Source of the DNA: Ilyomonas sp.
GTDB lineage: Bacteria; Bacteroidota; Bacteroidia; Chitinophagales; Chitinophagaceae
Length of the DNA: 64,000 bases
Assembly: GCA_965277535.1 (NCBI GenBank)
Contig: OZ255825.1
Coordinates: 900,227 to 964,226, forward strand
Reading direction: 5' to 3'
The translations under genes were made by a program, and so were the position numbers. The notes below the pieces were generated by a model, which saw nothing but the letters and a program-made list of their open reading frames with translations, was not told where the DNA came from and made no database searches. Shown here piece after piece: positions 1 through 64,000 of the stretch. Position 1 is the first letter of the stretch, and each line of letters starts with the position of its first letter.

Positions 1-629
1 ACATTGCACACATAAATTACCGGCTTTGCAGTCAGCAAAAATAAATCGTCAATATACTTGGCTTTGTCTTCAGCCGAAACGGCAAGGCTGCGCGCATTTT
101 TTCCCTGCTCTAAATGTTGTTTTACTTTTTGCAGTATTTCCAAACCTTGCTGGGCTTCTTTATCGCCGCCGGTACGCGCTGCTTTTTCACTTCGTGATGC
201 CTTTCTCTCAACACTATCCAAATCTTTCAACTGCAGTTCGGTATCAATAATTTCTTTGTCCCGAACCGGATTTACGCTGCCATCCACATGAATTACATTG
301 TCGTCGTCAAAACAACGAAGCACATGAATAATTGCATCGGTGCTGCGGATGTTGCCCAGAAACTGATTGCCCAAACCTTCTCCTTTGCTTGCGCCTTTTA
401 CCAAACCCGCAATGTCAACAATTTCAACAGTGGTGGGCACTACACGGGCCGGTTTTACTAATTTTTCTAATTGAATGAGGCGTTCGTCGGGAACCGTGAT
501 GACTCCAACATTCGGCTCGATGGTGCAAAACGGAAAATTGGCAGCCTGCGCTTTGGCATTGCTTAAGGCATTAAATAAAGTTGATTTTCCTACATTGGGT
601 AAACCTACAATTCCTGCTTGAAGAGACAT
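1..629 (-). CDS. ychF: Redox-regulated ATPase YchF, 5' part (runs off the window edge)
   Basis: Not in the ORF track. Manual translation from ATG at 629 gives [22 protein letters not shown]...[14 protein letters not shown]...[20 protein letters not shown], the YchF/Obg-family signature. Confidence 0.96.
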
Positions 630-633
630 AATA

Positions 634-668
634 ATGTATGATGTTAGAAGTGTGATGTACGATGTTGC
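634..668. repeat. Degenerate 7-bp tandem repeat (ATGTATG ATGTTAG AAGTGTG ATGTACG ATGTTGC)
   Basis: Five heptamer units. ATGTACG and ATGTTAG recur at 59795-59829. Confidence 0.6.
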
Positions 669-704
669 TGCTTTTGTTTTTGCAGCATTTTTTGAAAATA
701 GCAA

Positions 705-799
705 TTTGAACCACGATGGCACAAAGAGAAAAAGTTACACTAAGTTTTCTTTACTACTCTTTGTGATGCTTTGTGTTCTTTGTGTCTTTGTGGTTCAAA
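705..799. repeat. REP-like imperfect inverted repeat, family A (TTGAACCAC..CACAAAG / CTTTGTGTCTTTGTGGTTCAA)
   Basis: TTTGAACCAC at 705 pairs with GTGGTTCAAA at 790-799. Related elements at 19188, 40770 and 61418. Confidence 0.75.
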
Positions 800-827
800 C
801 ATTCCTGCGATAACATTTTTTAGCGCG

Positions 828-835
828 CAAAAGTA
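828..835 (-). promoter_or_regulatory. Candidate Bacteroidota -7 promoter element for ychF
   Basis: TACTTTTG on the minus strand matches TAnnTTTG. No clear -33 TTTG. Confidence 0.4.
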
Positions 836-970
836 GGAAACCAAATTTATCCTGTTTAGCAGTATTTTGGTTTTAAACTTGTTTAACACGATGGCAGGAA
901 AGATAGTGTGTGAAAGAGAACTGTATTTTCATTCGGGATACATGACGATGCGAAGAGGAGGAAATTAACA

Positions 971-1816
971 ATGGAAAAGAAACAAACTTCTACTGACGAA
1001 AATATAATTACAGACCAACAGGTAGATCAGTTACTTGCTGATGCGCTTGAATTGTATGGATTTGATTTTACCAATTATTCACCTGCATCAGTAAAGCGGC
1101 GCATTAACCGCTTGTTTGCAATTGACAGGTTTCCATCGTTTGCTGAATTGCGTTATCGCCTGCGCACCGATGCAGGATATGTAGATCGCTTTGTGGAAGC
1201 CATCAGCGTGAACGTAACCGAAATGTTTCGCGACCCTTCTTTTTATCAGGCTTTGCGCAACCACGTTTTACCGCAACTGGCAACGTATCCGTACATCCGC
1301 ATCTGGCACGCAGGCTGCGCTACAGGTGAAGAAGTGTATTCAATGGCAATCCTGCTGAAAGAATTGAATCTTCTTCACAAATCGTTACTGTATGCTACTG
1401 ATATAAACCAGGAAGTACTGGAAAAAGGCCGACAAGGAGTTTTTCCGCTGAACAACATGAAGCTGTATTCTGAAAATTATATTCAGGCCGGTGGCACACG
1501 GGCATTCAGCAATTATTATTCTGTTACTTACGACCGTGCTAAATTCAGCAACGAGCTAAAAAGCAAAATGGTATTTGCCATGCACAACCTCGTTTCCGAT
1601 GGTTCGTTTAACGAGTTTCAATTGATTCTTTGCCGCAATGTTTTGATTTATTTCAATAAAGAATTGCAGGATCTTGTCATCAATTTATTCAATAATAGTT
1701 TGGAAAAATTAGGTTTCTTAGCTTTGGGCACAAAAGAAACGCTTCGGTTTACCCATGTTGCGAGGCATTTTAAGCAGATTGACAGCAAAGAAAAAATATG
1801 GAGAAAGATAGTTTAG
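971..1816 (+). CDS. cheR: CheR-family protein-glutamate O-methyltransferase
   Basis: YGFDFTNYSPASVKRRI N-domain, SVNVTEMFRDP, IWHAGCATGEEVYS SAM motif, LILCRNVLIYF. Confidence 0.93.
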   Translation: MEKKQTSTDENIITDQQVDQLLADALELYGFDFTNYSPASVKRRINRLFAIDRFPSFAELRYRLRTDAGYVDRFVEAISVNVTEMFRDPSFYQALRNHVLPQLATYPYIRIWHAGCATGEEVYSMAILLKELNLLHKSLLYATDINQEVLEKGRQGVFPLNNMKLYSENYIQAGGTRAFSNYYSVTYDRAKFSNELKSKMVFAMHNLVSDGSFNEFQLILCRNVLIYFNKELQDLVINLFNNSLEKLGFLALGTKETLRFTHVARHFKQIDSKEKIWRKIV

Positions 1817-2367
1817 AGAAGCTCTTTGTGATTGGCGGCTCCAGCGGCAGCCTAACCGTTTTGCTTTCGGTTTTGCCCAAATTGCAACCTTTACAAAAAA
1901 AAGCTATTGTAGTGGTGTTGCATCGCAAAAATTCGTGGGATTCTACACTACCCGACATCTTTTCCGTTCATTCTTCATTGCAAATAAAAGAAGCTGAAGA
2001 AAAAGAAATTATTAAAGCAGGAAGCGTGTACATCGCTCCTGCCGATTATCATTTGCTGATTGAACGCGATGGAAGCTTTTCGTTGGACGTTTCTGAAAAA
2101 ATAAACTTTAGCCGTCCCAGCATTGATGTTTGCATGGAAACGATAGCAGAAGCTTATGGGAAAAAAGCAGTGGGCATTTTGTTATCCGGCGCTAATGCTG
2201 ATGGCGTAAATGGTTTGCTGAGAATAAAACATTGCGGTGGTTTTACCATTGCACAACAACCGGCTACTGCCGATGTTGATTATATGCCACGACAAGCCAT
2301 TGAAAAAGGTGCTGTTGATGCGGTGTTGACGCCTGTTGAAATTGCAGAGTTCATTAATAAAAGATAG
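1798..2367 (+). CDS. cheB: CheB-type methylesterase (catalytic domain only, no receiver)
   Basis: GGSSGS, VLHR, APADYHLL, RPSID and LSGANADG motifs carry the Ser/His/Asp triad. Overlaps cheR by 19 bp. Confidence 0.9.
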   Translation: MEKDSLEKLFVIGGSSGSLTVLLSVLPKLQPLQKKAIVVVLHRKNSWDSTLPDIFSVHSSLQIKEAEEKEIIKAGSVYIAPADYHLLIERDGSFSLDVSEKINFSRPSIDVCMETIAEAYGKKAVGILLSGANADGVNGLLRIKHCGGFTIAQQPATADVDYMPRQAIEKGAVDAVLTPVEIAEFINKR

Positions 2368-2448
2368 TTGGTAAAAAATATTTTACTGCAAAAACAAACC
2401 TTGTTTGTTAATTGATAATCGCACAGTTTCATTTCTTTCTTCAACCTC

Positions 2449-2456
2449 TATCTTTG
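2449..2456 (+). promoter_or_regulatory. Candidate -7 promoter element for the Omp85-nadK-DUF6089 genes
   Basis: TATCTTTG matches TAnnTTTG, about 30 bp upstream of the ATG. Confidence 0.45.
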
Positions 2457-2486
2457 CGCGCTACTGCTTATGAATAGTTGACAGGA

Positions 2487-3884
2487 ATGAAATGGATTGT
2501 AATACTTTTCTTTTTCGGATTTACCCTTTCTGTTTGTGCGCAGGATACGCTTCATCAATCTCAATCATCACGGTTTGTTATCGTTAATAACATTACCATT
2601 ACGGGAAATAATAAAACCAAAAACTACATCATTCTTCGCGAGTTGCCATTTATAAAAGGCGATATAATTGCGAAAGAAAACCTTCAGCAAAAACTCATTT
2701 TAGCGAAAGACCAAATCATCAACACTTCTCTTTTTTTGACGGTTGATGTAAACACCGGAAATATTGATGAAAACAAACTTGACATCAACATAAAAGTAAC
2801 GGAACGATGGTACTTTTTACCCATTCCTTATTTCCGTTTGGTGGACAGGAATTTCAATCAGTGGTGGACGGAAGAGCATCATAATTTTAATCGCGTGAAC
2901 TATGGTTTGAAGCTCATACAAAACAATGTAAGTGGACGAAACGACAATGCATATTTATGGCTGATTGATGGCTACAATCATCAGATTGCTGCGCGGTATG
3001 AAGTGCCGTTCATTGATAAAAATCTACATCACGGAATTTCTTTTGCGGCATCTTATTTAAACCAGCGTGAGTTGAATTATGCAACTTCAACCGATAACAA
3101 ACAACTATTTTACGATGGCAATTATTTTTTACGCCAGCAACTTCGCGCCGAGGTTTCTTATCTGTACCGTCCTGCCATCAAAACGAGACACAGCTTTACT
3201 TTCAGGATGGTTGATGAAAAAATCAATGATACTATTTTGCGACTTAACCCGGCTTATTTTCCTTACAGCCGTACGCACATTACGTATCCACAGATAAGTT
3301 ATACGATGCAGTATTCCAATGCCGATAATATTGTTTATCCCACCAAGGGTTTTGTGGCCGATGCCTCGTTTATAAAAAAGGGACTGGGTAAAATTATGAA
3401 CCTTTGGCAAGCCACTTATCATGCGAAATATACGATTCCTCTTTATCCAAAAACAAGCTTGCAATTGCAATCAGCAGGCTTGTTAAGTCTGCCTTTTAAG
3501 CAGCCTTTTTTTAATAAGCAGATTGTAAATTATACCGGCGATTTTTTTATACAGGGTTTGGAATATTATGTTATTGATGGAGTTGCAGCAACCATTAATC
3601 GGGCTACTTTGCGGCAAGAAATTTTTTCGTACAAAATAAAAAATCCGGTACACATAAAAAAGCTTGATGAGATACCTGTGAGGTTCTTTTTAAAAGCTTA
3701 TGGAAATGCAGCTTACGTGTATGACAATGCAAACATTTCGAGCCGATTTAATAATAAACTCATTACAACTTACGGAGTTGGTTTGGATATTGTAACCATC
3801 TATGATATTGTTATCAGGCTGGAATACAGTGGTAACGAATTAGGCAATCACAATTTATATCTTCATTCAAAAGGAGATTTCTGA
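2487..3884 (+). CDS. Omp85/BamA-TamA-like outer membrane protein with one POTRA domain
   Basis: Signal peptide, POTRA motif ITITGNNKTKNYIILREL...LINTSLF, V.ERWY barrel start, aromatic-rich strands, terminal Phe. Start set at ATG 2487. Confidence 0.75.
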   Translation: MKWIVILFFFGFTLSVCAQDTLHQSQSSRFVIVNNITITGNNKTKNYIILRELPFIKGDIIAKENLQQKLILAKDQIINTSLFLTVDVNTGNIDENKLDINIKVTERWYFLPIPYFRLVDRNFNQWWTEEHHNFNRVNYGLKLIQNNVSGRNDNAYLWLIDGYNHQIAARYEVPFIDKNLHHGISFAASYLNQRELNYATSTDNKQLFYDGNYFLRQQLRAEVSYLYRPAIKTRHSFTFRMVDEKINDTILRLNPAYFPYSRTHITYPQISYTMQYSNADNIVYPTKGFVADASFIKKGLGKIMNLWQATYHAKYTIPLYPKTSLQLQSAGLLSLPFKQPFFNKQIVNYTGDFFIQGLEYYVIDGVAATINRATLRQEIFSYKIKNPVHIKKLDEIPVRFFLKAYGNAAYVYDNANISSRFNNKLITTYGVGLDIVTIYDIVIRLEYSGNELGNHNLYLHSKGDF

Positions 3885-3942
3885 TGCGTCGCCAGTTATC
3901 TTTGATAACGAAGTAAACGCAACCAAAACAAAAACAAACGAA

Positions 3943-4815
3943 ATGAAAGTAGCTATTTATAGCCGTGGACTTGACGACAGGCAATTAATAACTTTATTGG
4001 CTTTAATAAACGAACTGCACCGGCATGGCGTTTCTATTGTAGTATCGGCTTCGCTGGCGCAACGGTATTGGGATGCGATGTCGGCAATACAAAACATACA
4101 GGTGTTTGCCAACCAATTAGACGCTGATACCGATTGTTTAATCAGCCTCGGTGGCGATGGCACTATTCTCGATGCTGTTACCATTATCGGCAATAAAAAC
4201 ATTCCTGTTCTGGGCATCAACTTTGGCAGATTGGGATTTTTAGCAGGTATCGGTAAAGATGAACTGACCATTGCGGTTGATTCGCTGGTGAACAGAAGCT
4301 TTGTAATTGACAAACGCATTTTAATTCATCTGGATGCCGACCGGCCCCTGTTTGGAAATGCACCATTTGCGCTAAACGAATTTGGCATTCACAAACGCGA
4401 CACCTCGCCTATGATTAAAATTCATACTTATTTAAACGGCGAGTTTTTAAATAGTTATTGGGCAGATGGTTTGGTGGTTTCCACACCCACCGGCTCCACT
4501 GGTTATAACATGAGCTGCAACGGGCCGATTGTATTTCCTGAGTCGAGTTCATTTTGTATTACGCCGGTTGCGCCGCACAATTTAAATATTCGCCCTATCA
4601 TTGTGCCGGACAGCAATATTGTTTCGTTTGAAGTAGAAGGCAGAACAGAAGAGTTTATCTGTACCCTGGATGCCCGCAAGGAAATTGTAGATAAGAAAAT
4701 TCAGTTGGCAGTAAAAAAAGAAAATTTCACCATCAGTCTTATTCGTTTAAATGAAAATAGTTTTCTTTCCATGCTTCGTTCCAAACTTACCTGGGGCCTG
4801 GATAAAAGAAATTAA
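3943..4815 (+). CDS. nadK: NAD kinase
   Basis: LGGDGT, GINFGRLGFL, ALNE and DGLVVSTPTGSTGY motifs. Confidence 0.95.
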   Translation: MKVAIYSRGLDDRQLITLLALINELHRHGVSIVVSASLAQRYWDAMSAIQNIQVFANQLDADTDCLISLGGDGTILDAVTIIGNKNIPVLGINFGRLGFLAGIGKDELTIAVDSLVNRSFVIDKRILIHLDADRPLFGNAPFALNEFGIHKRDTSPMIKIHTYLNGEFLNSYWADGLVVSTPTGSTGYNMSCNGPIVFPESSSFCITPVAPHNLNIRPIIVPDSNIVSFEVEGRTEEFICTLDARKEIVDKKIQLAVKKENFTISLIRLNENSFLSMLRSKLTWGLDKRN

Positions 4816-4881
4816 ACAACCATTCCACACAAGAAACAACCAAAACATTCGTTTATGAAACATCAGCCATCTTGTATTTGT

Positions 4882-5775
4882 ATGATGAAATACATTTTTC
4901 CACTTTTTGTTTTATCCATTTTTGCCATCAGTGCCAATGCGCAGAGTTTTTATGGTGGCGAGCAACGCTCGGGTGAATTTGGATTAGCCGTTGGTGCAGC
5001 CCATTATTTCGGTGATTTAAACACACGTGCGGCTCTCAACCGTCCTAAGTTTTCAGCCGGAGCGTTTTACATTAAACAGTTTAACGATTATGTCGGTTTG
5101 AAGCTGGCAGGCAATTATGCCTTTCTTGGCTACTCTGATATTTACAGTAAAAACGAAACACAACGCCGCCGCAATTTAAGTTTTAATACCAACGTTTGGG
5201 AAGTTTCTTTAAATGGGCAGTTCAACTTTTTTCATTATCGCCCGGGTGTAGAAGGTTATAATTTCACGCCTTATGTTTCGATAGGCATCGGCGCTTTTTC
5301 TTACGACCCTTATGCTTATTTAAATGGCACTAAATATTTTCTTCGCCCGTTAGGAACAGAAGGTCAGGGAAGCACAGAGTATCCCAATCGAAAGCCTTAT
5401 GGAACCGTGGCAGCCTGCTTTCCGTTGGCAGTAGGTTTTAAATTTGGATTGAATGAAAATACCAACGCATTTTTTGAAGTAGGCTATCGTTTTACAACAA
5501 CCGATTATTTGGATGATGTAAGCACCACATATCCTGGCGCACAGGCGTTTTATTATGCGGGAACTACTTCGGTAGTTGGCGTTGACGGCCAGGTAAACCC
5601 GGCTTATTTGTTATCTGACAGAAGCTATTCAACCGGCACTCCTATTGGCATCAAAGACAGGCAGCGCGGCAACAGCCAGCAAAAAGATGCGTATGCCATT
5701 GCTCAGGTTGGTGTTTCATTCAACTTAACTTCTTATAAATGCCCAACCACCAACGCTAAAAAAGGTAAGTTTTAA
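4882..5775 (+). CDS. DUF6089 / PorG-like outer membrane beta-barrel protein
   Basis: Signal peptide, GAAHYFGDLN, RRNLSF, GYRFTTTDYLDDVS and RGN...KDAY, as recalled for this family. Follows nadK. Start may be 4855, 4882 or 4885. Confidence 0.7.
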   Translation: MMKYIFPLFVLSIFAISANAQSFYGGEQRSGEFGLAVGAAHYFGDLNTRAALNRPKFSAGAFYIKQFNDYVGLKLAGNYAFLGYSDIYSKNETQRRRNLSFNTNVWEVSLNGQFNFFHYRPGVEGYNFTPYVSIGIGAFSYDPYAYLNGTKYFLRPLGTEGQGSTEYPNRKPYGTVAACFPLAVGFKFGLNENTNAFFEVGYRFTTTDYLDDVSTTYPGAQAFYYAGTTSVVGVDGQVNPAYLLSDRSYSTGTPIGIKDRQRGNSQQKDAYAIAQVGVSFNLTSYKCPTTNAKKGKF

Positions 5776-5779
5776 ACGC

Positions 5780-5839
5780 ATACGGCAAAAACAAAAGGCT
5801 CGTTGCACAGAAGCAGCGAGCCTTTTGTTTTTGCCGTAT
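5780..5839. terminator. Bidirectional intrinsic terminator, 23-bp perfect stem with GGCAAAAACAAA in each arm
   Basis: ATACGGCAAAAACAAAAGGCTCG (5780-5802) pairs with 5817-5839, between convergent genes. Confidence 0.85.
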
Positions 5840-5870
5840 TTTTTATAACGATAATTCTTACAAAATAAAA

Positions 5871-5892
5871 AAGCTGCCAATAAAAGCAGCTT
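5871..5892 (-). terminator. Intrinsic terminator for the NtrC-type gene
   Basis: AAGCTGC-N8-GCAGCTT with an adjacent A-run (U-tract on the minus strand). Confidence 0.55.
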
Positions 5893-5914
5893 CTTAAAAA
5901 TAAGATGGTAGTTG

Positions 5915-7378
5915 TTATGTATTCATCTCTTTCGATTCTTCGTAGCTTTTAATTTTATTGTACAAAGTTTTACGGTCAATTTTTAAAATCTCCGCGGCTT
6001 TTGATTTGTTATTATTCACTTCTTTCAACAAGTTCATAATGGTTTCGTACTCGGCTTTGGCAGCCGCATCTTTCAAATCAATCTCTTTTACCGGATTGGT
6101 AGCAGAACTTGTAAACGCAGGTTGCGCCGTCGTTGCATCGTGAGATGGCTTCGAAAAAATGTTGGTATTGGTAATTTCCCAGGGCAATGTTTTGGCAGAA
6201 ATTTTATTGCCTGTTGTTAGCAACACAGCCCTGCGCACCACGTTGCGAAATTCACGCAAATTACCTGGCCATGCATAATGTAAAAACATACTCATCACAT
6301 CATCCTCAAAGCCTTGTATGTTTTTATTCAGTTCGGCATTTGTTTTTTCCAAAAAGAATTGAGCAAACAGGGGAATGTCGCTTCTGCGTTGACGCAATGG
6401 TGGAAGGTTAATGGAAAACTCATTGAAACGATGATACAAATCCTCGCGGAACTTTCCTTTGTGATAAGCTTCCTGCAGGTTTTCGTTCGACGCAACAATA
6501 ATGCGAATGTCAATCTCCATTTCTTTTGTTCCGCCTACGCGTTTAAACTTTCGTTCCTGAATAACGCGAAGCAAAGTTGCCTGGATGTCCAACGACAAAT
6601 TCGCAACTTCATCCAAAAACAAAGTGCCGCCGTTTGCCATTTCAAAATGACCTTCTTTATCTGATAATGCGCCGGTAAACGCTCCTTTCACATGCCCGAA
6701 CATTTCGCTGCCAGCCAACTCTTTCGATAACGTTCCGCAGTCCATAGCAATGAAAGGTCTGTTTTTTCTTTCGCTGTATTGATGAATGGTTTTAGCAATT
6801 ACTTCCTTGCCGGTTCCGCTTTCGCCATACAAAATGATGCTATAATTGGTAGGCGCAATAATTTCTATCTGCCGGTACAGTTCCTGCGTTGATTCAGACT
6901 GACCAATAAGAAACTCTCCGTTGGTTTTAAAAACCGGCTTTTTTGAATTGGAAGGAGACTCTTTGGCCGCCACAGACGTAGTTTGCGCAGGTGCCGAATG
7001 AGACACGTGCGCATGAGGATTTTTAAACGCAGAAGCCAGCACGTTCAATACTTCAGCGGGTATCAAAGGTTTGGTGATGTAATCATAAGCACCCAGCTTT
7101 ATGACTTCAACAGCCGTCTTTATATCGGAATAGCCTGTGATGATTAAAACAATTGCCTGCGGGTTGATGATTTTCAATTCAGCAAGCACATCTCTGCCTT
7201 CTTTATCGCCCAAACGGTAATCGCAAAGCACCAAATCAAAGTGCATTTCCTTAAACTTAGCGATGCCTTTGTTTCCGGTATAAGCTACTTCAGTTTCGTA
7301 GCCTTCTTTGTTTAGAAATCTGCTTAACAATGTGCAAATGTCTATGTCATCATCAATGATTAAAATTCTCTTCTTCAT
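5915..7378 (-). CDS. Sigma-54-dependent response regulator (NtrC/AtoC family)
   Basis: Receiver (ILIIDDD..LCDYRL..DYITKP), AAA+ GESGTGKE, GAFTGA loop, LFLDEV, WPGNLRE, and a Fis-type HTH (NKSKAAEILKIDRKTLYNK). Start set at MKKRIL. Confidence 0.93.
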   Translation of the reverse strand: MKKRILIIDDDIDICTLLSRFLNKEGYETEVAYTGNKGIAKFKEMHFDLVLCDYRLGDKEGRDVLAELKIINPQAIVLIITGYSDIKTAVEVIKLGAYDYITKPLIPAEVLNVLASAFKNPHAHVSHSAPAQTTSVAAKESPSNSKKPVFKTNGEFLIGQSESTQELYRQIEIIAPTNYSIILYGESGTGKEVIAKTIHQYSERKNRPFIAMDCGTLSKELAGSEMFGHVKGAFTGALSDKEGHFEMANGGTLFLDEVANLSLDIQATLLRVIQERKFKRVGGTKEMEIDIRIIVASNENLQEAYHKGKFREDLYHRFNEFSINLPPLRQRRSDIPLFAQFFLEKTNAELNKNIQGFEDDVMSMFLHYAWPGNLREFRNVVRRAVLLTTGNKISAKTLPWEITNTNIFSKPSHDATTAQPAFTSSATNPVKEIDLKDAAAKAEYETIMNLLKEVNNNKSKAAEILKIDRKTLYNKIKSYEESKEMNT

Positions 7379-7659
7379 AAACTTGCTATGGTTTACCACC
7401 TGTTTTGTTGCTTACCGCAAATTATAGGATAAATGTAAGTGTAATTGCAAAGAACATAAGAAATATAAACAGTTATCTGGATTCGACATGTTACAAACTC
7501 TTACTGTGGAAACCGGCTGCTACAAATGTAAACAACATCTTATTACGCCCAATGTAAAAACGAACAATCTTTTTCCTTCTGCTTTTTAGCCTGCAAAGAA
7601 AAAGCACGTAAGGGGAACGCATTTTTTTAAAATGAAAAAGTTACCTTAAATCAATAATT

Positions 7660-7757
7660 AAGATACAATATTGAAGAAACAAGATTCAAGAAACGAGAAT
7701 CAAGATTCAAGGAACAAGATTCAATGTTGAAGAAACAAAAAGCAAGAAATGAGAAGC
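7660..7757. repeat. Degenerate 7-bp tandem array, 14 units (AAGAAAC/AAGATTC type)
   Basis: Strict period of 7: AAGATAC AATATTG AAGAAAC AAGATTC AAGAAAC GAGAATC AAGATTC AAGGAAC AAGATTC AATGTTG AAGAAAC AAAAAGC AAGAAAT GAGAAGC. Confidence 0.8.
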
Positions 7758-7888
7758 TGTAAATGAATACAGAAAATAGGGCAAAACCAAAGCTTTATGC
7801 AATCTGCTATTTGAAGCTGATGTATAGCAGTTTGTAATTTGCCCACCGTTTAACACCCCTTTCGTTGCTCATTCATTATCTTCACGCC

Positions 7889-8959
7889 ATGAATTTTAGT
7901 GTTCAAAAACTATTGCGCGATAACATTCGCAATCTCACTCCTTATTCTTCGGCACGTGACGAATTTACGGGCGTTGCACAGGTTAATTTAGATGCTAATG
8001 AAAACAGTTTGGGTTCGCCGCTTACCAAATGGTACAATCGTTATCCCGATCCTTACCAGCATCGGTTGAAAGAAGAAATCAGCAAAATAAAAAACATCGC
8101 TTCTAACCAAATTTTTTTAGGCAATGGCAGCGACGAATGTATTGATGTTTTGTTTCGCTGTTTTTGTACGCCGGCAAAAGACAACGTTATCATCTGCCCG
8201 CCAACCTATGGTATGTATGAAGTAAGCGCCAACATCAATGATATTGCGGTTCAAAGAGCGCCTTTACTCCCCGATTTTCAGCTTGACCTGGTGCATCTGG
8301 AAACATTGGTTGACATTCACACTAAAATCATCTGGATTTGTTCACCCAACAATCCAACCGGCAATTCAATGCAACGCGAAGACATTGAAACAGTACTTAA
8401 TAATTTTAATGGCCTGGTGGTAGTTGATGAGGCCTACATTAATTTTTCAAAACACAAATCTTTTACTCAGGAATTGCATGACTACCCGAATTTAGTGGTA
8501 CTGCAAACATTCAGCAAAGCTTGGGGTTTGGCTGGCTTGCGTTTAGGTTTGGCTTTTGCTTCGCCCGAAATTATTGGGGTGATGAACAAAGTAAAACCGC
8601 CTTACAACATCAGCGAAGCCACACAGCAACTGGCATTGCAGGCATTGCAAAATGTAGGTCAGGTAAACGATATGATTTATGAATTGGTGAACATGCGTGA
8701 AGCTTTGAAAGAAGTGCTGGAAGGCTTACCCATGGTTGAAAAAGTATATCCTTCGGATGCCAATTTTTTATTGGTAAAAACAAACGGCGCAAAAAAAGCA
8801 TATCAATTTTTGTTATCGAAAAGTATTGTGGTGAGAGACCGCAGCAATGTGCTGTTGTGTGATGATTGCCTGCGCATTACTATCGGCACTGAAGAAGAAA
8901 ACACAAAATTGGTAGATGCTTTGATAGAATATAGCGAACTCAATTTTGCACATTTATAA
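7889..8959 (+). CDS. hisC: Histidinol-phosphate aminotransferase
   Basis: LTPYSSARDEF, LDANEN, NRYPDP, GNGSDE, CSPNNPTG, DEAY, TFSKAWGLAGLRLG. ATG at 7889. Confidence 0.95.
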   Translation: MNFSVQKLLRDNIRNLTPYSSARDEFTGVAQVNLDANENSLGSPLTKWYNRYPDPYQHRLKEEISKIKNIASNQIFLGNGSDECIDVLFRCFCTPAKDNVIICPPTYGMYEVSANINDIAVQRAPLLPDFQLDLVHLETLVDIHTKIIWICSPNNPTGNSMQREDIETVLNNFNGLVVVDEAYINFSKHKSFTQELHDYPNLVVLQTFSKAWGLAGLRLGLAFASPEIIGVMNKVKPPYNISEATQQLALQALQNVGQVNDMIYELVNMREALKEVLEGLPMVEKVYPSDANFLLVKTNGAKKAYQFLLSKSIVVRDRSNVLLCDDCLRITIGTEEENTKLVDALIEYSELNFAHL

Positions 8960-8985
8960 ACATTCATTTTTAAGAACCGTATTTT

Positions 8986-10278
8986 ATGAAATTCATCAAA
9001 ACAAAAGTCTTTCTTGTATTGCTGTCAGCCGTCTGTATGCACACTTCGTTTGCTGCAGGCAACAACGATTCTTCAAGCAAAAAAACACCCGCTGTAAAAG
9101 CCGATGCAGGTAATGCCGGACTAAAGTTGCCTTCTAATTTTTCTGCCATTGTGGTTGCCTCAAACTTAGGCACAGCACGGCATATAGCCGCTACGCCGAA
9201 AGGTGATTTGTATGTAAAAATTGATGGCAATGTAAACGGTAAAGGCATCGTGTACATTCATCCCGATAAAGACGGCAAAGCTGAAACAACTACCGGTTTT
9301 GGCGATTATGGTGGCACAGGAATTCTTATAAAAGGGGGCTATTTGTATGCTTCGTCTGATAACGATGTGTATCGTTATAAATTAGATGCTGACGGCAAAG
9401 TTGCCAATGGTGCATTGCCAGAAAAAATTGTAACCGGATTGATCAACCGGCATCATCATAGCTCCAAATCTCTGGCGTTGGATAATGACGGAAATCTGTA
9501 TGTAAATATTGGTGCACCTTCTAACATTTGTGCAGAACGCGGCAACGAAAAGAAAGGGCAAATGCCTTGCCCGCTGCTCGATTCAACCGCTGCAATATGG
9601 AAATTTAAAGCTGATAAGTTGAATCAAACCTACAGCGATGGTGTTCGCTATACTTCCGGCTTGCGCAATGTAGTTGGGCTTGACTGGAACAACACTACCA
9701 ATACTTTATTTGTAATGCAGCACGGCCGTGATAATTTAAGCACCACTTTCCCAGAATATTATACCGCAAAACAAAGTGCCGAATTGCCTGCTGAGTGCAT
9801 GTACGAATTGCACAACGGCGATAATGCAGGATGGCCTTACATGTACTATGATTGGATACAAAAAAAGAAATTTGTGTGCCCCGAATATGGCGGCGATGGC
9901 AAGAAAGAAGCCGATAGCAAATACATTAATCCGGTAGCAGCATTTCCTGGGCACATGGCGCCGGATGGCTTGTTGTTTTATACCGGAAACCAGTTTCCCG
10001 AAAAATATAAAAACGGAGCTTTCATTGCATTTCATGGCTCGTGGAACCGCGCGCCAGAACCGCAGAAAGGTTATTTGGTAGCATTTGTGCCTTTTAAAAA
10101 CGGCAAGCCCAGCGGCGATTGGGAAGTATTTGCCGATGACTTTGCCGGTGGTGCAGAATTTATGCAACCTGGCAGCGCAAAGCATCGTCCCTGCGGTTTA
10201 GCACAAGGTCCTGACGGCTCATTGTATGTAACCGATGATGCAGGTGGAAACGTTTATCGCATTTCTTATAAAAAGTAA
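8986..10278 (+). CDS. Secreted PQQ-dependent sugar/sorbosone dehydrogenase-like beta-propeller
   Basis: Signal peptide, LYVNIGAPSN, GLRNVVG, HGRD, GWPY, HMAPDGL, FHGSWNR, RPCGLAQGPDGSLYVTDD. Confidence 0.8.
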   Translation: MKFIKTKVFLVLLSAVCMHTSFAAGNNDSSSKKTPAVKADAGNAGLKLPSNFSAIVVASNLGTARHIAATPKGDLYVKIDGNVNGKGIVYIHPDKDGKAETTTGFGDYGGTGILIKGGYLYASSDNDVYRYKLDADGKVANGALPEKIVTGLINRHHHSSKSLALDNDGNLYVNIGAPSNICAERGNEKKGQMPCPLLDSTAAIWKFKADKLNQTYSDGVRYTSGLRNVVGLDWNNTTNTLFVMQHGRDNLSTTFPEYYTAKQSAELPAECMYELHNGDNAGWPYMYYDWIQKKKFVCPEYGGDGKKEADSKYINPVAAFPGHMAPDGLLFYTGNQFPEKYKNGAFIAFHGSWNRAPEPQKGYLVAFVPFKNGKPSGDWEVFADDFAGGAEFMQPGSAKHRPCGLAQGPDGSLYVTDDAGGNVYRISYKK

Positions 10279-10295
10279 TTTGTTTTCTATTTTTT

Positions 10296-10697
10296 ATGAA
10301 ATATCTATGTTTGTTTTTGCCCGTTTTTTTACTAAGCGGTTTTGTTTATTCACAAGCAAAATCTTCTTCCCCAACGGGTAAAGATGTGTATGTAAAATAT
10401 TGCCTTACTTGTCATCAGCAGGACGGCAAAGGAGTTCCCAAACTCAATCCGCCACTCATTAAAACGTCTTATGTAACCGGCGACACAAAAACCTTAATTA
10501 CCTGGGTTTTACAAGGCAGCGGTGAAGAAAAAGTACCGATTGATGGCAATTATTATAACAACAATATGCCGCCTCAGGCGGCTCTGAAAGATGATGAGCT
10601 GGCGAAAGTGCTCACTTATATTCGCAGCAGTTGGGGCAATAAAGCAAGTGCGGTTTCTTCTGCAGAAGTGAAAGCAACCAGAGCTTCTTTGAAGTAA
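10296..10697 (+). CDS. Monoheme c-type cytochrome
   Basis: Signal peptide, CLTCH heme motif, distal Met in NNMP, LTYIRSSWGN. Confidence 0.9.
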   Translation: MKYLCLFLPVFLLSGFVYSQAKSSSPTGKDVYVKYCLTCHQQDGKGVPKLNPPLIKTSYVTGDTKTLITWVLQGSGEEKVPIDGNYYNNNMPPQAALKDDELAKVLTYIRSSWGNKASAVSSAEVKATRASLK

Positions 10698-10710
10698 AAG
10701 TGTAATTCCT

Positions 10711-10761
10711 GCAAAAACAAAAGATGCCTGTAATAAGTTTACAGGCATCTTTTGTTTTTGC
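10711..10761. terminator. Intrinsic terminator, 23-bp perfect stem with GCAAAAACAAA in each arm
   Basis: GCAAAAACAAAAGATGCCTGTAA (10711-10733), loop TAAGT, exact reverse complement at 10739-10761. Confidence 0.85.
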
Positions 10762-10790
10762 CCTATTTCTTCCATGTATCTGAATAAAAA

Positions 10791-10815
10791 AATCCCGTGC
10801 ATTTATGCCGGGATT
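10791..10815 (-). terminator. Intrinsic terminator for the ERF gene
   Basis: AATCCCG...CGGGATT stem with an A-run giving a U-tract on the minus strand. Confidence 0.6.
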
Positions 10816-10844
10816 CACTCATCCTATCTGTAGAAACAATACCC

Positions 10845-11444
10845 TTAATTATCAGAATAAGCCACGCTGTTAACAATGGTTTGTAACGATGCACGTACTT
10901 GCTTACTCAGGCGAAAATGTTGTGCAATTTGCTCGATGCTGGTTGTTTTCTTCTTCAAACGGTCAACGATTTTTTCGTACACTTTTGAATCCTGATTCAA
11001 CCAGGGCTTGTCGGCAGTTGCCGTTTTACCGTTGGCTGTTTCGGCAAGTGTAGAAGAACCATGTGTGGCGGCATTTGCATCGTCGTCATCATCAATGTTT
11101 AAGCCTAACACAGCGGCCAGTGCATAACGACGCATGTAGCTGATAACACTGCCCTGTGCCTGCGGATCGCTTTTGCTTGGATTCATAAAATAATCCGTTT
11201 GCATGTACTCGCCGCTTTCGGTGTGCATAAGAACCGTAGTTAAACCATTCTGACCAGTGGGAAATTGGGTAAACGATAAACCGCTTTCTATCAAAGGCGT
11301 TTTTATCGCTTCCAGAATGTTGCTCAACGTAGCATATTTGCTGTTGAAGAATGGGTTAGTAGCGTCTTTGCCGATCTTACCCATTTTTGAATGAAAGTCG
11401 CAAAGAGCCTTTGCGATGTGAACGATTGATTGTGATTTTTCCAT
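10845..11444 (-). CDS. ERF-family single-strand annealing protein (phage-type recombinase)
   Basis: KDATNPFFNSKYATL, GLSFTQ, TVLMH.ESGEY and PQAQGSVISYMRRYAL..VLG...DDDD match the ERF superfamily motif (GS..(S/T)Y.RRY.L and DDD). Confidence 0.85.
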   Translation of the reverse strand: MEKSQSIVHIAKALCDFHSKMGKIGKDATNPFFNSKYATLSNILEAIKTPLIESGLSFTQFPTGQNGLTTVLMHTESGEYMQTDYFMNPSKSDPQAQGSVISYMRRYALAAVLGLNIDDDDDANAATHGSSTLAETANGKTATADKPWLNQDSKVYEKIVDRLKKKTTSIEQIAQHFRLSKQVRASLQTIVNSVAYSDN

Positions 11445-11859
11445 AACCTTAAATTGTACCCAAATTTACCAAATCTTTTAGTATGAAATAGAAGAAAAAG
11501 TGTGAAAGTTTTGTTGTGAATATTACCTCAAAATGCAGCTTGGCAACGGCGCTTAATTTGTTTCATAGTAAACTGAATATCAACGGATTAAATTAGAACT
11601 ATTTCAGCAAATTCAAAAATGGTTTTACTTTTATTGATTAGTAAAGCAGCAGAAACACAGTAATAAAAAATGAAACCTGTTTTTTAATGAAAACAGAGCC
11701 TTCGCAATAGCGTTTTCACCTAAAATATACAGCTTACGTTTTGTAGTTGTATATTTGAAATCGCCTGTCATCACAGACTTTTTTATAACGGTACATTCAA
11801 TTCAAAAACCGCTTACTTTCAATTTAAAAAATACAGTATTTTACAACCAACTTTACTTT

Positions 11860-12660
11860 ATGAAACTAACAGCCTTATCCGCTTTTATTTTTGTTTTTGC
11901 CCTTCTTTTTTGTTCCTGCCAAAAAGATATTCCGGATTATGTAAACGGAGCCGGTGATAGCACATCAAATAACAGCAATTCTCCGATGGTGAAAACGTAT
12001 ACTGAAGATTTATACCCGGTAAATGCGCCCGACCAACATGTAAGAGATTCGTTTGCATTGAGCTATGATAATAAAGGAAGATTGGTAAGCATGATACAAC
12101 TTGATTCAGCCAACGGACTTCAACTCAGGTATCAATATAACAACGACAATTCTATTACATTGGATCAATACGATAACGGCTCAGTGCAAACCCATGAAAT
12201 TGTTTATTTAAACAGCTTTTCTTTTACTGACAGCACGTATCAATACAACAATGAAGGCGATACATTTACAGAGAAATATACGTATGATGCAAACAGGCGG
12301 TTGATTCAAATGAACAGCTACGATTACTCGACTACAAATGGTTCTTCATTATCGGAGACAGACACTTATACCTACGATAATGATAACGATGTAATCAGAG
12401 AAGTAGATAACTATTTAAATCCACCTGGCGATTCTAATATTATTACTTCTTCTTATGCTAATCATGTTTTGAACAATTTAAACATTGGATTGAACTACCA
12501 GAACCAATCGAAATATTTGCCAGATGTTGTTACAGGCCTTGCCGGTGGAGAAACGCAAATCGCTACTCACGTTTATACATTCGATAATAAGAACCGGTTA
12601 ACAATGGATAAAGCAACGCTTAGCAATGGATACGTTGCAATTAAAAGGTATTATTACTAA
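11860..12660 (+). CDS. Hypothetical lipoprotein with YD-like repeats
   Basis: Lipoprotein signal MKLTALSAFIFVFALLFCSC-QKD, and repeated Y-D/N turns (YDNKGRL, YDANRRL, YDNDNDV, FDNKNRL). Start set at ATG 11860. Confidence 0.65.
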   Translation: MKLTALSAFIFVFALLFCSCQKDIPDYVNGAGDSTSNNSNSPMVKTYTEDLYPVNAPDQHVRDSFALSYDNKGRLVSMIQLDSANGLQLRYQYNNDNSITLDQYDNGSVQTHEIVYLNSFSFTDSTYQYNNEGDTFTEKYTYDANRRLIQMNSYDYSTTNGSSLSETDTYTYDNDNDVIREVDNYLNPPGDSNIITSSYANHVLNNLNIGLNYQNQSKYLPDVVTGLAGGETQIATHVYTFDNKNRLTMDKATLSNGYVAIKRYYY

Positions 12661-12680
12661 GCAATAATTTGCACAAAAAC

Positions 12681-12713
12681 AAAAGCCCGCTGTTGTTACA
12701 ACAGCGGGCTTTT
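12681..12713. terminator. Bidirectional intrinsic terminator
   Basis: AAAAGCCCGCTGTTG-TTA-CAACAGCGGGCTTTT between convergent genes. Confidence 0.85.
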
Positions 12714-12727
12714 TTATACGTTTATTT

Positions 12728-13918
12728 TTACTTCAACTTGGCAAGAGCTTCTTTAATTCTTGCCCATCCCTTTTCTATGTTATGCATGTTGTTGGCAAAC
12801 GAAAAACGAACACACTTCGGCTCACCAAATGCATCGCCCATAACAGAAGAAACATGCGCCGTATTGAGCAAATACATGCTGAAATCGGCAGCATTTCTGA
12901 TGTTGGTTTGACCATCGCTTTTGCCAAAATATGATGATACATCGGGAAAAATATAAAACGCACCTTCTGGCTCAAAACACTCAATGCCGGGCACCTCTTT
13001 TACCAATTCCATTACTCGCTTTCTGCGGCGGGCAAATTCTTCTACCATTTCCATACTCGGTCGTAAATCAGTAGTTAATGCAACTACAGCCGCCTTTTGT
13101 GTGATGGAACAGGTAGCACTTGTAAACTGACCTTGCAGTTTTTCGCAAGCCTTTACAATTTCAGTGTTGGCGGCAATATAACCCAGGCGCCAGCCCGTCA
13201 TGGCAAAGCCTTTGCTCAAGCCGTTAATTACAACTACTCTGTCTTTTAATTCAGAAAACTGCGCAATGCTTTCATGCGTGCCAACAAAATTGATGTATTC
13301 ATAAATTTCGTCCGCCAGAATGGTAATGTCGGGATGTTTAAGAAACACATCTTTCAAAGCTTCCAACTCTTTTTTGCTATACACTGTGCCGCTTGGGTTG
13401 CAGGGCGATGAAAAAAGGAACACTTTGGTTTTGTCGGTTATTGCTTCTTCTAACTGCTGCGGTGTAATTTTAAAACCACTTTCGGTTGTCGTATGAATCT
13501 CCACCACTTTGCCACGCGCAATTTTTACCAGTTCGCTATACGTTACCCAGTATGGCGTTGGAATAATCACTTCATCGTCGTCATCCACCAAAGCTAAAAT
13601 GACATTGCACAGGCTTTGCTTGGCACCGGTTGATGCAATGATGTTTTCAGGTTTATAATCCAGGTTATTATCGCGTTTTAATTTAAAGCAGATTGCCTCG
13701 CGCAAATCCTGATAGCCCGCCACAGGTGTATAATGGCTCCAGTTGTCCGCAATGGCTTTTACGGCAGCATCTTTAATATGCTGCGGCGTATCAAAATCAG
13801 GCTCGCCCAAACTAAGGTCAATAACATCAATTCCTTTAGCGCGAAGTTCACGTCCCAGTTTTGCCATCTTTAAAGTTTCAGGTTCGGCAAAACGATTTAA
13901 TAAAGAAGATATGTGCAT
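12728..13918 (-). CDS. aspC: Aspartate aminotransferase (class I PLP aminotransferase)
   Basis: LSLGEPDFDTP, GAKQS, SPCNPSG, DEIY, NGLSKGFAMTGWRLG, PEGAFY. Confidence 0.88.
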   Translation of the reverse strand: MHISSLLNRFAEPETLKMAKLGRELRAKGIDVIDLSLGEPDFDTPQHIKDAAVKAIADNWSHYTPVAGYQDLREAICFKLKRDNNLDYKPENIIASTGAKQSLCNVILALVDDDDEVIIPTPYWVTYSELVKIARGKVVEIHTTTESGFKITPQQLEEAITDKTKVFLFSSPCNPSGTVYSKKELEALKDVFLKHPDITILADEIYEYINFVGTHESIAQFSELKDRVVVINGLSKGFAMTGWRLGYIAANTEIVKACEKLQGQFTSATCSITQKAAVVALTTDLRPSMEMVEEFARRRKRVMELVKEVPGIECFEPEGAFYIFPDVSSYFGKSDGQTNIRNAADFSMYLLNTAHVSSVMGDAFGEPKCVRFSFANNMHNIEKGWARIKEALAKLK

Positions 13919-13941
13919 AATGAATTATAAAATTTGCGGCG

Positions 13942-13949
13942 CAAATGTA
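13942..13949 (-). promoter_or_regulatory. Candidate -7 promoter element for aspC
   Basis: TACATTTG on the minus strand, about 24 bp upstream of the ATG. Confidence 0.5.
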
Positions 13950-14069
13950 GCGATTATGAAGTATGAATTCTGTTATGTTTGAAGATGAATGAACAGATTG
14001 ACAAATTTGCCATCCTTTGTAGTGAGCAGGAAAACATTTTATAATAAAACAAAATAGAGTTGTATTAAA

Positions 14070-14534
14070 TTATGAGTTTGTTTTTGCCACTATTTCCTGC
14101 TGCTCGGCTTCCAGTTCTTTTTCCTGTTGCACAATTTTACTTAATGTAGCATCTTTCAGCATAGCTACCGTTTCATTGCGAATGTGCGCAAACACCCGTC
14201 GAATGCCGCAGGTGGTTTCATCGGTGCATTCTTCGCATCGCTGGTAATATTTATGCGCCACGCATGGCAGTAAGGCAATTGCGCCTTCAAACAAGCGCAC
14301 CACTTCGGCAATGTTAATGTCGTCAGCGCTTCGTTGTAAAAAATAACCACCCATTTTTCCTTTGCGGCTGCCTAAAATTCCTGCATTGCGAAGGTCAAGC
14401 AAAATCGCTTCTAAAAACTTACGTGGAATGTGTTCGTTCTCGGCAATTTTGCTAATTTGAATGGGCGCTTTTGCATCTTGCTTGGCAAGATAGCGCAACG
14501 CATTAATGGCATATTTTGTTTTCTTAGAAAGCAT
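14070..14534 (-). CDS. Rrf2-family transcriptional regulator with Cys cluster
   Basis: MLSKKTKYA, IPRKFLEAILLDL, SRKGKMGGYFL, C-terminal C-X8-C-X2-C-X5-C. Confidence 0.92.
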   Translation of the reverse strand: MLSKKTKYAINALRYLAKQDAKAPIQISKIAENEHIPRKFLEAILLDLRNAGILGSRKGKMGGYFLQRSADDINIAEVVRLFEGAIALLPCVAHKYYQRCEECTDETTCGIRRVFAHIRNETVAMLKDATLSKIVQQEKELEAEQQEIVAKTNS

Positions 14535-14539
14535 TGAAG

Positions 14540-14572
14540 CAAATATAGGAACACGCTTTGTAAGATGCCAAA
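14540..14572 (-). promoter_or_regulatory. Candidate promoter for rrf2 (TTTG-N21-TATATTTG)
   Basis: -7 element at 14540-14547 and -33 TTTG at 14569-14572. It ends 5 bp before the ATG. Confidence 0.55.
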
Positions 14573-14676
14573 AACCCTTTCCTTAACACCATCCAATATG
14601 CGTTGGTAGAGATACTAAGAAAAGAGTTTTTGCTTTTGCCTAAATTTAATGCCGGTACAATTGAGGATGAACGATT

Positions 14677-17619
14677 TTATTTGGCAAAACCCAAATCATA
14701 AGTGATAGCTAAATAATATATCGCACCGATGGTTGGGCCACCTGCATATTGAATGTAGCGATGGTTTAAAATATCAGAGCCGCCAGCTTTGAAAACTGTA
14801 TTGATCTTGGGCGCCTTAAACGTTACCTGTGCATCGAAAGTAGAATAAGCAGCAACGTTTCCATTCACCAAAGGGCTTTGCCAGTTGAATGAATCTTGCC
14901 AGCGCCAAACCACATTATAACCTATATTTTTTGCAACAGCACGATTGCCAAACGACAGACTGGTTGCCCAATCAGGCGTGTTAAAACCAGTCACAAAAAT
15001 ATCGTTCGGGTTTTGCGATTTGAGCTTATTAAAACTGGCATTACCGGCAATAACATACGACTTGTAAAAGTTATAATTAATGCCGATAGAAGAGCCATAA
15101 TTCACATAATTGTTTTTGGCATTGGTATAAACCCGGTATCTGTCCTGTCCGTTGCTGGCAGCCGTTGCAGGCGACGTTGAAGTGGCAGACTGGGCAGCAG
15201 CAGGGTCTCGGTTTCTATCCAGCATTGCCAAAACAGCAGCATCAGAACCAACCGTTTCACTATGCGGAACATACACTTGCACCTGTCCTAAAAATCCATT
15301 GTAAGTATTAGTGTAAGCATCAATATCAATCACCAGTTTGTTATCTAACAAAACACTTTTGTAACCTACTTCAAACGAAGTAATTTTTTCTGGACGTGCA
15401 TCAGGTAAATCGGCTTTTTGCAAAAGAGAACGGTTTGCCAGTGCAGCTGAGTCGGTATTGCCTGCGGCAGATACAACAGAATTAAATTTAATAACCGAAG
15501 CTTGAGAATAGCTGTTATCCAAGTAACCCAAACCCTGATTGATAAAGGGCAGGCTGCCAACACGGCGAACTCTTCCGTTGTTTACAAACGACAGGGCTTC
15601 AAACAAAGACGGAAAACGGTATCCCTGTTGAAACGTAGCCCGGAAATTATGCCTTTTGGCAACCGTGTAAACGGCTGAAACTCGAGGTGTAAATTTCGCC
15701 GTAAAGTACGGATTATAATCACCACGAAGCGATGCCCAAAGTTTTAGTTTTTCGTCGAAAAAAGTTTTAGAAGCTTGTACAAAGCCACCAAACTTCTTGT
15801 AATACAAATCGTGTCCGAAGTTGCCGGCAGAAGAATCTATTTTGTTTCGTTGCGTAAGAGGACGTGAGAAATCAACAAAATTGTTCCCGTCAGGTATTAC
15901 CTGATAAACACGCGCATCAGCACCCACTAATACATTCATGATTTTGATGGCATTGGTGATATCCCATTGACCTTCCACATGATACATGCGGCTCCTTTGC
16001 CATAAAGCGGCACCTCCGGTTGCAGGTGCATCAGGTATTTGGCTCGATTTAATGTCCCAATTGTTGATGCCGATAATGGAGTCTTTCAAAGCATTAAAAT
16101 AAGCTGTGCCGGGTTCCGCACGACCTGCATCGGCCTGCTGCCTTGCATAAGCGTTGGCAGCTGCTAAATTTGCCGATGTTAAGCCACCATTGTTAGTAGC
16201 ATATTGCTGCAACGCAGTTTTGTATTTGGCCGCCCACACGCTGCTGCTTCCGCCGCTTCTTAAATCAAGGTTATCAGCCAGCGGTTTTAAATTGTAAGAC
16301 TGTCCGGTGTTTTCAATCGAAACATAACCCCGTATCAAAAAGTTGGTTCCCTTCAATTCTAACTTATGATTTTGCACTACCACATTGTGCAGGGCTACTT
16401 TATTGCCACGCTGAAATACGCCATCCATCTCTCCTACCCGATAGCCATACTGCACTTCGGTGCTTTCCGTTGGTTTGTAATGCAACGAAGCATCAAACTT
16501 TACGTTCTTTACTTTGGGGTCAACCAAATCAATTTCCCGATAGCCGGTTCTTACTACGCGCAGAGTCTGATTCCCTTTTCCATCAATGGTTAAGCCACTG
16601 ATAGATGATAAATTACTGCCGGCAAGCGCATCATCGCCATACTTATTCCAGCCATCATAAGCAGTATTGTTATTTCCGTTTAAGGAAGGAAATTTAGGGT
16701 TGGCACTGGGTAGGTTATTAGGATTTTGATCAAGCATTGTATTGCTTCGCCAATCCGTTCCCTGCATATAACTCGCATTGATTTTAAAAGCAAATTTGTT
16801 GCTCCAGGCTTTGGCAAAACGAACAGCCGATTCGGTAAGAATGCTGGGCGGTGCATCAATGCCATCTACATGGTTAATACCTGTTCGCTGATACACGCTT
16901 ACACCCTGATATTTAAAAGGACTTTTGGTAAGCAGATTTGCCATACCGTTAATAGCATTCATGCCGTACAGCGCAGACGCCGCGCCAGGCGTAACTTCTA
17001 TATTTTCAATGTCCAATTCTGTGGGTCCAATGGCATTGCCCAACGGTACACCTAACGTAGCAGCCTGCATATCAACGCCATCTACCAACTGCATAAAACG
17101 GAAATTGTTAGGAATATTAAAACCTCTTGTATTGGGCACTTTAAAGGTAAGGCTTGAAGTGGTCATTTGCAAGCCTTTGATGTTTTCCATAGCATCATAA
17201 AAACTTGGCGCAGGGGCTTGCTGAAGCGTAGTTAAGCTTAGTTTTTCTATTGCCACCGGCGATTTTAAAATGCTTTCAGCCACGCGCGAAGCCGTTACCA
17301 CAACCTGGTTGGCATAAATATCTTCGGTTTTCAAAGCAATGGCAATGGGTGATGTTTCGCTTGAAACGGTAAATTCCTGGTCGGAATAACCTATATAACT
17401 AACGAGTAAAGTGATGGGCAGCTTTTGTGAAATTTTCAGTTGAAACGAACCATCGTCTTTGGTAGCGGTTGCGGCTTTTGCGCCTTTTACTTTTACCGTA
17501 GCACCCGCCAAACCAGAGGTTGAAGTAGAATCATAGATCTTACCAGAAATTAAATAACTGGTTTGCGCGTGAATTGTTTGAAATAAAAGGGTAAAAACAA
17601 ATAAGGAAAATAGCTTCAT
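14677..17619 (-). CDS. TonB-dependent receptor with N-terminal carboxypeptidase-regulatory-like domain
   Basis: Signal peptide, LLVSYIGY, VVVTASR TonB-box region, plug (TRGF, DGVD, IEVTPGAASALYGMNAING), barrel ending YYLAITYDLGFAK. Confidence 0.9.
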   Translation of the reverse strand: MKLFSLFVFTLLFQTIHAQTSYLISGKIYDSTSTSGLAGATVKVKGAKAATATKDDGSFQLKISQKLPITLLVSYIGYSDQEFTVSSETSPIAIALKTEDIYANQVVVTASRVAESILKSPVAIEKLSLTTLQQAPAPSFYDAMENIKGLQMTTSSLTFKVPNTRGFNIPNNFRFMQLVDGVDMQAATLGVPLGNAIGPTELDIENIEVTPGAASALYGMNAINGMANLLTKSPFKYQGVSVYQRTGINHVDGIDAPPSILTESAVRFAKAWSNKFAFKINASYMQGTDWRSNTMLDQNPNNLPSANPKFPSLNGNNNTAYDGWNKYGDDALAGSNLSSISGLTIDGKGNQTLRVVRTGYREIDLVDPKVKNVKFDASLHYKPTESTEVQYGYRVGEMDGVFQRGNKVALHNVVVQNHKLELKGTNFLIRGYVSIENTGQSYNLKPLADNLDLRSGGSSSVWAAKYKTALQQYATNNGGLTSANLAAANAYARQQADAGRAEPGTAYFNALKDSIIGINNWDIKSSQIPDAPATGGAALWQRSRMYHVEGQWDITNAIKIMNVLVGADARVYQVIPDGNNFVDFSRPLTQRNKIDSSAGNFGHDLYYKKFGGFVQASKTFFDEKLKLWASLRGDYNPYFTAKFTPRVSAVYTVAKRHNFRATFQQGYRFPSLFEALSFVNNGRVRRVGSLPFINQGLGYLDNSYSQASVIKFNSVVSAAGNTDSAALANRSLLQKADLPDARPEKITSFEVGYKSVLLDNKLVIDIDAYTNTYNGFLGQVQVYVPHSETVGSDAAVLAMLDRNRDPAAAQSATSTSPATAASNGQDRYRVYTNAKNNYVNYGSSIGINYNFYKSYVIAGNASFNKLKSQNPNDIFVTGFNTPDWATSLSFGNRAVAKNIGYNVVWRWQDSFNWQSPLVNGNVAAYSTFDAQVTFKAPKINTVFKAGGSDILNHRYIQYAGGPTIGAIYYLAITYDLGFAK

Positions 17620-17649
17620 GTTGCGCTTGGTTTTGTTTACTATCTAAAA

Positions 17650-17666
17650 TCTATTGATTTAGTAGA
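17650..17666. promoter_or_regulatory. Candidate Rrf2 operator TCTA-TTGATTTAG-TAGA
   Basis: Imperfect AT-rich dyad between the receptor promoter and its ATG. Assignment to Rrf2 is inference from gene order. Confidence 0.4.
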
Positions 17667-17677
17667 GTAAAGTGGCG

Positions 17678-17708
17678 CGAAAGTAATCAGTAACACGAAA
17701 TGACCAAA
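17678..17708 (-). promoter_or_regulatory. Candidate promoter for the TonB-dependent receptor (TTTG-N19-TACTTTCG)
   Basis: -7 element has one mismatch to TAnnTTTG. The -33 element is at canonical spacing. Confidence 0.5.
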
Positions 17709-17862
17709 CTTTTTTGAAATCTTTTTTCTTTAAGTAGACTTCGACGTATATAGAATATTGTTTTTCAAGATGACATGATCTCAATTTTTGAAAGATCAAA
17801 GCAAACCTGTTGTTCACAAAAAGTTCCTTTAGACTCGTGTGGTAAGAGTGATACAAAGACTG

Positions 17863-18115
17863 ACTTGGATGAAGCCTGCCGTCATTCCGCAAATGCCCTC
17901 AACACGATGCTGCACTTCTACGTTCTGGCGAGGGCTTTGTGCGGAATCTGATGATTAGATTATGAACAAGATTGAATGATGTAAATGCGTTTACAATATA
18001 ACAACCTGTTCAAATTTTGAAGAGCAGATTCCGCACAAAGCCCTCGCTAATCTGATTATAACTTCCGTCATCGTGTTGAGGGCATTTGCGGAATGACGGC
18101 AGGCTTCATCCAAGT
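17863..18115. repeat. 253-bp nested inverted repeat (REP doublet or MITE-like)
   Basis: Perfect 47-bp outer arms (17863-17909 / 18069-18115) and perfect 23-bp inner arms (17928-17950 / 18025-18047). Confidence 0.9.
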
Positions 18116-18275
18116 TGTTCTATAACCGTCAAGCTTTCAAGACAACACTTCATCTTTTACATTCAGAGAAATGCTGTTAGACAAACCAAAAAACGGGCAA
18201 AACCAAACCATCCTAAGCAGCTTTCGTTTTCTTTACAGAAAGAAAAACCGACATTGCAAATTCTATTCATCTTTC

Positions 18276-19178
18276 ATGTGGGACGCATATAAAAAAGGAT
18301 TCAAAGGTTATTTGCAATTGGAGAAATCGCTAAGCGAAAACTCAGTAGAAGCGTACCTGAGAGACATTACCAAACTCACCGATTTTTTACAATTGACCAA
18401 TAATTTAAAAGCACCTCAAACCCTTACGCTGAACGACTTACAGCAGTTCCTGCAATGGATTGGTGAACTCAATATTTTACCTTCTTCACAATCAAGAATC
18501 ATATCGGGCATTCGAAGCTTTTACAAATATTGTTTGATGGAAAATATTGTAACAGCAGATCCTTCTGCGCTTCTCGAATCGCCCAAATTAACCCGAAAAC
18601 TACCCGATGTGTTAAGCTTTGAAGAGATAGAAAAGATTATTGCTGCTATTAATGTTAGCACTCCCGATGGCGCCCGCAACAAAGCCATGCTCGAAGTGAT
18701 GTATAGTTGCGGTTTGCGTGTGAGTGAAGTGATTAACCTGCGCAAAAGCTGGCTGTTTTTAGACATGGGTTTTATCAGGGTAATTGGCAAAGGCGATAAA
18801 GAAAGATTGATCCCCATTGGAAGGGATGCCATCAAATATCTGAACATTTACCGGGAGCAAATCCGCGTGCATCAGAAGATTGCGAAAGAGGCTGAAGACA
18901 TTGTTTTCTTAAATCGTTTTGGCAAGCAGCTATCACGCGTGATGGTATTTTTAATCATTAAAGATTTGGCGAAAAAAGCGGGCATTACCAAAAACATTTC
19001 GCCGCATACGTTTCGTCATTCCTTTGCTACGCATTTGGTGGAAGGGGGCGCAAACCTTCGTGCTGTACAGGAAATGCTGGGACATGAAAGCATTACCACC
19101 ACTGAAATTTATACGCATCTCGATAAGGATTTTTTGCGGAGCACTTTGCATTTGTATCACCCGGCTTTTCAAAAATAA
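18276..19178 (+). CDS. xerD: Site-specific tyrosine recombinase XerD
   Basis: SENSVEAYLRD, RNKAMLEVMYSCGLRVSE, GKGDKERLIP, SPHTFRHSFATHL..GA.LRAVQEMLGH.SITTTEIYTH. Start set at MWDAY. Confidence 0.9.
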   Translation: MWDAYKKGFKGYLQLEKSLSENSVEAYLRDITKLTDFLQLTNNLKAPQTLTLNDLQQFLQWIGELNILPSSQSRIISGIRSFYKYCLMENIVTADPSALLESPKLTRKLPDVLSFEEIEKIIAAINVSTPDGARNKAMLEVMYSCGLRVSEVINLRKSWLFLDMGFIRVIGKGDKERLIPIGRDAIKYLNIYREQIRVHQKIAKEAEDIVFLNRFGKQLSRVMVFLIIKDLAKKAGITKNISPHTFRHSFATHLVEGGANLRAVQEMLGHESITTTEIYTHLDKDFLRSTLHLYHPAFQK

Positions 19179-19187
19179 AAAATATTT

Positions 19188-19259
19188 AAACCGCAGAGAC
19201 GCTAAGACGCGAAGTTTGGTTTTGCCTGTTTTCTTTGCGTCTTAGCGTCTTAGCGGTTT
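19188..19259. repeat. REP-like hairpin, family A, with GGCAAAACCAAA in its loop
   Basis: ACCGCAGAGACGCTAAGACGCGAAG pairs imperfectly with CTTTGCGTCTTAGCGTCTTAGCGGT. May act as a terminator between convergent genes. Confidence 0.8.
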
Positions 19260-19355
19260 TGTACTCTTTTGCTCTTATCCTCTTCCTGCCTCACGCTTTG
19301 AAAGCCTTTGCTGGCAAAGCTTCCAGCGATCTTAAATCATAAATCTAAAATCGAC

Positions 19356-21311
19356 TTACCTGGTCTTTTTCGTCAGATCTTCATCATTTAGTTTTGCCGC
19401 TTTTTCTATCAACTGCACCAACTCTTTCCGATAACCTTCTTTGTCATTATCAAGGGTTTCATTTGCCAGGCTTTTTGCACTTGCATAAGAAGCATTGCCC
19501 TTGTATGCCGAAGCCCGCAACAACATACCAAACTGGGCTACTGCTGTTGCCAGTTTATAATTATCAGAAGTAGCAGTGGCTTCACTATTAACAACGGGAT
19601 GTTGCAAAAGCGCGCTCTTGTTTCCATCCGGTTGTTTGTAGCGCAGTTTGATGTTCATCAGTTCGCTACCAAAATCTCCCACCGAAATGGCTTCTGGCGA
19701 AAGATAACGCAAGGCATCAACGCTGTTTAGCTCATCCCCTTTTACACCAACCGGTATGATTTCGTACAAAGCCGTTACAGTATGGCCGCTGCCTAACTCA
19801 CCGGCGTCTTTCGCATCGTTATTAAAATCTTCTTTTGCCAGCATCCGGTTTTCATAACCAATCAACCGGTAGCCCTGTACTTTGGCAGGATTAAATTCTA
19901 TCTGCAGCTTTACATCTTTGGCAATGGTGAACAAAGTGCCGCCAAATTCATGAACCAACACTTTGTTAGCTTCTCTAATGCCATCAATGTAAGCATGATT
20001 ACCGTTGCCCTTGTCTGCCAGCTTCTGCATTTTTGCATCTTGGTAATTGCCGGTGCCATAACCCAAAACGGTAAAAAACACGCCGCTTTCGCGTTCTTTT
20101 TCTATCAGTCTTTCCAGTGCATCATCACTACTAACACCCACATTAAAATCGCCATCGGTGCATAAAATAATCCGGTTGTTGCCGCCGCTGATAAAGTTTT
20201 GTTTTGCCACTTTATAAGCTAGTTGAATGCCTTCTCCGCCAGCCGTTGAACCACCTGCTTCCAGCCTGTTGATGGCATCTTTAATGGTTCCTTTTTTATC
20301 GCCATTGGTGGAGGGCAAAACCAAACCCGCATTGCCGGCATACGCTACCAAAGAAACTTTATCCTGCGGGCGCAATTGATCGGTTAATAATTTTAATGAC
20401 GATTGCACAAGCGGCAATTTATCTTCCTCGAACATGCTGCCACTCACATCAATTAAAAAAACCAGATTGCTTGCGGGTAAATTTTGGGCAGGAATAATTT
20501 TTCCCTGCAAGCCAATCATTGCCAGTTTGTGTGTTGCATTCCAGGGACAAGCCGCCATTTCTGTGTTGATGCTGAAAGGCGCATCACCAGAGGGCTGCGG
20601 GTATTGATACGTAAAATAATTAATCATCTCCTCTATGCGAACTGCACCGGCAGGCGGCATCTCTCCATCGTTTAAAAACCTGCGGATGTTGCTGTAAGAC
20701 GCGGCATCTACATCAATGGAAAAGGTAGAAAGCGGATTATCGGTTGTTTTCAAAAAAGGATTTTCTTCTATTTTGTCATAGCCTTCTCGGTTGTAATCTG
20801 AATCGGGTTGTGATTGATAGATTTTTTTATTAAAATCTTCTTCTGCCTTACGCTTCGATTGATTGTTTATAGAAAGACCGGAAACGCGTCCGGCTAATGC
20901 TCGTGATGAGAACATTGGTGCAGGAGCAAGTTCTACATCAGCCATGATGGTAGGTGGCGTAAATTTTTCTTTCTTTTTTACGCCATAACCCATTGCCACC
21001 ACTTCATTCAATTGTGCTGAATTTGCTTTTAAAGCGATGGTTAGCGTGTCGTTGCTTGTTAATTTATATTCTTTTGCTTGATAACCCACAGCAGAAACAA
21101 CAAGCGTAGCTTTATTAGTTGTAACAGTAATTACAAAATCGCCGTTGCTGTCTGATGAAGTTCCTTCTTTTGTGCCTTTGATGATAATGCTTGCACCTGT
21201 AATTGGCCGGTTTTTCTCATCTTCAATCTTTCCCCTGATGGTTCTCTTTTGTGTTGGAATAAAGGAAAGTATAAGCAGGCAAATGCCACTGAAAAAGAAT
21301 AAGCTTTTCAT
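19356..21311 (-). CDS. YfbK-like vWA-domain protein with N-terminal carboxypeptidase-regulatory-like domain
   Basis: PLSTFSIDVDAASY, VRIEEMINYF, NLVFLIDVSGSM (MIDAS), TDGDFNVG, ELGSGHTVTALYEI. Start set at MKSLFF. Confidence 0.85.
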   Translation of the reverse strand: MKSLFFFSGICLLILSFIPTQKRTIRGKIEDEKNRPITGASIIIKGTKEGTSSDSNGDFVITVTTNKATLVVSAVGYQAKEYKLTSNDTLTIALKANSAQLNEVVAMGYGVKKKEKFTPPTIMADVELAPAPMFSSRALAGRVSGLSINNQSKRKAEEDFNKKIYQSQPDSDYNREGYDKIEENPFLKTTDNPLSTFSIDVDAASYSNIRRFLNDGEMPPAGAVRIEEMINYFTYQYPQPSGDAPFSINTEMAACPWNATHKLAMIGLQGKIIPAQNLPASNLVFLIDVSGSMFEEDKLPLVQSSLKLLTDQLRPQDKVSLVAYAGNAGLVLPSTNGDKKGTIKDAINRLEAGGSTAGGEGIQLAYKVAKQNFISGGNNRIILCTDGDFNVGVSSDDALERLIEKERESGVFFTVLGYGTGNYQDAKMQKLADKGNGNHAYIDGIREANKVLVHEFGGTLFTIAKDVKLQIEFNPAKVQGYRLIGYENRMLAKEDFNNDAKDAGELGSGHTVTALYEIIPVGVKGDELNSVDALRYLSPEAISVGDFGSELMNIKLRYKQPDGNKSALLQHPVVNSEATATSDNYKLATAVAQFGMLLRASAYKGNASYASAKSLANETLDNDKEGYRKELVQLIEKAAKLNDEDLTKKTR

Positions 21312-21498
21312 TTGAAATGATTTTAAAAGTGAACAATTGCAGGCCTGCTTTCTAACAGATGCAACTTTGAAAAGCATTACACAAAGAGGAAGAAAAAAAA
21401 ATTTTGCTTCTAAATCGATTCACCCGTTCGGTTTTGCCTATATTTTAGACAAATCCATTGGCATTAACTTGGCAATACGTTACGAAAAAAGGCTCACA

Positions 21499-21963
21499 GT
21501 GTTTCAATTCATTGCTGATGTTCATCTTGGGAAATTAGCGCGGTACCTGCGTTTGCTGGGTTTCGATGTGTTGTATAGCAATACTTATCAACCTGAGGAG
21601 ATGATTGATATTGCTGCAAAACAAAACAGGGTTTTACTATCAAAAAATGCTCTGCTCCAGAAGCAACATCCTGACCTTTCTTTTTGTGTCGTTCAACACA
21701 GCGATCCAGTGGAACAACTGCAACAGGTTATTAAACAGTTTGATTTGCTTCGTCAAGTTCAACCTTTTACCCGCTGTCTAATTTGCAATGGAATGCTCGT
21801 ATCGGTTTTAAAAGAAGACATCCTTTTGTTTTTGCCCGAAAACACGGCAAAATATTATGATGAGTTTTGGCAATGCGCGCAATGCAGCCGCATTTATTGG
21901 AAAGGTGCACATTACAACCGGATGATAAAATGGTTGCATCGTTTAGAGGAAATAATAAAGTAA
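21499..21963 (+). CDS. Mut7-C RNase (PIN-like) domain protein
   Basis: FIADVHLGKLARYLRLLGFD, PFTRCLICNG, CAQCSRIYWKGAHY. GTG start at 21499 assumed. Confidence 0.85.
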   Translation: MFQFIADVHLGKLARYLRLLGFDVLYSNTYQPEEMIDIAAKQNRVLLSKNALLQKQHPDLSFCVVQHSDPVEQLQQVIKQFDLLRQVQPFTRCLICNGMLVSVLKEDILLFLPENTAKYYDEFWQCAQCSRIYWKGAHYNRMIKWLHRLEEIIK

Positions 21964-22063
21964 ATTCATTGACTAAAAAGCGTGCTGAATGATTTACATG
22001 TATATAAAACAACGGTTGTACATTCACAATGAAAAATAAGTGCAAAACCAAACTTAACAACAC

Positions 22064-22570
22064 ATGCAAATTGCCGAATTGTTGCTTCTTGAACTACAAC
22101 AAGAATCTGCCAACACAAGAAAAATGATTGAGCGCGTACCAACCGACAAACTCGAATGGCAACCTCACGAAAAGTCAATGACCATCGGGCGTTTGGCAAC
22201 TCACATTGCCGAGATTCCGGTTTGGTTTAGAAGAGCCATTTCTGCGCATGAATTTGATTTTGTCCTATCTGCTGTCAAACCGCAAAAAAGAGAAACAACC
22301 GCTGAGATTGTTGATGTGTTTGACAAACAAATGGAAGAAGCAGTAAGCATTCTAAAAACCGCAGATGACGAAACGATGAACGCCATTTTTACACTCCGGC
22401 GCGGCGACCAAATCATGTTTCAACTTCCGCGCAAAGTGGTTGTACGCACATTTGCATTGAACCACTTGTATCATCATCGCGGACAATTATCGGTGTATCT
22501 CCGCTTGTTGGATATACCTATTCCCGGCATGTACGGCCCATCGGCTGATGAAAAAAAGATGATGGCATAA
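22064..22570 (+). CDS. DinB-family protein
   Basis: WQPHEKSMTIGRLATHIAE and NHLYHHRGQLSVYLRL. Confidence 0.88.
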   Translation: MQIAELLLLELQQESANTRKMIERVPTDKLEWQPHEKSMTIGRLATHIAEIPVWFRRAISAHEFDFVLSAVKPQKRETTAEIVDVFDKQMEEAVSILKTADDETMNAIFTLRRGDQIMFQLPRKVVVRTFALNHLYHHRGQLSVYLRLLDIPIPGMYGPSADEKKMMA

Positions 22571-22608
22571 AAACAAACATTGGCTTTGTTTTCGCCAATT
22601 ATTTCTGC

Positions 22609-23355
22609 ATGACTATTTCGCTTCATCAAACAGAAACCTACGCACCAAAAGGCTTTACTAAAGCGGCTATAAAAAAGAAAACGAAAGCTCTGATCAAAAA
22701 GCTGGATGAACTTCAAAACTTATTATATGCTGAAAAGAAACATTCGCTGCTGATTATTTTGCAAGGCATGGATTGCTCGGGTAAAGATGGCGTGTTGCGC
22801 AATGTGTTCAATCATTTCAACCCAAGAAATATTAAAGTACATTCCTTTACCGTGCCTACCGAAGAAGAAGCCGCACACGACTTTTTATGGCGTGCCCACA
22901 AGCATACGCCCGCAAAAGGCATGGTGCAAATTTTTAATCGCTCGTATTACGATGATGTGATAGAAACGCGTGTGCACAAGCAATGTAGCGATGAGGAGGC
23001 GGAGCAACGCATGAATGCCATTAACAATTTTGAGCGCCTTTTGAAAGAACATAATAACACAACCATTCTCAAATTTTATTTGCATGTTTCCGAACAGCAA
23101 CAGGAAAAGCGAATGCAGGAACGTGTGGATATTCCAGCCAAGCACTGGAAGTTTGATGCAGCGGATTATAAAGAAATTGCGCTGCACGACGAGTACATTA
23201 AAATGCACGAAGATGTATTTCTTCATTGCAATAAAATACCGTGGACCATTGTACCAGCCGACAACAATTGGTATAAAGAATACATCATTGCTAAAACAGT
23301 AGTTGAAACCCTGGAAGGCTTTGATATGAAATACCCACCGTTGCGCGATTACTGA
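22609..23355 (+). CDS. ppk2: Polyphosphate kinase 2 family (class III-like)
   Basis: LQGMDCSGKDG Walker A, HDFLWR, FNRSYY, KFYLHVS, PWTIVPADNNWY. Confidence 0.88.
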   Translation: MTISLHQTETYAPKGFTKAAIKKKTKALIKKLDELQNLLYAEKKHSLLIILQGMDCSGKDGVLRNVFNHFNPRNIKVHSFTVPTEEEAAHDFLWRAHKHTPAKGMVQIFNRSYYDDVIETRVHKQCSDEEAEQRMNAINNFERLLKEHNNTTILKFYLHVSEQQQEKRMQERVDIPAKHWKFDAADYKEIALHDEYIKMHEDVFLHCNKIPWTIVPADNNWYKEYIIAKTVVETLEGFDMKYPPLRDY

Positions 23356-23389
23356 AATTGCGGCAAAACCAAACGTATCGTTTTTGTAA

Positions 23390-25753
23390 TTACTCCATTC
23401 GCAAGCTCTTCACCGGGTTTGCTATTGCGGCTTTGATTGCCTGTAAGCTGACCGTTGCAAGTGCAATAAAGCTCGCAATCAACCCGGCAATAAGAAATAT
23501 CCACCAGTTAATTTGAACACGATACTCAAAATCTAGCAGCCAGTTGTTCATTATCCACCAGGCAAGCGGAAATGCAATAACACATGAAATAAGAACAAGC
23601 TTTATAAAATCTTTTGAAAGCAGGCTGGCAAGCCCGCTTGTGGTTGCACCTAACACCTTCCTGATACCAATTTCTTTTGTTCTTCTTTCAGCAGTGTATG
23701 CTGATAAGCCGAACAAACCAAGACACGAAATAACAATAGCAAGTACAGAAAATACACCGGCTAACTTACCAATAAGTGATTCTGTTTTGAACAACTGGTT
23801 AAATTGCTCATCAACAAAATTGAATTCAACAGGGTAACCGGGATTATCTGTTTTTACTACAGATTCAACTTTTGCAAGTGCAGTTTTTACATCCGCATTT
23901 TGCTTAAGGCGAACTGTTAATACATTTACATTGGAAGTATCTGCAAATAAAATGAGAGGTGCTGCAGGTGCATACATTGAGTTGTACACAAAATCGTGTA
24001 CTACGCCTACGATAATATATTTATCAGCACCTTCATTTCTTGTTACAACGCTGCCAACAACATCTTTTTTTCCTAACAACTTTGCCAGCGATTCATTAAT
24101 AATTACGTTGTTACTATCTGATTTTACATCAGCATAAAAATCTCTGCCGCTTTTTATATGCATGCCTATTGTAGAAATATATTCTGGGCTTACGCTTTCC
24201 AGTGTAATCAATACCTGTTTATTCGGGTCTTTACCCGGCCAATTAAAATCACCGGTATTACTTCCTAATTGTAAAACCTGGTTATTACTTAAGCTTGCAG
24301 TTTGTACAACATTAGTTCTAATCAAATCATTCTTTATTATAGTAAAGTTGTCTTTCATTTTACCGGTAAGGCCTGTATAAAGAAGTCCTTGTTTATTGTA
24401 ACCCAGATCACGGTTTTTTACATGCTGTATCTGCTGGTAAATAATAATGGTGCAAATAATAAGTGTAACTGAAATGGTGAACTGTAGAACAACTAATCCT
24501 TTTCTTATGAAACCTGCGCTGCCAGTTTTTAATTTTAACCCTTTTAAAACTGTTATAGGGTTGAATGAAGAAAGATAAAACGCCGGGTAGCTGCCTGCAA
24601 TAAGGCCACCTAATAAAGTAATAAGTAACAAGCCTCCAAAGTGTTTTGGATTTATAATATCAAGCACCAATTCTTTTTCAACAAGATTATTAAAAGCCGG
24701 CAAAGAAAGATACACAATAATAACAGCAAGCAATGTTGCAATAAACGACATACCTAAAGCCTCAGTAATAAACTGAAGAATTAATTTTGATTTTGCAGCA
24801 CCCAAAACTTTTCTTACGCCCACTTCTCTTGCACGCTGTTCTGATCGTGCGGTGGCAAGATTCATGAAATTTATACATGCAATAATTAAAATAATCCAAG
24901 CAATCAAACTAAAGAGATTTACATATTTTAACCTGCCTTCTTTTTCTTTTCCGTTCGTATCAAAATTGTTGTAAAGGCGCCAGCGGCTCATTGGATAGAT
25001 TGACATTTTTGCAGTGGTTTCCGGCCGCTTTGTTTGTATATAGCCGTATAATTTTTTATTCATGTCATCAATGTTTGCGTTCGGCTCGGCTTCCACATAA
25101 GTTATTACGCCGTTGCTGCCCCATTCTTTAAGCCAGGTATTATCATTACTATAAATTTGAAACGGTGCCAGCCAGTTAAATTTAAACGAAACATTTTTCG
25201 GCAGATCTTTTATAACAGCACTAATTACATAATCCTGTTTATTATTAACCTTTAATGTTTTCCCGATAACATTTGTATTACCAAAAAATTTTTGAGCCAT
25301 TGTTTCAGTTACTACAAGCGAATACAATTGAGAAAACGCAGTAGCAGCGTTTCCCTTTACAAACTGAAGTTGAAACATTGATAAAAATGCTGGATCAACA
25401 TAATTTCCCCGGTCGTAAATTGTTTTATCACCAACAGAAAACAACAATTGATTTCCCCATGTACACCGTGCTGTATTTTTTATGCCCGGAATTTCCACCT
25501 TCATTGATTGAGCCATAGGACCGGGTGTGGCGTCAAAAGTAAATGTGGTACCATCATAGGTTTGCTGGTCTTTTACGTTGTATAAATTATTGCGGTTAGA
25601 GAAATAATGATTATACGTTAACTCATCTTCAACCCATAAAAAAATTAATGCAGCGCATGCTATACCCACGGCTAAACCAAAAATGTTTAAAAAGCTATAG
25701 GTTTTATTTTTCCATAGGTTGCGCAAAGTGGTTTTTAAATAATTCTTTATCAT
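23390..25753 (-). CDS. MacB/FtsX-like ABC permease, copy 7 of the array (787 aa)
   Basis: MIKNY start, INFMNLATARSEQRAREVGVRK, AERRTKEIGIRK, ANPVKSLRME end. Confidence 0.92.
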   Translation of the reverse strand: MIKNYLKTTLRNLWKNKTYSFLNIFGLAVGIACAALIFLWVEDELTYNHYFSNRNNLYNVKDQQTYDGTTFTFDATPGPMAQSMKVEIPGIKNTARCTWGNQLLFSVGDKTIYDRGNYVDPAFLSMFQLQFVKGNAATAFSQLYSLVVTETMAQKFFGNTNVIGKTLKVNNKQDYVISAVIKDLPKNVSFKFNWLAPFQIYSNDNTWLKEWGSNGVITYVEAEPNANIDDMNKKLYGYIQTKRPETTAKMSIYPMSRWRLYNNFDTNGKEKEGRLKYVNLFSLIAWIILIIACINFMNLATARSEQRAREVGVRKVLGAAKSKLILQFITEALGMSFIATLLAVIIVYLSLPAFNNLVEKELVLDIINPKHFGGLLLITLLGGLIAGSYPAFYLSSFNPITVLKGLKLKTGSAGFIRKGLVVLQFTISVTLIICTIIIYQQIQHVKNRDLGYNKQGLLYTGLTGKMKDNFTIIKNDLIRTNVVQTASLSNNQVLQLGSNTGDFNWPGKDPNKQVLITLESVSPEYISTIGMHIKSGRDFYADVKSDSNNVIINESLAKLLGKKDVVGSVVTRNEGADKYIIVGVVHDFVYNSMYAPAAPLILFADTSNVNVLTVRLKQNADVKTALAKVESVVKTDNPGYPVEFNFVDEQFNQLFKTESLIGKLAGVFSVLAIVISCLGLFGLSAYTAERRTKEIGIRKVLGATTSGLASLLSKDFIKLVLISCVIAFPLAWWIMNNWLLDFEYRVQINWWIFLIAGLIASFIALATVSLQAIKAAIANPVKSLRME

Positions 25754-25766
25754 GATTTTTGTTTGA

Positions 25767-25800
25767 CTAATTGGCTATCGGCCATTAGTTGTTAGCTATT
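25767..25800. repeat. Degenerate 7-bp tandem repeat between permeases
   Basis: CTAATTG GCTATCG GCCATTA GTTGTTA GCTATT. Confidence 0.4.
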
Positions 25801-28143
25801 TTATTCTGTTCTCAAGTTCTTCACCGGGTTCGCTATTGCTGCTTTAATTCCGTTATAACTAACCGTAACAACAGAAATTACAATCACTGTAAATGCGGCA
25901 AAAACAAACATCCACGCCGATAAGTGAATGTGATAATCCATTTGCTCCAATAGTTTTTGTAAAATGAAACCTGCAATGGGTGTTGCGATAGCAAAAGCAA
26001 TCAACACCGGCTTTAAAAAATCTTTTGATAAGACAAACCATATACTCCCAGCACTGGCGCCAAGAATTTTCCGGACACTAATCTCTTTGCCACGACGCTC
26101 AGCAAGAAAAGCAGATAACCCAAACAAGCCAAGACAGGAAATAAAAATAGCCATGCCGCCAAACGCATCTGCCATTTGCTTTAATGAATCGAACTCTTTA
26201 AAGTTTTTCTGGTATTCTTCTTTTGTAAACGTAAACTCAAAAGGAAAATCGGGGTTGGTTTTTTTTACCAATTGCTCAATTTGAGAGATACAATTTCTCC
26301 AGTTGTTATTATTAGCAATCCGCACGAAAAAATGGTTCATATTGCCCTTGTTCAGGAAAACAATCATGGGTTGGGGAGATGAGAAAGGATGGTTGTAAAC
26401 AAAATCTTTTACCACACCAATTACCGTATTGTTGCCCAGCTTAGTTCCGGCAATGGGTTCCTTTAGTTTCATCCTTTTTGCCGCGGCTTCATTAATGAGG
26501 CAAGCCGACGTATCGGTGCCAAAAGCAGGATTAAAATCGCGCCCTTCTGCCAACTGAAAACCGGCTGTTTTTGTCCAGTCGTATTGCACATTTGTAGCCG
26601 TGATATAGAAATCCTGATCGGGGGTTTTACCTGGCCAATCAAGTCCGTTAAAAGCTCCACCAAAACGCACGAGATTATCGGTGCCTGCCGACACGCTGAC
26701 TACGCCCGGAATATGCTCTAATCCATTTTTTACAACATTGTATTCACCACCAAGATTGCCGTTGGCAGAAATGTCTATTAAATTATCGGCATTGTAGCCT
26801 ATGGGTCTTTGTTCGAGATAATCTATTTGCCTTGCAATAACAATGGTTGCGATGATGAGAAAGATAGAAATAATAAACTGGAACGTTACCAAAGCTCTTC
26901 GTAAAACACCACTGCTTTTGTTGTTGCCGGTTGAGTTTTTCAGTACCAGTGCAGGATTAAAATGGCTTAAATAAAAGGCAGGATAGCTGCCCGCCACCAG
27001 GCCCGTAACCAGCCACAACCCCAGCAGCAACAATATTACATGCCAATTGGTATAATCAGGCGTGAAATAATTACCGGAAAGGCGCATAAAGAGGGGCAAG
27101 GCAACATTGGCAAGCACAATACCCAACAACAGAGCAATGAACGACAACAACATAGCTTCGCCAATAAATTGAATAATGATTCGCCTGCGTGACGCGCCCA
27201 GCACTTTGCGAACGCCTACTTCCTGGGCGCGTTGCTCGGAGCGGGCTGTGGCAAGATTCATAAAATTGATACAACCAATAAGCAGAACAAAACCGGCAAT
27301 GACACTTAACAGCATGATAATGTTTATAATGCCGCCGTTTGGTTTTCCATTTTTGAACTGGTCGTGTAATCTCAAGTCGGCAAACGGATACGCAAACAGC
27401 TCAATATTTTTTTCATTCTGCTTGCTGAGGAATAAAGCTTTCAACTTATTGTTTACTGTTGCCAAGTTTGTTTTTGGCCCAAATTGCACCCAGGTTTGAA
27501 TCCTGTTGTCGTCCCATTTTTTCAGCCAGTCATTTTTACTTTCATAAAGAGAAAACGGAATGGCGATGTCAAACTTGTTGGTACTGTTCTGCGGTACATC
27601 GCGAATAACAGCCATAATTTTTAGCGCATCTGTATTGTTCAACAGCAATGCTTTTCCAACAACCTTATCTGTATTAAATATTCTTTTTGCCGTGCTTTGC
27701 GTAATAACGATAGAATTGGGTTGCGTAAGTGCATTTACCGGATTTCCCTCTAAAGCAGGGAACGACATGATGTTGAAGAAGTCGGCATCTGTATAAATAT
27801 CGTTTGTATAAAACGTTTTACTACCGTCGCGCACGAGATCGCTTTCCTGACTTGTACGCGCTGCATATTTTACTTCGGGTAGTTCTCTTTTCACACTAGT
27901 TGCCAATGGACCAGGCGTGGCTCTACCCGTTACAATATCGCCATTCATGTTCTGGTTCTTCATTAACAAGTAAGTATCTGCCAGGTTGCTATGAAATTCA
28001 TCATAACTGAATTCGTTTACAATAACCAACAAAATAACAATACCTGTAGCCAGCCCCACTGCCAATCCGCCAATATTTATGAATGAAGAAACCTTGTTTT
28101 TGAACAGATTCCTAAAAGCGATTCTAAAATAATTTTTAAACAT
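25801..28143 (-). CDS. MacB/FtsX-like ABC permease, copy 6 (780 aa)
   Basis: Same two FtsX motifs. Ends ANPVKNLRTE. Confidence 0.92.
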   Translation of the reverse strand: MFKNYFRIAFRNLFKNKVSSFINIGGLAVGLATGIVILLVIVNEFSYDEFHSNLADTYLLMKNQNMNGDIVTGRATPGPLATSVKRELPEVKYAARTSQESDLVRDGSKTFYTNDIYTDADFFNIMSFPALEGNPVNALTQPNSIVITQSTAKRIFNTDKVVGKALLLNNTDALKIMAVIRDVPQNSTNKFDIAIPFSLYESKNDWLKKWDDNRIQTWVQFGPKTNLATVNNKLKALFLSKQNEKNIELFAYPFADLRLHDQFKNGKPNGGIINIIMLLSVIAGFVLLIGCINFMNLATARSEQRAQEVGVRKVLGASRRRIIIQFIGEAMLLSFIALLLGIVLANVALPLFMRLSGNYFTPDYTNWHVILLLLGLWLVTGLVAGSYPAFYLSHFNPALVLKNSTGNNKSSGVLRRALVTFQFIISIFLIIATIVIARQIDYLEQRPIGYNADNLIDISANGNLGGEYNVVKNGLEHIPGVVSVSAGTDNLVRFGGAFNGLDWPGKTPDQDFYITATNVQYDWTKTAGFQLAEGRDFNPAFGTDTSACLINEAAAKRMKLKEPIAGTKLGNNTVIGVVKDFVYNHPFSSPQPMIVFLNKGNMNHFFVRIANNNNWRNCISQIEQLVKKTNPDFPFEFTFTKEEYQKNFKEFDSLKQMADAFGGMAIFISCLGLFGLSAFLAERRGKEISVRKILGASAGSIWFVLSKDFLKPVLIAFAIATPIAGFILQKLLEQMDYHIHLSAWMFVFAAFTVIVISVVTVSYNGIKAAIANPVKNLRTE

Positions 28144-28191
28144 AAGATTTCTGTTTTAAGATTGCTGCTTTATCGTTTGTGAATGTATCGT

Positions 28192-28228
28192 TCCCTTCTC
28201 CACTTGTGGAGAAGGGTTAGGGATGAGG
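28192..28228. repeat. REP-like palindrome, family D
   Basis: CCCTTCTCCA-CTTG-TGGAGAAGGG then TTAGGGATGAGG, abutting the stop of copy 5. Homolog at 30665. Confidence 0.8.
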
Positions 28229-30619
28229 TTACTCCGTTCGCAAACTCTTCACCGGGTTGGCTATGGCTGCTTTAATAGCTTGAAAACTTACGGTTGCAAA
28301 TGTTATCAACAACGTAACAATTCCGGTAACAACAAATACCCACCACCTAATGCTGATACGGTATTGATAATTTTGCAGCCAGTTATGCATTGCCCACCAC
28401 GCAATAGGAAATGCAACAAGCAGAGCAATGGCTGCAAGACGTATAAATTCTTTTGACAATACAGCAACAATGTTACTGACAGATGCACCCAACACTTTGC
28501 GCACACCAATTTCTTTTGTTCGTTGCTGCGCAGTGTAAACCGATAGCCCAAACAAGCCTAAGCAAGCCAGTACAATAGCAATGGTTGAAAACAAATTCAT
28601 CAGGGTGCCAAGCCTTAATTCCGCTTTATATAGTTTATTGTAATCGTCATCTAAAAAGCGATAATCAAAGGGTCGTTCGGGTACCAACTCCTTCCATTTT
28701 GTTGCTAAAAAAGAAAGAGTTTGAGGCATGTTGTGTCCGCTGATTTTTATCAGCAATTCTCTATCGCCTTGTTCAGGAAACAAAATGATGGGCTTGATAG
28801 GATTGTGCAACGATTCAAAATGAAAATCTTTTACCACGCCTTTTACATAGCCCGGTCGTGTAGCATCCAAAAACATTTTTTTGCCTATGGCTTCCTGTGG
28901 TGTCCAGCCCAATTGTTTTGCTGCTGATTCATTCAAAATAAAATGAAACAGTTTTTGTTTTTGTTCATCACTTACATCTTTTATGTCCTGTTCGGTAAGG
29001 TTGCTGCCTGCAACCAACTGCAACCCGGTAGTGTTTATAAAATCTTCATCAACAGGATTGGCGGTAACGGCAAGTTGTTCATTTTCGGGCATTTGGGCAG
29101 AGCGCATATTGTATCCGCCACCGCCTTCTACGGGTGAACGGTAACAGGCTGAAACGCTTGCTACATCAGGATTTTGCTTTAGTTGCTGCTTGATAAGAGG
29201 AATGCGGTTTTGTAGTTGATAACCTGTATTGATTACCAACACATGCTCACGATCGTAACCCAATTTTTTATGTTGAATGAAATACAACTGCTGCTTAATG
29301 ATGAAAGTAGATACAATCAAAAACACAGAAATAACAAACTGAAAAACGATGAGCGATTTCCGAAGCCATTGCGCTGAGCCTGTATTTTTAAATGCACCTT
29401 TTAAAACTTTTACGGGCTGAAATTGCGATAAAATAAAAGCCGGATAACTGCCTGCCAACAGGCTGATGCAAACAATAGCAAAAACAATAACGAGAAGAAA
29501 AGGCAAAGAAAAGATGCCGCTTACAGGCAGTTGTTTATCGGTTAACAGATTGAAGGGAGGCAGCAGCATTGCTGCTGCAATTAAACTTATGACAACAGCG
29601 ATACAACATAAAGCAAACGACTCGCTGATGAACTGCCAGAATATTTGTTTTTTACCGGCGCCGATTACCTTTCGCACACCTACTTCCTTTGCGCGTTCCA
29701 CCGAACGTGCTGTGCTTAAGTTGATGTAAGTAAAACATGCGATAATAAGAATCAGCAACGCAACAGCAGCCAGAATGTAAATGTAAGTAATACTGTTGTT
29801 TGGCTCGAAGCCGCCGTATTCCGAGTGCAGATGGATGCTCCTAAATGGCTCTAAATAAAAGTTTACAGTAGCTTCTGATCCCTGCATTTCCTTTTTCATA
29901 AAAGAAGGCAGCTTTGCCTGCAAGGAAGCAATGGCAGCCTGATTTTTTAATAAAAGAAAAGTTGTATAGTTGGCATCCCAGTACGTGTCCTCATAATCTT
30001 TTGTAATACCTAATGAAGAAAACGAAGCGAGAAAATCAAATTTAATTTGCGAGTTGGACGGACAGTCCGGCATCACGCCGGTGATTTGATACAGGTTGCT
30101 GTCGCTGCTTACTTTCAACGCTTTGCCAACCGGATTTTCGTTACCGAAATACTTATGAGCCGCCGATTGGGTAATGATTAGATTATACGGCAAAACCAAA
30201 GCTTTGCGCGGGTTTCCGCTGAGTAAGCGAAATGAAAAGATGTTGAAGAAAGAAGGATCGGCATACATAAAACGCTTCTCGGTAAAGAGCTTATCTTTAT
30301 AAGCCACTACCCTTTCTGCCTGTGTCATTTTTACTGCCGATTCTACCTCAGGAAACGTTCTTTTAAACACCGGCGCTACACGCACACTGGTAAAGTTTCC
30401 TTTCATCGATTCGGCCCCGCTAAACTTGTATTCCATAATAACCCGCACGATGCGGTTGCCATTTTTTTGAAAAGCATCATAGCTTACTTCATGCTGTATA
30501 TACAACGCAATGAGCAAACAACTGGTGATGCCAACCGTAAGACCAAAAACATTAATAAAAGAAGCCGTTTTATTTTTCAACAGCTTGCGAAAAATGATTT
30601 TGAAATAATTTCTCAACAT
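28229..30619 (-). CDS. MacB/FtsX-like ABC permease, copy 5 (796 aa)
   Basis: Start set at MLRNYFK. Two FtsX motifs. Ends ANPVKSLRTE. Confidence 0.92.
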   Translation of the reverse strand: MLRNYFKIIFRKLLKNKTASFINVFGLTVGITSCLLIALYIQHEVSYDAFQKNGNRIVRVIMEYKFSGAESMKGNFTSVRVAPVFKRTFPEVESAVKMTQAERVVAYKDKLFTEKRFMYADPSFFNIFSFRLLSGNPRKALVLPYNLIITQSAAHKYFGNENPVGKALKVSSDSNLYQITGVMPDCPSNSQIKFDFLASFSSLGITKDYEDTYWDANYTTFLLLKNQAAIASLQAKLPSFMKKEMQGSEATVNFYLEPFRSIHLHSEYGGFEPNNSITYIYILAAVALLILIIACFTYINLSTARSVERAKEVGVRKVIGAGKKQIFWQFISESFALCCIAVVISLIAAAMLLPPFNLLTDKQLPVSGIFSLPFLLVIVFAIVCISLLAGSYPAFILSQFQPVKVLKGAFKNTGSAQWLRKSLIVFQFVISVFLIVSTFIIKQQLYFIQHKKLGYDREHVLVINTGYQLQNRIPLIKQQLKQNPDVASVSACYRSPVEGGGGYNMRSAQMPENEQLAVTANPVDEDFINTTGLQLVAGSNLTEQDIKDVSDEQKQKLFHFILNESAAKQLGWTPQEAIGKKMFLDATRPGYVKGVVKDFHFESLHNPIKPIILFPEQGDRELLIKISGHNMPQTLSFLATKWKELVPERPFDYRFLDDDYNKLYKAELRLGTLMNLFSTIAIVLACLGLFGLSVYTAQQRTKEIGVRKVLGASVSNIVAVLSKEFIRLAAIALLVAFPIAWWAMHNWLQNYQYRISIRWWVFVVTGIVTLLITFATVSFQAIKAAIANPVKSLRTE

Positions 30620-30664
30620 ACATTTTGTTTTATGATGGTTGATTTTGTTTTTACGTGTTTTTCT

Positions 30665-30700
30665 TCCCTTTTCCACTCATGGCAAGGGTTAGGGATAAGG
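30665..30700. repeat. Decayed REP-like palindrome, family D
   Basis: TCCCTTTTCCACTCATGGCAAGGGTTAGGGATAAGG, abutting the stop of copy 4. Confidence 0.7.
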
Positions 30701-33079
30701 TCATTCTGTTCGCAAGCTTTTCACTGGATTGGCCATGGCTGCTTTGATGGCTTTTATGCTTACCGTTATCAGTGCAATTCCAAATGTTATCAACGCTGCC
30801 AGTAAAAACATCCACCAATGCAATGTGGTTTTGTAAGCGAAGTTTTGCAGCCATTTGTTCATCGCCCAGTAACCAACGGGCAATGCGATGCAGGTTGCAA
30901 TGACAACAGGTTTCAACAAATCTTTTGACAGCAACACAACAATATCCTGTACCGAAGAACCCAACACTTTTCTTACACCAATTTCTTTAAACCGTTTGGT
31001 TGCGGCGAAGGATGCCAATCCAAACAAACCCAAACAGGCAACAAAAATGGCGAGGCCTGCAAACAGGGTTAAGATGGTTTGTTGCCGCAAGTCTTTTTGA
31101 TACAATTCATTAAACTGTTCATCCAAAAAACGGTATTCCAAAGGATAGGACGGCGCTACTTTGCTGTACTCGTCTTTTACAGCAGCAATAGCTTCCCGCA
31201 GATTGCCCGGCTTGATTTTTATTAACGCAACTCTCCTATCCATAGCAGGCGAAATCACCAGCGCATCCATCTTTTCTTTCAGCGATAAAAAATGAAAGTC
31301 TTCCACCACGCCAACAATTCTGCGTTTGGTACTGTCACGAATGGTATTCTGAATCCATTTGCCAACGGCGGCTTCGGGTGTCCAGCCAAACTTAGTAGCA
31401 GCCGTCCGGTTAAGTAAAACTGCATCCGTGGTATCGGAAGGAAACTGTGCCGAAAAATCTCTGCCCGCAATGACTTGCAAGCCCAATGTTTTTACAAACT
31501 GAAAGTCGGCAAACTCGGTTCTTGCATCCCATCTTTCAGGATGACCTTCCACATCAAAAGGGTGTATATCATAATAGCCGCCGGGCTCGCCCGACATCAT
31601 GGATACCGATTCAACAGACCGGTTGTTTTGCAAGTCGGTTTTGAAAACGTTCATGTGGTTATAGAAATCACCGTTGTCTATCGGCACGATTACCGTTTGC
31701 TCATTGTTGTAACCTAATTGTTTGTTTTTTACAAAACTCATTTGTTTGGTAATGACAATGGTACCAACGATGAGAAATACAGAAATGCTGAACTGAACAA
31801 CAACCAAAGCTTGTCTGAAGGTTGATCCGCCTTTGCCCAATCGCAATTTTCCTTTTAAAGCTTGTATGGGCGAGAATGCAGAAAGAAAAAAAGCAGGATA
31901 ACTACCCGCTAAAAAGCCCACAATAATAATAATACCAACAAGGAATAAATAGATAGGCAAAGCATTCCATGACACCGTTAATGAGTAGCCGAGTAATTGA
32001 TTATACCAGGGCATACACAACAGCAACAAGCCAACTGACAACAAGCAGGAAATGGTAGTTAATAAAAGGGATTCACCAATAAACTGCAAAACCAAATGAT
32101 TGCGCAACGCGCCCAATACTTTGCGCAAGCCCACTTCTTTTGAACGCTCTACTGCACGAATGGTCGAGAGGTTCATAAAGTTGATGCAGGCAATCAACAG
32201 AATCAACACAGCAATGGAAAGAAAAATAAACACAACCGTTTTATCGCCGTGCTTTGCATGATCGAAGGCAGCATTGTTGAAATAGACATCCTTCAAGGGT
32301 GTGATGGAAAGCGAAAACCGCAAGCCATATTTTCTCATATCACTGCCCATGTATTTTTCCATGAATGCAGGCAATTGCTTTTCAATCTGCGACTGATTTA
32401 CATGTGAATCAAGTAACACATAAGTATATATGCCGTTATTAATCCATGTTGTCATCCAGCTTCTGTCTTTATAATTGGAAAGCGGAACAACAAGGTCAAA
32501 ATCAAGATGTGAATTAGAAGGCACATCCTTGGCAATGCCCGTTACTTTCAGGGGCAATTCTTTGTCAACCATAATTACTTTGCCCATTGCATTCTCAATG
32601 CTTCCAAAGTATTTTTTCGCTGTTGATTCTGTTAGCACAACGCTGTTAGGATTCTTCAGAACGGTTGCTACGTTACCATTGATTAATGGGAAAGTAAAAA
32701 GGCTGAAAAAATCAGAGTCAACATCAACTACTTTCTTTTCGTGAAACGATTTGTTACCAATCGTTACCAGATTGTCTGTTGGATTTACGCGAACGGCCTT
32801 TACAATTTCGCCTTTAAAATCGTTCAGCAAAGCCGGTGCATAAGGACCCGATAAATAAGCCACACTTGCCGCCTTTCCTTCATTGCTAAACCGGCGCATC
32901 ACGCGGTATATATGGTCTTTGTTTTTGTTGAAATTGTCAACACTAAATTCATTCATGATGAAAAGGAAAATCATCATGCAAACGGTGATGCCGATGGTCA
33001 AACCAAGTATGTTGATGATGGAAAACACTTTGTTTTTCACCAGGTTCCGCCATGCGGTTTTGAAATAATTTTTTATCAT
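30701..33079 (-). CDS. MacB/FtsX-like ABC permease, copy 4 (792 aa)
   Basis: Start set at MIKNYFK. Two FtsX motifs. Ends ANPVKSLRTE. Confidence 0.92.
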   Translation of the reverse strand: MIKNYFKTAWRNLVKNKVFSIINILGLTIGITVCMMIFLFIMNEFSVDNFNKNKDHIYRVMRRFSNEGKAASVAYLSGPYAPALLNDFKGEIVKAVRVNPTDNLVTIGNKSFHEKKVVDVDSDFFSLFTFPLINGNVATVLKNPNSVVLTESTAKKYFGSIENAMGKVIMVDKELPLKVTGIAKDVPSNSHLDFDLVVPLSNYKDRSWMTTWINNGIYTYVLLDSHVNQSQIEKQLPAFMEKYMGSDMRKYGLRFSLSITPLKDVYFNNAAFDHAKHGDKTVVFIFLSIAVLILLIACINFMNLSTIRAVERSKEVGLRKVLGALRNHLVLQFIGESLLLTTISCLLSVGLLLLCMPWYNQLLGYSLTVSWNALPIYLFLVGIIIIVGFLAGSYPAFFLSAFSPIQALKGKLRLGKGGSTFRQALVVVQFSISVFLIVGTIVITKQMSFVKNKQLGYNNEQTVIVPIDNGDFYNHMNVFKTDLQNNRSVESVSMMSGEPGGYYDIHPFDVEGHPERWDARTEFADFQFVKTLGLQVIAGRDFSAQFPSDTTDAVLLNRTAATKFGWTPEAAVGKWIQNTIRDSTKRRIVGVVEDFHFLSLKEKMDALVISPAMDRRVALIKIKPGNLREAIAAVKDEYSKVAPSYPLEYRFLDEQFNELYQKDLRQQTILTLFAGLAIFVACLGLFGLASFAATKRFKEIGVRKVLGSSVQDIVVLLSKDLLKPVVIATCIALPVGYWAMNKWLQNFAYKTTLHWWMFLLAALITFGIALITVSIKAIKAAMANPVKSLRTE

Positions 33080-33080
33080 T

Positions 33081-33162
33081 GTCTGAACCAGGATTTTATA
33101 TGATGTAACTGATTTATCTGATTTGCTTGCCGCCACTCACTACTCACCATTCACCACTCACA
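33081..33162. repeat. Composite spacer: family B (GTCTGAACCAGGATTT...) plus CTCACTA/TTCACCA heptamers
   Basis: Close homolog of 37977-38060. Confidence 0.8.
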
Positions 33163-33165
33163 TTC

Positions 33166-35538
33166 TTATTCGGTTCGTAAGCTTTTCACAGGATTGGCAA
33201 TGGCAGCCTTAATGGATTGAAAGCTTACTGTTATCAATGCAATCAACAATGCACCAACGCCGGCCAATAAAAAGATCCACCACTGTATTGTTGTGCGATA
33301 GGTATAATTCTGCAGCCAATTGTTCATAAACCACCAGGCTACAGGAAAAGCAATGATGCATGAAATTGTTACGAGTTGTAAAAAATCTTTTGCCAGCAAA
33401 CCGGTAAGCCCGGCAACAGAAGCGCCTAATACTTTCCGAATACCAATTTCTTTTGTGCGGCGTTCAGCAGTATATGCAGCTAATCCAAATAAGCCGAGAC
33501 ATGAAATAAAAATGGCGAGCATCGCAAACACACCGGCAAGTTTACCGATGAGTGTTTCGGAAGAAAATAGCTCATCAAAATCTTTATCAGCAAATTTGTA
33601 TTCAAATGGAAAGCCTGGATTTTCTGACTTCATTACTGCTTCAGTTTTTTCTAACGCCTGCGATAAGTTTACATTAGGTTTAAATCGCACCGCCATTACT
33701 GTAGCTGCATAACCGCCATCGAATAATACAAGCGGTGCACTTTTACCGTACACATCATTGTAAATGAAATCTTTAATAATACCTACTATAGTTAGTTTGT
33801 ATGTTCCTGAAGTAATGATACTTCCAAGCTTTCCTTCTTTTCCCATTAGGCTTGCCATGCTTTGGTTAATGATAATATGGGTGCTATCTGCAATACCCGG
33901 ATAAAAATCCCTGCCATTAATCAATTGCATGCGCATGGTAGGCAGATACTCAGCGCTTACTACATTTGAATGAATGGGCAACTTAGCATTTGGATTTTTG
34001 CCCTGCCAGCTAAATCCGTCCCCAACACTATAGATATGCAAAGCATCATGCAGACTCATTGCTGCATTCTCCACATAACCCGTTGCAATAAGACTGTTTT
34101 TAATTTCGCTGAAATGATCTTTCATGTTGCCCTGCAAGTTCATATAGATAAGATTGTTCTTATTGTATCCGAGGTCTCTGTCTTTAATATATTGAACCTG
34201 CTTATACACGATGATAGTCGAAATGATGAGTATAACAGACGCTGCAAACTGCGTTATCACAAGACCTTTGCGAATTAAAACAACAGCACCTGAACTTTTT
34301 ACTTTAATTCCTTTTAATACTTTTATCGGATTGAATGATGATAAGTAAAATGCAGGATAGCTGCCTGCAACAAGACCTGTTATAATTACGATGCCTAAGA
34401 GGCAACCGAGATGTAAAGGATTCGACAAATCAACAGATAGTTGTTTTTGTACAAGCACATTGTAAAATGGCAACAATGCATATAACAATCCAACAGCTAA
34501 TAACACAGCAATGAATGACATGAGTAATGATTCGCTGATGAACTTTCCTATCAATCTTTTCTTGCCTGCGCCCATCACTTTAAGCACACCTACTTCTTTA
34601 GCACGTTGCTCTGAGCGGGCAGTGCAAAGATTCATAAAATTGATGCACGCAATAAGCAGAATGATAAGTGCTATAGTTGAAAAAAGCTTTACATATTTTA
34701 TGCTGCCGCCATCTTGCACACCATTCGCAAAGTTGCTGCGCAGATGCCAGTCATTCATACTAAAAAGAAATAATTGATTGACTGCACCATCTACTTTAGT
34801 ACCTAAATAATGAATTAGCTTTTTATTGATTGATACAGGGTTTGCCGTTGGTGACAATTCAACAATTGTTTCAGTAAGATTATTGTTCCAGGGCTTTAGC
34901 CATGTATTTGCATCTTCCCATGTGGTATAAGGTGAAAGCCACTGAAAATGATAATAACAATTTGCAGGCAAATCTTTGAAAATACCGGTAACAGTGTACA
35001 ACCCATCAACACTGTAAGCAGCTTTTGCATTCATTTTAATTACTTTACCAACAGGATTGCTGTTGCCAAAAAACTTTTTTGACATCGATTCACTAATCAC
35101 AACAGCATTAGGATTGTTTAATGCGGTAAAAGCACTTCCATAAACAAAAGGCAGGGTATACATGGAAAGAACTGAAGGATCAGCGTACATGCCATTTTCT
35201 TTAATGGACTTATCACCTACCATTGCCAGTTCATCCATCGCCCAGCTAAGACGACCACTGTTAACGATACCCGGTATATCTGTTTTTAATGCAGCAGCCA
35301 GCGGACCCGGTGTTGAACCATTGGTGTTTATACCCGCATCACTTTTTTCATTTTGCATAACATGATACAGGTTATCACGTTTGGCAAAATTGTGATTGAA
35401 GGTAAATTCATCTTCAACCCATAAAAAAATGAATGCAGCACAGGAAATGCCTATAGCCAAACCAAAAATGTTTAAGAAGCTGTAAGTTTTATTTTTCAAA
35501 AGACTGCGGAATGTTGTTTTGAAGAAATTCATAAACAT
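33166..35538 (-). CDS. MacB/FtsX-like ABC permease, copy 3 (790 aa)
   Basis: Two FtsX motifs. Ends ANPVKSLRTE. Confidence 0.92.
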   Translation of the reverse strand: MFMNFFKTTFRSLLKNKTYSFLNIFGLAIGISCAAFIFLWVEDEFTFNHNFAKRDNLYHVMQNEKSDAGINTNGSTPGPLAAALKTDIPGIVNSGRLSWAMDELAMVGDKSIKENGMYADPSVLSMYTLPFVYGSAFTALNNPNAVVISESMSKKFFGNSNPVGKVIKMNAKAAYSVDGLYTVTGIFKDLPANCYYHFQWLSPYTTWEDANTWLKPWNNNLTETIVELSPTANPVSINKKLIHYLGTKVDGAVNQLFLFSMNDWHLRSNFANGVQDGGSIKYVKLFSTIALIILLIACINFMNLCTARSEQRAKEVGVLKVMGAGKKRLIGKFISESLLMSFIAVLLAVGLLYALLPFYNVLVQKQLSVDLSNPLHLGCLLGIVIITGLVAGSYPAFYLSSFNPIKVLKGIKVKSSGAVVLIRKGLVITQFAASVILIISTIIVYKQVQYIKDRDLGYNKNNLIYMNLQGNMKDHFSEIKNSLIATGYVENAAMSLHDALHIYSVGDGFSWQGKNPNAKLPIHSNVVSAEYLPTMRMQLINGRDFYPGIADSTHIIINQSMASLMGKEGKLGSIITSGTYKLTIVGIIKDFIYNDVYGKSAPLVLFDGGYAATVMAVRFKPNVNLSQALEKTEAVMKSENPGFPFEYKFADKDFDELFSSETLIGKLAGVFAMLAIFISCLGLFGLAAYTAERRTKEIGIRKVLGASVAGLTGLLAKDFLQLVTISCIIAFPVAWWFMNNWLQNYTYRTTIQWWIFLLAGVGALLIALITVSFQSIKAAIANPVKSLRTE

Positions 35539-35567
35539 GTTGTTATTATTTTAAAATTAAAATAGTT

Positions 35568-37976
35568 TTATTCCGTTCTCAAGCTCTTCACCGGATTGGC
35601 AATCGCCGCTTTAATGGCTTGAAAACTCACTGTAACCAAGGCAATCAATAATGTAATTATTCCTGCAAAAACAAACACCCACCAACTTACCTGAATGCGA
35701 TACGCAAAGCTTTGCAGCCATTTGTTCATTGCCCACCAGGCCGCAGGAAAAGCAATGACTGATGCAATGAAAACCAGTTTTGCAAAGTCTTTAGAAAGCA
35801 TTCCGGTTACCTGGCTCACGCTTGCTCCCAACACTTTTCTGATACCAATTTCTTTGGTACGTTGCTCGGCAGTATAAGTAGCCAATCCAAACAAACCAAG
35901 ACAGGCAACAAAAATGGTCAGGATTGAAAACAGGTTGAGGATGGTTCCTGTTTTTTGTTCAGCAGAGTATGTTTTATTAAAAAGGTCATCTATAAAACTG
36001 TAAGTAAAAGGCTCACCGGTGTTATAACTTTCCCACTGCCTTTTCATGAAAGAAAGTAAGCCTGCAACGTCTTTTGTTTTTACCTTAAAAACAAGTCCAC
36101 CTTCAGGTTGAAGCGTCATAAACAAAGGGCTAACCGCTTCATGCAATGATTTGAAATTGAAATTTTTTACGACACCAATGACATGATAAGCAAAGTTGTT
36201 GCCTCTGTCGCTATTCTGCCTGATGATTGTTTTTCCAATAGCCGTTGTATTGTTCCAACCCAACGCCTTTGCTGCGGTTTCATTTAAAAGAATGGCTGAA
36301 GAATCGGTTGCAAAATCTTTAGAAAAATTTCTTCCGCTTGCCATCTTCATATCAAACGTTGGTATGTAATTTTCATCAACATGATAATCCACACCATTTA
36401 CAATTAAATGATCGTTGCCCTGCGGGTAAGCCAGTGCATTGTTGTAATTGCTAGGACCGGCAGGCTTGTACCACGACATGGTTGCATTTACAATTCTTGG
36501 GTCTTGCAGCATTTGTTGTTTAAACGCTCCTTCGTTCTTGCCCAAAACATAAGAGTTGGGAAGGGTAATGAGTTGCTCTTTGTTATAACCCAAATCTTTG
36601 TTTTGAATAAACTTCATCTGCTGATAAACTACAATTGTTCCGATGATCAACCCGGTAGAAATAAAAAATTGAAACACGACCAGACCGCTTCTTAAGCCAA
36701 AGCTTTTGTTATGGCTTGTGAATTTTCCTTTTAAAACAGCGATGGGTTTGAAAGAGGATAAATAGAAGGCCGGATACATACCTGCCACTATACCAACCAA
36801 CAACCCCAATGCAACAAAAGCGATGATTGGTTTTGCATCAAAATGCAAATGTTTATCTGCTATAGCGTTGAATGCCGGCAATGCGAGTTGCACCATGGCA
36901 AATGCAACCAACAAGGCAAACAGGGTTATCATCACTGATTCTGATAAAAATTGTTTGATGAGTTGAACTCTGCCTGAGCCTGCTACTTTTCTTATACCAA
37001 CTTCTTTTGCCCGCCTGGCAGCACCGGCAGTTGACAGGTTGATAAAATTGATGCAGGCAATCATCAACATAAAAATGGCAATACCACCAAAGATGTACAC
37101 ATACATGGCATTGCCACCAGGTTCAAATTCGTTGTTGGTTGTGGAGTGTAAATGAATATCAGTTAATGGCTGCAATTGGAAGCCAAGCGAGTTACCTTTT
37201 GTTCTGAACTGCTGAAGGCTTAATCCCATTCGCTGTTGAATTTGCGGCCCCATATACTTTGCCACCATGTCCGGAAACCTCGCTTCCATTTTTGTAAGAT
37301 CTGCGCCCGGACGGAGCAAAAGATAAGTGTGATAACCACCGTCCATCCAGGAATCAGACTTAGCATCTTGCCAGCCGGTCATCGAACCAAACATATCAAA
37401 ATGAAAATGCGAGTTTGCCGGAAGGTTTTGGATAACGCCTGTTACTTTATAAGAGTCCGTATTGTTAAAGCTGAGCGTTTTGCCAAGCGCGTTTTCTTTA
37501 CCAAAATACTTTTCTGCCGTTGATTTTGTAATGACGATTGTATGTGGTTGCTGTAATGCAGTTTTTGCATTTCCCTCAATCATTGGCAAAGTGAACAGGC
37601 TGAAGAAGTTGGGATCAACAAAAGCAAATTGATCATCTTTAAAAGTCTTTTCCTGGTAGGTAACTTTTGATGCACCCATATTCAAAAGCCTTGTTGCGTC
37701 CTCTACTTCAGGAAAATCTTTCTTCATTGTTTGCGCAACCGGCGGCATGGCAATGCTTTCATTGATTTCACCTCCGTTGATGTTGGCATGAAAAACAACG
37801 CGCACAATGTTGGCAGCATTTACATTGAATTTGTCATAGCTCATCTCATCCTGCACATATAGCATGATGATAAAACAAGTGGCAATGCCAATGGATAATC
37901 CAAGAATATTAATGATGGAGAAAAGTTTGTTTTTGCGGATATTTCGCCATGCGATTTTGAAATAATTTTTAAACAT
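35568..37976 (-). CDS. MacB/FtsX-like ABC permease, copy 2 (802 aa)
   Basis: MFKNYFK start, two FtsX motifs, ANPVKSLRTE end. Confidence 0.92.
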   Translation of the reverse strand: MFKNYFKIAWRNIRKNKLFSIINILGLSIGIATCFIIMLYVQDEMSYDKFNVNAANIVRVVFHANINGGEINESIAMPPVAQTMKKDFPEVEDATRLLNMGASKVTYQEKTFKDDQFAFVDPNFFSLFTLPMIEGNAKTALQQPHTIVITKSTAEKYFGKENALGKTLSFNNTDSYKVTGVIQNLPANSHFHFDMFGSMTGWQDAKSDSWMDGGYHTYLLLRPGADLTKMEARFPDMVAKYMGPQIQQRMGLSLQQFRTKGNSLGFQLQPLTDIHLHSTTNNEFEPGGNAMYVYIFGGIAIFMLMIACINFINLSTAGAARRAKEVGIRKVAGSGRVQLIKQFLSESVMITLFALLVAFAMVQLALPAFNAIADKHLHFDAKPIIAFVALGLLVGIVAGMYPAFYLSSFKPIAVLKGKFTSHNKSFGLRSGLVVFQFFISTGLIIGTIVVYQQMKFIQNKDLGYNKEQLITLPNSYVLGKNEGAFKQQMLQDPRIVNATMSWYKPAGPSNYNNALAYPQGNDHLIVNGVDYHVDENYIPTFDMKMASGRNFSKDFATDSSAILLNETAAKALGWNNTTAIGKTIIRQNSDRGNNFAYHVIGVVKNFNFKSLHEAVSPLFMTLQPEGGLVFKVKTKDVAGLLSFMKRQWESYNTGEPFTYSFIDDLFNKTYSAEQKTGTILNLFSILTIFVACLGLFGLATYTAEQRTKEIGIRKVLGASVSQVTGMLSKDFAKLVFIASVIAFPAAWWAMNKWLQSFAYRIQVSWWVFVFAGIITLLIALVTVSFQAIKAAIANPVKSLRTE

Positions 37977-38060
37977 GTCTGAACCAGGATTTATATGTTG
38001 TAACTGATTTGTCTGATTTCTTTGCCCGCCACCTCACTACTCACAATTCACTACTCACCA
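37977..38060. repeat. Composite spacer: family B plus heptamers
   Basis: Close homolog of 33081-33162. Confidence 0.8.
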
Positions 38061-38062
38061 TC

Positions 38063-40435
38063 TTATTCCGTTCTCAAACTCTTTACAGGATTGGCAATCG
38101 CTGCTTTAATGCTTTGATAGCTTACCGTTATTACTGCGATTAAAACAGACAATAAACCCGCACCTGCAAACACCCACCATTCAATAGAAATGCGATACGT
38201 GTAAGAGGAAAGCCAGCGGCTCATTGCCCACCAGGCAATGGGCGAGGCAATAACAAAAGACACAATCACCAGCGTTAAAAAGTCTTTCGATAACAAGGTG
38301 GTAATGTTGGTAACGCTGGCACCCAATACTTTGCGCACACCTATTTCTTTGATGCGGTTTTCAGCCATGTAAGTTGCCAAACCAAACAAACCCAAACAGG
38401 AAATAAAAATGGTTAAGCCGGCAAACAAACCAGCCAGTGTGCCGGTGCGTTGTTCTTCCTGAAATTTGAGTGCATAAGCTTCGTCAACAAATTTGTAATC
38501 GAATGGATATTGCGGGTTGTACTTCTTAAATACATGTTCTGCCAATTGCAATGCTTCAGCAGTTGACTTTTGCGGATTCAGTTTGAAATGAACGATGTTG
38601 AATCCTGATGATGCCGGACCTTGCACCACCAACTGTTGTACTTTTTCGTAAGGCGATTGATAAATAAAATCTTTTACTACACCCACCACATACCAGTCTT
38701 TCCCATCCGATTTTACAATCTGCCCAATCGGATTTTTAAATCGCATCATTTTTACCGCCGTTTCATTCAGAAGCATCGCGGTACTATCGGCAGGATAATT
38801 CTTTATATCAATGTCTCTTCCCTGCAACAAGGTAACGCCCATTGTCTTTACAAAATCGGCGTCAGAAGTCATTCTTACAAAGTCAGTTTTTTCATCGCCT
38901 GGTTGTGCGCCTTGCCAGCTAAAGCCCCAACTATCGCTGTATCGCTGCGTTATCGGGCTCATGCTTTTGGTAACCGCAATGGCAGCACGACTGCTTAACA
39001 ATTCATCTTTAATTGCATCGTAATGTTTGGCTATATCGCCTTGTATGAAGGTGTAAACCAACTGGTCCCGCTTATAACCTGCATCACGGCTTTGCGCGTA
39101 TTTTATCTGGCGTTGAACAATGATGGTGCAGATGATTAAGGCAATGGCGAATGTGAACTGTAACACCACCAAAACCTTGCGTGGTGTTACCAAAGCATGA
39201 GCTGCTTTGAATGTCCCCTTTAATACTTTTACTGGTTGATAAGACGATAAATAAAACGCCGGATAACTCCCTGCAATAAAACCTGTAAAAACAATAAATG
39301 AAAGAAAAAACAGCAAAAACAAAGGGTTGCCATAACCAATGTAAAGCTCTTTGCCTACCAGTGTATTAAAAGGCGACAAACAAAGCTGAACAATAACAAC
39401 AGCAAGCACTCCGGCAATGAACGAAAGCAAAATACTTTCGCCGATAAACTGCGCAACGAGCGAACTTTTTTGCGCGCCAACCACTTTGCGAATGCCTACT
39501 TCTTTCGCGCGTTTTTCGCTGCGCGCGGTTGATAAATTCATGAAATTGATGCAGGCGATGAGCAAAATAAAAAGCGCGATTATAGCAAACAGTTTTACCA
39601 TTTCAATACGACCACCTACAAACTTTCCGTTCTCCGATTTTGAGTACAGCCACGTGTCGCGCAAGGGTTGTGTAAACACTTGCGTTGTGTTTTTATCGCC
39701 ATCTTTTGTGTGATTGATGGTGATGTTTTTTATTTTCGCATCAAACGCATCATGGCTTACGCCCGGCTTTAATAAAATATAAGTTTGAATAGAGTTGTTG
39801 CCCCAATATTCATCATCGTATCCTATCTTCTTCATGTATTGCCAAGGCAACAAATATTCAAAGTTGAAAGTAGTGTTGTTGGGAAGGTCTTTTAAAACAC
39901 CACTCACCGTAAAATTATCGGTACTGTCAATTCGCACCACTTGGCCAACCGCATCGGTGGTGCCGAATAATTTGTTTGCTAATTTTTCTGTGATGACAAT
40001 ATTGCTGATACTGCTCAAAGCATTGCCTGCATTGCCTTTCAGGAGAGGAAAAGAAAACATTGAAAGAAAAGAAGGATCGGTAAAATAGCCTTGTGCATTC
40101 AGGTGCTTCTCACCAACCGTAAACAAAAAATTATTTTGGTTTACTCTCGCAACATCTTCAATGTCATTAGCATATTCAAGTCTTAATGTTTGTCCTAAAA
40201 TTTTAGGAGTGGTAGTCCATGCCCAAACATCACCATTAAATTTGTCTCGGTTGGCAGCAATATACAGGCGGTTTTCTTTTGCATGAAAACGATCCATGCT
40301 TAGTTCATTTTGTATCCATAACAAAATCATAACAGCACTTGCCATCCCAATGGCAAGACCTGAAATGTTGATGAATGAAAAAACTTTGTTGCGAAGCAAA
40401 TTGCGCCATGCAATGGTGAAAAAGTTCTTTATCAT
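38063..40435 (-). CDS. MacB/FtsX-like ABC permease, copy 1 (790 aa)
   Basis: Start set at MIKNFF. Two FtsX motifs. Ends ANPVKSLRTE. Confidence 0.92.
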   Translation of the reverse strand: MIKNFFTIAWRNLLRNKVFSFINISGLAIGMASAVMILLWIQNELSMDRFHAKENRLYIAANRDKFNGDVWAWTTTPKILGQTLRLEYANDIEDVARVNQNNFLFTVGEKHLNAQGYFTDPSFLSMFSFPLLKGNAGNALSSISNIVITEKLANKLFGTTDAVGQVVRIDSTDNFTVSGVLKDLPNNTTFNFEYLLPWQYMKKIGYDDEYWGNNSIQTYILLKPGVSHDAFDAKIKNITINHTKDGDKNTTQVFTQPLRDTWLYSKSENGKFVGGRIEMVKLFAIIALFILLIACINFMNLSTARSEKRAKEVGIRKVVGAQKSSLVAQFIGESILLSFIAGVLAVVIVQLCLSPFNTLVGKELYIGYGNPLFLLFFLSFIVFTGFIAGSYPAFYLSSYQPVKVLKGTFKAAHALVTPRKVLVVLQFTFAIALIICTIIVQRQIKYAQSRDAGYKRDQLVYTFIQGDIAKHYDAIKDELLSSRAAIAVTKSMSPITQRYSDSWGFSWQGAQPGDEKTDFVRMTSDADFVKTMGVTLLQGRDIDIKNYPADSTAMLLNETAVKMMRFKNPIGQIVKSDGKDWYVVGVVKDFIYQSPYEKVQQLVVQGPASSGFNIVHFKLNPQKSTAEALQLAEHVFKKYNPQYPFDYKFVDEAYALKFQEEQRTGTLAGLFAGLTIFISCLGLFGLATYMAENRIKEIGVRKVLGASVTNITTLLSKDFLTLVIVSFVIASPIAWWAMSRWLSSYTYRISIEWWVFAGAGLLSVLIAVITVSYQSIKAAIANPVKSLRTE

Positions 40436-40446
40436 AATTGCCGGTT

Positions 40447-40474
40447 GTGAATGGTGAGATGTGAGTAGTGAATG
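40447..40474. repeat. 7-bp tandem repeat GTGAATG GTGAGAT GTGAGTA GTGAATG
   Basis: Reverse complement of the CATTCAC/TACTCAC heptamers at 33134, 38031, 50322 and 59881. Confidence 0.7.
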
Positions 40475-40515
40475 ATTTTTCAATTACCCGTTAACAATAA
40501 ACCATTAACAATTTC

Positions 40516-40531
40516 CCAACGCTTATGCCAA
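40516..40531 (-). promoter_or_regulatory. Candidate sigma-54 -24/-12 promoter for the permease array
   Basis: TTGGCATAAGCGTTGG: GG-N10-G(G), exact spacing with one mismatch at the -12 C. Confidence 0.5.
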
Positions 40532-40580
40532 CGCTGAAACGCAATGCAGATAAGGACTTTAGCGATTTATAAAAAATAAA

Positions 40581-40610
40581 GTGTCCGATAACGAACACTT
40601 ATTGTACGAT
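40581..40610. promoter_or_regulatory. Candidate enhancer (UAS) for an NtrC-type activator
   Basis: GTGTCCG-ATAA-CGAACAC dyad, plus a degenerate half-site TGTACGAT 21 bp away. Confidence 0.45.
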
Positions 40611-40622
40611 TTTATGATGGCT

Positions 40623-40680
40623 GTCTGAACTGCGATGAATGGGATGAACGGGATGTTTCGGATTGTTGGGATAGGGATAC
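40623..40680. repeat. Family B repeat (GTCTGAAC followed by 9-bp-period GGATG units)
   Basis: GTCTGAACTG CGATGAATG GGATGAACG GGATGTTTC GGATTGTTG GGATAGGGA. Homolog at 43601. Confidence 0.7.
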
Positions 40681-40769
40681 TGACAAATAAACCCCGCTTT
40701 TTGTCGTCGTTTCGAAATGGATGGAAGGCTAAAAAAACAGGCAAAACCAAAAATGTCAACTTGTAAAAT

Positions 40770-40797
40770 CTTCGCTCCTTTGTGTCTTTGCGGTAAA
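40770..40797. repeat. Single arm of a family A repeat
   Basis: CTTCGCTCCTTTGTGTCTTTGCGGT resembles the right arms at 779-795 and 19233-19257. Confidence 0.6.
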
Positions 40798-40814
40798 AAC
40801 AAAAAGCAATCTCT

Positions 40815-41714
40815 TTACACTTTCCTTCTTACAAAACTACTGGTGGTTACTTCGTTCAACTGATACACCGGGCAACCGCCTTTTTGCGTGGTAACAAAGG
40901 CACCCAATTTATTAGCAAAATCTAAAATGTGCTGGTAAGGAATACGGTCAAGCAATTGAAAAATAACGGCTGCTAAAAACGAATCACCGCTGCCAACGGT
41001 ATCGGCAACCGTTACATGATAACCTTCGTGGCTGTGTAAGGTATCACCTACTTTTAGCAAAGCGCCTTCCGCACCTTTGGTCACAATCACAATGTTTAAA
41101 TTGAATTTTTCCTGCAGAAACAAAATGGCTTCTTCCTCATTTTTGTAAGCCGTAAACCAATCGGTAATAAGCTTTAATTCAGCTTCATTCAGCTTTACAA
41201 TATCAGCTTTTTGGAGCAGCGTTTCAATTAACTCCTGGCTATAATGAGGCGCACGCAAATTAATATCCAGCACTTTTGTTTTTGCATCATTTATTAGTTT
41301 CAACAATGTGTTGCGCGTGGTTTCGCTTCTTGCTGCCAAAGTTCCAAACACAAAATAATCGGCTTCTTTCACCAGCTTGTTTAATGTTTCGTTGTACTGA
41401 ATGGCATCCCAGGCAACGTTGTGTACAATGTTGTACACCATTTCATGAGCCTCTTTCAAACTTGCCACCACCGTACTTGTTGGCAAGGCATCGTCTATCT
41501 GAACATATTGAGTATTGATATTTTTTTCTTTCATCACAGCTAATAATTCCTCACCAAGTTCATCATTGCCAACACGCGAAATCATCGCTGCGTTTTTACC
41601 CAGCTTTCCCAGGTGATAAGCAACATTCATTGGTGCACCGCCCGATTGTTTTCCATCGGGTAAAAAATCCCATAAAACTTCACCAAAACAAACAACAGGA
41701 TGAGAGGAATTCAT
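40815..41714 (-). CDS. PfkB-family carbohydrate kinase (fructokinase-like)
   Basis: GEVLWD, GGAPMNVA, VGNDELG, LDINLR, DTVGSGDSF. Confidence 0.9.
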   Translation of the reverse strand: MNSSHPVVCFGEVLWDFLPDGKQSGGAPMNVAYHLGKLGKNAAMISRVGNDELGEELLAVMKEKNINTQYVQIDDALPTSTVVASLKEAHEMVYNIVHNVAWDAIQYNETLNKLVKEADYFVFGTLAARSETTRNTLLKLINDAKTKVLDINLRAPHYSQELIETLLQKADIVKLNEAELKLITDWFTAYKNEEEAILFLQEKFNLNIVIVTKGAEGALLKVGDTLHSHEGYHVTVADTVGSGDSFLAAVIFQLLDRIPYQHILDFANKLGAFVTTQKGGCPVYQLNEVTTSSFVRRKV

Positions 41715-41981
41715 ACCATAGAAGATTTAGAACACAATGTTATTCATTTCAAATTTCTTTTCTCTTTTTTTGACATGACAGCTTCGCATCTTTTTATTTT
41801 ATTGGTTCCCTATTTGCGTCATATTTTCTGCGAACTTTGTAAAGAAAAAGCAACTACGACAGCCTTCGTCAAACTTATGTTAATTGGAAAATCGCTATCA
41901 ATAAAGGATTAAACAGAGTTGTTTATTTGCTATCGAAAGGAACAAATTTTGCTTTATTAAATTATAAAAAAAGAAAAACAG

Positions 41982-43532
41982 ATGAAACTCAAAAGTGTAT
42001 TTTTAGTGGTGTTGATTAGTGCAGCCACAGCTGTTTTGAGTGTTTGGGGTTATGGTAAATATATCCAGAGCGATTACTCCGACAATCAAATTACGAACGG
42101 CAAACTTCCTGTAAACTATGCCCGCTTTTTTGGAGATAAAACACCAGGCAGTACGGTAGATTTTACGGCTGCCGCTTCATCGGCAACACCCGCAGTTGTG
42201 CATATAAAAACAAGAACAAAAGCACGCCAGGTTACCAATAATTTGCCTAAAAGTAAAAACCCGTTCTCCGATTTTTTTGGCGATAATGATCCCTTTGGCG
42301 ATTTTTTCAGCGGTCCTCGTTCACAAACCATTCCTGAACAGCGTGCCAGTGGTAGTGGTGCGTTGATAAGCGATGATGGTTATATTGTTACCAACAACCA
42401 CGTAGTGGAAGGTGCTGATGAACTAACCGTTACTTTATCAAACAGAAAAACCTACAAAGGAACCGTGGTTGGTACTGACCCAAGCACCGACCTTGCCGTG
42501 GTAAAAATTGACGCTGGTAAAAACTTGCCCTACTTAGTGTATGGCAACAGCGATGATGTAAAATTGGGTCAATGGGTATTGGCAATTGGTTACCCGCTTA
42601 CGCTTGACGTAACCGTTACAGCAGGTATTGTAAGTGCCAAAGCGCGTTCTATTGGCATTAACAAAAGTAAATCTCCTGTTGAGTCGTTTATTCAAACCGA
42701 TGCGGCTGTAAACCCTGGTAACAGTGGTGGTCCATTAGTGAATACGGCTGGTGAATTAATCGGAATTAATTCTGCTATTGCTTCTCCAACGGGTTCTTAT
42801 GCAGGTTACTCTTACGCAATTCCGGTAAACATTGTTCGCAAAACTGTGAACGATTTAATTAAATATGGTGCGGTGCAAAGAGGCTACATGGGCTTGTCGT
42901 ATGCTCCTGAAACACTTACCGATGCACAGAAGAAAGCCAATGGTATTAAAGATGGCGATGGCATTTATGTAACTGGTGTTGCTGATGATGGCGCTGCTAA
43001 ACAAGCCGGCCTTCAAAAAGGCGATTTTGTTACCAAAATAAATGGTGTTACCATTAACAGCAGTGCTGAATTGCAGGAACAGTTATCGCGTTACAAACCG
43101 GGCGATAAATTAGATATTACCTATACAAGAAGCGGCACTGAAAAAACGGTGCCTGTAATATTAAAAAACAAATCGGGTACGTATGCACAGGTAAAAGCCG
43201 AAACACTTGGCGATAAACTGGGCGGCGAACTGGTAACAGTGGATGCTGCTACTGCCAAAAAGAACAATATAAGCGGTGGTGTTCAGGTGAAAAAATTAGG
43301 AAACGGTGCGTTGAAAAACAGCCGTATTCAGGAAGGATTTATCATTTTGAGTGTAAATGGTCAGGAAGTAAAATCGGTTGACGATTTGAATGCTGCATTG
43401 GCAAGCGCAACCGGAACTGTTAAGCTCGAAGGCGTTTATCCGGGATATGATGAAACCTACGGTTATCCCCTCAACTTAGGTGGTGATGACAATGGAAATG
43501 GTGATAATAACGATGATAACGGCGGTCAATAA
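41982..43532 (+). CDS. degP: DegP/DegQ (HtrA) serine endoprotease with two PDZ domains
   Basis: GSGALI, TNNHVV (His), TDLAVVK (Asp), QTDAAVNPGNSGG (Ser). Ends in a G/D/N-rich tail. Confidence 0.9.
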   Translation: MKLKSVFLVVLISAATAVLSVWGYGKYIQSDYSDNQITNGKLPVNYARFFGDKTPGSTVDFTAAASSATPAVVHIKTRTKARQVTNNLPKSKNPFSDFFGDNDPFGDFFSGPRSQTIPEQRASGSGALISDDGYIVTNNHVVEGADELTVTLSNRKTYKGTVVGTDPSTDLAVVKIDAGKNLPYLVYGNSDDVKLGQWVLAIGYPLTLDVTVTAGIVSAKARSIGINKSKSPVESFIQTDAAVNPGNSGGPLVNTAGELIGINSAIASPTGSYAGYSYAIPVNIVRKTVNDLIKYGAVQRGYMGLSYAPETLTDAQKKANGIKDGDGIYVTGVADDGAAKQAGLQKGDFVTKINGVTINSSAELQEQLSRYKPGDKLDITYTRSGTEKTVPVILKNKSGTYAQVKAETLGDKLGGELVTVDAATAKKNNISGGVQVKKLGNGALKNSRIQEGFIILSVNGQEVKSVDDLNAALASATGTVKLEGVYPGYDETYGYPLNLGGDDNGNGDNNDDNGGQ

Positions 43533-43551
43533 TCCTCTTTCATTTTTATAG

Positions 43552-43585
43552 AAAAAAGGCTGTACAAAATTGTACAGCCTTTTTT
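43552..43585 (+). terminator. Intrinsic terminator of degP
   Basis: AAAAAAGGCTGTACA-AAAT-TGTACAGCCTTTTTT. The U-tract runs into TTTGTTTTTGC. Confidence 0.88.
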
Positions 43586-43600
43586 GTTTTTGCATGAATA

Positions 43601-43668
43601 GTCTGAACTGTGATTTTTGTGATGAACGGGATTTATGAGATGTTTGGGATGAATAGGATATGGATGAA
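43601..43668. repeat. Family B repeat
   Basis: GTCTGAACTG...GTGATGAAC GGGATTTAT GAGATGTTT GGGATGAAT AGGATATGG. Confidence 0.7.
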
Positions 43669-43720
43669 GCTATAAGTTTTGTTTTGCCTGAATATTCAAT
43701 CTTACTTATTCAATCTAGCA

Positions 43721-43750
43721 AATCCGTGCACGCAGTCCGTGTCATCCGTG
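43721..43750. repeat. Short (A/G)TCCGTG triplicate repeat
   Basis: AATCCGTG..AGTCCGTG TCATCCGTG just after the DUF5916 stop. Confidence 0.45.
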
Positions 43751-43757
43751 TTTTATC

Positions 43758-45935
43758 TCACGGGTTCCACCAATAATTCAACTTGATAACCAGGGCTCTT
43801 GTTTTTGTCCCAAAAGGCGTTGAGAAATAATTATCAGTATAAACAATAAACAAATCAGAAGCTGGCTTGTACCGCCACTGAAAGCGAGAATTGATATTGA
43901 TGTTATTTGCCTGTTGATTGTATTGAATGTAAGTAGTAAAAAACAAGGTATTTGTAAACGTCACATCAATGCGCGGCCCGATAAGCCAGAAGTGTTTGTT
44001 GCCCCAGGGCTGCGGCAACATCAGGTCGCTGTAGGCCGCATTCATGGTAATGTTTACATAAGGCTGAAAACGATAACCAATAGAGCCACCAGCCGTAAAC
44101 AAATGCCCGTTATCATAGTAAGTTCCCCACCGCAAAGTAGCCGTATAAGTAAACGTGTGCTGTGGTTGCGAAGCGTAATCGAATCCTAGTAAATTGTAAC
44201 GGTGAATGCTACCAGTTGGCAACGAATCTTTGGTTACGTTGGTAGGATCGAATGGTGCCAATAATCTTACATAATCGTTTTGCGCCTGCACCGACAATGT
44301 GCTTTTGTTACGAAACGCAAACAGCCAGGCAAACACATCTTCATGATCGGTGCCATGAAATTTGGTATCGAAAAAATAATTCATAGTTAATTGCGGACCA
44401 TGCGTTAAGATGATACCATTCTTCGGGAAAAAAAAACGCGTGATTTGCGGATTGAGCTTGATAAAATTAGTACGCGGCACATAGCCAACTTCTGCATTAT
44501 AGTTTTTGCCTACATACTCATATTGACCATAAATCAACCATTTACGGCTGCTGTATTGCAGGTTGGTAGCCTGCGTAAAATCATTGCCGCTTTTGCCCGG
44601 CGTGAACGATTTTAAAAACAAAGCCTTGCCGGTAAACACATTGTTTGCAGATGCCAGGTTGTATTCAAGTCCTAAATTACGATTGTATCTCGTTGCAATG
44701 TTTTTAATGCTATCGTTATAAAAAGGATGATAATCCAATGCGGTTTTATCAACGTAAATCAATCCAATATTCGAGCGTTTAAAAACCTTTTGCTGCAACG
44801 AAACAACAGCATAATTTTCAGCAGGCATACCTTCTTCTGTGTTACCGGCAGTTTCCATGTCCATCACTCCTATCCGTAAGGTTTTGTTCAGCTTTCCGCT
44901 CAATCGCAAACCGCCGTTGATAGGAACGTTCAAACCAATCCTTCTAGAAAAAAAAGGACGAATATCGGCATAACCAAAATTGCCAAATAAGTCGCCGTTC
45001 TCTAAAAAGAATTGTCGCTTTTCAGGAAAAAACAATTCATACCTGCTTAAGTTAATCAACTGCTGATCCACTTCAACCTGCGAAAAATCGGGATGTACCG
45101 TGAGGTCTAAATTCATAGCGGTTGAAAATGTAAACTTTGCATCAACACCTTCTCTGCCTAAAATACCGGAGGCTTTTCCGGAAGTAAAATCTTTATTAGT
45201 GCTCCCTAAAAAATAGGGAATAATGGAAACGTTGCTGTGTGGTGTGGGTGGTGCAGCGTCCCAAACCAACGTACCTGTGTAAGCCAGCGATGCGGTTGGA
45301 AACTGACGCGGAACCGGTGTCCAACTGCTTTTTTCGGTTGTCTTTAAATCATTGCGGCTAAAGTTGATTCCCCAATGCAACATGTCTTTTTTATAACGCA
45401 ATGTTTTGAAAGGAATGGCAGCTTCAAACACCCATTTTGTGCTATCGTTTTTTACAGCAGAAAGCCATTTGTTATCCCAGTTTAAATCCACACTTCCACC
45501 CTGATACATTGTGCCATCCCACTGCGCGCCTTCAGCATTTGCGCCAAACGAAAAGCCAGTAGTACCATCTTCAAACGGATCCATAAAAAGAAGGAAATTA
45601 TCATTCTTGCCAAAAGCAAAATCTCGATGCAGCGATTCCACCATGTTCACACCTTTTACGGCTTTGTAGCAGGTAGCCAGCAAATAAAAATAGTGTTCGT
45701 CGTAGGTTACTTTCACTTCTGTTTTTACCTGCGCATAGCTGGTATCCATCGGCAACACCATAAAAAAGTTATTAGCAGGTTGTGCTTCCTGCCATGCCGG
45801 TTCATTGCCATTGCCATCTATGTTTATGAGTGATGATGCTTTGTGAATGTGAAGCTGAAACGCTGCATTTTTCTTTTGAGCAAATGAATAGAAAACGATG
45901 TGAAAAAGGCAAATGACAAACAACAGTTGCTTCAT
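43758..45935 (-). CDS. CBM9-like / DUF5916 outer membrane protein
   Basis: Signal peptide, INIDGNGNEPAW CBM9-type start, WGINF, PDFSQVE, FPEKRQFFLE, SRRIGL, SRFQW. Start set at MKQLLF. Confidence 0.8.
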   Translation of the reverse strand: MKQLLFVICLFHIVFYSFAQKKNAAFQLHIHKASSLINIDGNGNEPAWQEAQPANNFFMVLPMDTSYAQVKTEVKVTYDEHYFYLLATCYKAVKGVNMVESLHRDFAFGKNDNFLLFMDPFEDGTTGFSFGANAEGAQWDGTMYQGGSVDLNWDNKWLSAVKNDSTKWVFEAAIPFKTLRYKKDMLHWGINFSRNDLKTTEKSSWTPVPRQFPTASLAYTGTLVWDAAPPTPHSNVSIIPYFLGSTNKDFTSGKASGILGREGVDAKFTFSTAMNLDLTVHPDFSQVEVDQQLINLSRYELFFPEKRQFFLENGDLFGNFGYADIRPFFSRRIGLNVPINGGLRLSGKLNKTLRIGVMDMETAGNTEEGMPAENYAVVSLQQKVFKRSNIGLIYVDKTALDYHPFYNDSIKNIATRYNRNLGLEYNLASANNVFTGKALFLKSFTPGKSGNDFTQATNLQYSSRKWLIYGQYEYVGKNYNAEVGYVPRTNFIKLNPQITRFFFPKNGIILTHGPQLTMNYFFDTKFHGTDHEDVFAWLFAFRNKSTLSVQAQNDYVRLLAPFDPTNVTKDSLPTGSIHRYNLLGFDYASQPQHTFTYTATLRWGTYYDNGHLFTAGGSIGYRFQPYVNITMNAAYSDLMLPQPWGNKHFWLIGPRIDVTFTNTLFFTTYIQYNQQANNININSRFQWRYKPASDLFIVYTDNYFSTPFGTKTRALVIKLNYWWNP

Positions 45936-46237
45936 AAAAACGGGCTTGCAAAGAGTCGGTAAGATAAGGGCTTTATCGTCTTGTAAAGTCAATTTATAAA
46001 GAATAAATTTGGGCAAAAACAAACTCTTCAGGAAAGTAAATCAGACTACGTAAGTACTTCGTCAGAAATGATTTCAAGTAATCAAAGTAGCGCGTCATTC
46101 TTTTCTTCAATGAACTTTTAAATAATCAGCAAGGGGCTTTGTCGGAATTTTACCTCTGAATTATTTACAAATAAATTTGATGCAATACATACATTTCGTT
46201 TCCAATTTGTTTTTGCACATATTTTAATGGTTTATAA

Positions 46238-47674
46238 ATGAACAAACTTTTCAGATTTAATTGCGCGTTTCTTTTGTTGATAACCATACATTCTTTTGGT
46301 CAGCACATTCCTGAAACAACCAGCAGGAATTGGTTAGAAGGAATTGTAAATAATGCGATTGCCAAACCAAAACCGAACGAGAACTTTTACCAAGCACCTC
46401 CAGGCTTTGCACTTTATTTTTCTAAAGTTGATTCGTTAATCGCTCCGTATCTGGTTTACATTCCCAAAAATTATGATCCGGCGAAGCCTTCTTCATTGAT
46501 TGTTTTTTTACATGGTGGTGTTGTAAGCATAGATAGCTTTCAATATAAAAACGCATCATTTGCTCAACAGGAGCCTATCTTTTCGGTGGCAGAAAAGGAC
46601 AACGACATTGTTTTGTATCCGTTTGGTAAAAAGGATTTTGGATGGGTGAAACAACAGGCAGCATTTCAAAATATAATAACTGAAATGTCAGCGGTTGAAC
46701 AAGTGTATAATATAAATAAAAGCAATGTTTTTCTTGGTGGCATGTCTAACGGAGGTTCGGCAACATTTTGGTTTATCACTTATCATCCGCAACTCTTCAA
46801 TGCTTTTTATGCGTTCAGTGCTATGCCGAAATTGTATGGCTTAGACATCAATTTTAAAAATATCAATGAAAACAAACCGCTGTTTTCTATCAATGCAAAA
46901 GACGATGAAGGGTATTCGTTTGACAAGGTTAAATCTGTATATGAACAGCACAAAGCAGAAGCTACAGGTTGGCATTTTGATTCGGTCGAAACCGGCAATC
47001 ACGGGTTTATTTATGACGATCGGGGATTGTTTGCAATGAACGATTTATTTGCTAAGATGAATGATTTTTCATCAAAACAAAAAGTAACCTACGATTCAAT
47101 TGCAAAGGTTCTTATCAATGTTGATGCAAACGATCAGAAGTATAGAAATGAAATGGATGAAGTAAGAGAAAAGTATGGCGGTGGATCTAAAGAAATGAAA
47201 AGCCTTATTAAAAACATGCGCATTGCAGATTCACTAAACTTACTGGTTGTAGAAAACATTATAAGCAAATGGGGATGGTTGGGTGCAGATGATATAGGAA
47301 GTGAAGCGAATGAAACACTGTTTTATGTGATACAGCATAATGATTTAAAAACACAGGAAACCTATTTGCCCCTTATGAGAGAAGCTGTAAAAAATGGAAA
47401 AGCCAAAGCCAGAAATTTGGCTTTGTTGGAAGACAGGGTTGCTCACGGAGAAGGCAGAAGCCAGATTTATGGCAGCCAGTTAGCCTGGAATTTACAAACA
47501 AATACTTATGTTATTTTCCCAATGATTGACCCTGATAATTTGGATAAAAGACGCGCTTTAGTTGGCTTAGAGCCGTATGCTGATTATTTAAAATCCTTTG
47601 CTCTGACATGGAATGTTGAGCAGTATAAAAAAGAACTTTCTGAAATTAAAAGACAATTCAAGATAACTCAATAA
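46238..47674 (+). CDS. Secreted alpha/beta-hydrolase fused to a DUF6624-like C-terminal domain
   Basis: LIVFLHGG, GGMSNGG nucleophile elbow, D in AKDD, H in GNHG. Then DQKYR..KWGWLG..VIQH..LALLEDRV..QIYGSQ..NLDKRRA.VGL. Confidence 0.7.
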   Translation: MNKLFRFNCAFLLLITIHSFGQHIPETTSRNWLEGIVNNAIAKPKPNENFYQAPPGFALYFSKVDSLIAPYLVYIPKNYDPAKPSSLIVFLHGGVVSIDSFQYKNASFAQQEPIFSVAEKDNDIVLYPFGKKDFGWVKQQAAFQNIITEMSAVEQVYNINKSNVFLGGMSNGGSATFWFITYHPQLFNAFYAFSAMPKLYGLDINFKNINENKPLFSINAKDDEGYSFDKVKSVYEQHKAEATGWHFDSVETGNHGFIYDDRGLFAMNDLFAKMNDFSSKQKVTYDSIAKVLINVDANDQKYRNEMDEVREKYGGGSKEMKSLIKNMRIADSLNLLVVENIISKWGWLGADDIGSEANETLFYVIQHNDLKTQETYLPLMREAVKNGKAKARNLALLEDRVAHGEGRSQIYGSQLAWNLQTNTYVIFPMIDPDNLDKRRALVGLEPYADYLKSFALTWNVEQYKKELSEIKRQFKITQ

Positions 47675-47729
47675 AACCACTATGGAAAAGCAAAAGCCAA
47701 GAGCTATCTTTATTCATAAATAAAAGTTC

Positions 47730-47960
47730 ATGCAAACAACAGACATCCGCGAAAAACTTCATCATTTTATAGATACAATAGACGATAAAAAAGCTGAAGC
47801 TATTTACACATTATTATCGGAAGAAAATGATGTAGAGATACAGCGCAGAAGACTAATACAAGCCGAACGCGAAGTCTACCTAAAAGGCGAAGGCAAATCT
47901 TTTAGTCCACAAGAAGTAAAAGAAATGGCTCTTAACAAAGAAAAGCGAAATGCCTTATAG
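47730..47960 (+). CDS. Putative type II antitoxin
   Basis: 76 aa, overlaps the toxin gene by 11 bp, IREKLHHFID..GEGKSFS.QEVK pattern. Confidence 0.65.
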   Translation: MQTTDIREKLHHFIDTIDDKKAEAIYTLLSEENDVEIQRRRLIQAEREVYLKGEGKSFSPQEVKEMALNKEKRNAL

Positions 47961-48246
47961 CATAGAAGTACGTCCGTTGGCAGCTCTTGAAATTATTGAG
48001 GCTTACGATTGGTATGAGATGCAACAAGAAGGTTTAGGACTGCAATTTTTACATGAAGTAGACTCATTTTATGAAAGCCTGCTTCGCAATCCGTTTACTT
48101 ATTCATATTATGACGAACCGGTAAGAGAAGGCAGATTACAACGTTTCCCTTACATGGTTGTATATGAAATTTTTGAACCTGATAGAATAATGACCTATAG
48201 TGTGTTTATGGCAAAACAAAACCCTTCCTATAAGCGGACATTTTAA
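47950..48246 (+). CDS. RelE/ParE-family toxin
   Basis: A..EI.EAYDWYE.QQEGLG..F..EV..L..NP..RFPY.VVY pattern. Confidence 0.85.
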   Translation: MPYSIEVRPLAALEIIEAYDWYEMQQEGLGLQFLHEVDSFYESLLRNPFTYSYYDEPVREGRLQRFPYMVVYEIFEPDRIMTYSVFMAKQNPSYKRTF

Positions 48247-48284
48247 AATCGTTTTTCTAAGAATGTAGAGCCAAAACAAAAAAA

Positions 48285-48308
48285 TCCCCGATAGAAAACC
48301 ACCGGGGA
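48285..48308 (-). terminator. Intrinsic terminator of ftsZ
   Basis: TCCCCG-N12-CGGGGA followed by a U-tract on the minus strand. Confidence 0.65.
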
Positions 48309-48339
48309 GATACAACTAAAAACACGACCTTAATTAATA

Positions 48340-50241
48340 TTAATCCGGCTTTTTGCCGTCTAAAAATGTATTCAAAGTAGAAAGGTTAGCTTCCTTGCCA
48401 CCTTCCTTATTCACTGTTACTTTACTATAATAATTTTCTGCACCGGAGTTCATACTATTGCCATACATTTCCATATTGCGACGCACATAAGCCGGAACAT
48501 TGTCAAACTCATTGTTTACTTCAGTATTGTTCATATTGAACGACAAGTTGCGCAACTTTGCCAAACGCTGTTGTGCACGTGCTTTCTTTTCCGCCTCTTC
48601 ATTCGATTCAACTCCATAGTCGCCGTTCTGCATTTGAGGCTGAACAGGTTGCGTTCCTGCATTTGGTTTTATCACCAATTCAAGTTGCACATCTTCTTCG
48701 TTTTCACCTGCAAAAGGATTGTTCACTTTTGGTTGTTGAACAACAGGCTCTGCCGGTTTAACAGGTTGCACTTTTTGTGCAGGTTGTTGAACATACGTTT
48801 GTGGTTGTTGCTGCGGCTGAACCGCTTGCTGAGGCGCAGTTTGAGGCTTGGAAGCTTCAGCATAAATATTCACCGGCTTGTTTAAAAAGCTGCTGTGATG
48901 CGGTGTATGATGAACCGGCTGCACAGGCTGTTGCTGAACCGTTTTTACTTCTGGCTTTTCTTTATATTCCATGCGCAAATACTCTGGCTCGCTGGCAACT
49001 ACTTGTGGCTTCTGTTCAGGCTTCGGCTCTTGTACAAAATCAAACTGCAATACCATTTTTTCCTCTTCAACAGGCTCGATTGTTTTTGGTTGTGAAGAAG
49101 CCACAAACTGCTTTGTTTCCACTACTGGCTCCGATAATTTTGGCATCAACGGATTTTCTTCTTTCACCTGAACAACAGGCTGCCGGAGAGCTTCATTGCT
49201 ATCGCTTAAAGACATCAGCACTTTCTCTTGTTTCGGTTGTTGCTTTACCTGTGGTACTACTTTTGTAAACGGATCTTTTTGTTCAAAGCCGGTTGCAATT
49301 AAAGTAATGCCTATCTTATCTTCCAATGCATTATCGTAACCCATGCCCACAATCACATCTGAAAACTCGCCGGCTTGCGAACGAAGATAATTGTTGATAA
49401 TTTCCAATTCGTCCATCGTGCATTCGTTTTCCCCTTCTGCACTGTTGATATTAATTAAAATCCATTTGGCTCCGCTAATGTCGTTATCATTCAGCAATGG
49501 TGAGTTCAAAGCTTCTTCAATGGCACGCTGGGCGCGGTTTTCGCCACCTACAGCAGAGCTTCCTAAAATTGCCACACCGCCGTTTTTCATTACAGTGCAT
49601 ACATCTGCAAAGTCAACAATGATATGCCCGCGGCTGTTGATAATATCAGTTATACATTTTGCTGCAGTAGCCAGCACATTATCGGCTTTTCCAAATGCTT
49701 CACGCATTTTTAAATTGCCATATTGCATCCGTAATTTATCGTTGCTGATAACAAGCAATGTATCTACATAAGGTTCCAATTGCTTGATACCATTTTCAGC
49801 CTGTGCAATGCGACGTGGACCTTCAAACGGAAAAGGTGTAGTAACAATACCAACGGTTAATATGCCTAAGTCGCGGCAAATCTTTGCAATAATGGGAGCG
49901 CCACCTGTTCCGGTTCCACCACCCATGCCAGCACAAATGAAAGCCATGCGTGTGTTCACTTCCAAAATGCGTTTGATTTCTTCCAGCGATTCTTCGGTTG
50001 CCTGCTTGCCTACTTCAGGGTTGGCGCCTGCACCCAAGCCTTGTGTGAGATGTGGCCCTAACTGTATTTTGTTTGGAATTTTGCTTTGCTCCAATGCTTT
50101 TGCATCGGTATTACAAATAATGAAATCAACGCCTTCAATGTCTTCACCAAACATGAAATTTACTGCGTTGCTTCCGCCGCCGCCAACGCCCAATACTTTT
50201 ATAATCGAAGACTTTTGCTTCGGAATATCAAACTCAATCAT
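48340..50241 (-). CDS. ftsZ: Cell division protein FtsZ with long Q/P/E-rich linker
   Basis: GVGGGGSNAV, GMGGGTGTG, VDFAD, PAYVRR, FLDGKKPD end. Confidence 0.97.
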   Translation of the reverse strand: MIEFDIPKQKSSIIKVLGVGGGGSNAVNFMFGEDIEGVDFIICNTDAKALEQSKIPNKIQLGPHLTQGLGAGANPEVGKQATEESLEEIKRILEVNTRMAFICAGMGGGTGTGGAPIIAKICRDLGILTVGIVTTPFPFEGPRRIAQAENGIKQLEPYVDTLLVISNDKLRMQYGNLKMREAFGKADNVLATAAKCITDIINSRGHIIVDFADVCTVMKNGGVAILGSSAVGGENRAQRAIEEALNSPLLNDNDISGAKWILININSAEGENECTMDELEIINNYLRSQAGEFSDVIVGMGYDNALEDKIGITLIATGFEQKDPFTKVVPQVKQQPKQEKVLMSLSDSNEALRQPVVQVKEENPLMPKLSEPVVETKQFVASSQPKTIEPVEEEKMVLQFDFVQEPKPEQKPQVVASEPEYLRMEYKEKPEVKTVQQQPVQPVHHTPHHSSFLNKPVNIYAEASKPQTAPQQAVQPQQQPQTYVQQPAQKVQPVKPAEPVVQQPKVNNPFAGENEEDVQLELVIKPNAGTQPVQPQMQNGDYGVESNEEAEKKARAQQRLAKLRNLSFNMNNTEVNNEFDNVPAYVRRNMEMYGNSMNSGAENYYSKVTVNKEGGKEANLSTLNTFLDGKKPD

Positions 50242-50278
50242 GATAATAATTTTATTGTTTTAGTTGTATTTTTTAATT

Positions 50279-50342
50279 GTGAGCGGTGAATGGTGAGTCT
50301 GAATAATGAATCGTTTCCTATACTCACCATTCACTACTCGCT
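50279..50342. repeat. Inverted heptamer arrays (GTGAATG/GTGAGT vs ACTCACC/ATTCACT)
   Basis: Fills the ftsA-ftsZ gap. The two halves are complementary. Confidence 0.7.
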
Positions 50343-51726
50343 ATTTCATTTCCATATCACCTTCTTCTTTAAAAAGGTCAATGATGCTGTCTTTAAATTT
50401 ATCCCAAAAAGAGTTCAGGCCTTTTTTTCTTTTGCTGATGTCAACTGCAGGCGATGCTGCTGCAACAGCAATGCTTTCTTTTGCTGCAACCGGCTCTTCT
50501 TTCTTCAATGTTTGTGGTATTTCAATACGAGTAAATGATGTATCGAAGTCTTTCTTTTGATTTTCAAAATCGCTATAGCCTTTTAGTATCAAACCAATAC
50601 AGGTTGCATACATGGGCTTTTTCAGTTCATCAATGTGAGCCGGAGCCAGGTGTTCATTAGGAAGACCAATGCGTGCATTTAGGCCGGTAGTGTATTCGGT
50701 AAGCTGCATTAAATGCTTTAATTGAGAACCGCCGCCCGTTAAAATAATGCCGCCGTTCAACATGCGTTCCAGTCCGATTTGTTTTAAATGATAAGTAACA
50801 AAATCGAGTATCTCACTCATTCGCGCCTGAATGATATTCGCCAGATTCTTTACACTTATTTCCTTGGCGGGCATCCCTTTTATTCCGGGTATGGTAATGT
50901 AAGCATTGTCTTGCGCTTCGTTGGCCAGCGCACTGCCAAACTGCATCTTCATCGCTTCTGCCTGACTTTTTAAAACGCCCAATCCCAAACGAATGTCGTT
51001 GGTAATATTTTCGCCGCCAAACGGAATTACAGCCGTATGTTTTAAAATGCCATCATAAAAGATAGCAAGGTCGCTGGTGCCACCGCCGATGTCTAAAATG
51101 GCTACACCGGCTTCCATGTCAATATCGCTCATTACAGCCGCCGCAGAAGCGAGTGGCTGTAATACCAAATCTTTTGTTTTTAAATGACTTCTTTCTATTG
51201 CGCGATTGATGTTTCTAATCGCATTTCTATCGCCGGTAATGATGTGAAAATTAGCGCCCACTTTCACGCCGTTGTAACCAACCGGGTCTTTAATGTTTTG
51301 AAAATTATCAACATGAAAATCCTGTGGAATCACTTCAATAATCTGGTCGCCCGCAGGAATAAATGTTTTGCGTTGGTTCTCGATTAACTGTTCAATTTCT
51401 TCTTTGCGGATTTCTGTTTCACTGTCTTGCCGTACAATGTCGCCGCGGGTTTGCAGGCTTTTAATGTGATGTCCGGCAACGCCTACATACACTTCTTTAA
51501 TTTCAAGATCGGGATTGCTTTCGTAACAGTTCATCAACGCCTGTTGAATGGCTTTGATGGTTTGATCAATGTTTAACACCTGACCGTGTTGTACGCCGTT
51601 GCTGTTGGCGCGACCAAAGCCTAAAATCTCAAGTTTGCCCCCTTCATTTTTTCGACCGGCAATAGCAGCAATTTTGGTTGTGCCAATATCTAAACCTACA
51701 ATGATTGGCGCGTCGTTTACATTCAT
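50341..51726 (-). CDS. ftsA: Cell division protein FtsA
   Basis: GLDIGTTKI, LDIGGGTSD, LTGGGSQL, C-terminal amphipathic helix. Confidence 0.96.
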   Translation of the reverse strand: MNVNDAPIIVGLDIGTTKIAAIAGRKNEGGKLEILGFGRANSNGVQHGQVLNIDQTIKAIQQALMNCYESNPDLEIKEVYVGVAGHHIKSLQTRGDIVRQDSETEIRKEEIEQLIENQRKTFIPAGDQIIEVIPQDFHVDNFQNIKDPVGYNGVKVGANFHIITGDRNAIRNINRAIERSHLKTKDLVLQPLASAAAVMSDIDMEAGVAILDIGGGTSDLAIFYDGILKHTAVIPFGGENITNDIRLGLGVLKSQAEAMKMQFGSALANEAQDNAYITIPGIKGMPAKEISVKNLANIIQARMSEILDFVTYHLKQIGLERMLNGGIILTGGGSQLKHLMQLTEYTTGLNARIGLPNEHLAPAHIDELKKPMYATCIGLILKGYSDFENQKKDFDTSFTRIEIPQTLKKEEPVAAKESIAVAAASPAVDISKRKKGLNSFWDKFKDSIIDLFKEEGDMEMK

Positions 51727-52068
51727 ATATGCTCGTGTTTTAGTTGTTTTCTCATTTCCAATTTCTACTGTTCAAGGCGTACATTTTTATGGCATTGCAA
51801 CATCAATAACAAAGCTGGCACTGCTATTTCTGATGCAAAAATCAATATAAGTAATCTGTGGTTTGCTGCTAAAACACAACGTCAAAAAATCATTAGCAAG
51901 GATATGGATTCTCCTTTTGCCTTTATTGTTTCAAAGAAATTGCAAGGTGCAAATTCAACATTATTTCAATGCAAAAGTGTACATCGTGTACATCTATATG
52001 CAATCATTTTTTTTCTTCACATTAATGTGATTTAATTGGGTATTGTTCCTTTTGGCATTAGCGGCATT

Positions 52069-53088
52069 TCATCGTTTTTTGCTTCGGTACTTTGTTGTTG
52101 ATTTTGCTTTTGCGGCAGAACCAAGTTTGGTTTTGTTCATATTATTGTTAACAGTTGTGGCACTATCTATAGGCACTTTTACTGCCTGTTGAATAGCTGT
52201 ATCGGGCAATGCTTTTTGTGCTATATCTACTTCACGAAAAAACAAAGAAGAATCTTTCAAAATATCAATACCCGAACGCATAGCTGTTACGATTCGCTGG
52301 GCTAAAACTGAGTCTATATAAGGCTTTGGTGCACCTCGCCGTGTGGCTACTACCTGATTGGCAAACGACACGTTGATGGTTTCATATTTCTCAAACCCGC
52401 TCTTTGCCCACACTTGTTTATAAAAAGCGGAAAGCCTGCTAAATTTCGATTCTAAACTATCGGCATTTCCAAAAATAATAGTTTGATTTCCTGCTGCAGG
52501 GATAATATTAAATGTGCTATGCGGTGTAATCACAACTTGCGAAACCATTGCATTCCAAAACGAATCCTGCTGAATAAATACAGCTATATTTTTTACATCA
52601 TACAATAACAAACTATCGGGTTTTGACAAATGCTTTTTATCAGACGTAAAAGAAGTAAATACAGGAACATGCGCTGTATAATCAGAGCTTAGCGGCAACT
52701 TTTTTCCAGTACTATCAATATAAAAAGAAGAGCCATTTACAGTAAAAATTCTTGCTATCGGTTCGCGCTCTTTTATCTTTACCTGCAGGACGCTGTTGTT
52801 ATCAAAATACAGCTCTGCATTCTGAATCCATGCGTTTGTTTTTACCGTATTTTCAAGTGTTCGCAATTCAATATCACTTCTCTGTTTACCAACAACAGCA
52901 CCATTGTTTTGTAGAATTGTTACAATGTCTTTTTCATCAACAAAAGGATGTCCTTCGTTATCTTCAATATCAACTTTTATATCGCTGCAAATGGATTTCT
53001 TTTTTTGTTGAACAGCCGCCACCAGCAAGCCAGCCACTGCAACGGCAAGTAGCCACCATAATGATGCTATGATGCGTTGCTTCAGCAT
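52069..53088 (-). CDS. ftsQ: Cell division protein FtsQ/DivIB
   Basis: Single N-terminal TM helix, POTRA-like region, IKEREPIARI, position between murC and ftsA. Confidence 0.85.
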   Translation of the reverse strand: MLKQRIIASLWWLLAVAVAGLLVAAVQQKKKSICSDIKVDIEDNEGHPFVDEKDIVTILQNNGAVVGKQRSDIELRTLENTVKTNAWIQNAELYFDNNSVLQVKIKEREPIARIFTVNGSSFYIDSTGKKLPLSSDYTAHVPVFTSFTSDKKHLSKPDSLLLYDVKNIAVFIQQDSFWNAMVSQVVITPHSTFNIIPAAGNQTIIFGNADSLESKFSRLSAFYKQVWAKSGFEKYETINVSFANQVVATRRGAPKPYIDSVLAQRIVTAMRSGIDILKDSSLFFREVDIAQKALPDTAIQQAVKVPIDSATTVNNNMNKTKLGSAAKAKSTTKYRSKKR

Positions 53089-53089
53089 G

Positions 53090-54475
53090 TTACAACAAAC
53101 TTTCTTTTACTTTATTTACTAATACATCAATGTCGCCGGCACCGCACATTGCCAATAGTTTCGGCTGTTCCTGCGCAATCACTTGCAGCGCCACTTCCTT
53201 CGATAAAAGCCTTTTGTTTTTGATTGATATTTCATGAAAAATCAGTTCGCTTGTTACGCCAGGCATTGGCAGTTCTCTTGCCGGATAAATGGGTAAAAGG
53301 ATCACTTCGTCGGCGAGACTTAATACAGCACCAAATTCTTTATACAAATCTTTGGTACGACTGAACAAATGGGGTTGAAACATAACGGTCAGATGCTCTT
53401 TGTACAAGCTGCGCACACCTGTAATTAAAGCTCTTAATTCTTCGGGATGATGTGCATAATCATCAATCAAAACGTGCTTTTCATTTTTGACGATGTATTC
53501 AAATCTTCGCCTTACGCCTTTAAAATTTGCAATGGCAGCTTTTATTTTATTATCATCAAAATTCAGATGCTTAGCAATAGCAATGGCAACAATGCTGTTT
53601 TCAATGTTATGCAATCCGCCCATGTACAACACCATGTCGGTTACTCTCCAGTTTTTGCCAACTACATCATACCGATAAGAGCCATTTTCTACTTTTATAT
53701 TGGCTGCAAAAACGTCTGCGTCTTTATTGTCAAAACTGTAAGTGAGATGTTTCTTTGCCTTTAGTTCATCGCTTCGGTGTAAACCATATTTGGTCAATAA
53801 TAAACCATCCGGTTTGAGTTGCTTTGTAAATTGAATAAAAGCGTTTATAACTTCTTCAGGCGTGCCGTAAATATCAAGATGGTCGGGGTCCATTGCAGTT
53901 ACTACTGCCACATCAGGAACGAGTTTTAGAAATGAACGGTCATATTCATCGGCTTCTACCACAACAACATTATTATCACTGCTCCAGAAGTTGGTGTTGT
54001 AATTGGCTGCAATGCCACCTAAGAAAGCGTTTGCGCCATATCCGCTGTCGCGGAGAAGGTGCGCCGTCATTGTAGTGATGGTTGTTTTACCATGTGTTCC
54101 GGCAATACAAATATTAAATGAGTTTTGTGTAATCCATTGCAAAATATCGCTGCGCTTTACAACGGTGTAGTTGTTTTCTTTATAAAACAAAAACTCTTTA
54201 TGATCTTTTGGAATGGCAGGCGTATAAACCACTACACCCACGCCTTTTGGAATGAGGTCAATGTTGTCTTCAAAATGAATGGGAACACCGGATTGAATTA
54301 ACTCATCGGTAAGCGATGTTGGTGTTCTGTCGTAGCCGCTTACATTGGCACCTTTGCTTTTAAAATAACGAGCCAGCGCACTCATGCCAATGCCGCCGAT
54401 GCCGATGAAGTAAACAGAATTTATTTTTACATCGGCCGCAAGCAAGGGTAATGCCTGTTGAGTGTTTTGATCCAT
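53090..54475 (-). CDS. murC: UDP-N-acetylmuramate-L-alanine ligase
   Basis: FIGIGGIGMSALA, AGTHGKTTIT, EADEYDRSF, DDYAHHP, FQPHLFSRT. Confidence 0.96.
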   Translation of the reverse strand: MDQNTQQALPLLAADVKINSVYFIGIGGIGMSALARYFKSKGANVSGYDRTPTSLTDELIQSGVPIHFEDNIDLIPKGVGVVVYTPAIPKDHKEFLFYKENNYTVVKRSDILQWITQNSFNICIAGTHGKTTITTMTAHLLRDSGYGANAFLGGIAANYNTNFWSSDNNVVVVEADEYDRSFLKLVPDVAVVTAMDPDHLDIYGTPEEVINAFIQFTKQLKPDGLLLTKYGLHRSDELKAKKHLTYSFDNKDADVFAANIKVENGSYRYDVVGKNWRVTDMVLYMGGLHNIENSIVAIAIAKHLNFDDNKIKAAIANFKGVRRRFEYIVKNEKHVLIDDYAHHPEELRALITGVRSLYKEHLTVMFQPHLFSRTKDLYKEFGAVLSLADEVILLPIYPARELPMPGVTSELIFHEISIKNKRLLSKEVALQVIAQEQPKLLAMCGAGDIDVLVNKVKESLL

Positions 54476-54487
54476 GAAGAAGAATGA

Positions 54488-55624
54488 TTATAAAGATTGT
54501 AAAATTTGTTCGGCAATGATTTCATCTGCATTTGTAACGGCAAGTTTTGCAATATTGGTTTCCAATTTTTGCTGTTTGTTTTCATCAAATAAAAGGTTGG
54601 TAACCGTACTGAACAATTTGCCTCCTGCTTCGTTGTCTTTTACCAGTAAAGCTGCGTTTTTATCAACCAGATATTTTGCATTTTCGGTTTGATGATCTTC
54701 GGCAGCATGAGGAAACGGAACAAACACGACTGCTTTTTTTGCAGCGCACAATTCAGCTACCGACATAGCACCGGAGCGTGAAATAACAACATCAGCCGCG
54801 GCATACGCTTTATCCATATCCTGTATAAAATCGTTCACCCAAACAAATGATTTTCCACTACCACGCTGTATGTAAGTATTGGCGGTTGCTTTGCCGGTTT
54901 GCCAAATCAGTTGGGCGTTTAATGACGCCAGTTCTGATACATGATACGCAAGCACTTCATTAATGCTTTTTGCACCCAAACTTCCACCAATGGCAAGGAT
55001 GGTTTTCTTGCCATTTTCCAACCCAAAAAATGCCAATGCCTCTTGTTGAGAAATAGTAATGTGAGAAATAGATTTCCGAATCGGATTGCCTGTTACAACA
55101 ATCTTTTCAGCAGGAAAGAATTTATCCATTCCAGTAGAAGCCACGAAAATTTTAGTTGCCCTTTTACCCAATAAAATATTGCTCTTACCTGCAAACGAAT
55201 TGCTCTCGTGAATGAAAGTAGGGATGTTTTGTTTTTGCGCATATTTCAACACCGGATACGAAGAATAACCGCCCACACCAATCACTGCATCCGGCTTGAA
55301 TGTTCTAAGAATGCTACTCACCTCAAAAAAGCTTTTTATCAGCTTAAAAGGGAGTGTAATGTTTTTAAAAAGAGAACTTCTGTTGAAGCCGGCAATGTCA
55401 ATGCCTTTAATACTATAACCTGCCTGTGGCACCCTTTCCATCTCCATTCTTCCTTTTGCCCCTATAAATAGAAATTGTGCGGAAGGTTGCAACTTTTTAA
55501 TTGCATTGGCAATGGCAATGGCAGGAAAAATATGTCCTCCTGTACCACCGCCGGCAATGATAAAACGCCCCCCCGCCCCTAAAGGGGAGCTATGACGAGC
55601 ATCATTATTTGTTACTTCTTTCAT
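54488..55624 (-). CDS. murG: MurG GlcNAc transferase
   Basis: GGGTGGHIFP, GGYSS, GGSLGA, SRSGA, EDHQTENA. Confidence 0.95.
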   Translation of the reverse strand: MKEVTNNDARHSSPLGAGGRFIIAGGGTGGHIFPAIAIANAIKKLQPSAQFLFIGAKGRMEMERVPQAGYSIKGIDIAGFNRSSLFKNITLPFKLIKSFFEVSSILRTFKPDAVIGVGGYSSYPVLKYAQKQNIPTFIHESNSFAGKSNILLGKRATKIFVASTGMDKFFPAEKIVVTGNPIRKSISHITISQQEALAFFGLENGKKTILAIGGSLGAKSINEVLAYHVSELASLNAQLIWQTGKATANTYIQRGSGKSFVWVNDFIQDMDKAYAAADVVISRSGAMSVAELCAAKKAVVFVPFPHAAEDHQTENAKYLVDKNAALLVKDNEAGGKLFSTVTNLLFDENKQQKLETNIAKLAVTNADEIIAEQILQSL

Positions 55625-55692
55625 TTTAAAATTATAATCAAAACCAAATTTACTTACGCAGCTAAAGGTTCCCCTTTAGGGGCGGAGGGGCT
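55568..55692. repeat. Inverted pair of family-D-like palindromes inside the murG 5' and ftsW 3' ends
   Basis: CCCCCCCGCCCCTAAAGGGGAGCT (55568-55591) and GGTTCCCCTTTAGGGGCGGAGGGGCT (55667-55692) are near reverse complements. Confidence 0.8.
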
Positions 55693-56931
55693 TTGCTTCC
55701 CTTCCAGCTGTTCAACATTTGTTGCTACGCTTAATATAATTCCAATGGCTGCACATGTAAATAAAAAAGAGCTTCCTCCCATACTTACCAAGGGTAAAGT
55801 AACACCGGTAACCGGCGTAAGATTTACATTTACCGCCATGTTGGCAAGCGCTTGTATCACCATGCTGAAACTCAGGCCCAGTGCGAGAAAGGCACCAAAT
55901 GCATACGGGCATCTTTTAAAAATGTTGATACATCGAAACAAAAAAATCATGTAAATAAAAATGATAAACACGCCACCCAGTAAGCCGTATTCTTCTATAA
56001 TGATAGAATAAATAAAATCGTTGTAAGCCTGTGGCAAAAAATTGCGCTGCCGGCTTTTGCCGGGTCCCAATCCATACAACAAACTGCCATTGGCAATGGC
56101 AATATTCGCCTGCTGAACCTGGTAAGGTACTGCATCATCTTTAGCATATATAAAATCCTGCACACGACTTACCCAGGTTCCAAATCGTCCCATTGAAGTA
56201 AGCGTTTCCGATACTTTGTTTTTGTGCAATTCTTTTACGCCATCATTTGTTTTACCGGTATATGTACTTACGGCAATGGAAACAATCAAAGCAACAGGTA
56301 GAAGAGCAAGCCCCATCACCAACAACAAATGTTTGATGTGAACCCTGCCAATGAATAATAAGATTAACGAAGTAGCGCCAGTTAACAAAGCGTTGGAAAG
56401 GTTCGCAGGCATGATTAAAATACAGGTTAATGCGATGGGAACAATTAATGGAATAAAGCCCCGCTTAAAGTCTTTAATCACTTCCTGCTTGCGGCTTAAC
56501 TGTCTTGATAAATACATGAAGAGAGCCACTTTTGCAAAGTCGCTCGTTTGAAACGTCATGTGAATCACGGGCAATTTTATCCATCGGCTGCCTTCGTTAA
56601 TTTGTGCGCCGAAGAATAAAGTATAAATTAGTAGAGGAATGGAAATGAGGTACAATATCAACGCAACGCGGGAAAAGATGGTATAGTTGATGCGGTGCAA
56701 AAAATAAATGATGAGCAAGCCGATAACAATGAAGGAAAGCTGTTTAAACAAATACACTTCTGTATTGCCTTTGTACATTTTATAAGCCAGCGAGCCGGTA
56801 GCACTATACACTACCAGCACAGATGCCAGCGCCAGTAACAGCACACAGCTCCAGATGTATTTATCACCTTTCGCCTTGCTGCTTAAATGGCGAAAAGGCT
56901 GTTGTAAACTGAGTAAATCTGCCATAAACAA
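55654..56931 (-). CDS. ftsW: FtsW (SEDS family)
   Basis: RWIKLP..FQTSDFAK, FLPQAYNDFIY, GVTLPLVSMGGSS. Confidence 0.93.
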   Translation of the reverse strand: MFMADLLSLQQPFRHLSSKAKGDKYIWSCVLLLALASVLVVYSATGSLAYKMYKGNTEVYLFKQLSFIVIGLLIIYFLHRINYTIFSRVALILYLISIPLLIYTLFFGAQINEGSRWIKLPVIHMTFQTSDFAKVALFMYLSRQLSRKQEVIKDFKRGFIPLIVPIALTCILIMPANLSNALLTGATSLILLFIGRVHIKHLLLVMGLALLPVALIVSIAVSTYTGKTNDGVKELHKNKVSETLTSMGRFGTWVSRVQDFIYAKDDAVPYQVQQANIAIANGSLLYGLGPGKSRQRNFLPQAYNDFIYSIIIEEYGLLGGVFIIFIYMIFLFRCINIFKRCPYAFGAFLALGLSFSMVIQALANMAVNVNLTPVTGVTLPLVSMGGSSFLFTCAAIGIILSVATNVEQLEGKQSPSAPKGEPLAA

Positions 56932-56938
56932 AAACGGC

Positions 56939-58327
56939 TTACAAAGCCTTCACAGCCTCTTTAAATTGCTTACCACGATCTTCATAATTCTTAAACAAAT
57001 CGAACGAAGCGCAGGCCGGACTTAACAAAACCACATCGCCTTTATCGGCTGCTTCAAACGACTGCTTCACTGCATCAACAGCTGAAGCAGTATCTATTAC
57101 ACGAACGATTTTATCAAACGCTTCATGTATTTTTTTATTATCAACGCCAAGGCAAACAATTGCTTTTACTTTTTCACGAACCAACTCTTCAATGGCTGAG
57201 TAATCGTTGCCTTTATCAACACCGCCCAGTATTAAAATGGTTGGCTTCATCATGCTTTCCAGCGCAAACCAGGTGCTGTTCACATTGGTAGCTTTGCTAT
57301 CGTTGATAAACTCAACGCCACGCACAACGGCAACCGGCTCCATACGGTGCTCCAGCGTTTCAAAGCTTTCCACAGCTTCACGGATTTTCTCTTTCCGAAT
57401 GTCCATTGTAAGTGCTGCAATGCCCGCTGCCATTGTGTTTGACTGGTTGTGTTTGCCTTTTGCAGCAAAGTTGTAAATGTTCATGCTAACTCTTTCATCG
57501 TTGGCTTTCATTGTAATCTGATCGCCTTTAAGGAAGGCTCCTTTTTTTGGTTCTTGTTTCATAGAAAATGGCAATAATTTACTGGTGATTAAAATGCTTT
57601 CTAATTTTTTAATAATTACTTCATCGTCCATATTGTAGATGAAGTAATCGTCAGGAGTTTGTTTATTGATGATTTTAAATTTGCTGCTGATGTAATTATC
57701 GAAATTGTAATTGTATCTGTCTAAATGATCTTCGGTAATGTTTAATAAGATGGCAATATGCGCCCTGAAATCAACGATGTCATCCAATTGAAACGATGAA
57801 ATTTCAGCGATGTATAATGGCTTTGGATCTTCTGCCACTTGTTTGGCAAAAGAGTAACCAATGTTGCCAACAATAGCGCAATCCAAACCCGCCGTTTTGC
57901 AAATGTGATACAGCATGGAAGTGGTGGTACTCTTTCCATTGCTACCAGTGATGGCAACAATTTTACTATCGCCTGTAAAACGAAAAGCAAGTTCTATCTC
58001 GCTGATTACCGGAATGCCGCTGCTTCTTATCTTCTTTACCATTTCATTCTTTTCAGGAATGCCAGGACTTTTTACTACCTCGTCAACACCTAAAATTCTT
58101 TCTTCCGAATGCTTGTTTTCTTCCCATTCAATTCCGTTATCAGTAAGCTCTTGTTTGTAGGCCTCTTTTATCGTTCCGGCATCACTCACAAACACTTCGT
58201 ATCCATTCTTCTTGGCCAGCAAAGCAGCACCCACGCCGCTTTCACCTGCGCCTAAAATAGCTACCGACCAAATAGGTTGATCAGTAACCAGAAGTTGCGT
58301 TTCGTTGTCTGTTTTGTTTTTGCTCAT
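56939..58327 (-). CDS. murD: UDP-MurNAc-L-Ala-D-glutamate ligase
   Basis: GAGESG, KSPGIP, TGSNGKSTT, EISSFQL, NDSKATN, SPACASFD. Confidence 0.96.
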   Translation of the reverse strand: MSKNKTDNETQLLVTDQPIWSVAILGAGESGVGAALLAKKNGYEVFVSDAGTIKEAYKQELTDNGIEWEENKHSEERILGVDEVVKSPGIPEKNEMVKKIRSSGIPVISEIELAFRFTGDSKIVAITGSNGKSTTTSMLYHICKTAGLDCAIVGNIGYSFAKQVAEDPKPLYIAEISSFQLDDIVDFRAHIAILLNITEDHLDRYNYNFDNYISSKFKIINKQTPDDYFIYNMDDEVIIKKLESILITSKLLPFSMKQEPKKGAFLKGDQITMKANDERVSMNIYNFAAKGKHNQSNTMAAGIAALTMDIRKEKIREAVESFETLEHRMEPVAVVRGVEFINDSKATNVNSTWFALESMMKPTILILGGVDKGNDYSAIEELVREKVKAIVCLGVDNKKIHEAFDKIVRVIDTASAVDAVKQSFEAADKGDVVLLSPACASFDLFKNYEDRGKQFKEAVKAL

Positions 58328-58338
58328 ATTTTTAAGTT

Positions 58339-58480
58339 GTCTGAACCGGGAGTCTGTAAGATTTGTCTGATTCGGTTGATTTATGTTTTGCTGTTATTGT
58401 TTTTGCTTCTTTAGTAAGAATGTATTTACTCGCTTCCAATCACGCTAATCCTTCCAATCACATAAAATCATGGCTCAGAC
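58339..58480. repeat. Complete family B element (GTCTGAACC...GGCTCAGAC)
   Basis: Terminal inverted ends. Left arm has GATT units and right arm has AATC units. Fills the mraY-murD gap. Confidence 0.75.
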
Positions 58481-59788
58481 TTATCTAATTTTTAATGTTA
58501 CTATCGAAAGCAACACACATAAAATAGTTACAATCCAAAAACGCACGGCGATCTTACTTTCATGAAATCCTTTCTTTTGATAATGATGATGCAAAGGACT
58601 CATTAAAAAAATGCGTTTGCCTTCGCCATACTTTTTTTTGGTGTATTTAAAATAACTGACTTGCAACACCACGCTTAGGTTTTCAACCAGGAACACACCG
58701 CAGAAAATAGGTATCAGTAATTCCTTTCTTACAATCACCGCAAGCGATGCAATGATGCCACCCAATGCAAGACTTCCTGTATCGCCCATAAACACTTGTG
58801 CAGGAAACGCATTGTACCACAAAAAGCCAACACAAGCACCTACCAGCGCACCCACAAAAATGGAAAGCTCGGCAAGGTTGGGTATGTACATAATGTTGAG
58901 ATAATCGGCCACTAAGTAATTACCGCTTACATAAACAAACACGCCCAAACCCGCACCAATAATGGCACTCACGCCTGCCGCCAGTCCGTCTAAGCCATCG
59001 GTTAAGTTAGCTCCGTTTGATACAGCAGTGATAATAAACGTGATGATTAAGATGTAAGGAATCCAGGTAAATTTTTCTGCACCCGGACCAATCCAGCTTA
59101 TCAGTTTGCTGTAATTAAACTCATGTGTTTTTACAAACGGAATGGTTGTGATCGGTGTTTTTACTCTTGCAAAACGCGTTTCTTTTCCATCGCGAACTCT
59201 TGTAACTTCATTCAAAGTTCTTTCGCCTTCATGAACGCCTTTTTCAATGCCATTTACCGTAATGATTTCTCTTTCCACTACTACCGCACTGCTGAAATAA
59301 AGCGTTACACCAATGATAATTCCCAGCCCGATTTGCCCAATGATTTTTGTTACTCCAGCCAGCCCGTCTTTATCTTTCTTTTGATATTTTTCGCCCTTTT
59401 GCTGGGCTGTTCTTCTTGCTTTTAATTTGAAATAATCATCCAAAAAACCAATGCAACCAAGCCATATAGTGCATAAGATCATGAGGCGGATATACACTTT
59501 ATCCAGGTCGGCAAAAAGCAAGGTTGGAATGAGCACCGAAAGCAAAATGATAATGCCACCCATGGTTGGTGTGCCTTTTTTTTGCTGCTCACCTGCCAAG
59601 CCAAGATCGCGCACTGTTTCGCCAATTTGATTGCGTTTTAAAAGATTAATCAACCGTTTGCCATACAAGGTTGCGATGAGCAGCGATAAAATCACTGCCA
59701 TCACCGCACGGAACGTGATGAACTGAAACAGCCCTGCGCCGCTCAAATGAAATTCTTTTCCCAGCCAGTTGAATAAATAGTATAGCAT
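58481..59788 (-). CDS. mraY: Phospho-MurNAc-pentapeptide transferase
   Basis: [41 protein letters not shown]. Confidence 0.96.
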
Positions 59789-59794
59789 CTTTTT

Positions 59795-59943
59795 ATGTAC
59801 GATGTGAGATGTGGGATGTTAGATGTGGCTTACACATTCTTCATCTTCACTCACAATTTTTGTTTAGCATCTGTATTATTACTCACCACTCACCATTCAC
59901 CATTCACCCCTCACTACTCACCATTCACTACTCACTATTCACA
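59795..59943. repeat. Inverted heptamer arrays (ATGTGAG type and ACTCACC/ATTCACT type)
   Basis: Five units at 59795-59829 and nine units at 59881-59943, in the murE-mraY gap. Confidence 0.8.
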
Positions 59944-59944
59944 C

Positions 59945-61408
59945 TTACTTTTTCATCAATTCAAAACATTCTTTCAGCACCGCTTTGTCGTCAAAACTGT
60001 GCTTCACGCCTTTGCTATCCTGATACTTTTCATGACCTTTTCCTGCCACTAGAATGATGTCTTCTTTGTTTGCCATTTCTACGGCTGTTTCTATCGCTTC
60101 TTTCCGGTCTATAATGGTTTTACTTTTGCGTTTTGCTGCGCTGTTCAAACCTTGCTTCATATCGTTAATAATTTCTTCAGGGTCTTCGCTACGTGGGTTA
60201 TCGCTTGTAAGAATTACCTTATCGCTCAACTCGCATGCTACCTGCGCCATAATAGGACGTTTGGTTTTGTCTCTATCTCCGCCGCAGCCCACAACGGTAA
60301 TCACTTGCTCATATCCTTTGCGCAATTTTTTTATAGTTGATAATACATTCTCCAGGGCATCAGGCGTGTGTGCATAATCAACAATACCAATGATGTTGTT
60401 GTGGCTAACGATGTAATCGAACCTGCCTTCAGCGCCATCTAAAGAACTTAACACGCGAAGCACTTCTTCTTTGTTTTCGCCCAAACAAATAGCGGCTCCA
60501 TACACGCACAACAAGTTGTAAGCATTGAACTCGCCAATCAACCGGAAATGCACTTCCTTATCGTTCACCATCATTACTAAACCTGTGAGTGCATTCTCTA
60601 AAATTTTGCCTTTGTATTCAGCCATGTTTTTGAGGCTGTAATAGTATTTATGTGCTGCAGTATTTTGCAACATCACCGTTCCTCTTTTATCATCTAAGTT
60701 TGAAATCGCAAATGCAGAAGAAGAGAGATGATCGAAGAATGATTTTTTTACACGGATGTATTCGTCAAATGTTTTGTGATAATCAAGATGGTCGTGCGTA
60801 ATGTTGCTAAACAAAGCGCCGGTAAACTGCAAACCCGTAATGCGATGCTGATGGATGGCATGGCTGCTGCATTCCATAAACACATGCGTACAACCTTCAT
60901 CCAGCATACGTTTCAACAAAGCATTTAAACTAACCGCATCGGGCGTGGTATGTGTGGATGGCAGCACTTTCTGTGCGATTTGATTTTGCACGGTACTAAT
61001 CAACCCACACTTGTAATTCAATTTTGAAAACAATTTAAACAAAACCGTTGCAATGGTGGTTTTGCCATTGGTTCCGGTAACGCCGACTAATTTTATTTTG
61101 GTTGAAGGTTCGCCATAAAAATGATGTGCGATATAAGCCACTGCCTCGTGTGTGTTGCTTACTTTTAAATAGGTGATGTTTTGAACCAACATCAGGGGCA
61201 TTTCTTCGCACACAATTGCAGTTGCGCCTTTTCCGATAGCTGTATCAATGAAAGAATGGCCATCGCTTACCGCTCCGCGAATGGCAACAAACAGGGATCC
61301 TTTGCCCACTTTGCGCGAATCAACCTGCACATCAGCCACTTCCTTATTTGTGCTGCCATTGATTGCCTGCAAATGCACTTTGTATAATATGTTTTGAAGA
61401 TTCGCCAT
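59945..61408 (-). CDS. murE: UDP-MurNAc-tripeptide synthetase
   Basis: GVTGTNGKTT, HTTPD, MECSSH, HDHLDYH, DYAHTPDA, DNPRSE, AGKGHE. Start set at MANLQ. Confidence 0.96.
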   Translation of the reverse strand: MANLQNILYKVHLQAINGSTNKEVADVQVDSRKVGKGSLFVAIRGAVSDGHSFIDTAIGKGATAIVCEEMPLMLVQNITYLKVSNTHEAVAYIAHHFYGEPSTKIKLVGVTGTNGKTTIATVLFKLFSKLNYKCGLISTVQNQIAQKVLPSTHTTPDAVSLNALLKRMLDEGCTHVFMECSSHAIHQHRITGLQFTGALFSNITHDHLDYHKTFDEYIRVKKSFFDHLSSSAFAISNLDDKRGTVMLQNTAAHKYYYSLKNMAEYKGKILENALTGLVMMVNDKEVHFRLIGEFNAYNLLCVYGAAICLGENKEEVLRVLSSLDGAEGRFDYIVSHNNIIGIVDYAHTPDALENVLSTIKKLRKGYEQVITVVGCGGDRDKTKRPIMAQVACELSDKVILTSDNPRSEDPEEIINDMKQGLNSAAKRKSKTIIDRKEAIETAVEMANKEDIILVAGKGHEKYQDSKGVKHSFDDKAVLKECFELMKK

Positions 61409-61417
61409 GTTTGTTTT

Positions 61418-61519
61418 TTGAACCACTAAGACACTAAGAAATGAAGTGGCACAAAGTCTTTTGTTTTATCAATTATTTTCTTTGTGAACCTTACAAAACT
61501 TTGTGGCTTTGTGGTTCAA
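61418..61519. repeat. REP-like imperfect inverted repeat, family A
   Basis: TTGAACCACTAAGACACTAAG ... CTTTGTGGCTTTGTGGTTCAA in the ftsI-murE gap. Confidence 0.75.
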
Positions 61520-61523
61520 CTTA

Positions 61524-63659
61524 TCAATTCAATTCTATTTTTACCAATTGTCCTTTGCTGATGGGCGTTCCGCTTTGCACCGATTGTGCTGTTATTTTTC
61601 CAGCACCTTTTGCGCTTACTTTCAAACCTATGTTTTCGCACAAAAACAAAGCATCTTTCAAACCCATGCCTTGCAATGAAGGCATTTGTTTGGAAGATAC
61701 ATTCATGCCTTGTTCCACTGATGCTGTTCCGCTTTTAGAAAGGTTCGTCCATTCGTTATCATTGCTCACGCCAGAAACCGGAAGCTTCAATGTATTTTCA
61801 ATGATGTTCATCTCGCGCTTCGATGTGATATAAGAGTAATTGATGCTGTCATTTTTATAATTGCCCGCATACTGAACGCCACCATTTTGGCGCACATACA
61901 GTGTAAATAAACGATCAGAGATTTCCTTGAATACAGGTGCAGCCAGCGTACCACCATAATGCACTACAGCATGAGGTTTTGTTTTGATAACTACAATACA
62001 GGTAAACTGTGGATGATCGGCTGGAAAATAACCTACAAACGATGCCTGGTACACACCATCATCATAATTATAAAAACCATCGGCAACATGCGCAGTGCCT
62101 GTTTTGCCTGCCACTTGGTAAGCGCAATTTTGAAACGCAGCTTTGGCGGTTCCGAAGCTTGTAACCGCTTCCATACAAAGTTTCGCAGCTTTGATAACAG
62201 AAGAATTACTAATGTTTTCACGCAAAACGGTGGGATTAAATTGCCTGATCACAACACCATCTTTTTGAATGTTGTCAACCAGATACGGCTTCACCATTTT
62301 GCCACCGTTGGCAACCGCATTGTATAAAGTAAGTGTTTGCAACGGACTTACCTGTATGGCATAACCAAAGCTCGCGGTTACCATGGCATGAAGCCCTTCA
62401 TTGGTTCTGTTTAAACGTGGTAAACGAGGTTTGGTTTCGCCCAATAAATCAATTCCGGTTACAGAATCCAAACGCAACTGATGTAAGTAAGTAGCAAACT
62501 TTGATGGCTGTGCGGCAAATGTGTTCCATGCAATTTTACTCATGCCAACATTAGAGCTATGAGCAAAACATTCTTCCACAGTCATAACCGGTTTGGGCAT
62601 TGTTTCGGCTTCATTCACTTCGCGCACACCAACGAAACCTTCTCCCGTGCTGCCTACTTCAACAGGTGTGTTAATGCCCATTTTTCCTTCACTTAAAACA
62701 GACAACAAAGTAGCCAGTTTAATGGTAGAGCCCGGCTCGGAAGTTCGCATGGCATAGTTGTAATCTTCCCAATAAGTTCCGTTGGAATGACGGCCTAAAT
62801 TAGCAATGGCTTTTATTTTTCCTGTGCCTGTTTCCATCACGATGCAGGTGCCCGTTTGCGATTCGCTCTGCTGCATCGTATTCATCAGGGCGTTCTCTGC
62901 TATGTCCTGAATGTGTATATCCAAAGTGGTAGTGATATCTTTTCCATCTTCGGGTTCAATGTCGAGCGATTCGTCAACCGGCAAGGAAACGCCACCACCA
63001 ATCGAGCGCACCAAACGCTTGCCTGTTGTGCCTTTCAGGATGCTATCGTAAGATTGTTCCAATCCAATTTTTTGTGCATTCTCTCTTTCCAAACCAATGG
63101 TTCGGTAAGCCAGCATTTGATAAGGATTTAAACGAATACTCCGCTCTTCCGCAATAAAACCGCTTTTATTTCTTCCTAACCTCACCAATGGAAACGTGCG
63201 CAGCTTCTGATAATCGCGAAAACTTACTTTGCTGTGCAACAAAAAATAACGGTCTTTTTCTTTATAACCTTCAGATAGAATGCGTTTGTAATCGGCTTTG
63301 GTTTTGTCTTTAAATAGCTGAGTCAAACCGTAGCTTAGCGAATCAAGATTCTCTCTGAAATTCTTACCGCTTTTATCACGCAAACCTTCTGCACCAAAAT
63401 CAATGTAAATATTAAATTGCGGAATGCTGGTGCTTAACATTTGTCCGTCTTCACTGTAAATGGTGCCGCGTTCAGCATCCACTTCTTCAATTTTTTGATG
63501 AAGACTATCGCTCATTGCGCGCCAGCTATTGCCTTCTATTTGCTGAATTTTTACGGCTTTGCTAATGATGCACAAACACACAATCACCAATATGATAAAA
63601 CACAAATACACCCTCCACAGGATGTCGCGCTTTACTTGTATGGTTTGTGCTGGCTTCAT
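61524..63659 (-). CDS. ftsI: Class B penicillin-binding protein with PASTA domain
   Basis: EPGSTIK (SxxK), HSSNVG (SxN), AGKTGT, C-terminal MPSLQGM.LKDAL PASTA domain. Confidence 0.92.
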   Translation of the reverse strand: MKPAQTIQVKRDILWRVYLCFIILVIVCLCIISKAVKIQQIEGNSWRAMSDSLHQKIEEVDAERGTIYSEDGQMLSTSIPQFNIYIDFGAEGLRDKSGKNFRENLDSLSYGLTQLFKDKTKADYKRILSEGYKEKDRYFLLHSKVSFRDYQKLRTFPLVRLGRNKSGFIAEERSIRLNPYQMLAYRTIGLERENAQKIGLEQSYDSILKGTTGKRLVRSIGGGVSLPVDESLDIEPEDGKDITTTLDIHIQDIAENALMNTMQQSESQTGTCIVMETGTGKIKAIANLGRHSNGTYWEDYNYAMRTSEPGSTIKLATLLSVLSEGKMGINTPVEVGSTGEGFVGVREVNEAETMPKPVMTVEECFAHSSNVGMSKIAWNTFAAQPSKFATYLHQLRLDSVTGIDLLGETKPRLPRLNRTNEGLHAMVTASFGYAIQVSPLQTLTLYNAVANGGKMVKPYLVDNIQKDGVVIRQFNPTVLRENISNSSVIKAAKLCMEAVTSFGTAKAAFQNCAYQVAGKTGTAHVADGFYNYDDGVYQASFVGYFPADHPQFTCIVVIKTKPHAVVHYGGTLAAPVFKEISDRLFTLYVRQNGGVQYAGNYKNDSINYSYITSKREMNIIENTLKLPVSGVSNDNEWTNLSKSGTASVEQGMNVSSKQMPSLQGMGLKDALFLCENIGLKVSAKGAGKITAQSVQSGTPISKGQLVKIELN

Positions 63660-63985
63660 TTGTTTTTGTCAATATTTTCATCAATTACAATGTGCGCAGG
63701 CGGTTCGGGCGATAGCTTCAAACCCAATGGTGCTGCGGCTTGTACCATTTCAGCTTCCCGACTTTTGTACATCAGTTCGCTTTTAGCTGTTTTGTATTCA
63801 TACTGCAATTCTTTCAATTCATTGGCTGTTGTGTTGATATTGCGAATGGTTTTATCAGCATAATGACCATTGGCGATATACAACACTGCAAGCACCGCAA
63901 GAAATAAAAAGAAGGGAATGTTCTTCACCACCCAGCCGTAGCTGACAATTTGCCTGAGCGATGCTTTTATTTTTTTACTTGCCAT
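63656..63985 (-). CDS. ftsL: FtsL-like cell division protein
   Basis: Short N-terminus, one TM helix, coiled coil (LKELQYEYKTAKSELM), overlaps the ftsI start. Confidence 0.75.
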   Translation of the reverse strand: MASKKIKASLRQIVSYGWVVKNIPFFLFLAVLAVLYIANGHYADKTIRNINTTANELKELQYEYKTAKSELMYKSREAEMVQAAAPLGLKLSPEPPAHIVIDENIDKNK

Positions 63986-64000
63986 GGTTTTAGTTTGACC

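Follow-up and report, generated by a model that had tools for sequence, protein, structure and literature searches.

The window, the whole 64,000-nt stretch of Ilyomonas sp. DNA analysed here, includes cheR and cheB, a cytochrome c gene followed by an ERF gene, several MacB/FtsX permease paralogues, pfkB, htrA, and a dcw cluster. Throughout it, from position 673 to 58323, lie 29 exact copies of the 11-mer GCAAAAMCAAA, 15 on the plus and 14 on the minus strand, with M being A in 20/29 and C in 9/29. A leading G extends 16 of the 29 to a 12-mer (GGCAAAAMCAAA), against 0.2 expected. This recount is identical to that of the preliminary description of the window, both in the numbers of 11-mers and 12-mers and in their balanced orientation. 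The copies are listed below, together with one single-mismatch copy; A and C forms refer to the base at M, L001 and L002 are two sister species, and L201, L205, L207 and L208 are other compared loci.

673..683, minus: copy, A form, intergenic 5′ of cheR, within a small hairpin (TGCTGC-TTTTGTTTT-TGCAGCA; loop and 3′ stem) that a T run follows
2388..2398, plus: copy, A form, 21 nt past the cheB stop, followed by a partial inverted copy, TTGTTTGTT
5784..5795, plus: 12-mer, left arm of an inverted pair, at a GC-rich terminator hairpin between convergent genes
5824..5835, minus: 12-mer, right arm of the same pair, forming the T-rich tail of hairpin 5786-5833
7780..7791, plus: 12-mer, C form, divergent intergenic region just 5′ of an aminotransferase gene; in all three species
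10310..10321, minus: 12-mer, antisense within the cytochrome c gene, in codons of its signal peptide (CLFLP)
10711..10721, plus: copy, left arm of an inverted pair, at the hairpin between the cytochrome c and ERF genes
10751..10762, minus: 12-mer, right arm at the same hairpin; in all three species
11890..11901, minus: 12-mer, antisense in the 5′ part of ORF 11755-12660 (FVFAL); in all three species
12673..12683, plus: one-mismatch copy, ACAAAAACAAA, adjoining strong terminator hairpin 12681-12713; perfect in L002
14077..14088, minus: 12-mer, A form, sense in the last codons of an Rrf2 regulator gene; C form in L001 and L002
18196..18207, plus: 12-mer, C form, sense in codons 9-13 of a tyrosine recombinase ORF
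19215..19226, minus: 12-mer, C form, intergenic between convergent genes, in the loop of a hairpin whose stem is 14 bp (AGACGCTAAGACGC / GCGTCTTAGCGTCT)
20314..20325, plus: 12-mer, C form, antisense in a VWA/YfbK gene (GLVLP)
21825..21836, minus: 12-mer, antisense in a Mut7-C RNase gene (LLFLP)
22042..22052, plus: copy, C form, ending 11 nt before a DinB-family start codon (22064)
23362..23373, plus: 12-mer, C form, beginning 6 nt past the end of a PPK2 gene (23355), between convergent genes
25897..25908, plus: 12-mer, antisense at the 3′ end of a MacB/FtsX permease paralogue (FVFAA)
30189..30200, plus: 12-mer, C form, antisense in a MacB/FtsX paralogue interior (ALVLP)
32086..32096, plus: copy, C form, antisense in a MacB/FtsX paralogue interior (HLVLQ)
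35665..35675, plus: copy, antisense at a MacB/FtsX paralogue 3′ end (FVFAG)
37926..37936, minus: copy, sense at a MacB/FtsX paralogue 5′ end (RKNKL)
39313..39323, plus: copy, antisense in a MacB/FtsX paralogue interior (PLFLL); orthologous L201 site GCCAGAACAAA
40740..40751, plus: 12-mer, C form, intergenic, with the pfkB stop codon on one side and the next gene on the other
41275..41285, minus: copy, sense in pfkB (AKTKV); an old site that is perfect in L201 and L208 as well
43583..43593, minus: copy, T-rich tail of terminator hairpin 43552-43585 after htrA
46012..46023, plus: 12-mer, 5′ end of a DUF5916 gene or upstream of it, divergent region, straddling the called ORF start
46206..46216, minus: copy, ending 21 nt before the start of the next gene (46238)
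55228..55238, minus: copy, sense in murG (AQKQN); orthologous L205 and L207 sites 2 and 6 substitutions away
58313..58323, minus: copy, sense in murD codons 2-5 (M-SKNK-T)

No null model reaches 29 copies. Dinucleotide shuffles of the window give 1.03 +/- 1.01 (maximum 4), and Markov models predict 0.97-1.86 at orders 1-5 and 4.7 at order 6; when orders 3-6 are trained with the motif copies masked they give 0.99-1.90, and the excess is therefore still approximately 15-28 fold. An earlier estimate of about 0.1 chance occurrences was thus roughly tenfold too low, and the suggestion that a Markov or codon-shuffled null might account for the counts is not borne out. The enrichment declines steeply with mismatch, from 26x for perfect copies to 3x for one mismatch (54 observed vs 18 expected, in agreement with the many such copies remarked on before) and 1.1x for two (163 vs 149).

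With gene calls taken as maximal ORFs, 15 copies are inside ORFs, 13 are fully intergenic and one (46013) lies across an ORF start, a slight revision of the 14 genic and 15 intergenic copies initially assigned. Synonymous shuffling of all 40 ORFs yields 1.86 +/- 1.23 coding copies (maximum 6), and 0/1000 shuffles reach the observed 15. The coding copies occupy five of the six reading frames, and all of the peptide contexts previously noted (LVLP, LFLP, FVFA, AKT, RKNK, QKQN and LVLQ) were reproduced; the view that no single peptide constraint explains them holds, and the excess resides in the DNA rather than in the encoded proteins. The pfkB copy at 41275..41285 is probably a chance copy kept by a conserved peptide. 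Intergenic DNA carries the motif at about 8 times the density of coding DNA, where there is one copy per 3.8 kb. Because the dcw cluster is almost wholly coding, approximately four copies are predicted there, and the two observed (55228 and 58313) do not represent a significant deficit; the count in the preliminary description was correct, and the scarcity that it implied is not significant.

About 7-9 copies touch terminator hairpins, some as inverted pairs around hairpins of unrelated sequence (5785/5824 and 10711/10751) and others forming hairpin tails (43583 and the one-mismatch copy at 12673). Loss of the enrichment on masking of terminator T-tracts, named earlier as a possible refutation, is not seen: without the terminator-touching copies at least 20 are left, against about one expected. 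At the htrA terminator (43583), L201 and L205 retain the hairpin without the motif. In Neisseria and Pasteurellaceae, paired uptake sequences form terminators (PMC1852404).

The motif extends beyond the 11-mer. Its sequence logo is significantly informative from -10 to -1 and at +11, giving a full motif of approximately 22 nt, ARAAAWWnSK-GCAAAAMCAAA-M, the A-rich arm of which is seen also in most of the listed coding copies. The enriched one-mismatch forms are changes at the two 5′ G/C positions, G>A (11 vs 0.97 expected) and C>T (6 vs 0.85), the latter being GTAAAAMCAAA, the deamination product of the single 5′ C; such an excess is as expected from a balance of mutation and drive.

Among the sampled Chitinophagaceae, with 106 kb of the clade compared, the enriched motif is confined to three sister species of an uncultured lineage. 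The two sisters, at 85-88% nucleotide identity, carry 6.7 copies per 10 kb, and adding the window brings the total to 57 in 106 kb (5.4 per 10 kb). By comparison, there are seven copies in 78 other Chitinophagaceae loci (1.38 Mb), one in closer HtrA relatives (119 kb) and one in L201, at ~81% nucleotide identity; overall, this ~81%-identity genome and some 85 other Chitinophagaceae loci (1.5 Mb) have ~0.05 copies per 10 kb. Conservation in relatives, proposed earlier as a check, is thus seen in the two sister species, with background levels in the other sampled loci of the family. Of 17 sites aligned across the three species, four have the motif in all three, five in two and eight in only one, and species without it are 1-2 substitutions off at the same position. 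At 39313, 43583 and 55228, outgroup sequences come progressively closer to the motif. Judging from these alignments, copies are gained and lost by point substitution at orthologous positions and not by insertion, and they are therefore not REP or MITE elements. Intergenic copies have a between-species identity of 0.90, compared to 0.78 for random intergenic 11-mers and 0.73 for A/T-rich ones.

On these sequence properties, the motif is real and new, and resembles uptake sequences. We tentatively favour, at somewhat below even likelihood, its spread and maintenance by sequence-biased gene transfer, most likely DNA uptake of the DUS/USS type; a molecular drive of this kind fits better than any rival. 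We infer by analogy both that DNA uptake is the biased step and that these bacteria have natural competence. A component of the DNA-uptake machinery would preferentially bind double-stranded fragments with the motif, and these would be taken up and recombined into the chromosome, such that sites mutating towards the motif would be over-transmitted with time while G:C>A:T mutation would erode existing copies. Copies would build up where tolerated: in intergenic DNA, A/T tracts beside terminator hairpins, signal peptides, gene ends, and Lys/Asn-rich stretches. The uptake interpretation in the preliminary description is partly supported, and the sequence-level predictions testable here all agree with it, namely a steep mismatch gradient, strand balance, survival of codon shuffling, use of five frames, terminator inverted pairs, a narrow lineage, and origin by point substitution. 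Its statement that no uptake sequence has been described in Bacteroidota agrees with our literature searches. Some findings count against this reading. The clade is very narrow and the motif is absent at ~81% nucleotide identity, so that thousands of copies would have had to build up fast, whereas known DUS and USS are old and family-wide; and the ~8x intergenic density and frequent terminator contact make a role in transcription or DNA structure possible. In addition, no competence genes (comEC, comEA, dprA, comF, comM, pilus or secretin) were found in the window.

The copies could instead be sites for an abundant DNA-binding protein gained by the lineage – nucleoid-associated, DNA-bending, or terminator-acting – with each held by selection. 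A length of ~22 bp, two helical turns with A-tracts, would suit a footprint or bend, and the intergenic density, hairpin contacts and conservation of intergenic copies beyond background all point the same way. However, selection would have to make and keep thousands of exact sites quickly, including antisense genic copies in five frames; 8/17 aligned sites are present in a single species, which is unsuited to a position-specific function, and in L201 and L205 the orthologous terminators work with no copy of the motif present. We know of no nucleoid protein giving an exact-word excess that drops so steeply at one mismatch, and we regard this explanation as unlikely, if the strongest of the alternatives. 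Somewhat less likely still is a HIP1-like product of biased mutation or repair with no role in gene transfer, in which a lineage-specific methyltransferase or very-short-patch-type repair converts near-matches. Fast appearance by point substitution in a narrow clade favours it, as does the prominence of GTAAAAMCAAA (C deaminated) as the commonest position-1 near-miss; moreover, the same k-mer screen also recovered HIP1 on L103, which its HIP1 motif leads us to presume is a cyanobacterial contig, so the two motifs resemble each other statistically. Against it, the known contexts of methylation and repair span 4-8 bp and tend to be palindromes, whereas the present motif is asymmetric with information across ~22 bp; ordinary mutational decay predicts G>A and C>T near-misses just as well, and neither a methyltransferase gene nor a repair gene was found in the window. 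Both alternatives are weakened.

Bias could also arise on the donor side, if the motif were a packaging or transfer signal of a GTA-like particle, generalized transducing phage or conjugative system whose exported, marked DNA recombines in recipients. A donor-side bias would leave a population-genetic signature identical to that of uptake bias, and the lineage, substitution, codon-shuffle and mismatch data therefore suit it just as well; in addition, the three species conserve a chromosomal gene for an ERF-family annealing protein (10845-11444). Nonetheless, no such system is known to us in which the signal recurs every 2 kb, genes for phage structure or conjugation were not found in the window, and we consider this explanation improbable. 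A polar motif of the Chi or KOPS type, read by RecBCD/AddAB or FtsK, is more improbable again: such motifs do occur about once per few kb in coding and non-coding DNA alike, but known examples are 5-8 nt and G-rich whereas this one is 11-22 nt and A-rich, with inverted pairs common, and its strands are balanced (15 vs 14) despite a GC skew of the same sign in 12/16 4-kb bins that falls steadily overall, and although one strand holds most genes. Least credible is that base composition, codon usage or terminator T-tracts create the excess artefactually, or that the copies belong to a REP/MITE mobile element. The motif is A/T-rich, several copies overlap terminator A or T tracts, and the inverted-pair pattern alone arises by chance in many unrelated organisms; yet Markov (order 1-6), dinucleotide and codon-shuffle models are all insufficient, same-GC relatives and 120 unrelated one-pair loci have only ~0.05-0.08 copies per 10 kb, paired copies enclose hairpins of unrelated sequence, and species differ by substitution rather than by insert presence or absence. 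The null models, the densities in relatives and the substitution pattern refute these possibilities.

The putative uptake motif can be compared with several known systems. The Neisseriaceae DUS is a 12-mer, ATGCCGTCTGAA, with dialects, recognised by the minor pilin ComP. The two share a non-palindromic form of 10-12 nt, a spacing of about 1-2 kb, equal use of strands, intergenic density, frequent inverted pairs at intrinsic terminators, lineage specificity, and, in our comparison, perfect copies that far outnumber one-mismatch copies. They differ in that the A-rich GCAAAAMCAAA is unrelated and has no CTG core, occurs in the phylum Bacteroidota and in three sister species rather than family-wide, has an additional A-rich arm of ~10 nt, has paired copies that flank a GC-rich hairpin rather than form it, and is not known to have a ComP-like receptor or an uptake preference. 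The Pasteurellaceae USS has a 9-nt core (AAGTGCGGT or ACAAGCGGT) with flanking AT-rich segments, and shares with this motif a short conserved core and adjoining A/T-rich segment (a composite >20 nt), as well as many genic copies in several frames and tolerant protein segments, terminator inverted pairs, and evolution by point mutation. The cores are unrelated, however, the A-rich arm here is one-sided, and relative to the Haemophilus USS the coding fraction is lower and the function putative. HIP1, the highly iterated palindrome GCGATCGC of cyanobacteria, is likewise a very abundant, lineage-restricted short exact word of unsettled function in coding and non-coding DNA, but it is an 8-bp palindrome and not an asymmetric motif of 11-22 nt. 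Within Bacteroidota, natural competence does occur, and Riemerella columbina (Flavobacteriaceae) is competent and favours its own DNA (PMC7965970). No discrete motif is seen there, the top k-mers being low-complexity A-runs at ~5 times expectation (PMC7965970), in contrast to the discrete exact word described here, detected at ~26 times expectation in genomic DNA.

Separately, a second and unrelated motif, CCTTRCGGYAAA, shows a similar enrichment in a different lineage of Chitinophagaceae.

The 11-mer GCAAAAMCAAA (M = A or C), a word resembling uptake sequences, occurs exactly 29 times in the window – 15 copies on the plus strand and 14 on the minus – and the counts, strands and coordinates in the preliminary description, which proposed it as a candidate uptake sequence, are exact on recount. 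Dinucleotide-preserving shuffles of the whole window contain 1.03 +/- 1.01 copies with a maximum of 4, and the analytic Markov expectation is 0.97 to 1.86 for orders 1-5 and 4.7 for order 6, or 0.99 to 1.90 for orders 3-6 when the copies are masked from the training data. A Markov null, proposed earlier as a check, fails to explain the 29 copies; the earlier estimate of about 0.1 chance copies was tenfold too low, with the conclusion of an excess unaffected. The 12-mer GGCAAAAMCAAA is present 16 times in the window versus 0.20 expected. GC content is flat across the window (39-42%), and an unbiased k-mer screen of it ranks GCAAAAACAAA highest by frequency among enriched 11-mers, with the remaining top k-mers traced to seven tandem permease paralogues. 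These paralogues (23390-40483, minus strand; ~800 aa each, MacB/FtsX-type) explain further enriched k-mers, among them GTGAATGGTGAG and GTGAGTAGTGA, and are probably the source of the excess of a Chi-like 9-mer, GCCTGGTGG (E. coli Chi is GCTGGTGG), found six times in the window versus 0.57 expected.

The window was represented by 40 maximal ORFs, whose starts are maximal-ORF guesses, with products that include CheR/CheB, NAD kinase, a sigma-54 activator, aminotransferases, a TonB receptor, seven MacB/FtsX permeases, HtrA, and the dcw cluster. Searches of the window for Rfam families and tRNAs gave no hits. Fifteen copies lie within ORFs, 13 are wholly intergenic, and one (46013) straddles an ORF start; because the intergenic copies share only 6.8 kb, their density is about 8 times that of coding DNA. 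Synonymous codon shuffling within each gene, preserving both proteins and codon usage, leaves 1.86 +/- 1.23 copies in the ORFs, and none of 1000 shuffles reaches the observed 15; the excess is one of DNA and not of protein sequence. The coding copies use five of the six frames and encode AKT, xKNK or xQKQ where they are sense and xL(V/F)LP or FVFA where they are antisense, in keeping with the earlier claim that no single peptide constraint accounts for them; 7 of the 15 lie within 5% of an ORF end. The preliminary description had cautioned that copies are few in the dcw cluster, a concern that largely dissolves since the two present compare with about four predicted from coding density.

Alignment of the copies with their flanks extends the consensus to ARAAAWWnSK GCAAAAMCAAA M, about 22 nt, with preferences for A at -10 to -6, A/T at -5 and -4, G/C at -2, G/T at -1, and A/C at +11. 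The A-rich arm is discernible by eye in most of the in-gene copies and is thus not just intergenic background. Copies with one mismatch are enriched 3-fold (54 versus 18), and those with two are at background (163 versus 149). The enriched one-mismatch forms are ACAAAAMCAAA (11 versus 0.97) and GTAAAAMCAAA (6 versus 0.85), which correspond to G>A and C>T changes in the pair of G/C positions at the 5' end.

Some copies are associated with transcription terminators. Inverted pairs at 5785/5824 and 10711/10751 bracket GC-rich hairpins, and the stems of these hairpins are mutually unrelated. Strong hairpins take their T-rich tails from copy 43583 and from a copy with one mismatch at 12673, copy 19215 lies in a hairpin loop, and copy 673 in loop and stem. 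Masking of terminators had been named as a way in which the enrichment might disappear; with the hairpin-linked copies left out, at least 20 copies still remain. In motif-free relatives the orthologous terminator at site 43583 retains its hairpin and T-tract but not the word, so the motif is not needed for terminator formation. A metagenome scan for the inverted pair GCAAAAACAAA-N18-45-TTTGTTTTTGC returned more than 120 matches in unrelated organisms with GC contents of 25-68% and almost no additional copies, and the 120 loci recovered serve as a negative control. The pair was rejected as a lineage marker, the scan having recovered unrelated organisms and not the motif lineage; its shape is that of a generic bidirectional terminator and by itself is no predictor of word abundance.

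Relatives of the NAD kinase place the window in the Chitinophagaceae, beside Ilyomonas. Two loci from sister species (L001 and L002, uncultured Chitinophagaceae) are syntenic with positions 1-14.9 kb of the window at nucleotide identities of 88% and 85%, and each contains 14 copies in 20.9 kb, a density like that of the window. The two sister genomes are CAWJYO01 and CAWBOI01, both MFD04580 bins. A comparison with relatives had been suggested in the preliminary description, and in it the motif is present in these two loci and nearly absent elsewhere in the sample; two Ilyomonas loci (L003 and L004) counted among the 78 other Chitinophagaceae loci have zero copies.

Exact copies of GCAAAAMCAAA in the sampled loci
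Window, L001 and L002: 57 copies in 106 kb (5.4 per 10 kb)
78 other Chitinophagaceae loci: 7 copies in 1.38 Mb (0.05 per 10 kb)
L201, a syntenic outgroup locus on contig ctg135688 of ERZ25070695 (~81% nucleotide identity): 1 copy in 21.5 kb
L202-L208, closer relatives by HtrA: 1 copy in 119 kb
120 unrelated loci with one inverted pair each: 6 further copies in 775 kb

On these counts one small clade, sampled over 106 kb in total, has the word at about 100-fold the density seen elsewhere in the sample, and the word's confinement to three sister species implies a recent and rapid origin. The motif-bearing organism is known from metagenomes only, and an exact-protein look-up of two window proteins matched no record. 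Between motif-bearing terminators in the window (10845-11444, minus strand) lies a chromosomal gene, standing alone, whose product is a single-strand annealing protein of the ERF family, a function usually found in phages; synteny of this region extends to L001 and L002, with 84-88% identity. A putative 'T dialect' of the motif in L201, TAAAAACAAA (10 copies in 21.5 kb), was set aside as unproven when its excess failed inspection, three copies being in a local repeat and several being conserved coding sites common to motif-free relatives; within positions 11743-11830 of L201, a unit that includes …AAAACAGAGTAAAAACAAA… is present three times at ~40-bp spacing.

Alignment of the three sister species over 15 kb reveals 17 sites with a perfect copy in at least one of them, four common to all three, five common to two, and eight found in a single species. 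The aligned non-motif sites are one or two substitutions away (e.g. GCAAAAATAAA, ATAAAACCAAA, GGTAAAAACAAA and TTTGTTTTTGTC), a further between-species difference is an A/C swap at the M position, and some motif-site substitutions change amino acids; no insertions were found among the motif-site differences in this alignment or in the outgroup comparisons. Set against outgroup loci L201, L205 and L207, copies 39313, 43583 and 55228 show a stepwise approach from similar sequence, and the site of copy 41275 is old, kept in place by peptide conservation. Between-species identity of intergenic copies is 0.90, versus 0.78 for random and 0.73 for A/T-rich 11-mers from intergenic DNA, and that of coding copies is only slightly higher than its comparison (0.93 versus 0.87-0.91). 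Because one genome at ~81% identity lacks the motif and the three sister species at 85-88% have it, with many copies restricted to one species, its build-up is datable and can be observed in progress.

To our knowledge, sequence-specific DNA uptake is established in two proteobacterial families only, and to judge from its sequence the motif resembles both of their signals in behaviour and belongs to neither. The Neisseriaceae uptake sequence (DUS) is GCCGTCTGAA or a dialect with a CTG core, which GCAAAAMCAAA lacks, and no pilin gene is in view, the DUS receptor ComP being a minor pilin. The uptake signal sequence (USS) of Pasteurellaceae has a core of AAGTGCGGT or ACAAGCGGT, neither of which is matched, and AT-rich flanks, to which the single A-rich arm of the motif (-10 to -4, on the 5' side only) is analogous in a different architecture. 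The motif also differs from DUS and USS in its phylum and in its restriction to three sister species, and its copies flank terminator hairpins, unlike DUS and USS, which form them.

Explanations of the excess by composition, by codon usage, by terminator tracts, or by REP or MITE elements are ruled out by the null models, the codon shuffle, the removal of terminator copies, and the substitution differences between species. REP, MITE and REPIN elements are self-complementary, exclusively intergenic, and differ between genomes by insertion, whereas the motif has no internal palindrome, half of its copies are in coding DNA, and species differ at it by substitution. Polar motifs of the Chi or KOPS type are strongly co-oriented with replication, and no such polarity is seen, the 15 and 14 copies on the two strands being spread over a window in which GC skew – from which alone replication direction was inferred – has a single sign in 12 of 16 4-kb bins. 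The Bacteroidota promoter (-33 TTTG, -7 TAnnTTTG) was considered and rejected, as the motif logo has neither the TA nor a second box at the required spacing, and the orientation of copies relative to genes is mixed.

An uptake-type drive, in which biased uptake of motif-bearing DNA followed by recombination would constitute a molecular drive, appears to be the best explanation of the motif, and we put it at slightly less than an even chance. It would jointly account for an exact, asymmetric word about once per 2 kb without strand polarity and in many frames against codon expectation, for its greater density where sequence varies freely, its pairing at terminators and its young clade, and for its origin by point substitution, ongoing turnover, and near-misses that are mostly the commonest mutations. 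We favour it because the literature describes such a signature for DUS and USS and attributes it to biased uptake and recombination acting as a molecular drive (PMC3630211, PMC2397512, PMC3458573, PMC1852404); the step from the signature to DNA uptake is one that we infer. If the lineage had acquired a DNA-binding protein, with selection acting on its sites in the thousands, the 22-bp footprint and the intergenic bias would be accounted for; this is unlikely, however, since sites found in one species only, antisense copies within genes, and the little time available all suit it badly. Less probable again is a HIP1-like process driven by methylation or repair: the speed and the substitution mode would suit it, but no recognition context is known to approach the length and asymmetry that it would need, and HIP1-type motifs are palindromic octamers overlapping a methyltransferase site, whereas the present motif is asymmetric. 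(The k-mer screen has a positive control in locus L103, where GCGATCGCA, which is HIP1, occurs 17 times in 12.5 kb; the contig is on this account presumably cyanobacterial.) A donor-side packaging or transfer signal would be expected to leave the same signature and is inseparable from uptake here, although we think it very improbable.

No competence genes are located within the 64-kb window. Natural competence does occur in Bacteroidota, and Riemerella columbina favours its own DNA, with a k-mer search yielding low-complexity A-runs only (PMC7965970). The preliminary description knew of no uptake sequence in this phylum, and a literature search for the word itself, or for uptake sequences in Bacteroidetes/Bacteroidota, likewise found no prior description in the papers covered. 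It is conceivable, although we hold this with more doubt than uptake-type drive itself, that the motif represents the first uptake sequence outside the Proteobacteria: a newly arisen ~22-bp self-recognition tag serving natural transformation in an uncultured Chitinophagaceae genus, with a receptor unrelated to ComP, and with independent, unrelated tags in other lineages of the family, e.g. CCTTRCGGYAAA in locus L074. The origin of uptake specificity and of genomic tags is still under debate, and this reading, if true, means that specificity arises and changes faster and more widely than would be supposed from the two classical families. An uptake signal would imply natural competence and own-DNA preference in a common soil and freshwater group of Bacteroidota, point to a new receptor, and offer a practical route to the transformation of Chitinophagaceae of the uncultured type; if the motif is not an uptake signal, some other process is filling a genome with thousands of exact copies of an 11-22-mer.

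The word CCTTRCGGYAAA occurs 15 times in the 20.9 kb of L074 (positions 1-20879; DALYLQ010000001, Chitinophagaceae bacterium CTOTU46683) versus 0.4 expected, eight times on the plus strand and seven on the minus, in both coding and intergenic DNA. It makes a second uptake-sequence-like motif, unrelated to the first and equally enriched, in another lineage of Chitinophagaceae, a hint that tags of this sort have originated more than once in the family. Two further candidates were rejected: the A-rich 10-mers that top Sediminibacterium-type loci have no conserved flanks and are composition noise, and GGCATTGGC in the Ilyomonas locus L003 reads GGC-ATT-GGC and may simply be Gly-Ile-Gly codons. A possible further motif, a weak candidate, is AACCGGATA, present 5-7 times per ~20-kb locus in Ilyomonas-like genomes (L202:9710-19521, L203 and L204) versus ~0.3-0.5 expected, with one occurrence forming the palindrome AACCGGATATCCGGTT.

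Repeats of other kinds are also present. Foetidibacter and Limnovirga loci contain inverted pairs ~150 bp apart that end in GTACAAGAGTGCGACGCAAGTAAAGC (L009:5523-5690, 13534-13700 and 17780-17940; L007:18480-18650) and look like REPIN or MITE elements, a phenomenon separate from the motif studied here. In the window, an element of ~245 bp (17866-18112) with terminal inverted repeats of ~80 bp (…GCCTGCCGTCATTCCGCAAATGCCCTCAACACGATG…) sits just upstream of a tyrosine recombinase gene (18171-19178). Metagenome contigs from four runs were compared with window positions 1-20000, and in run X1 the depth of this element is ~350-5800x versus ~90x in its flanks, so it is a high-copy, MITE-like repeat.
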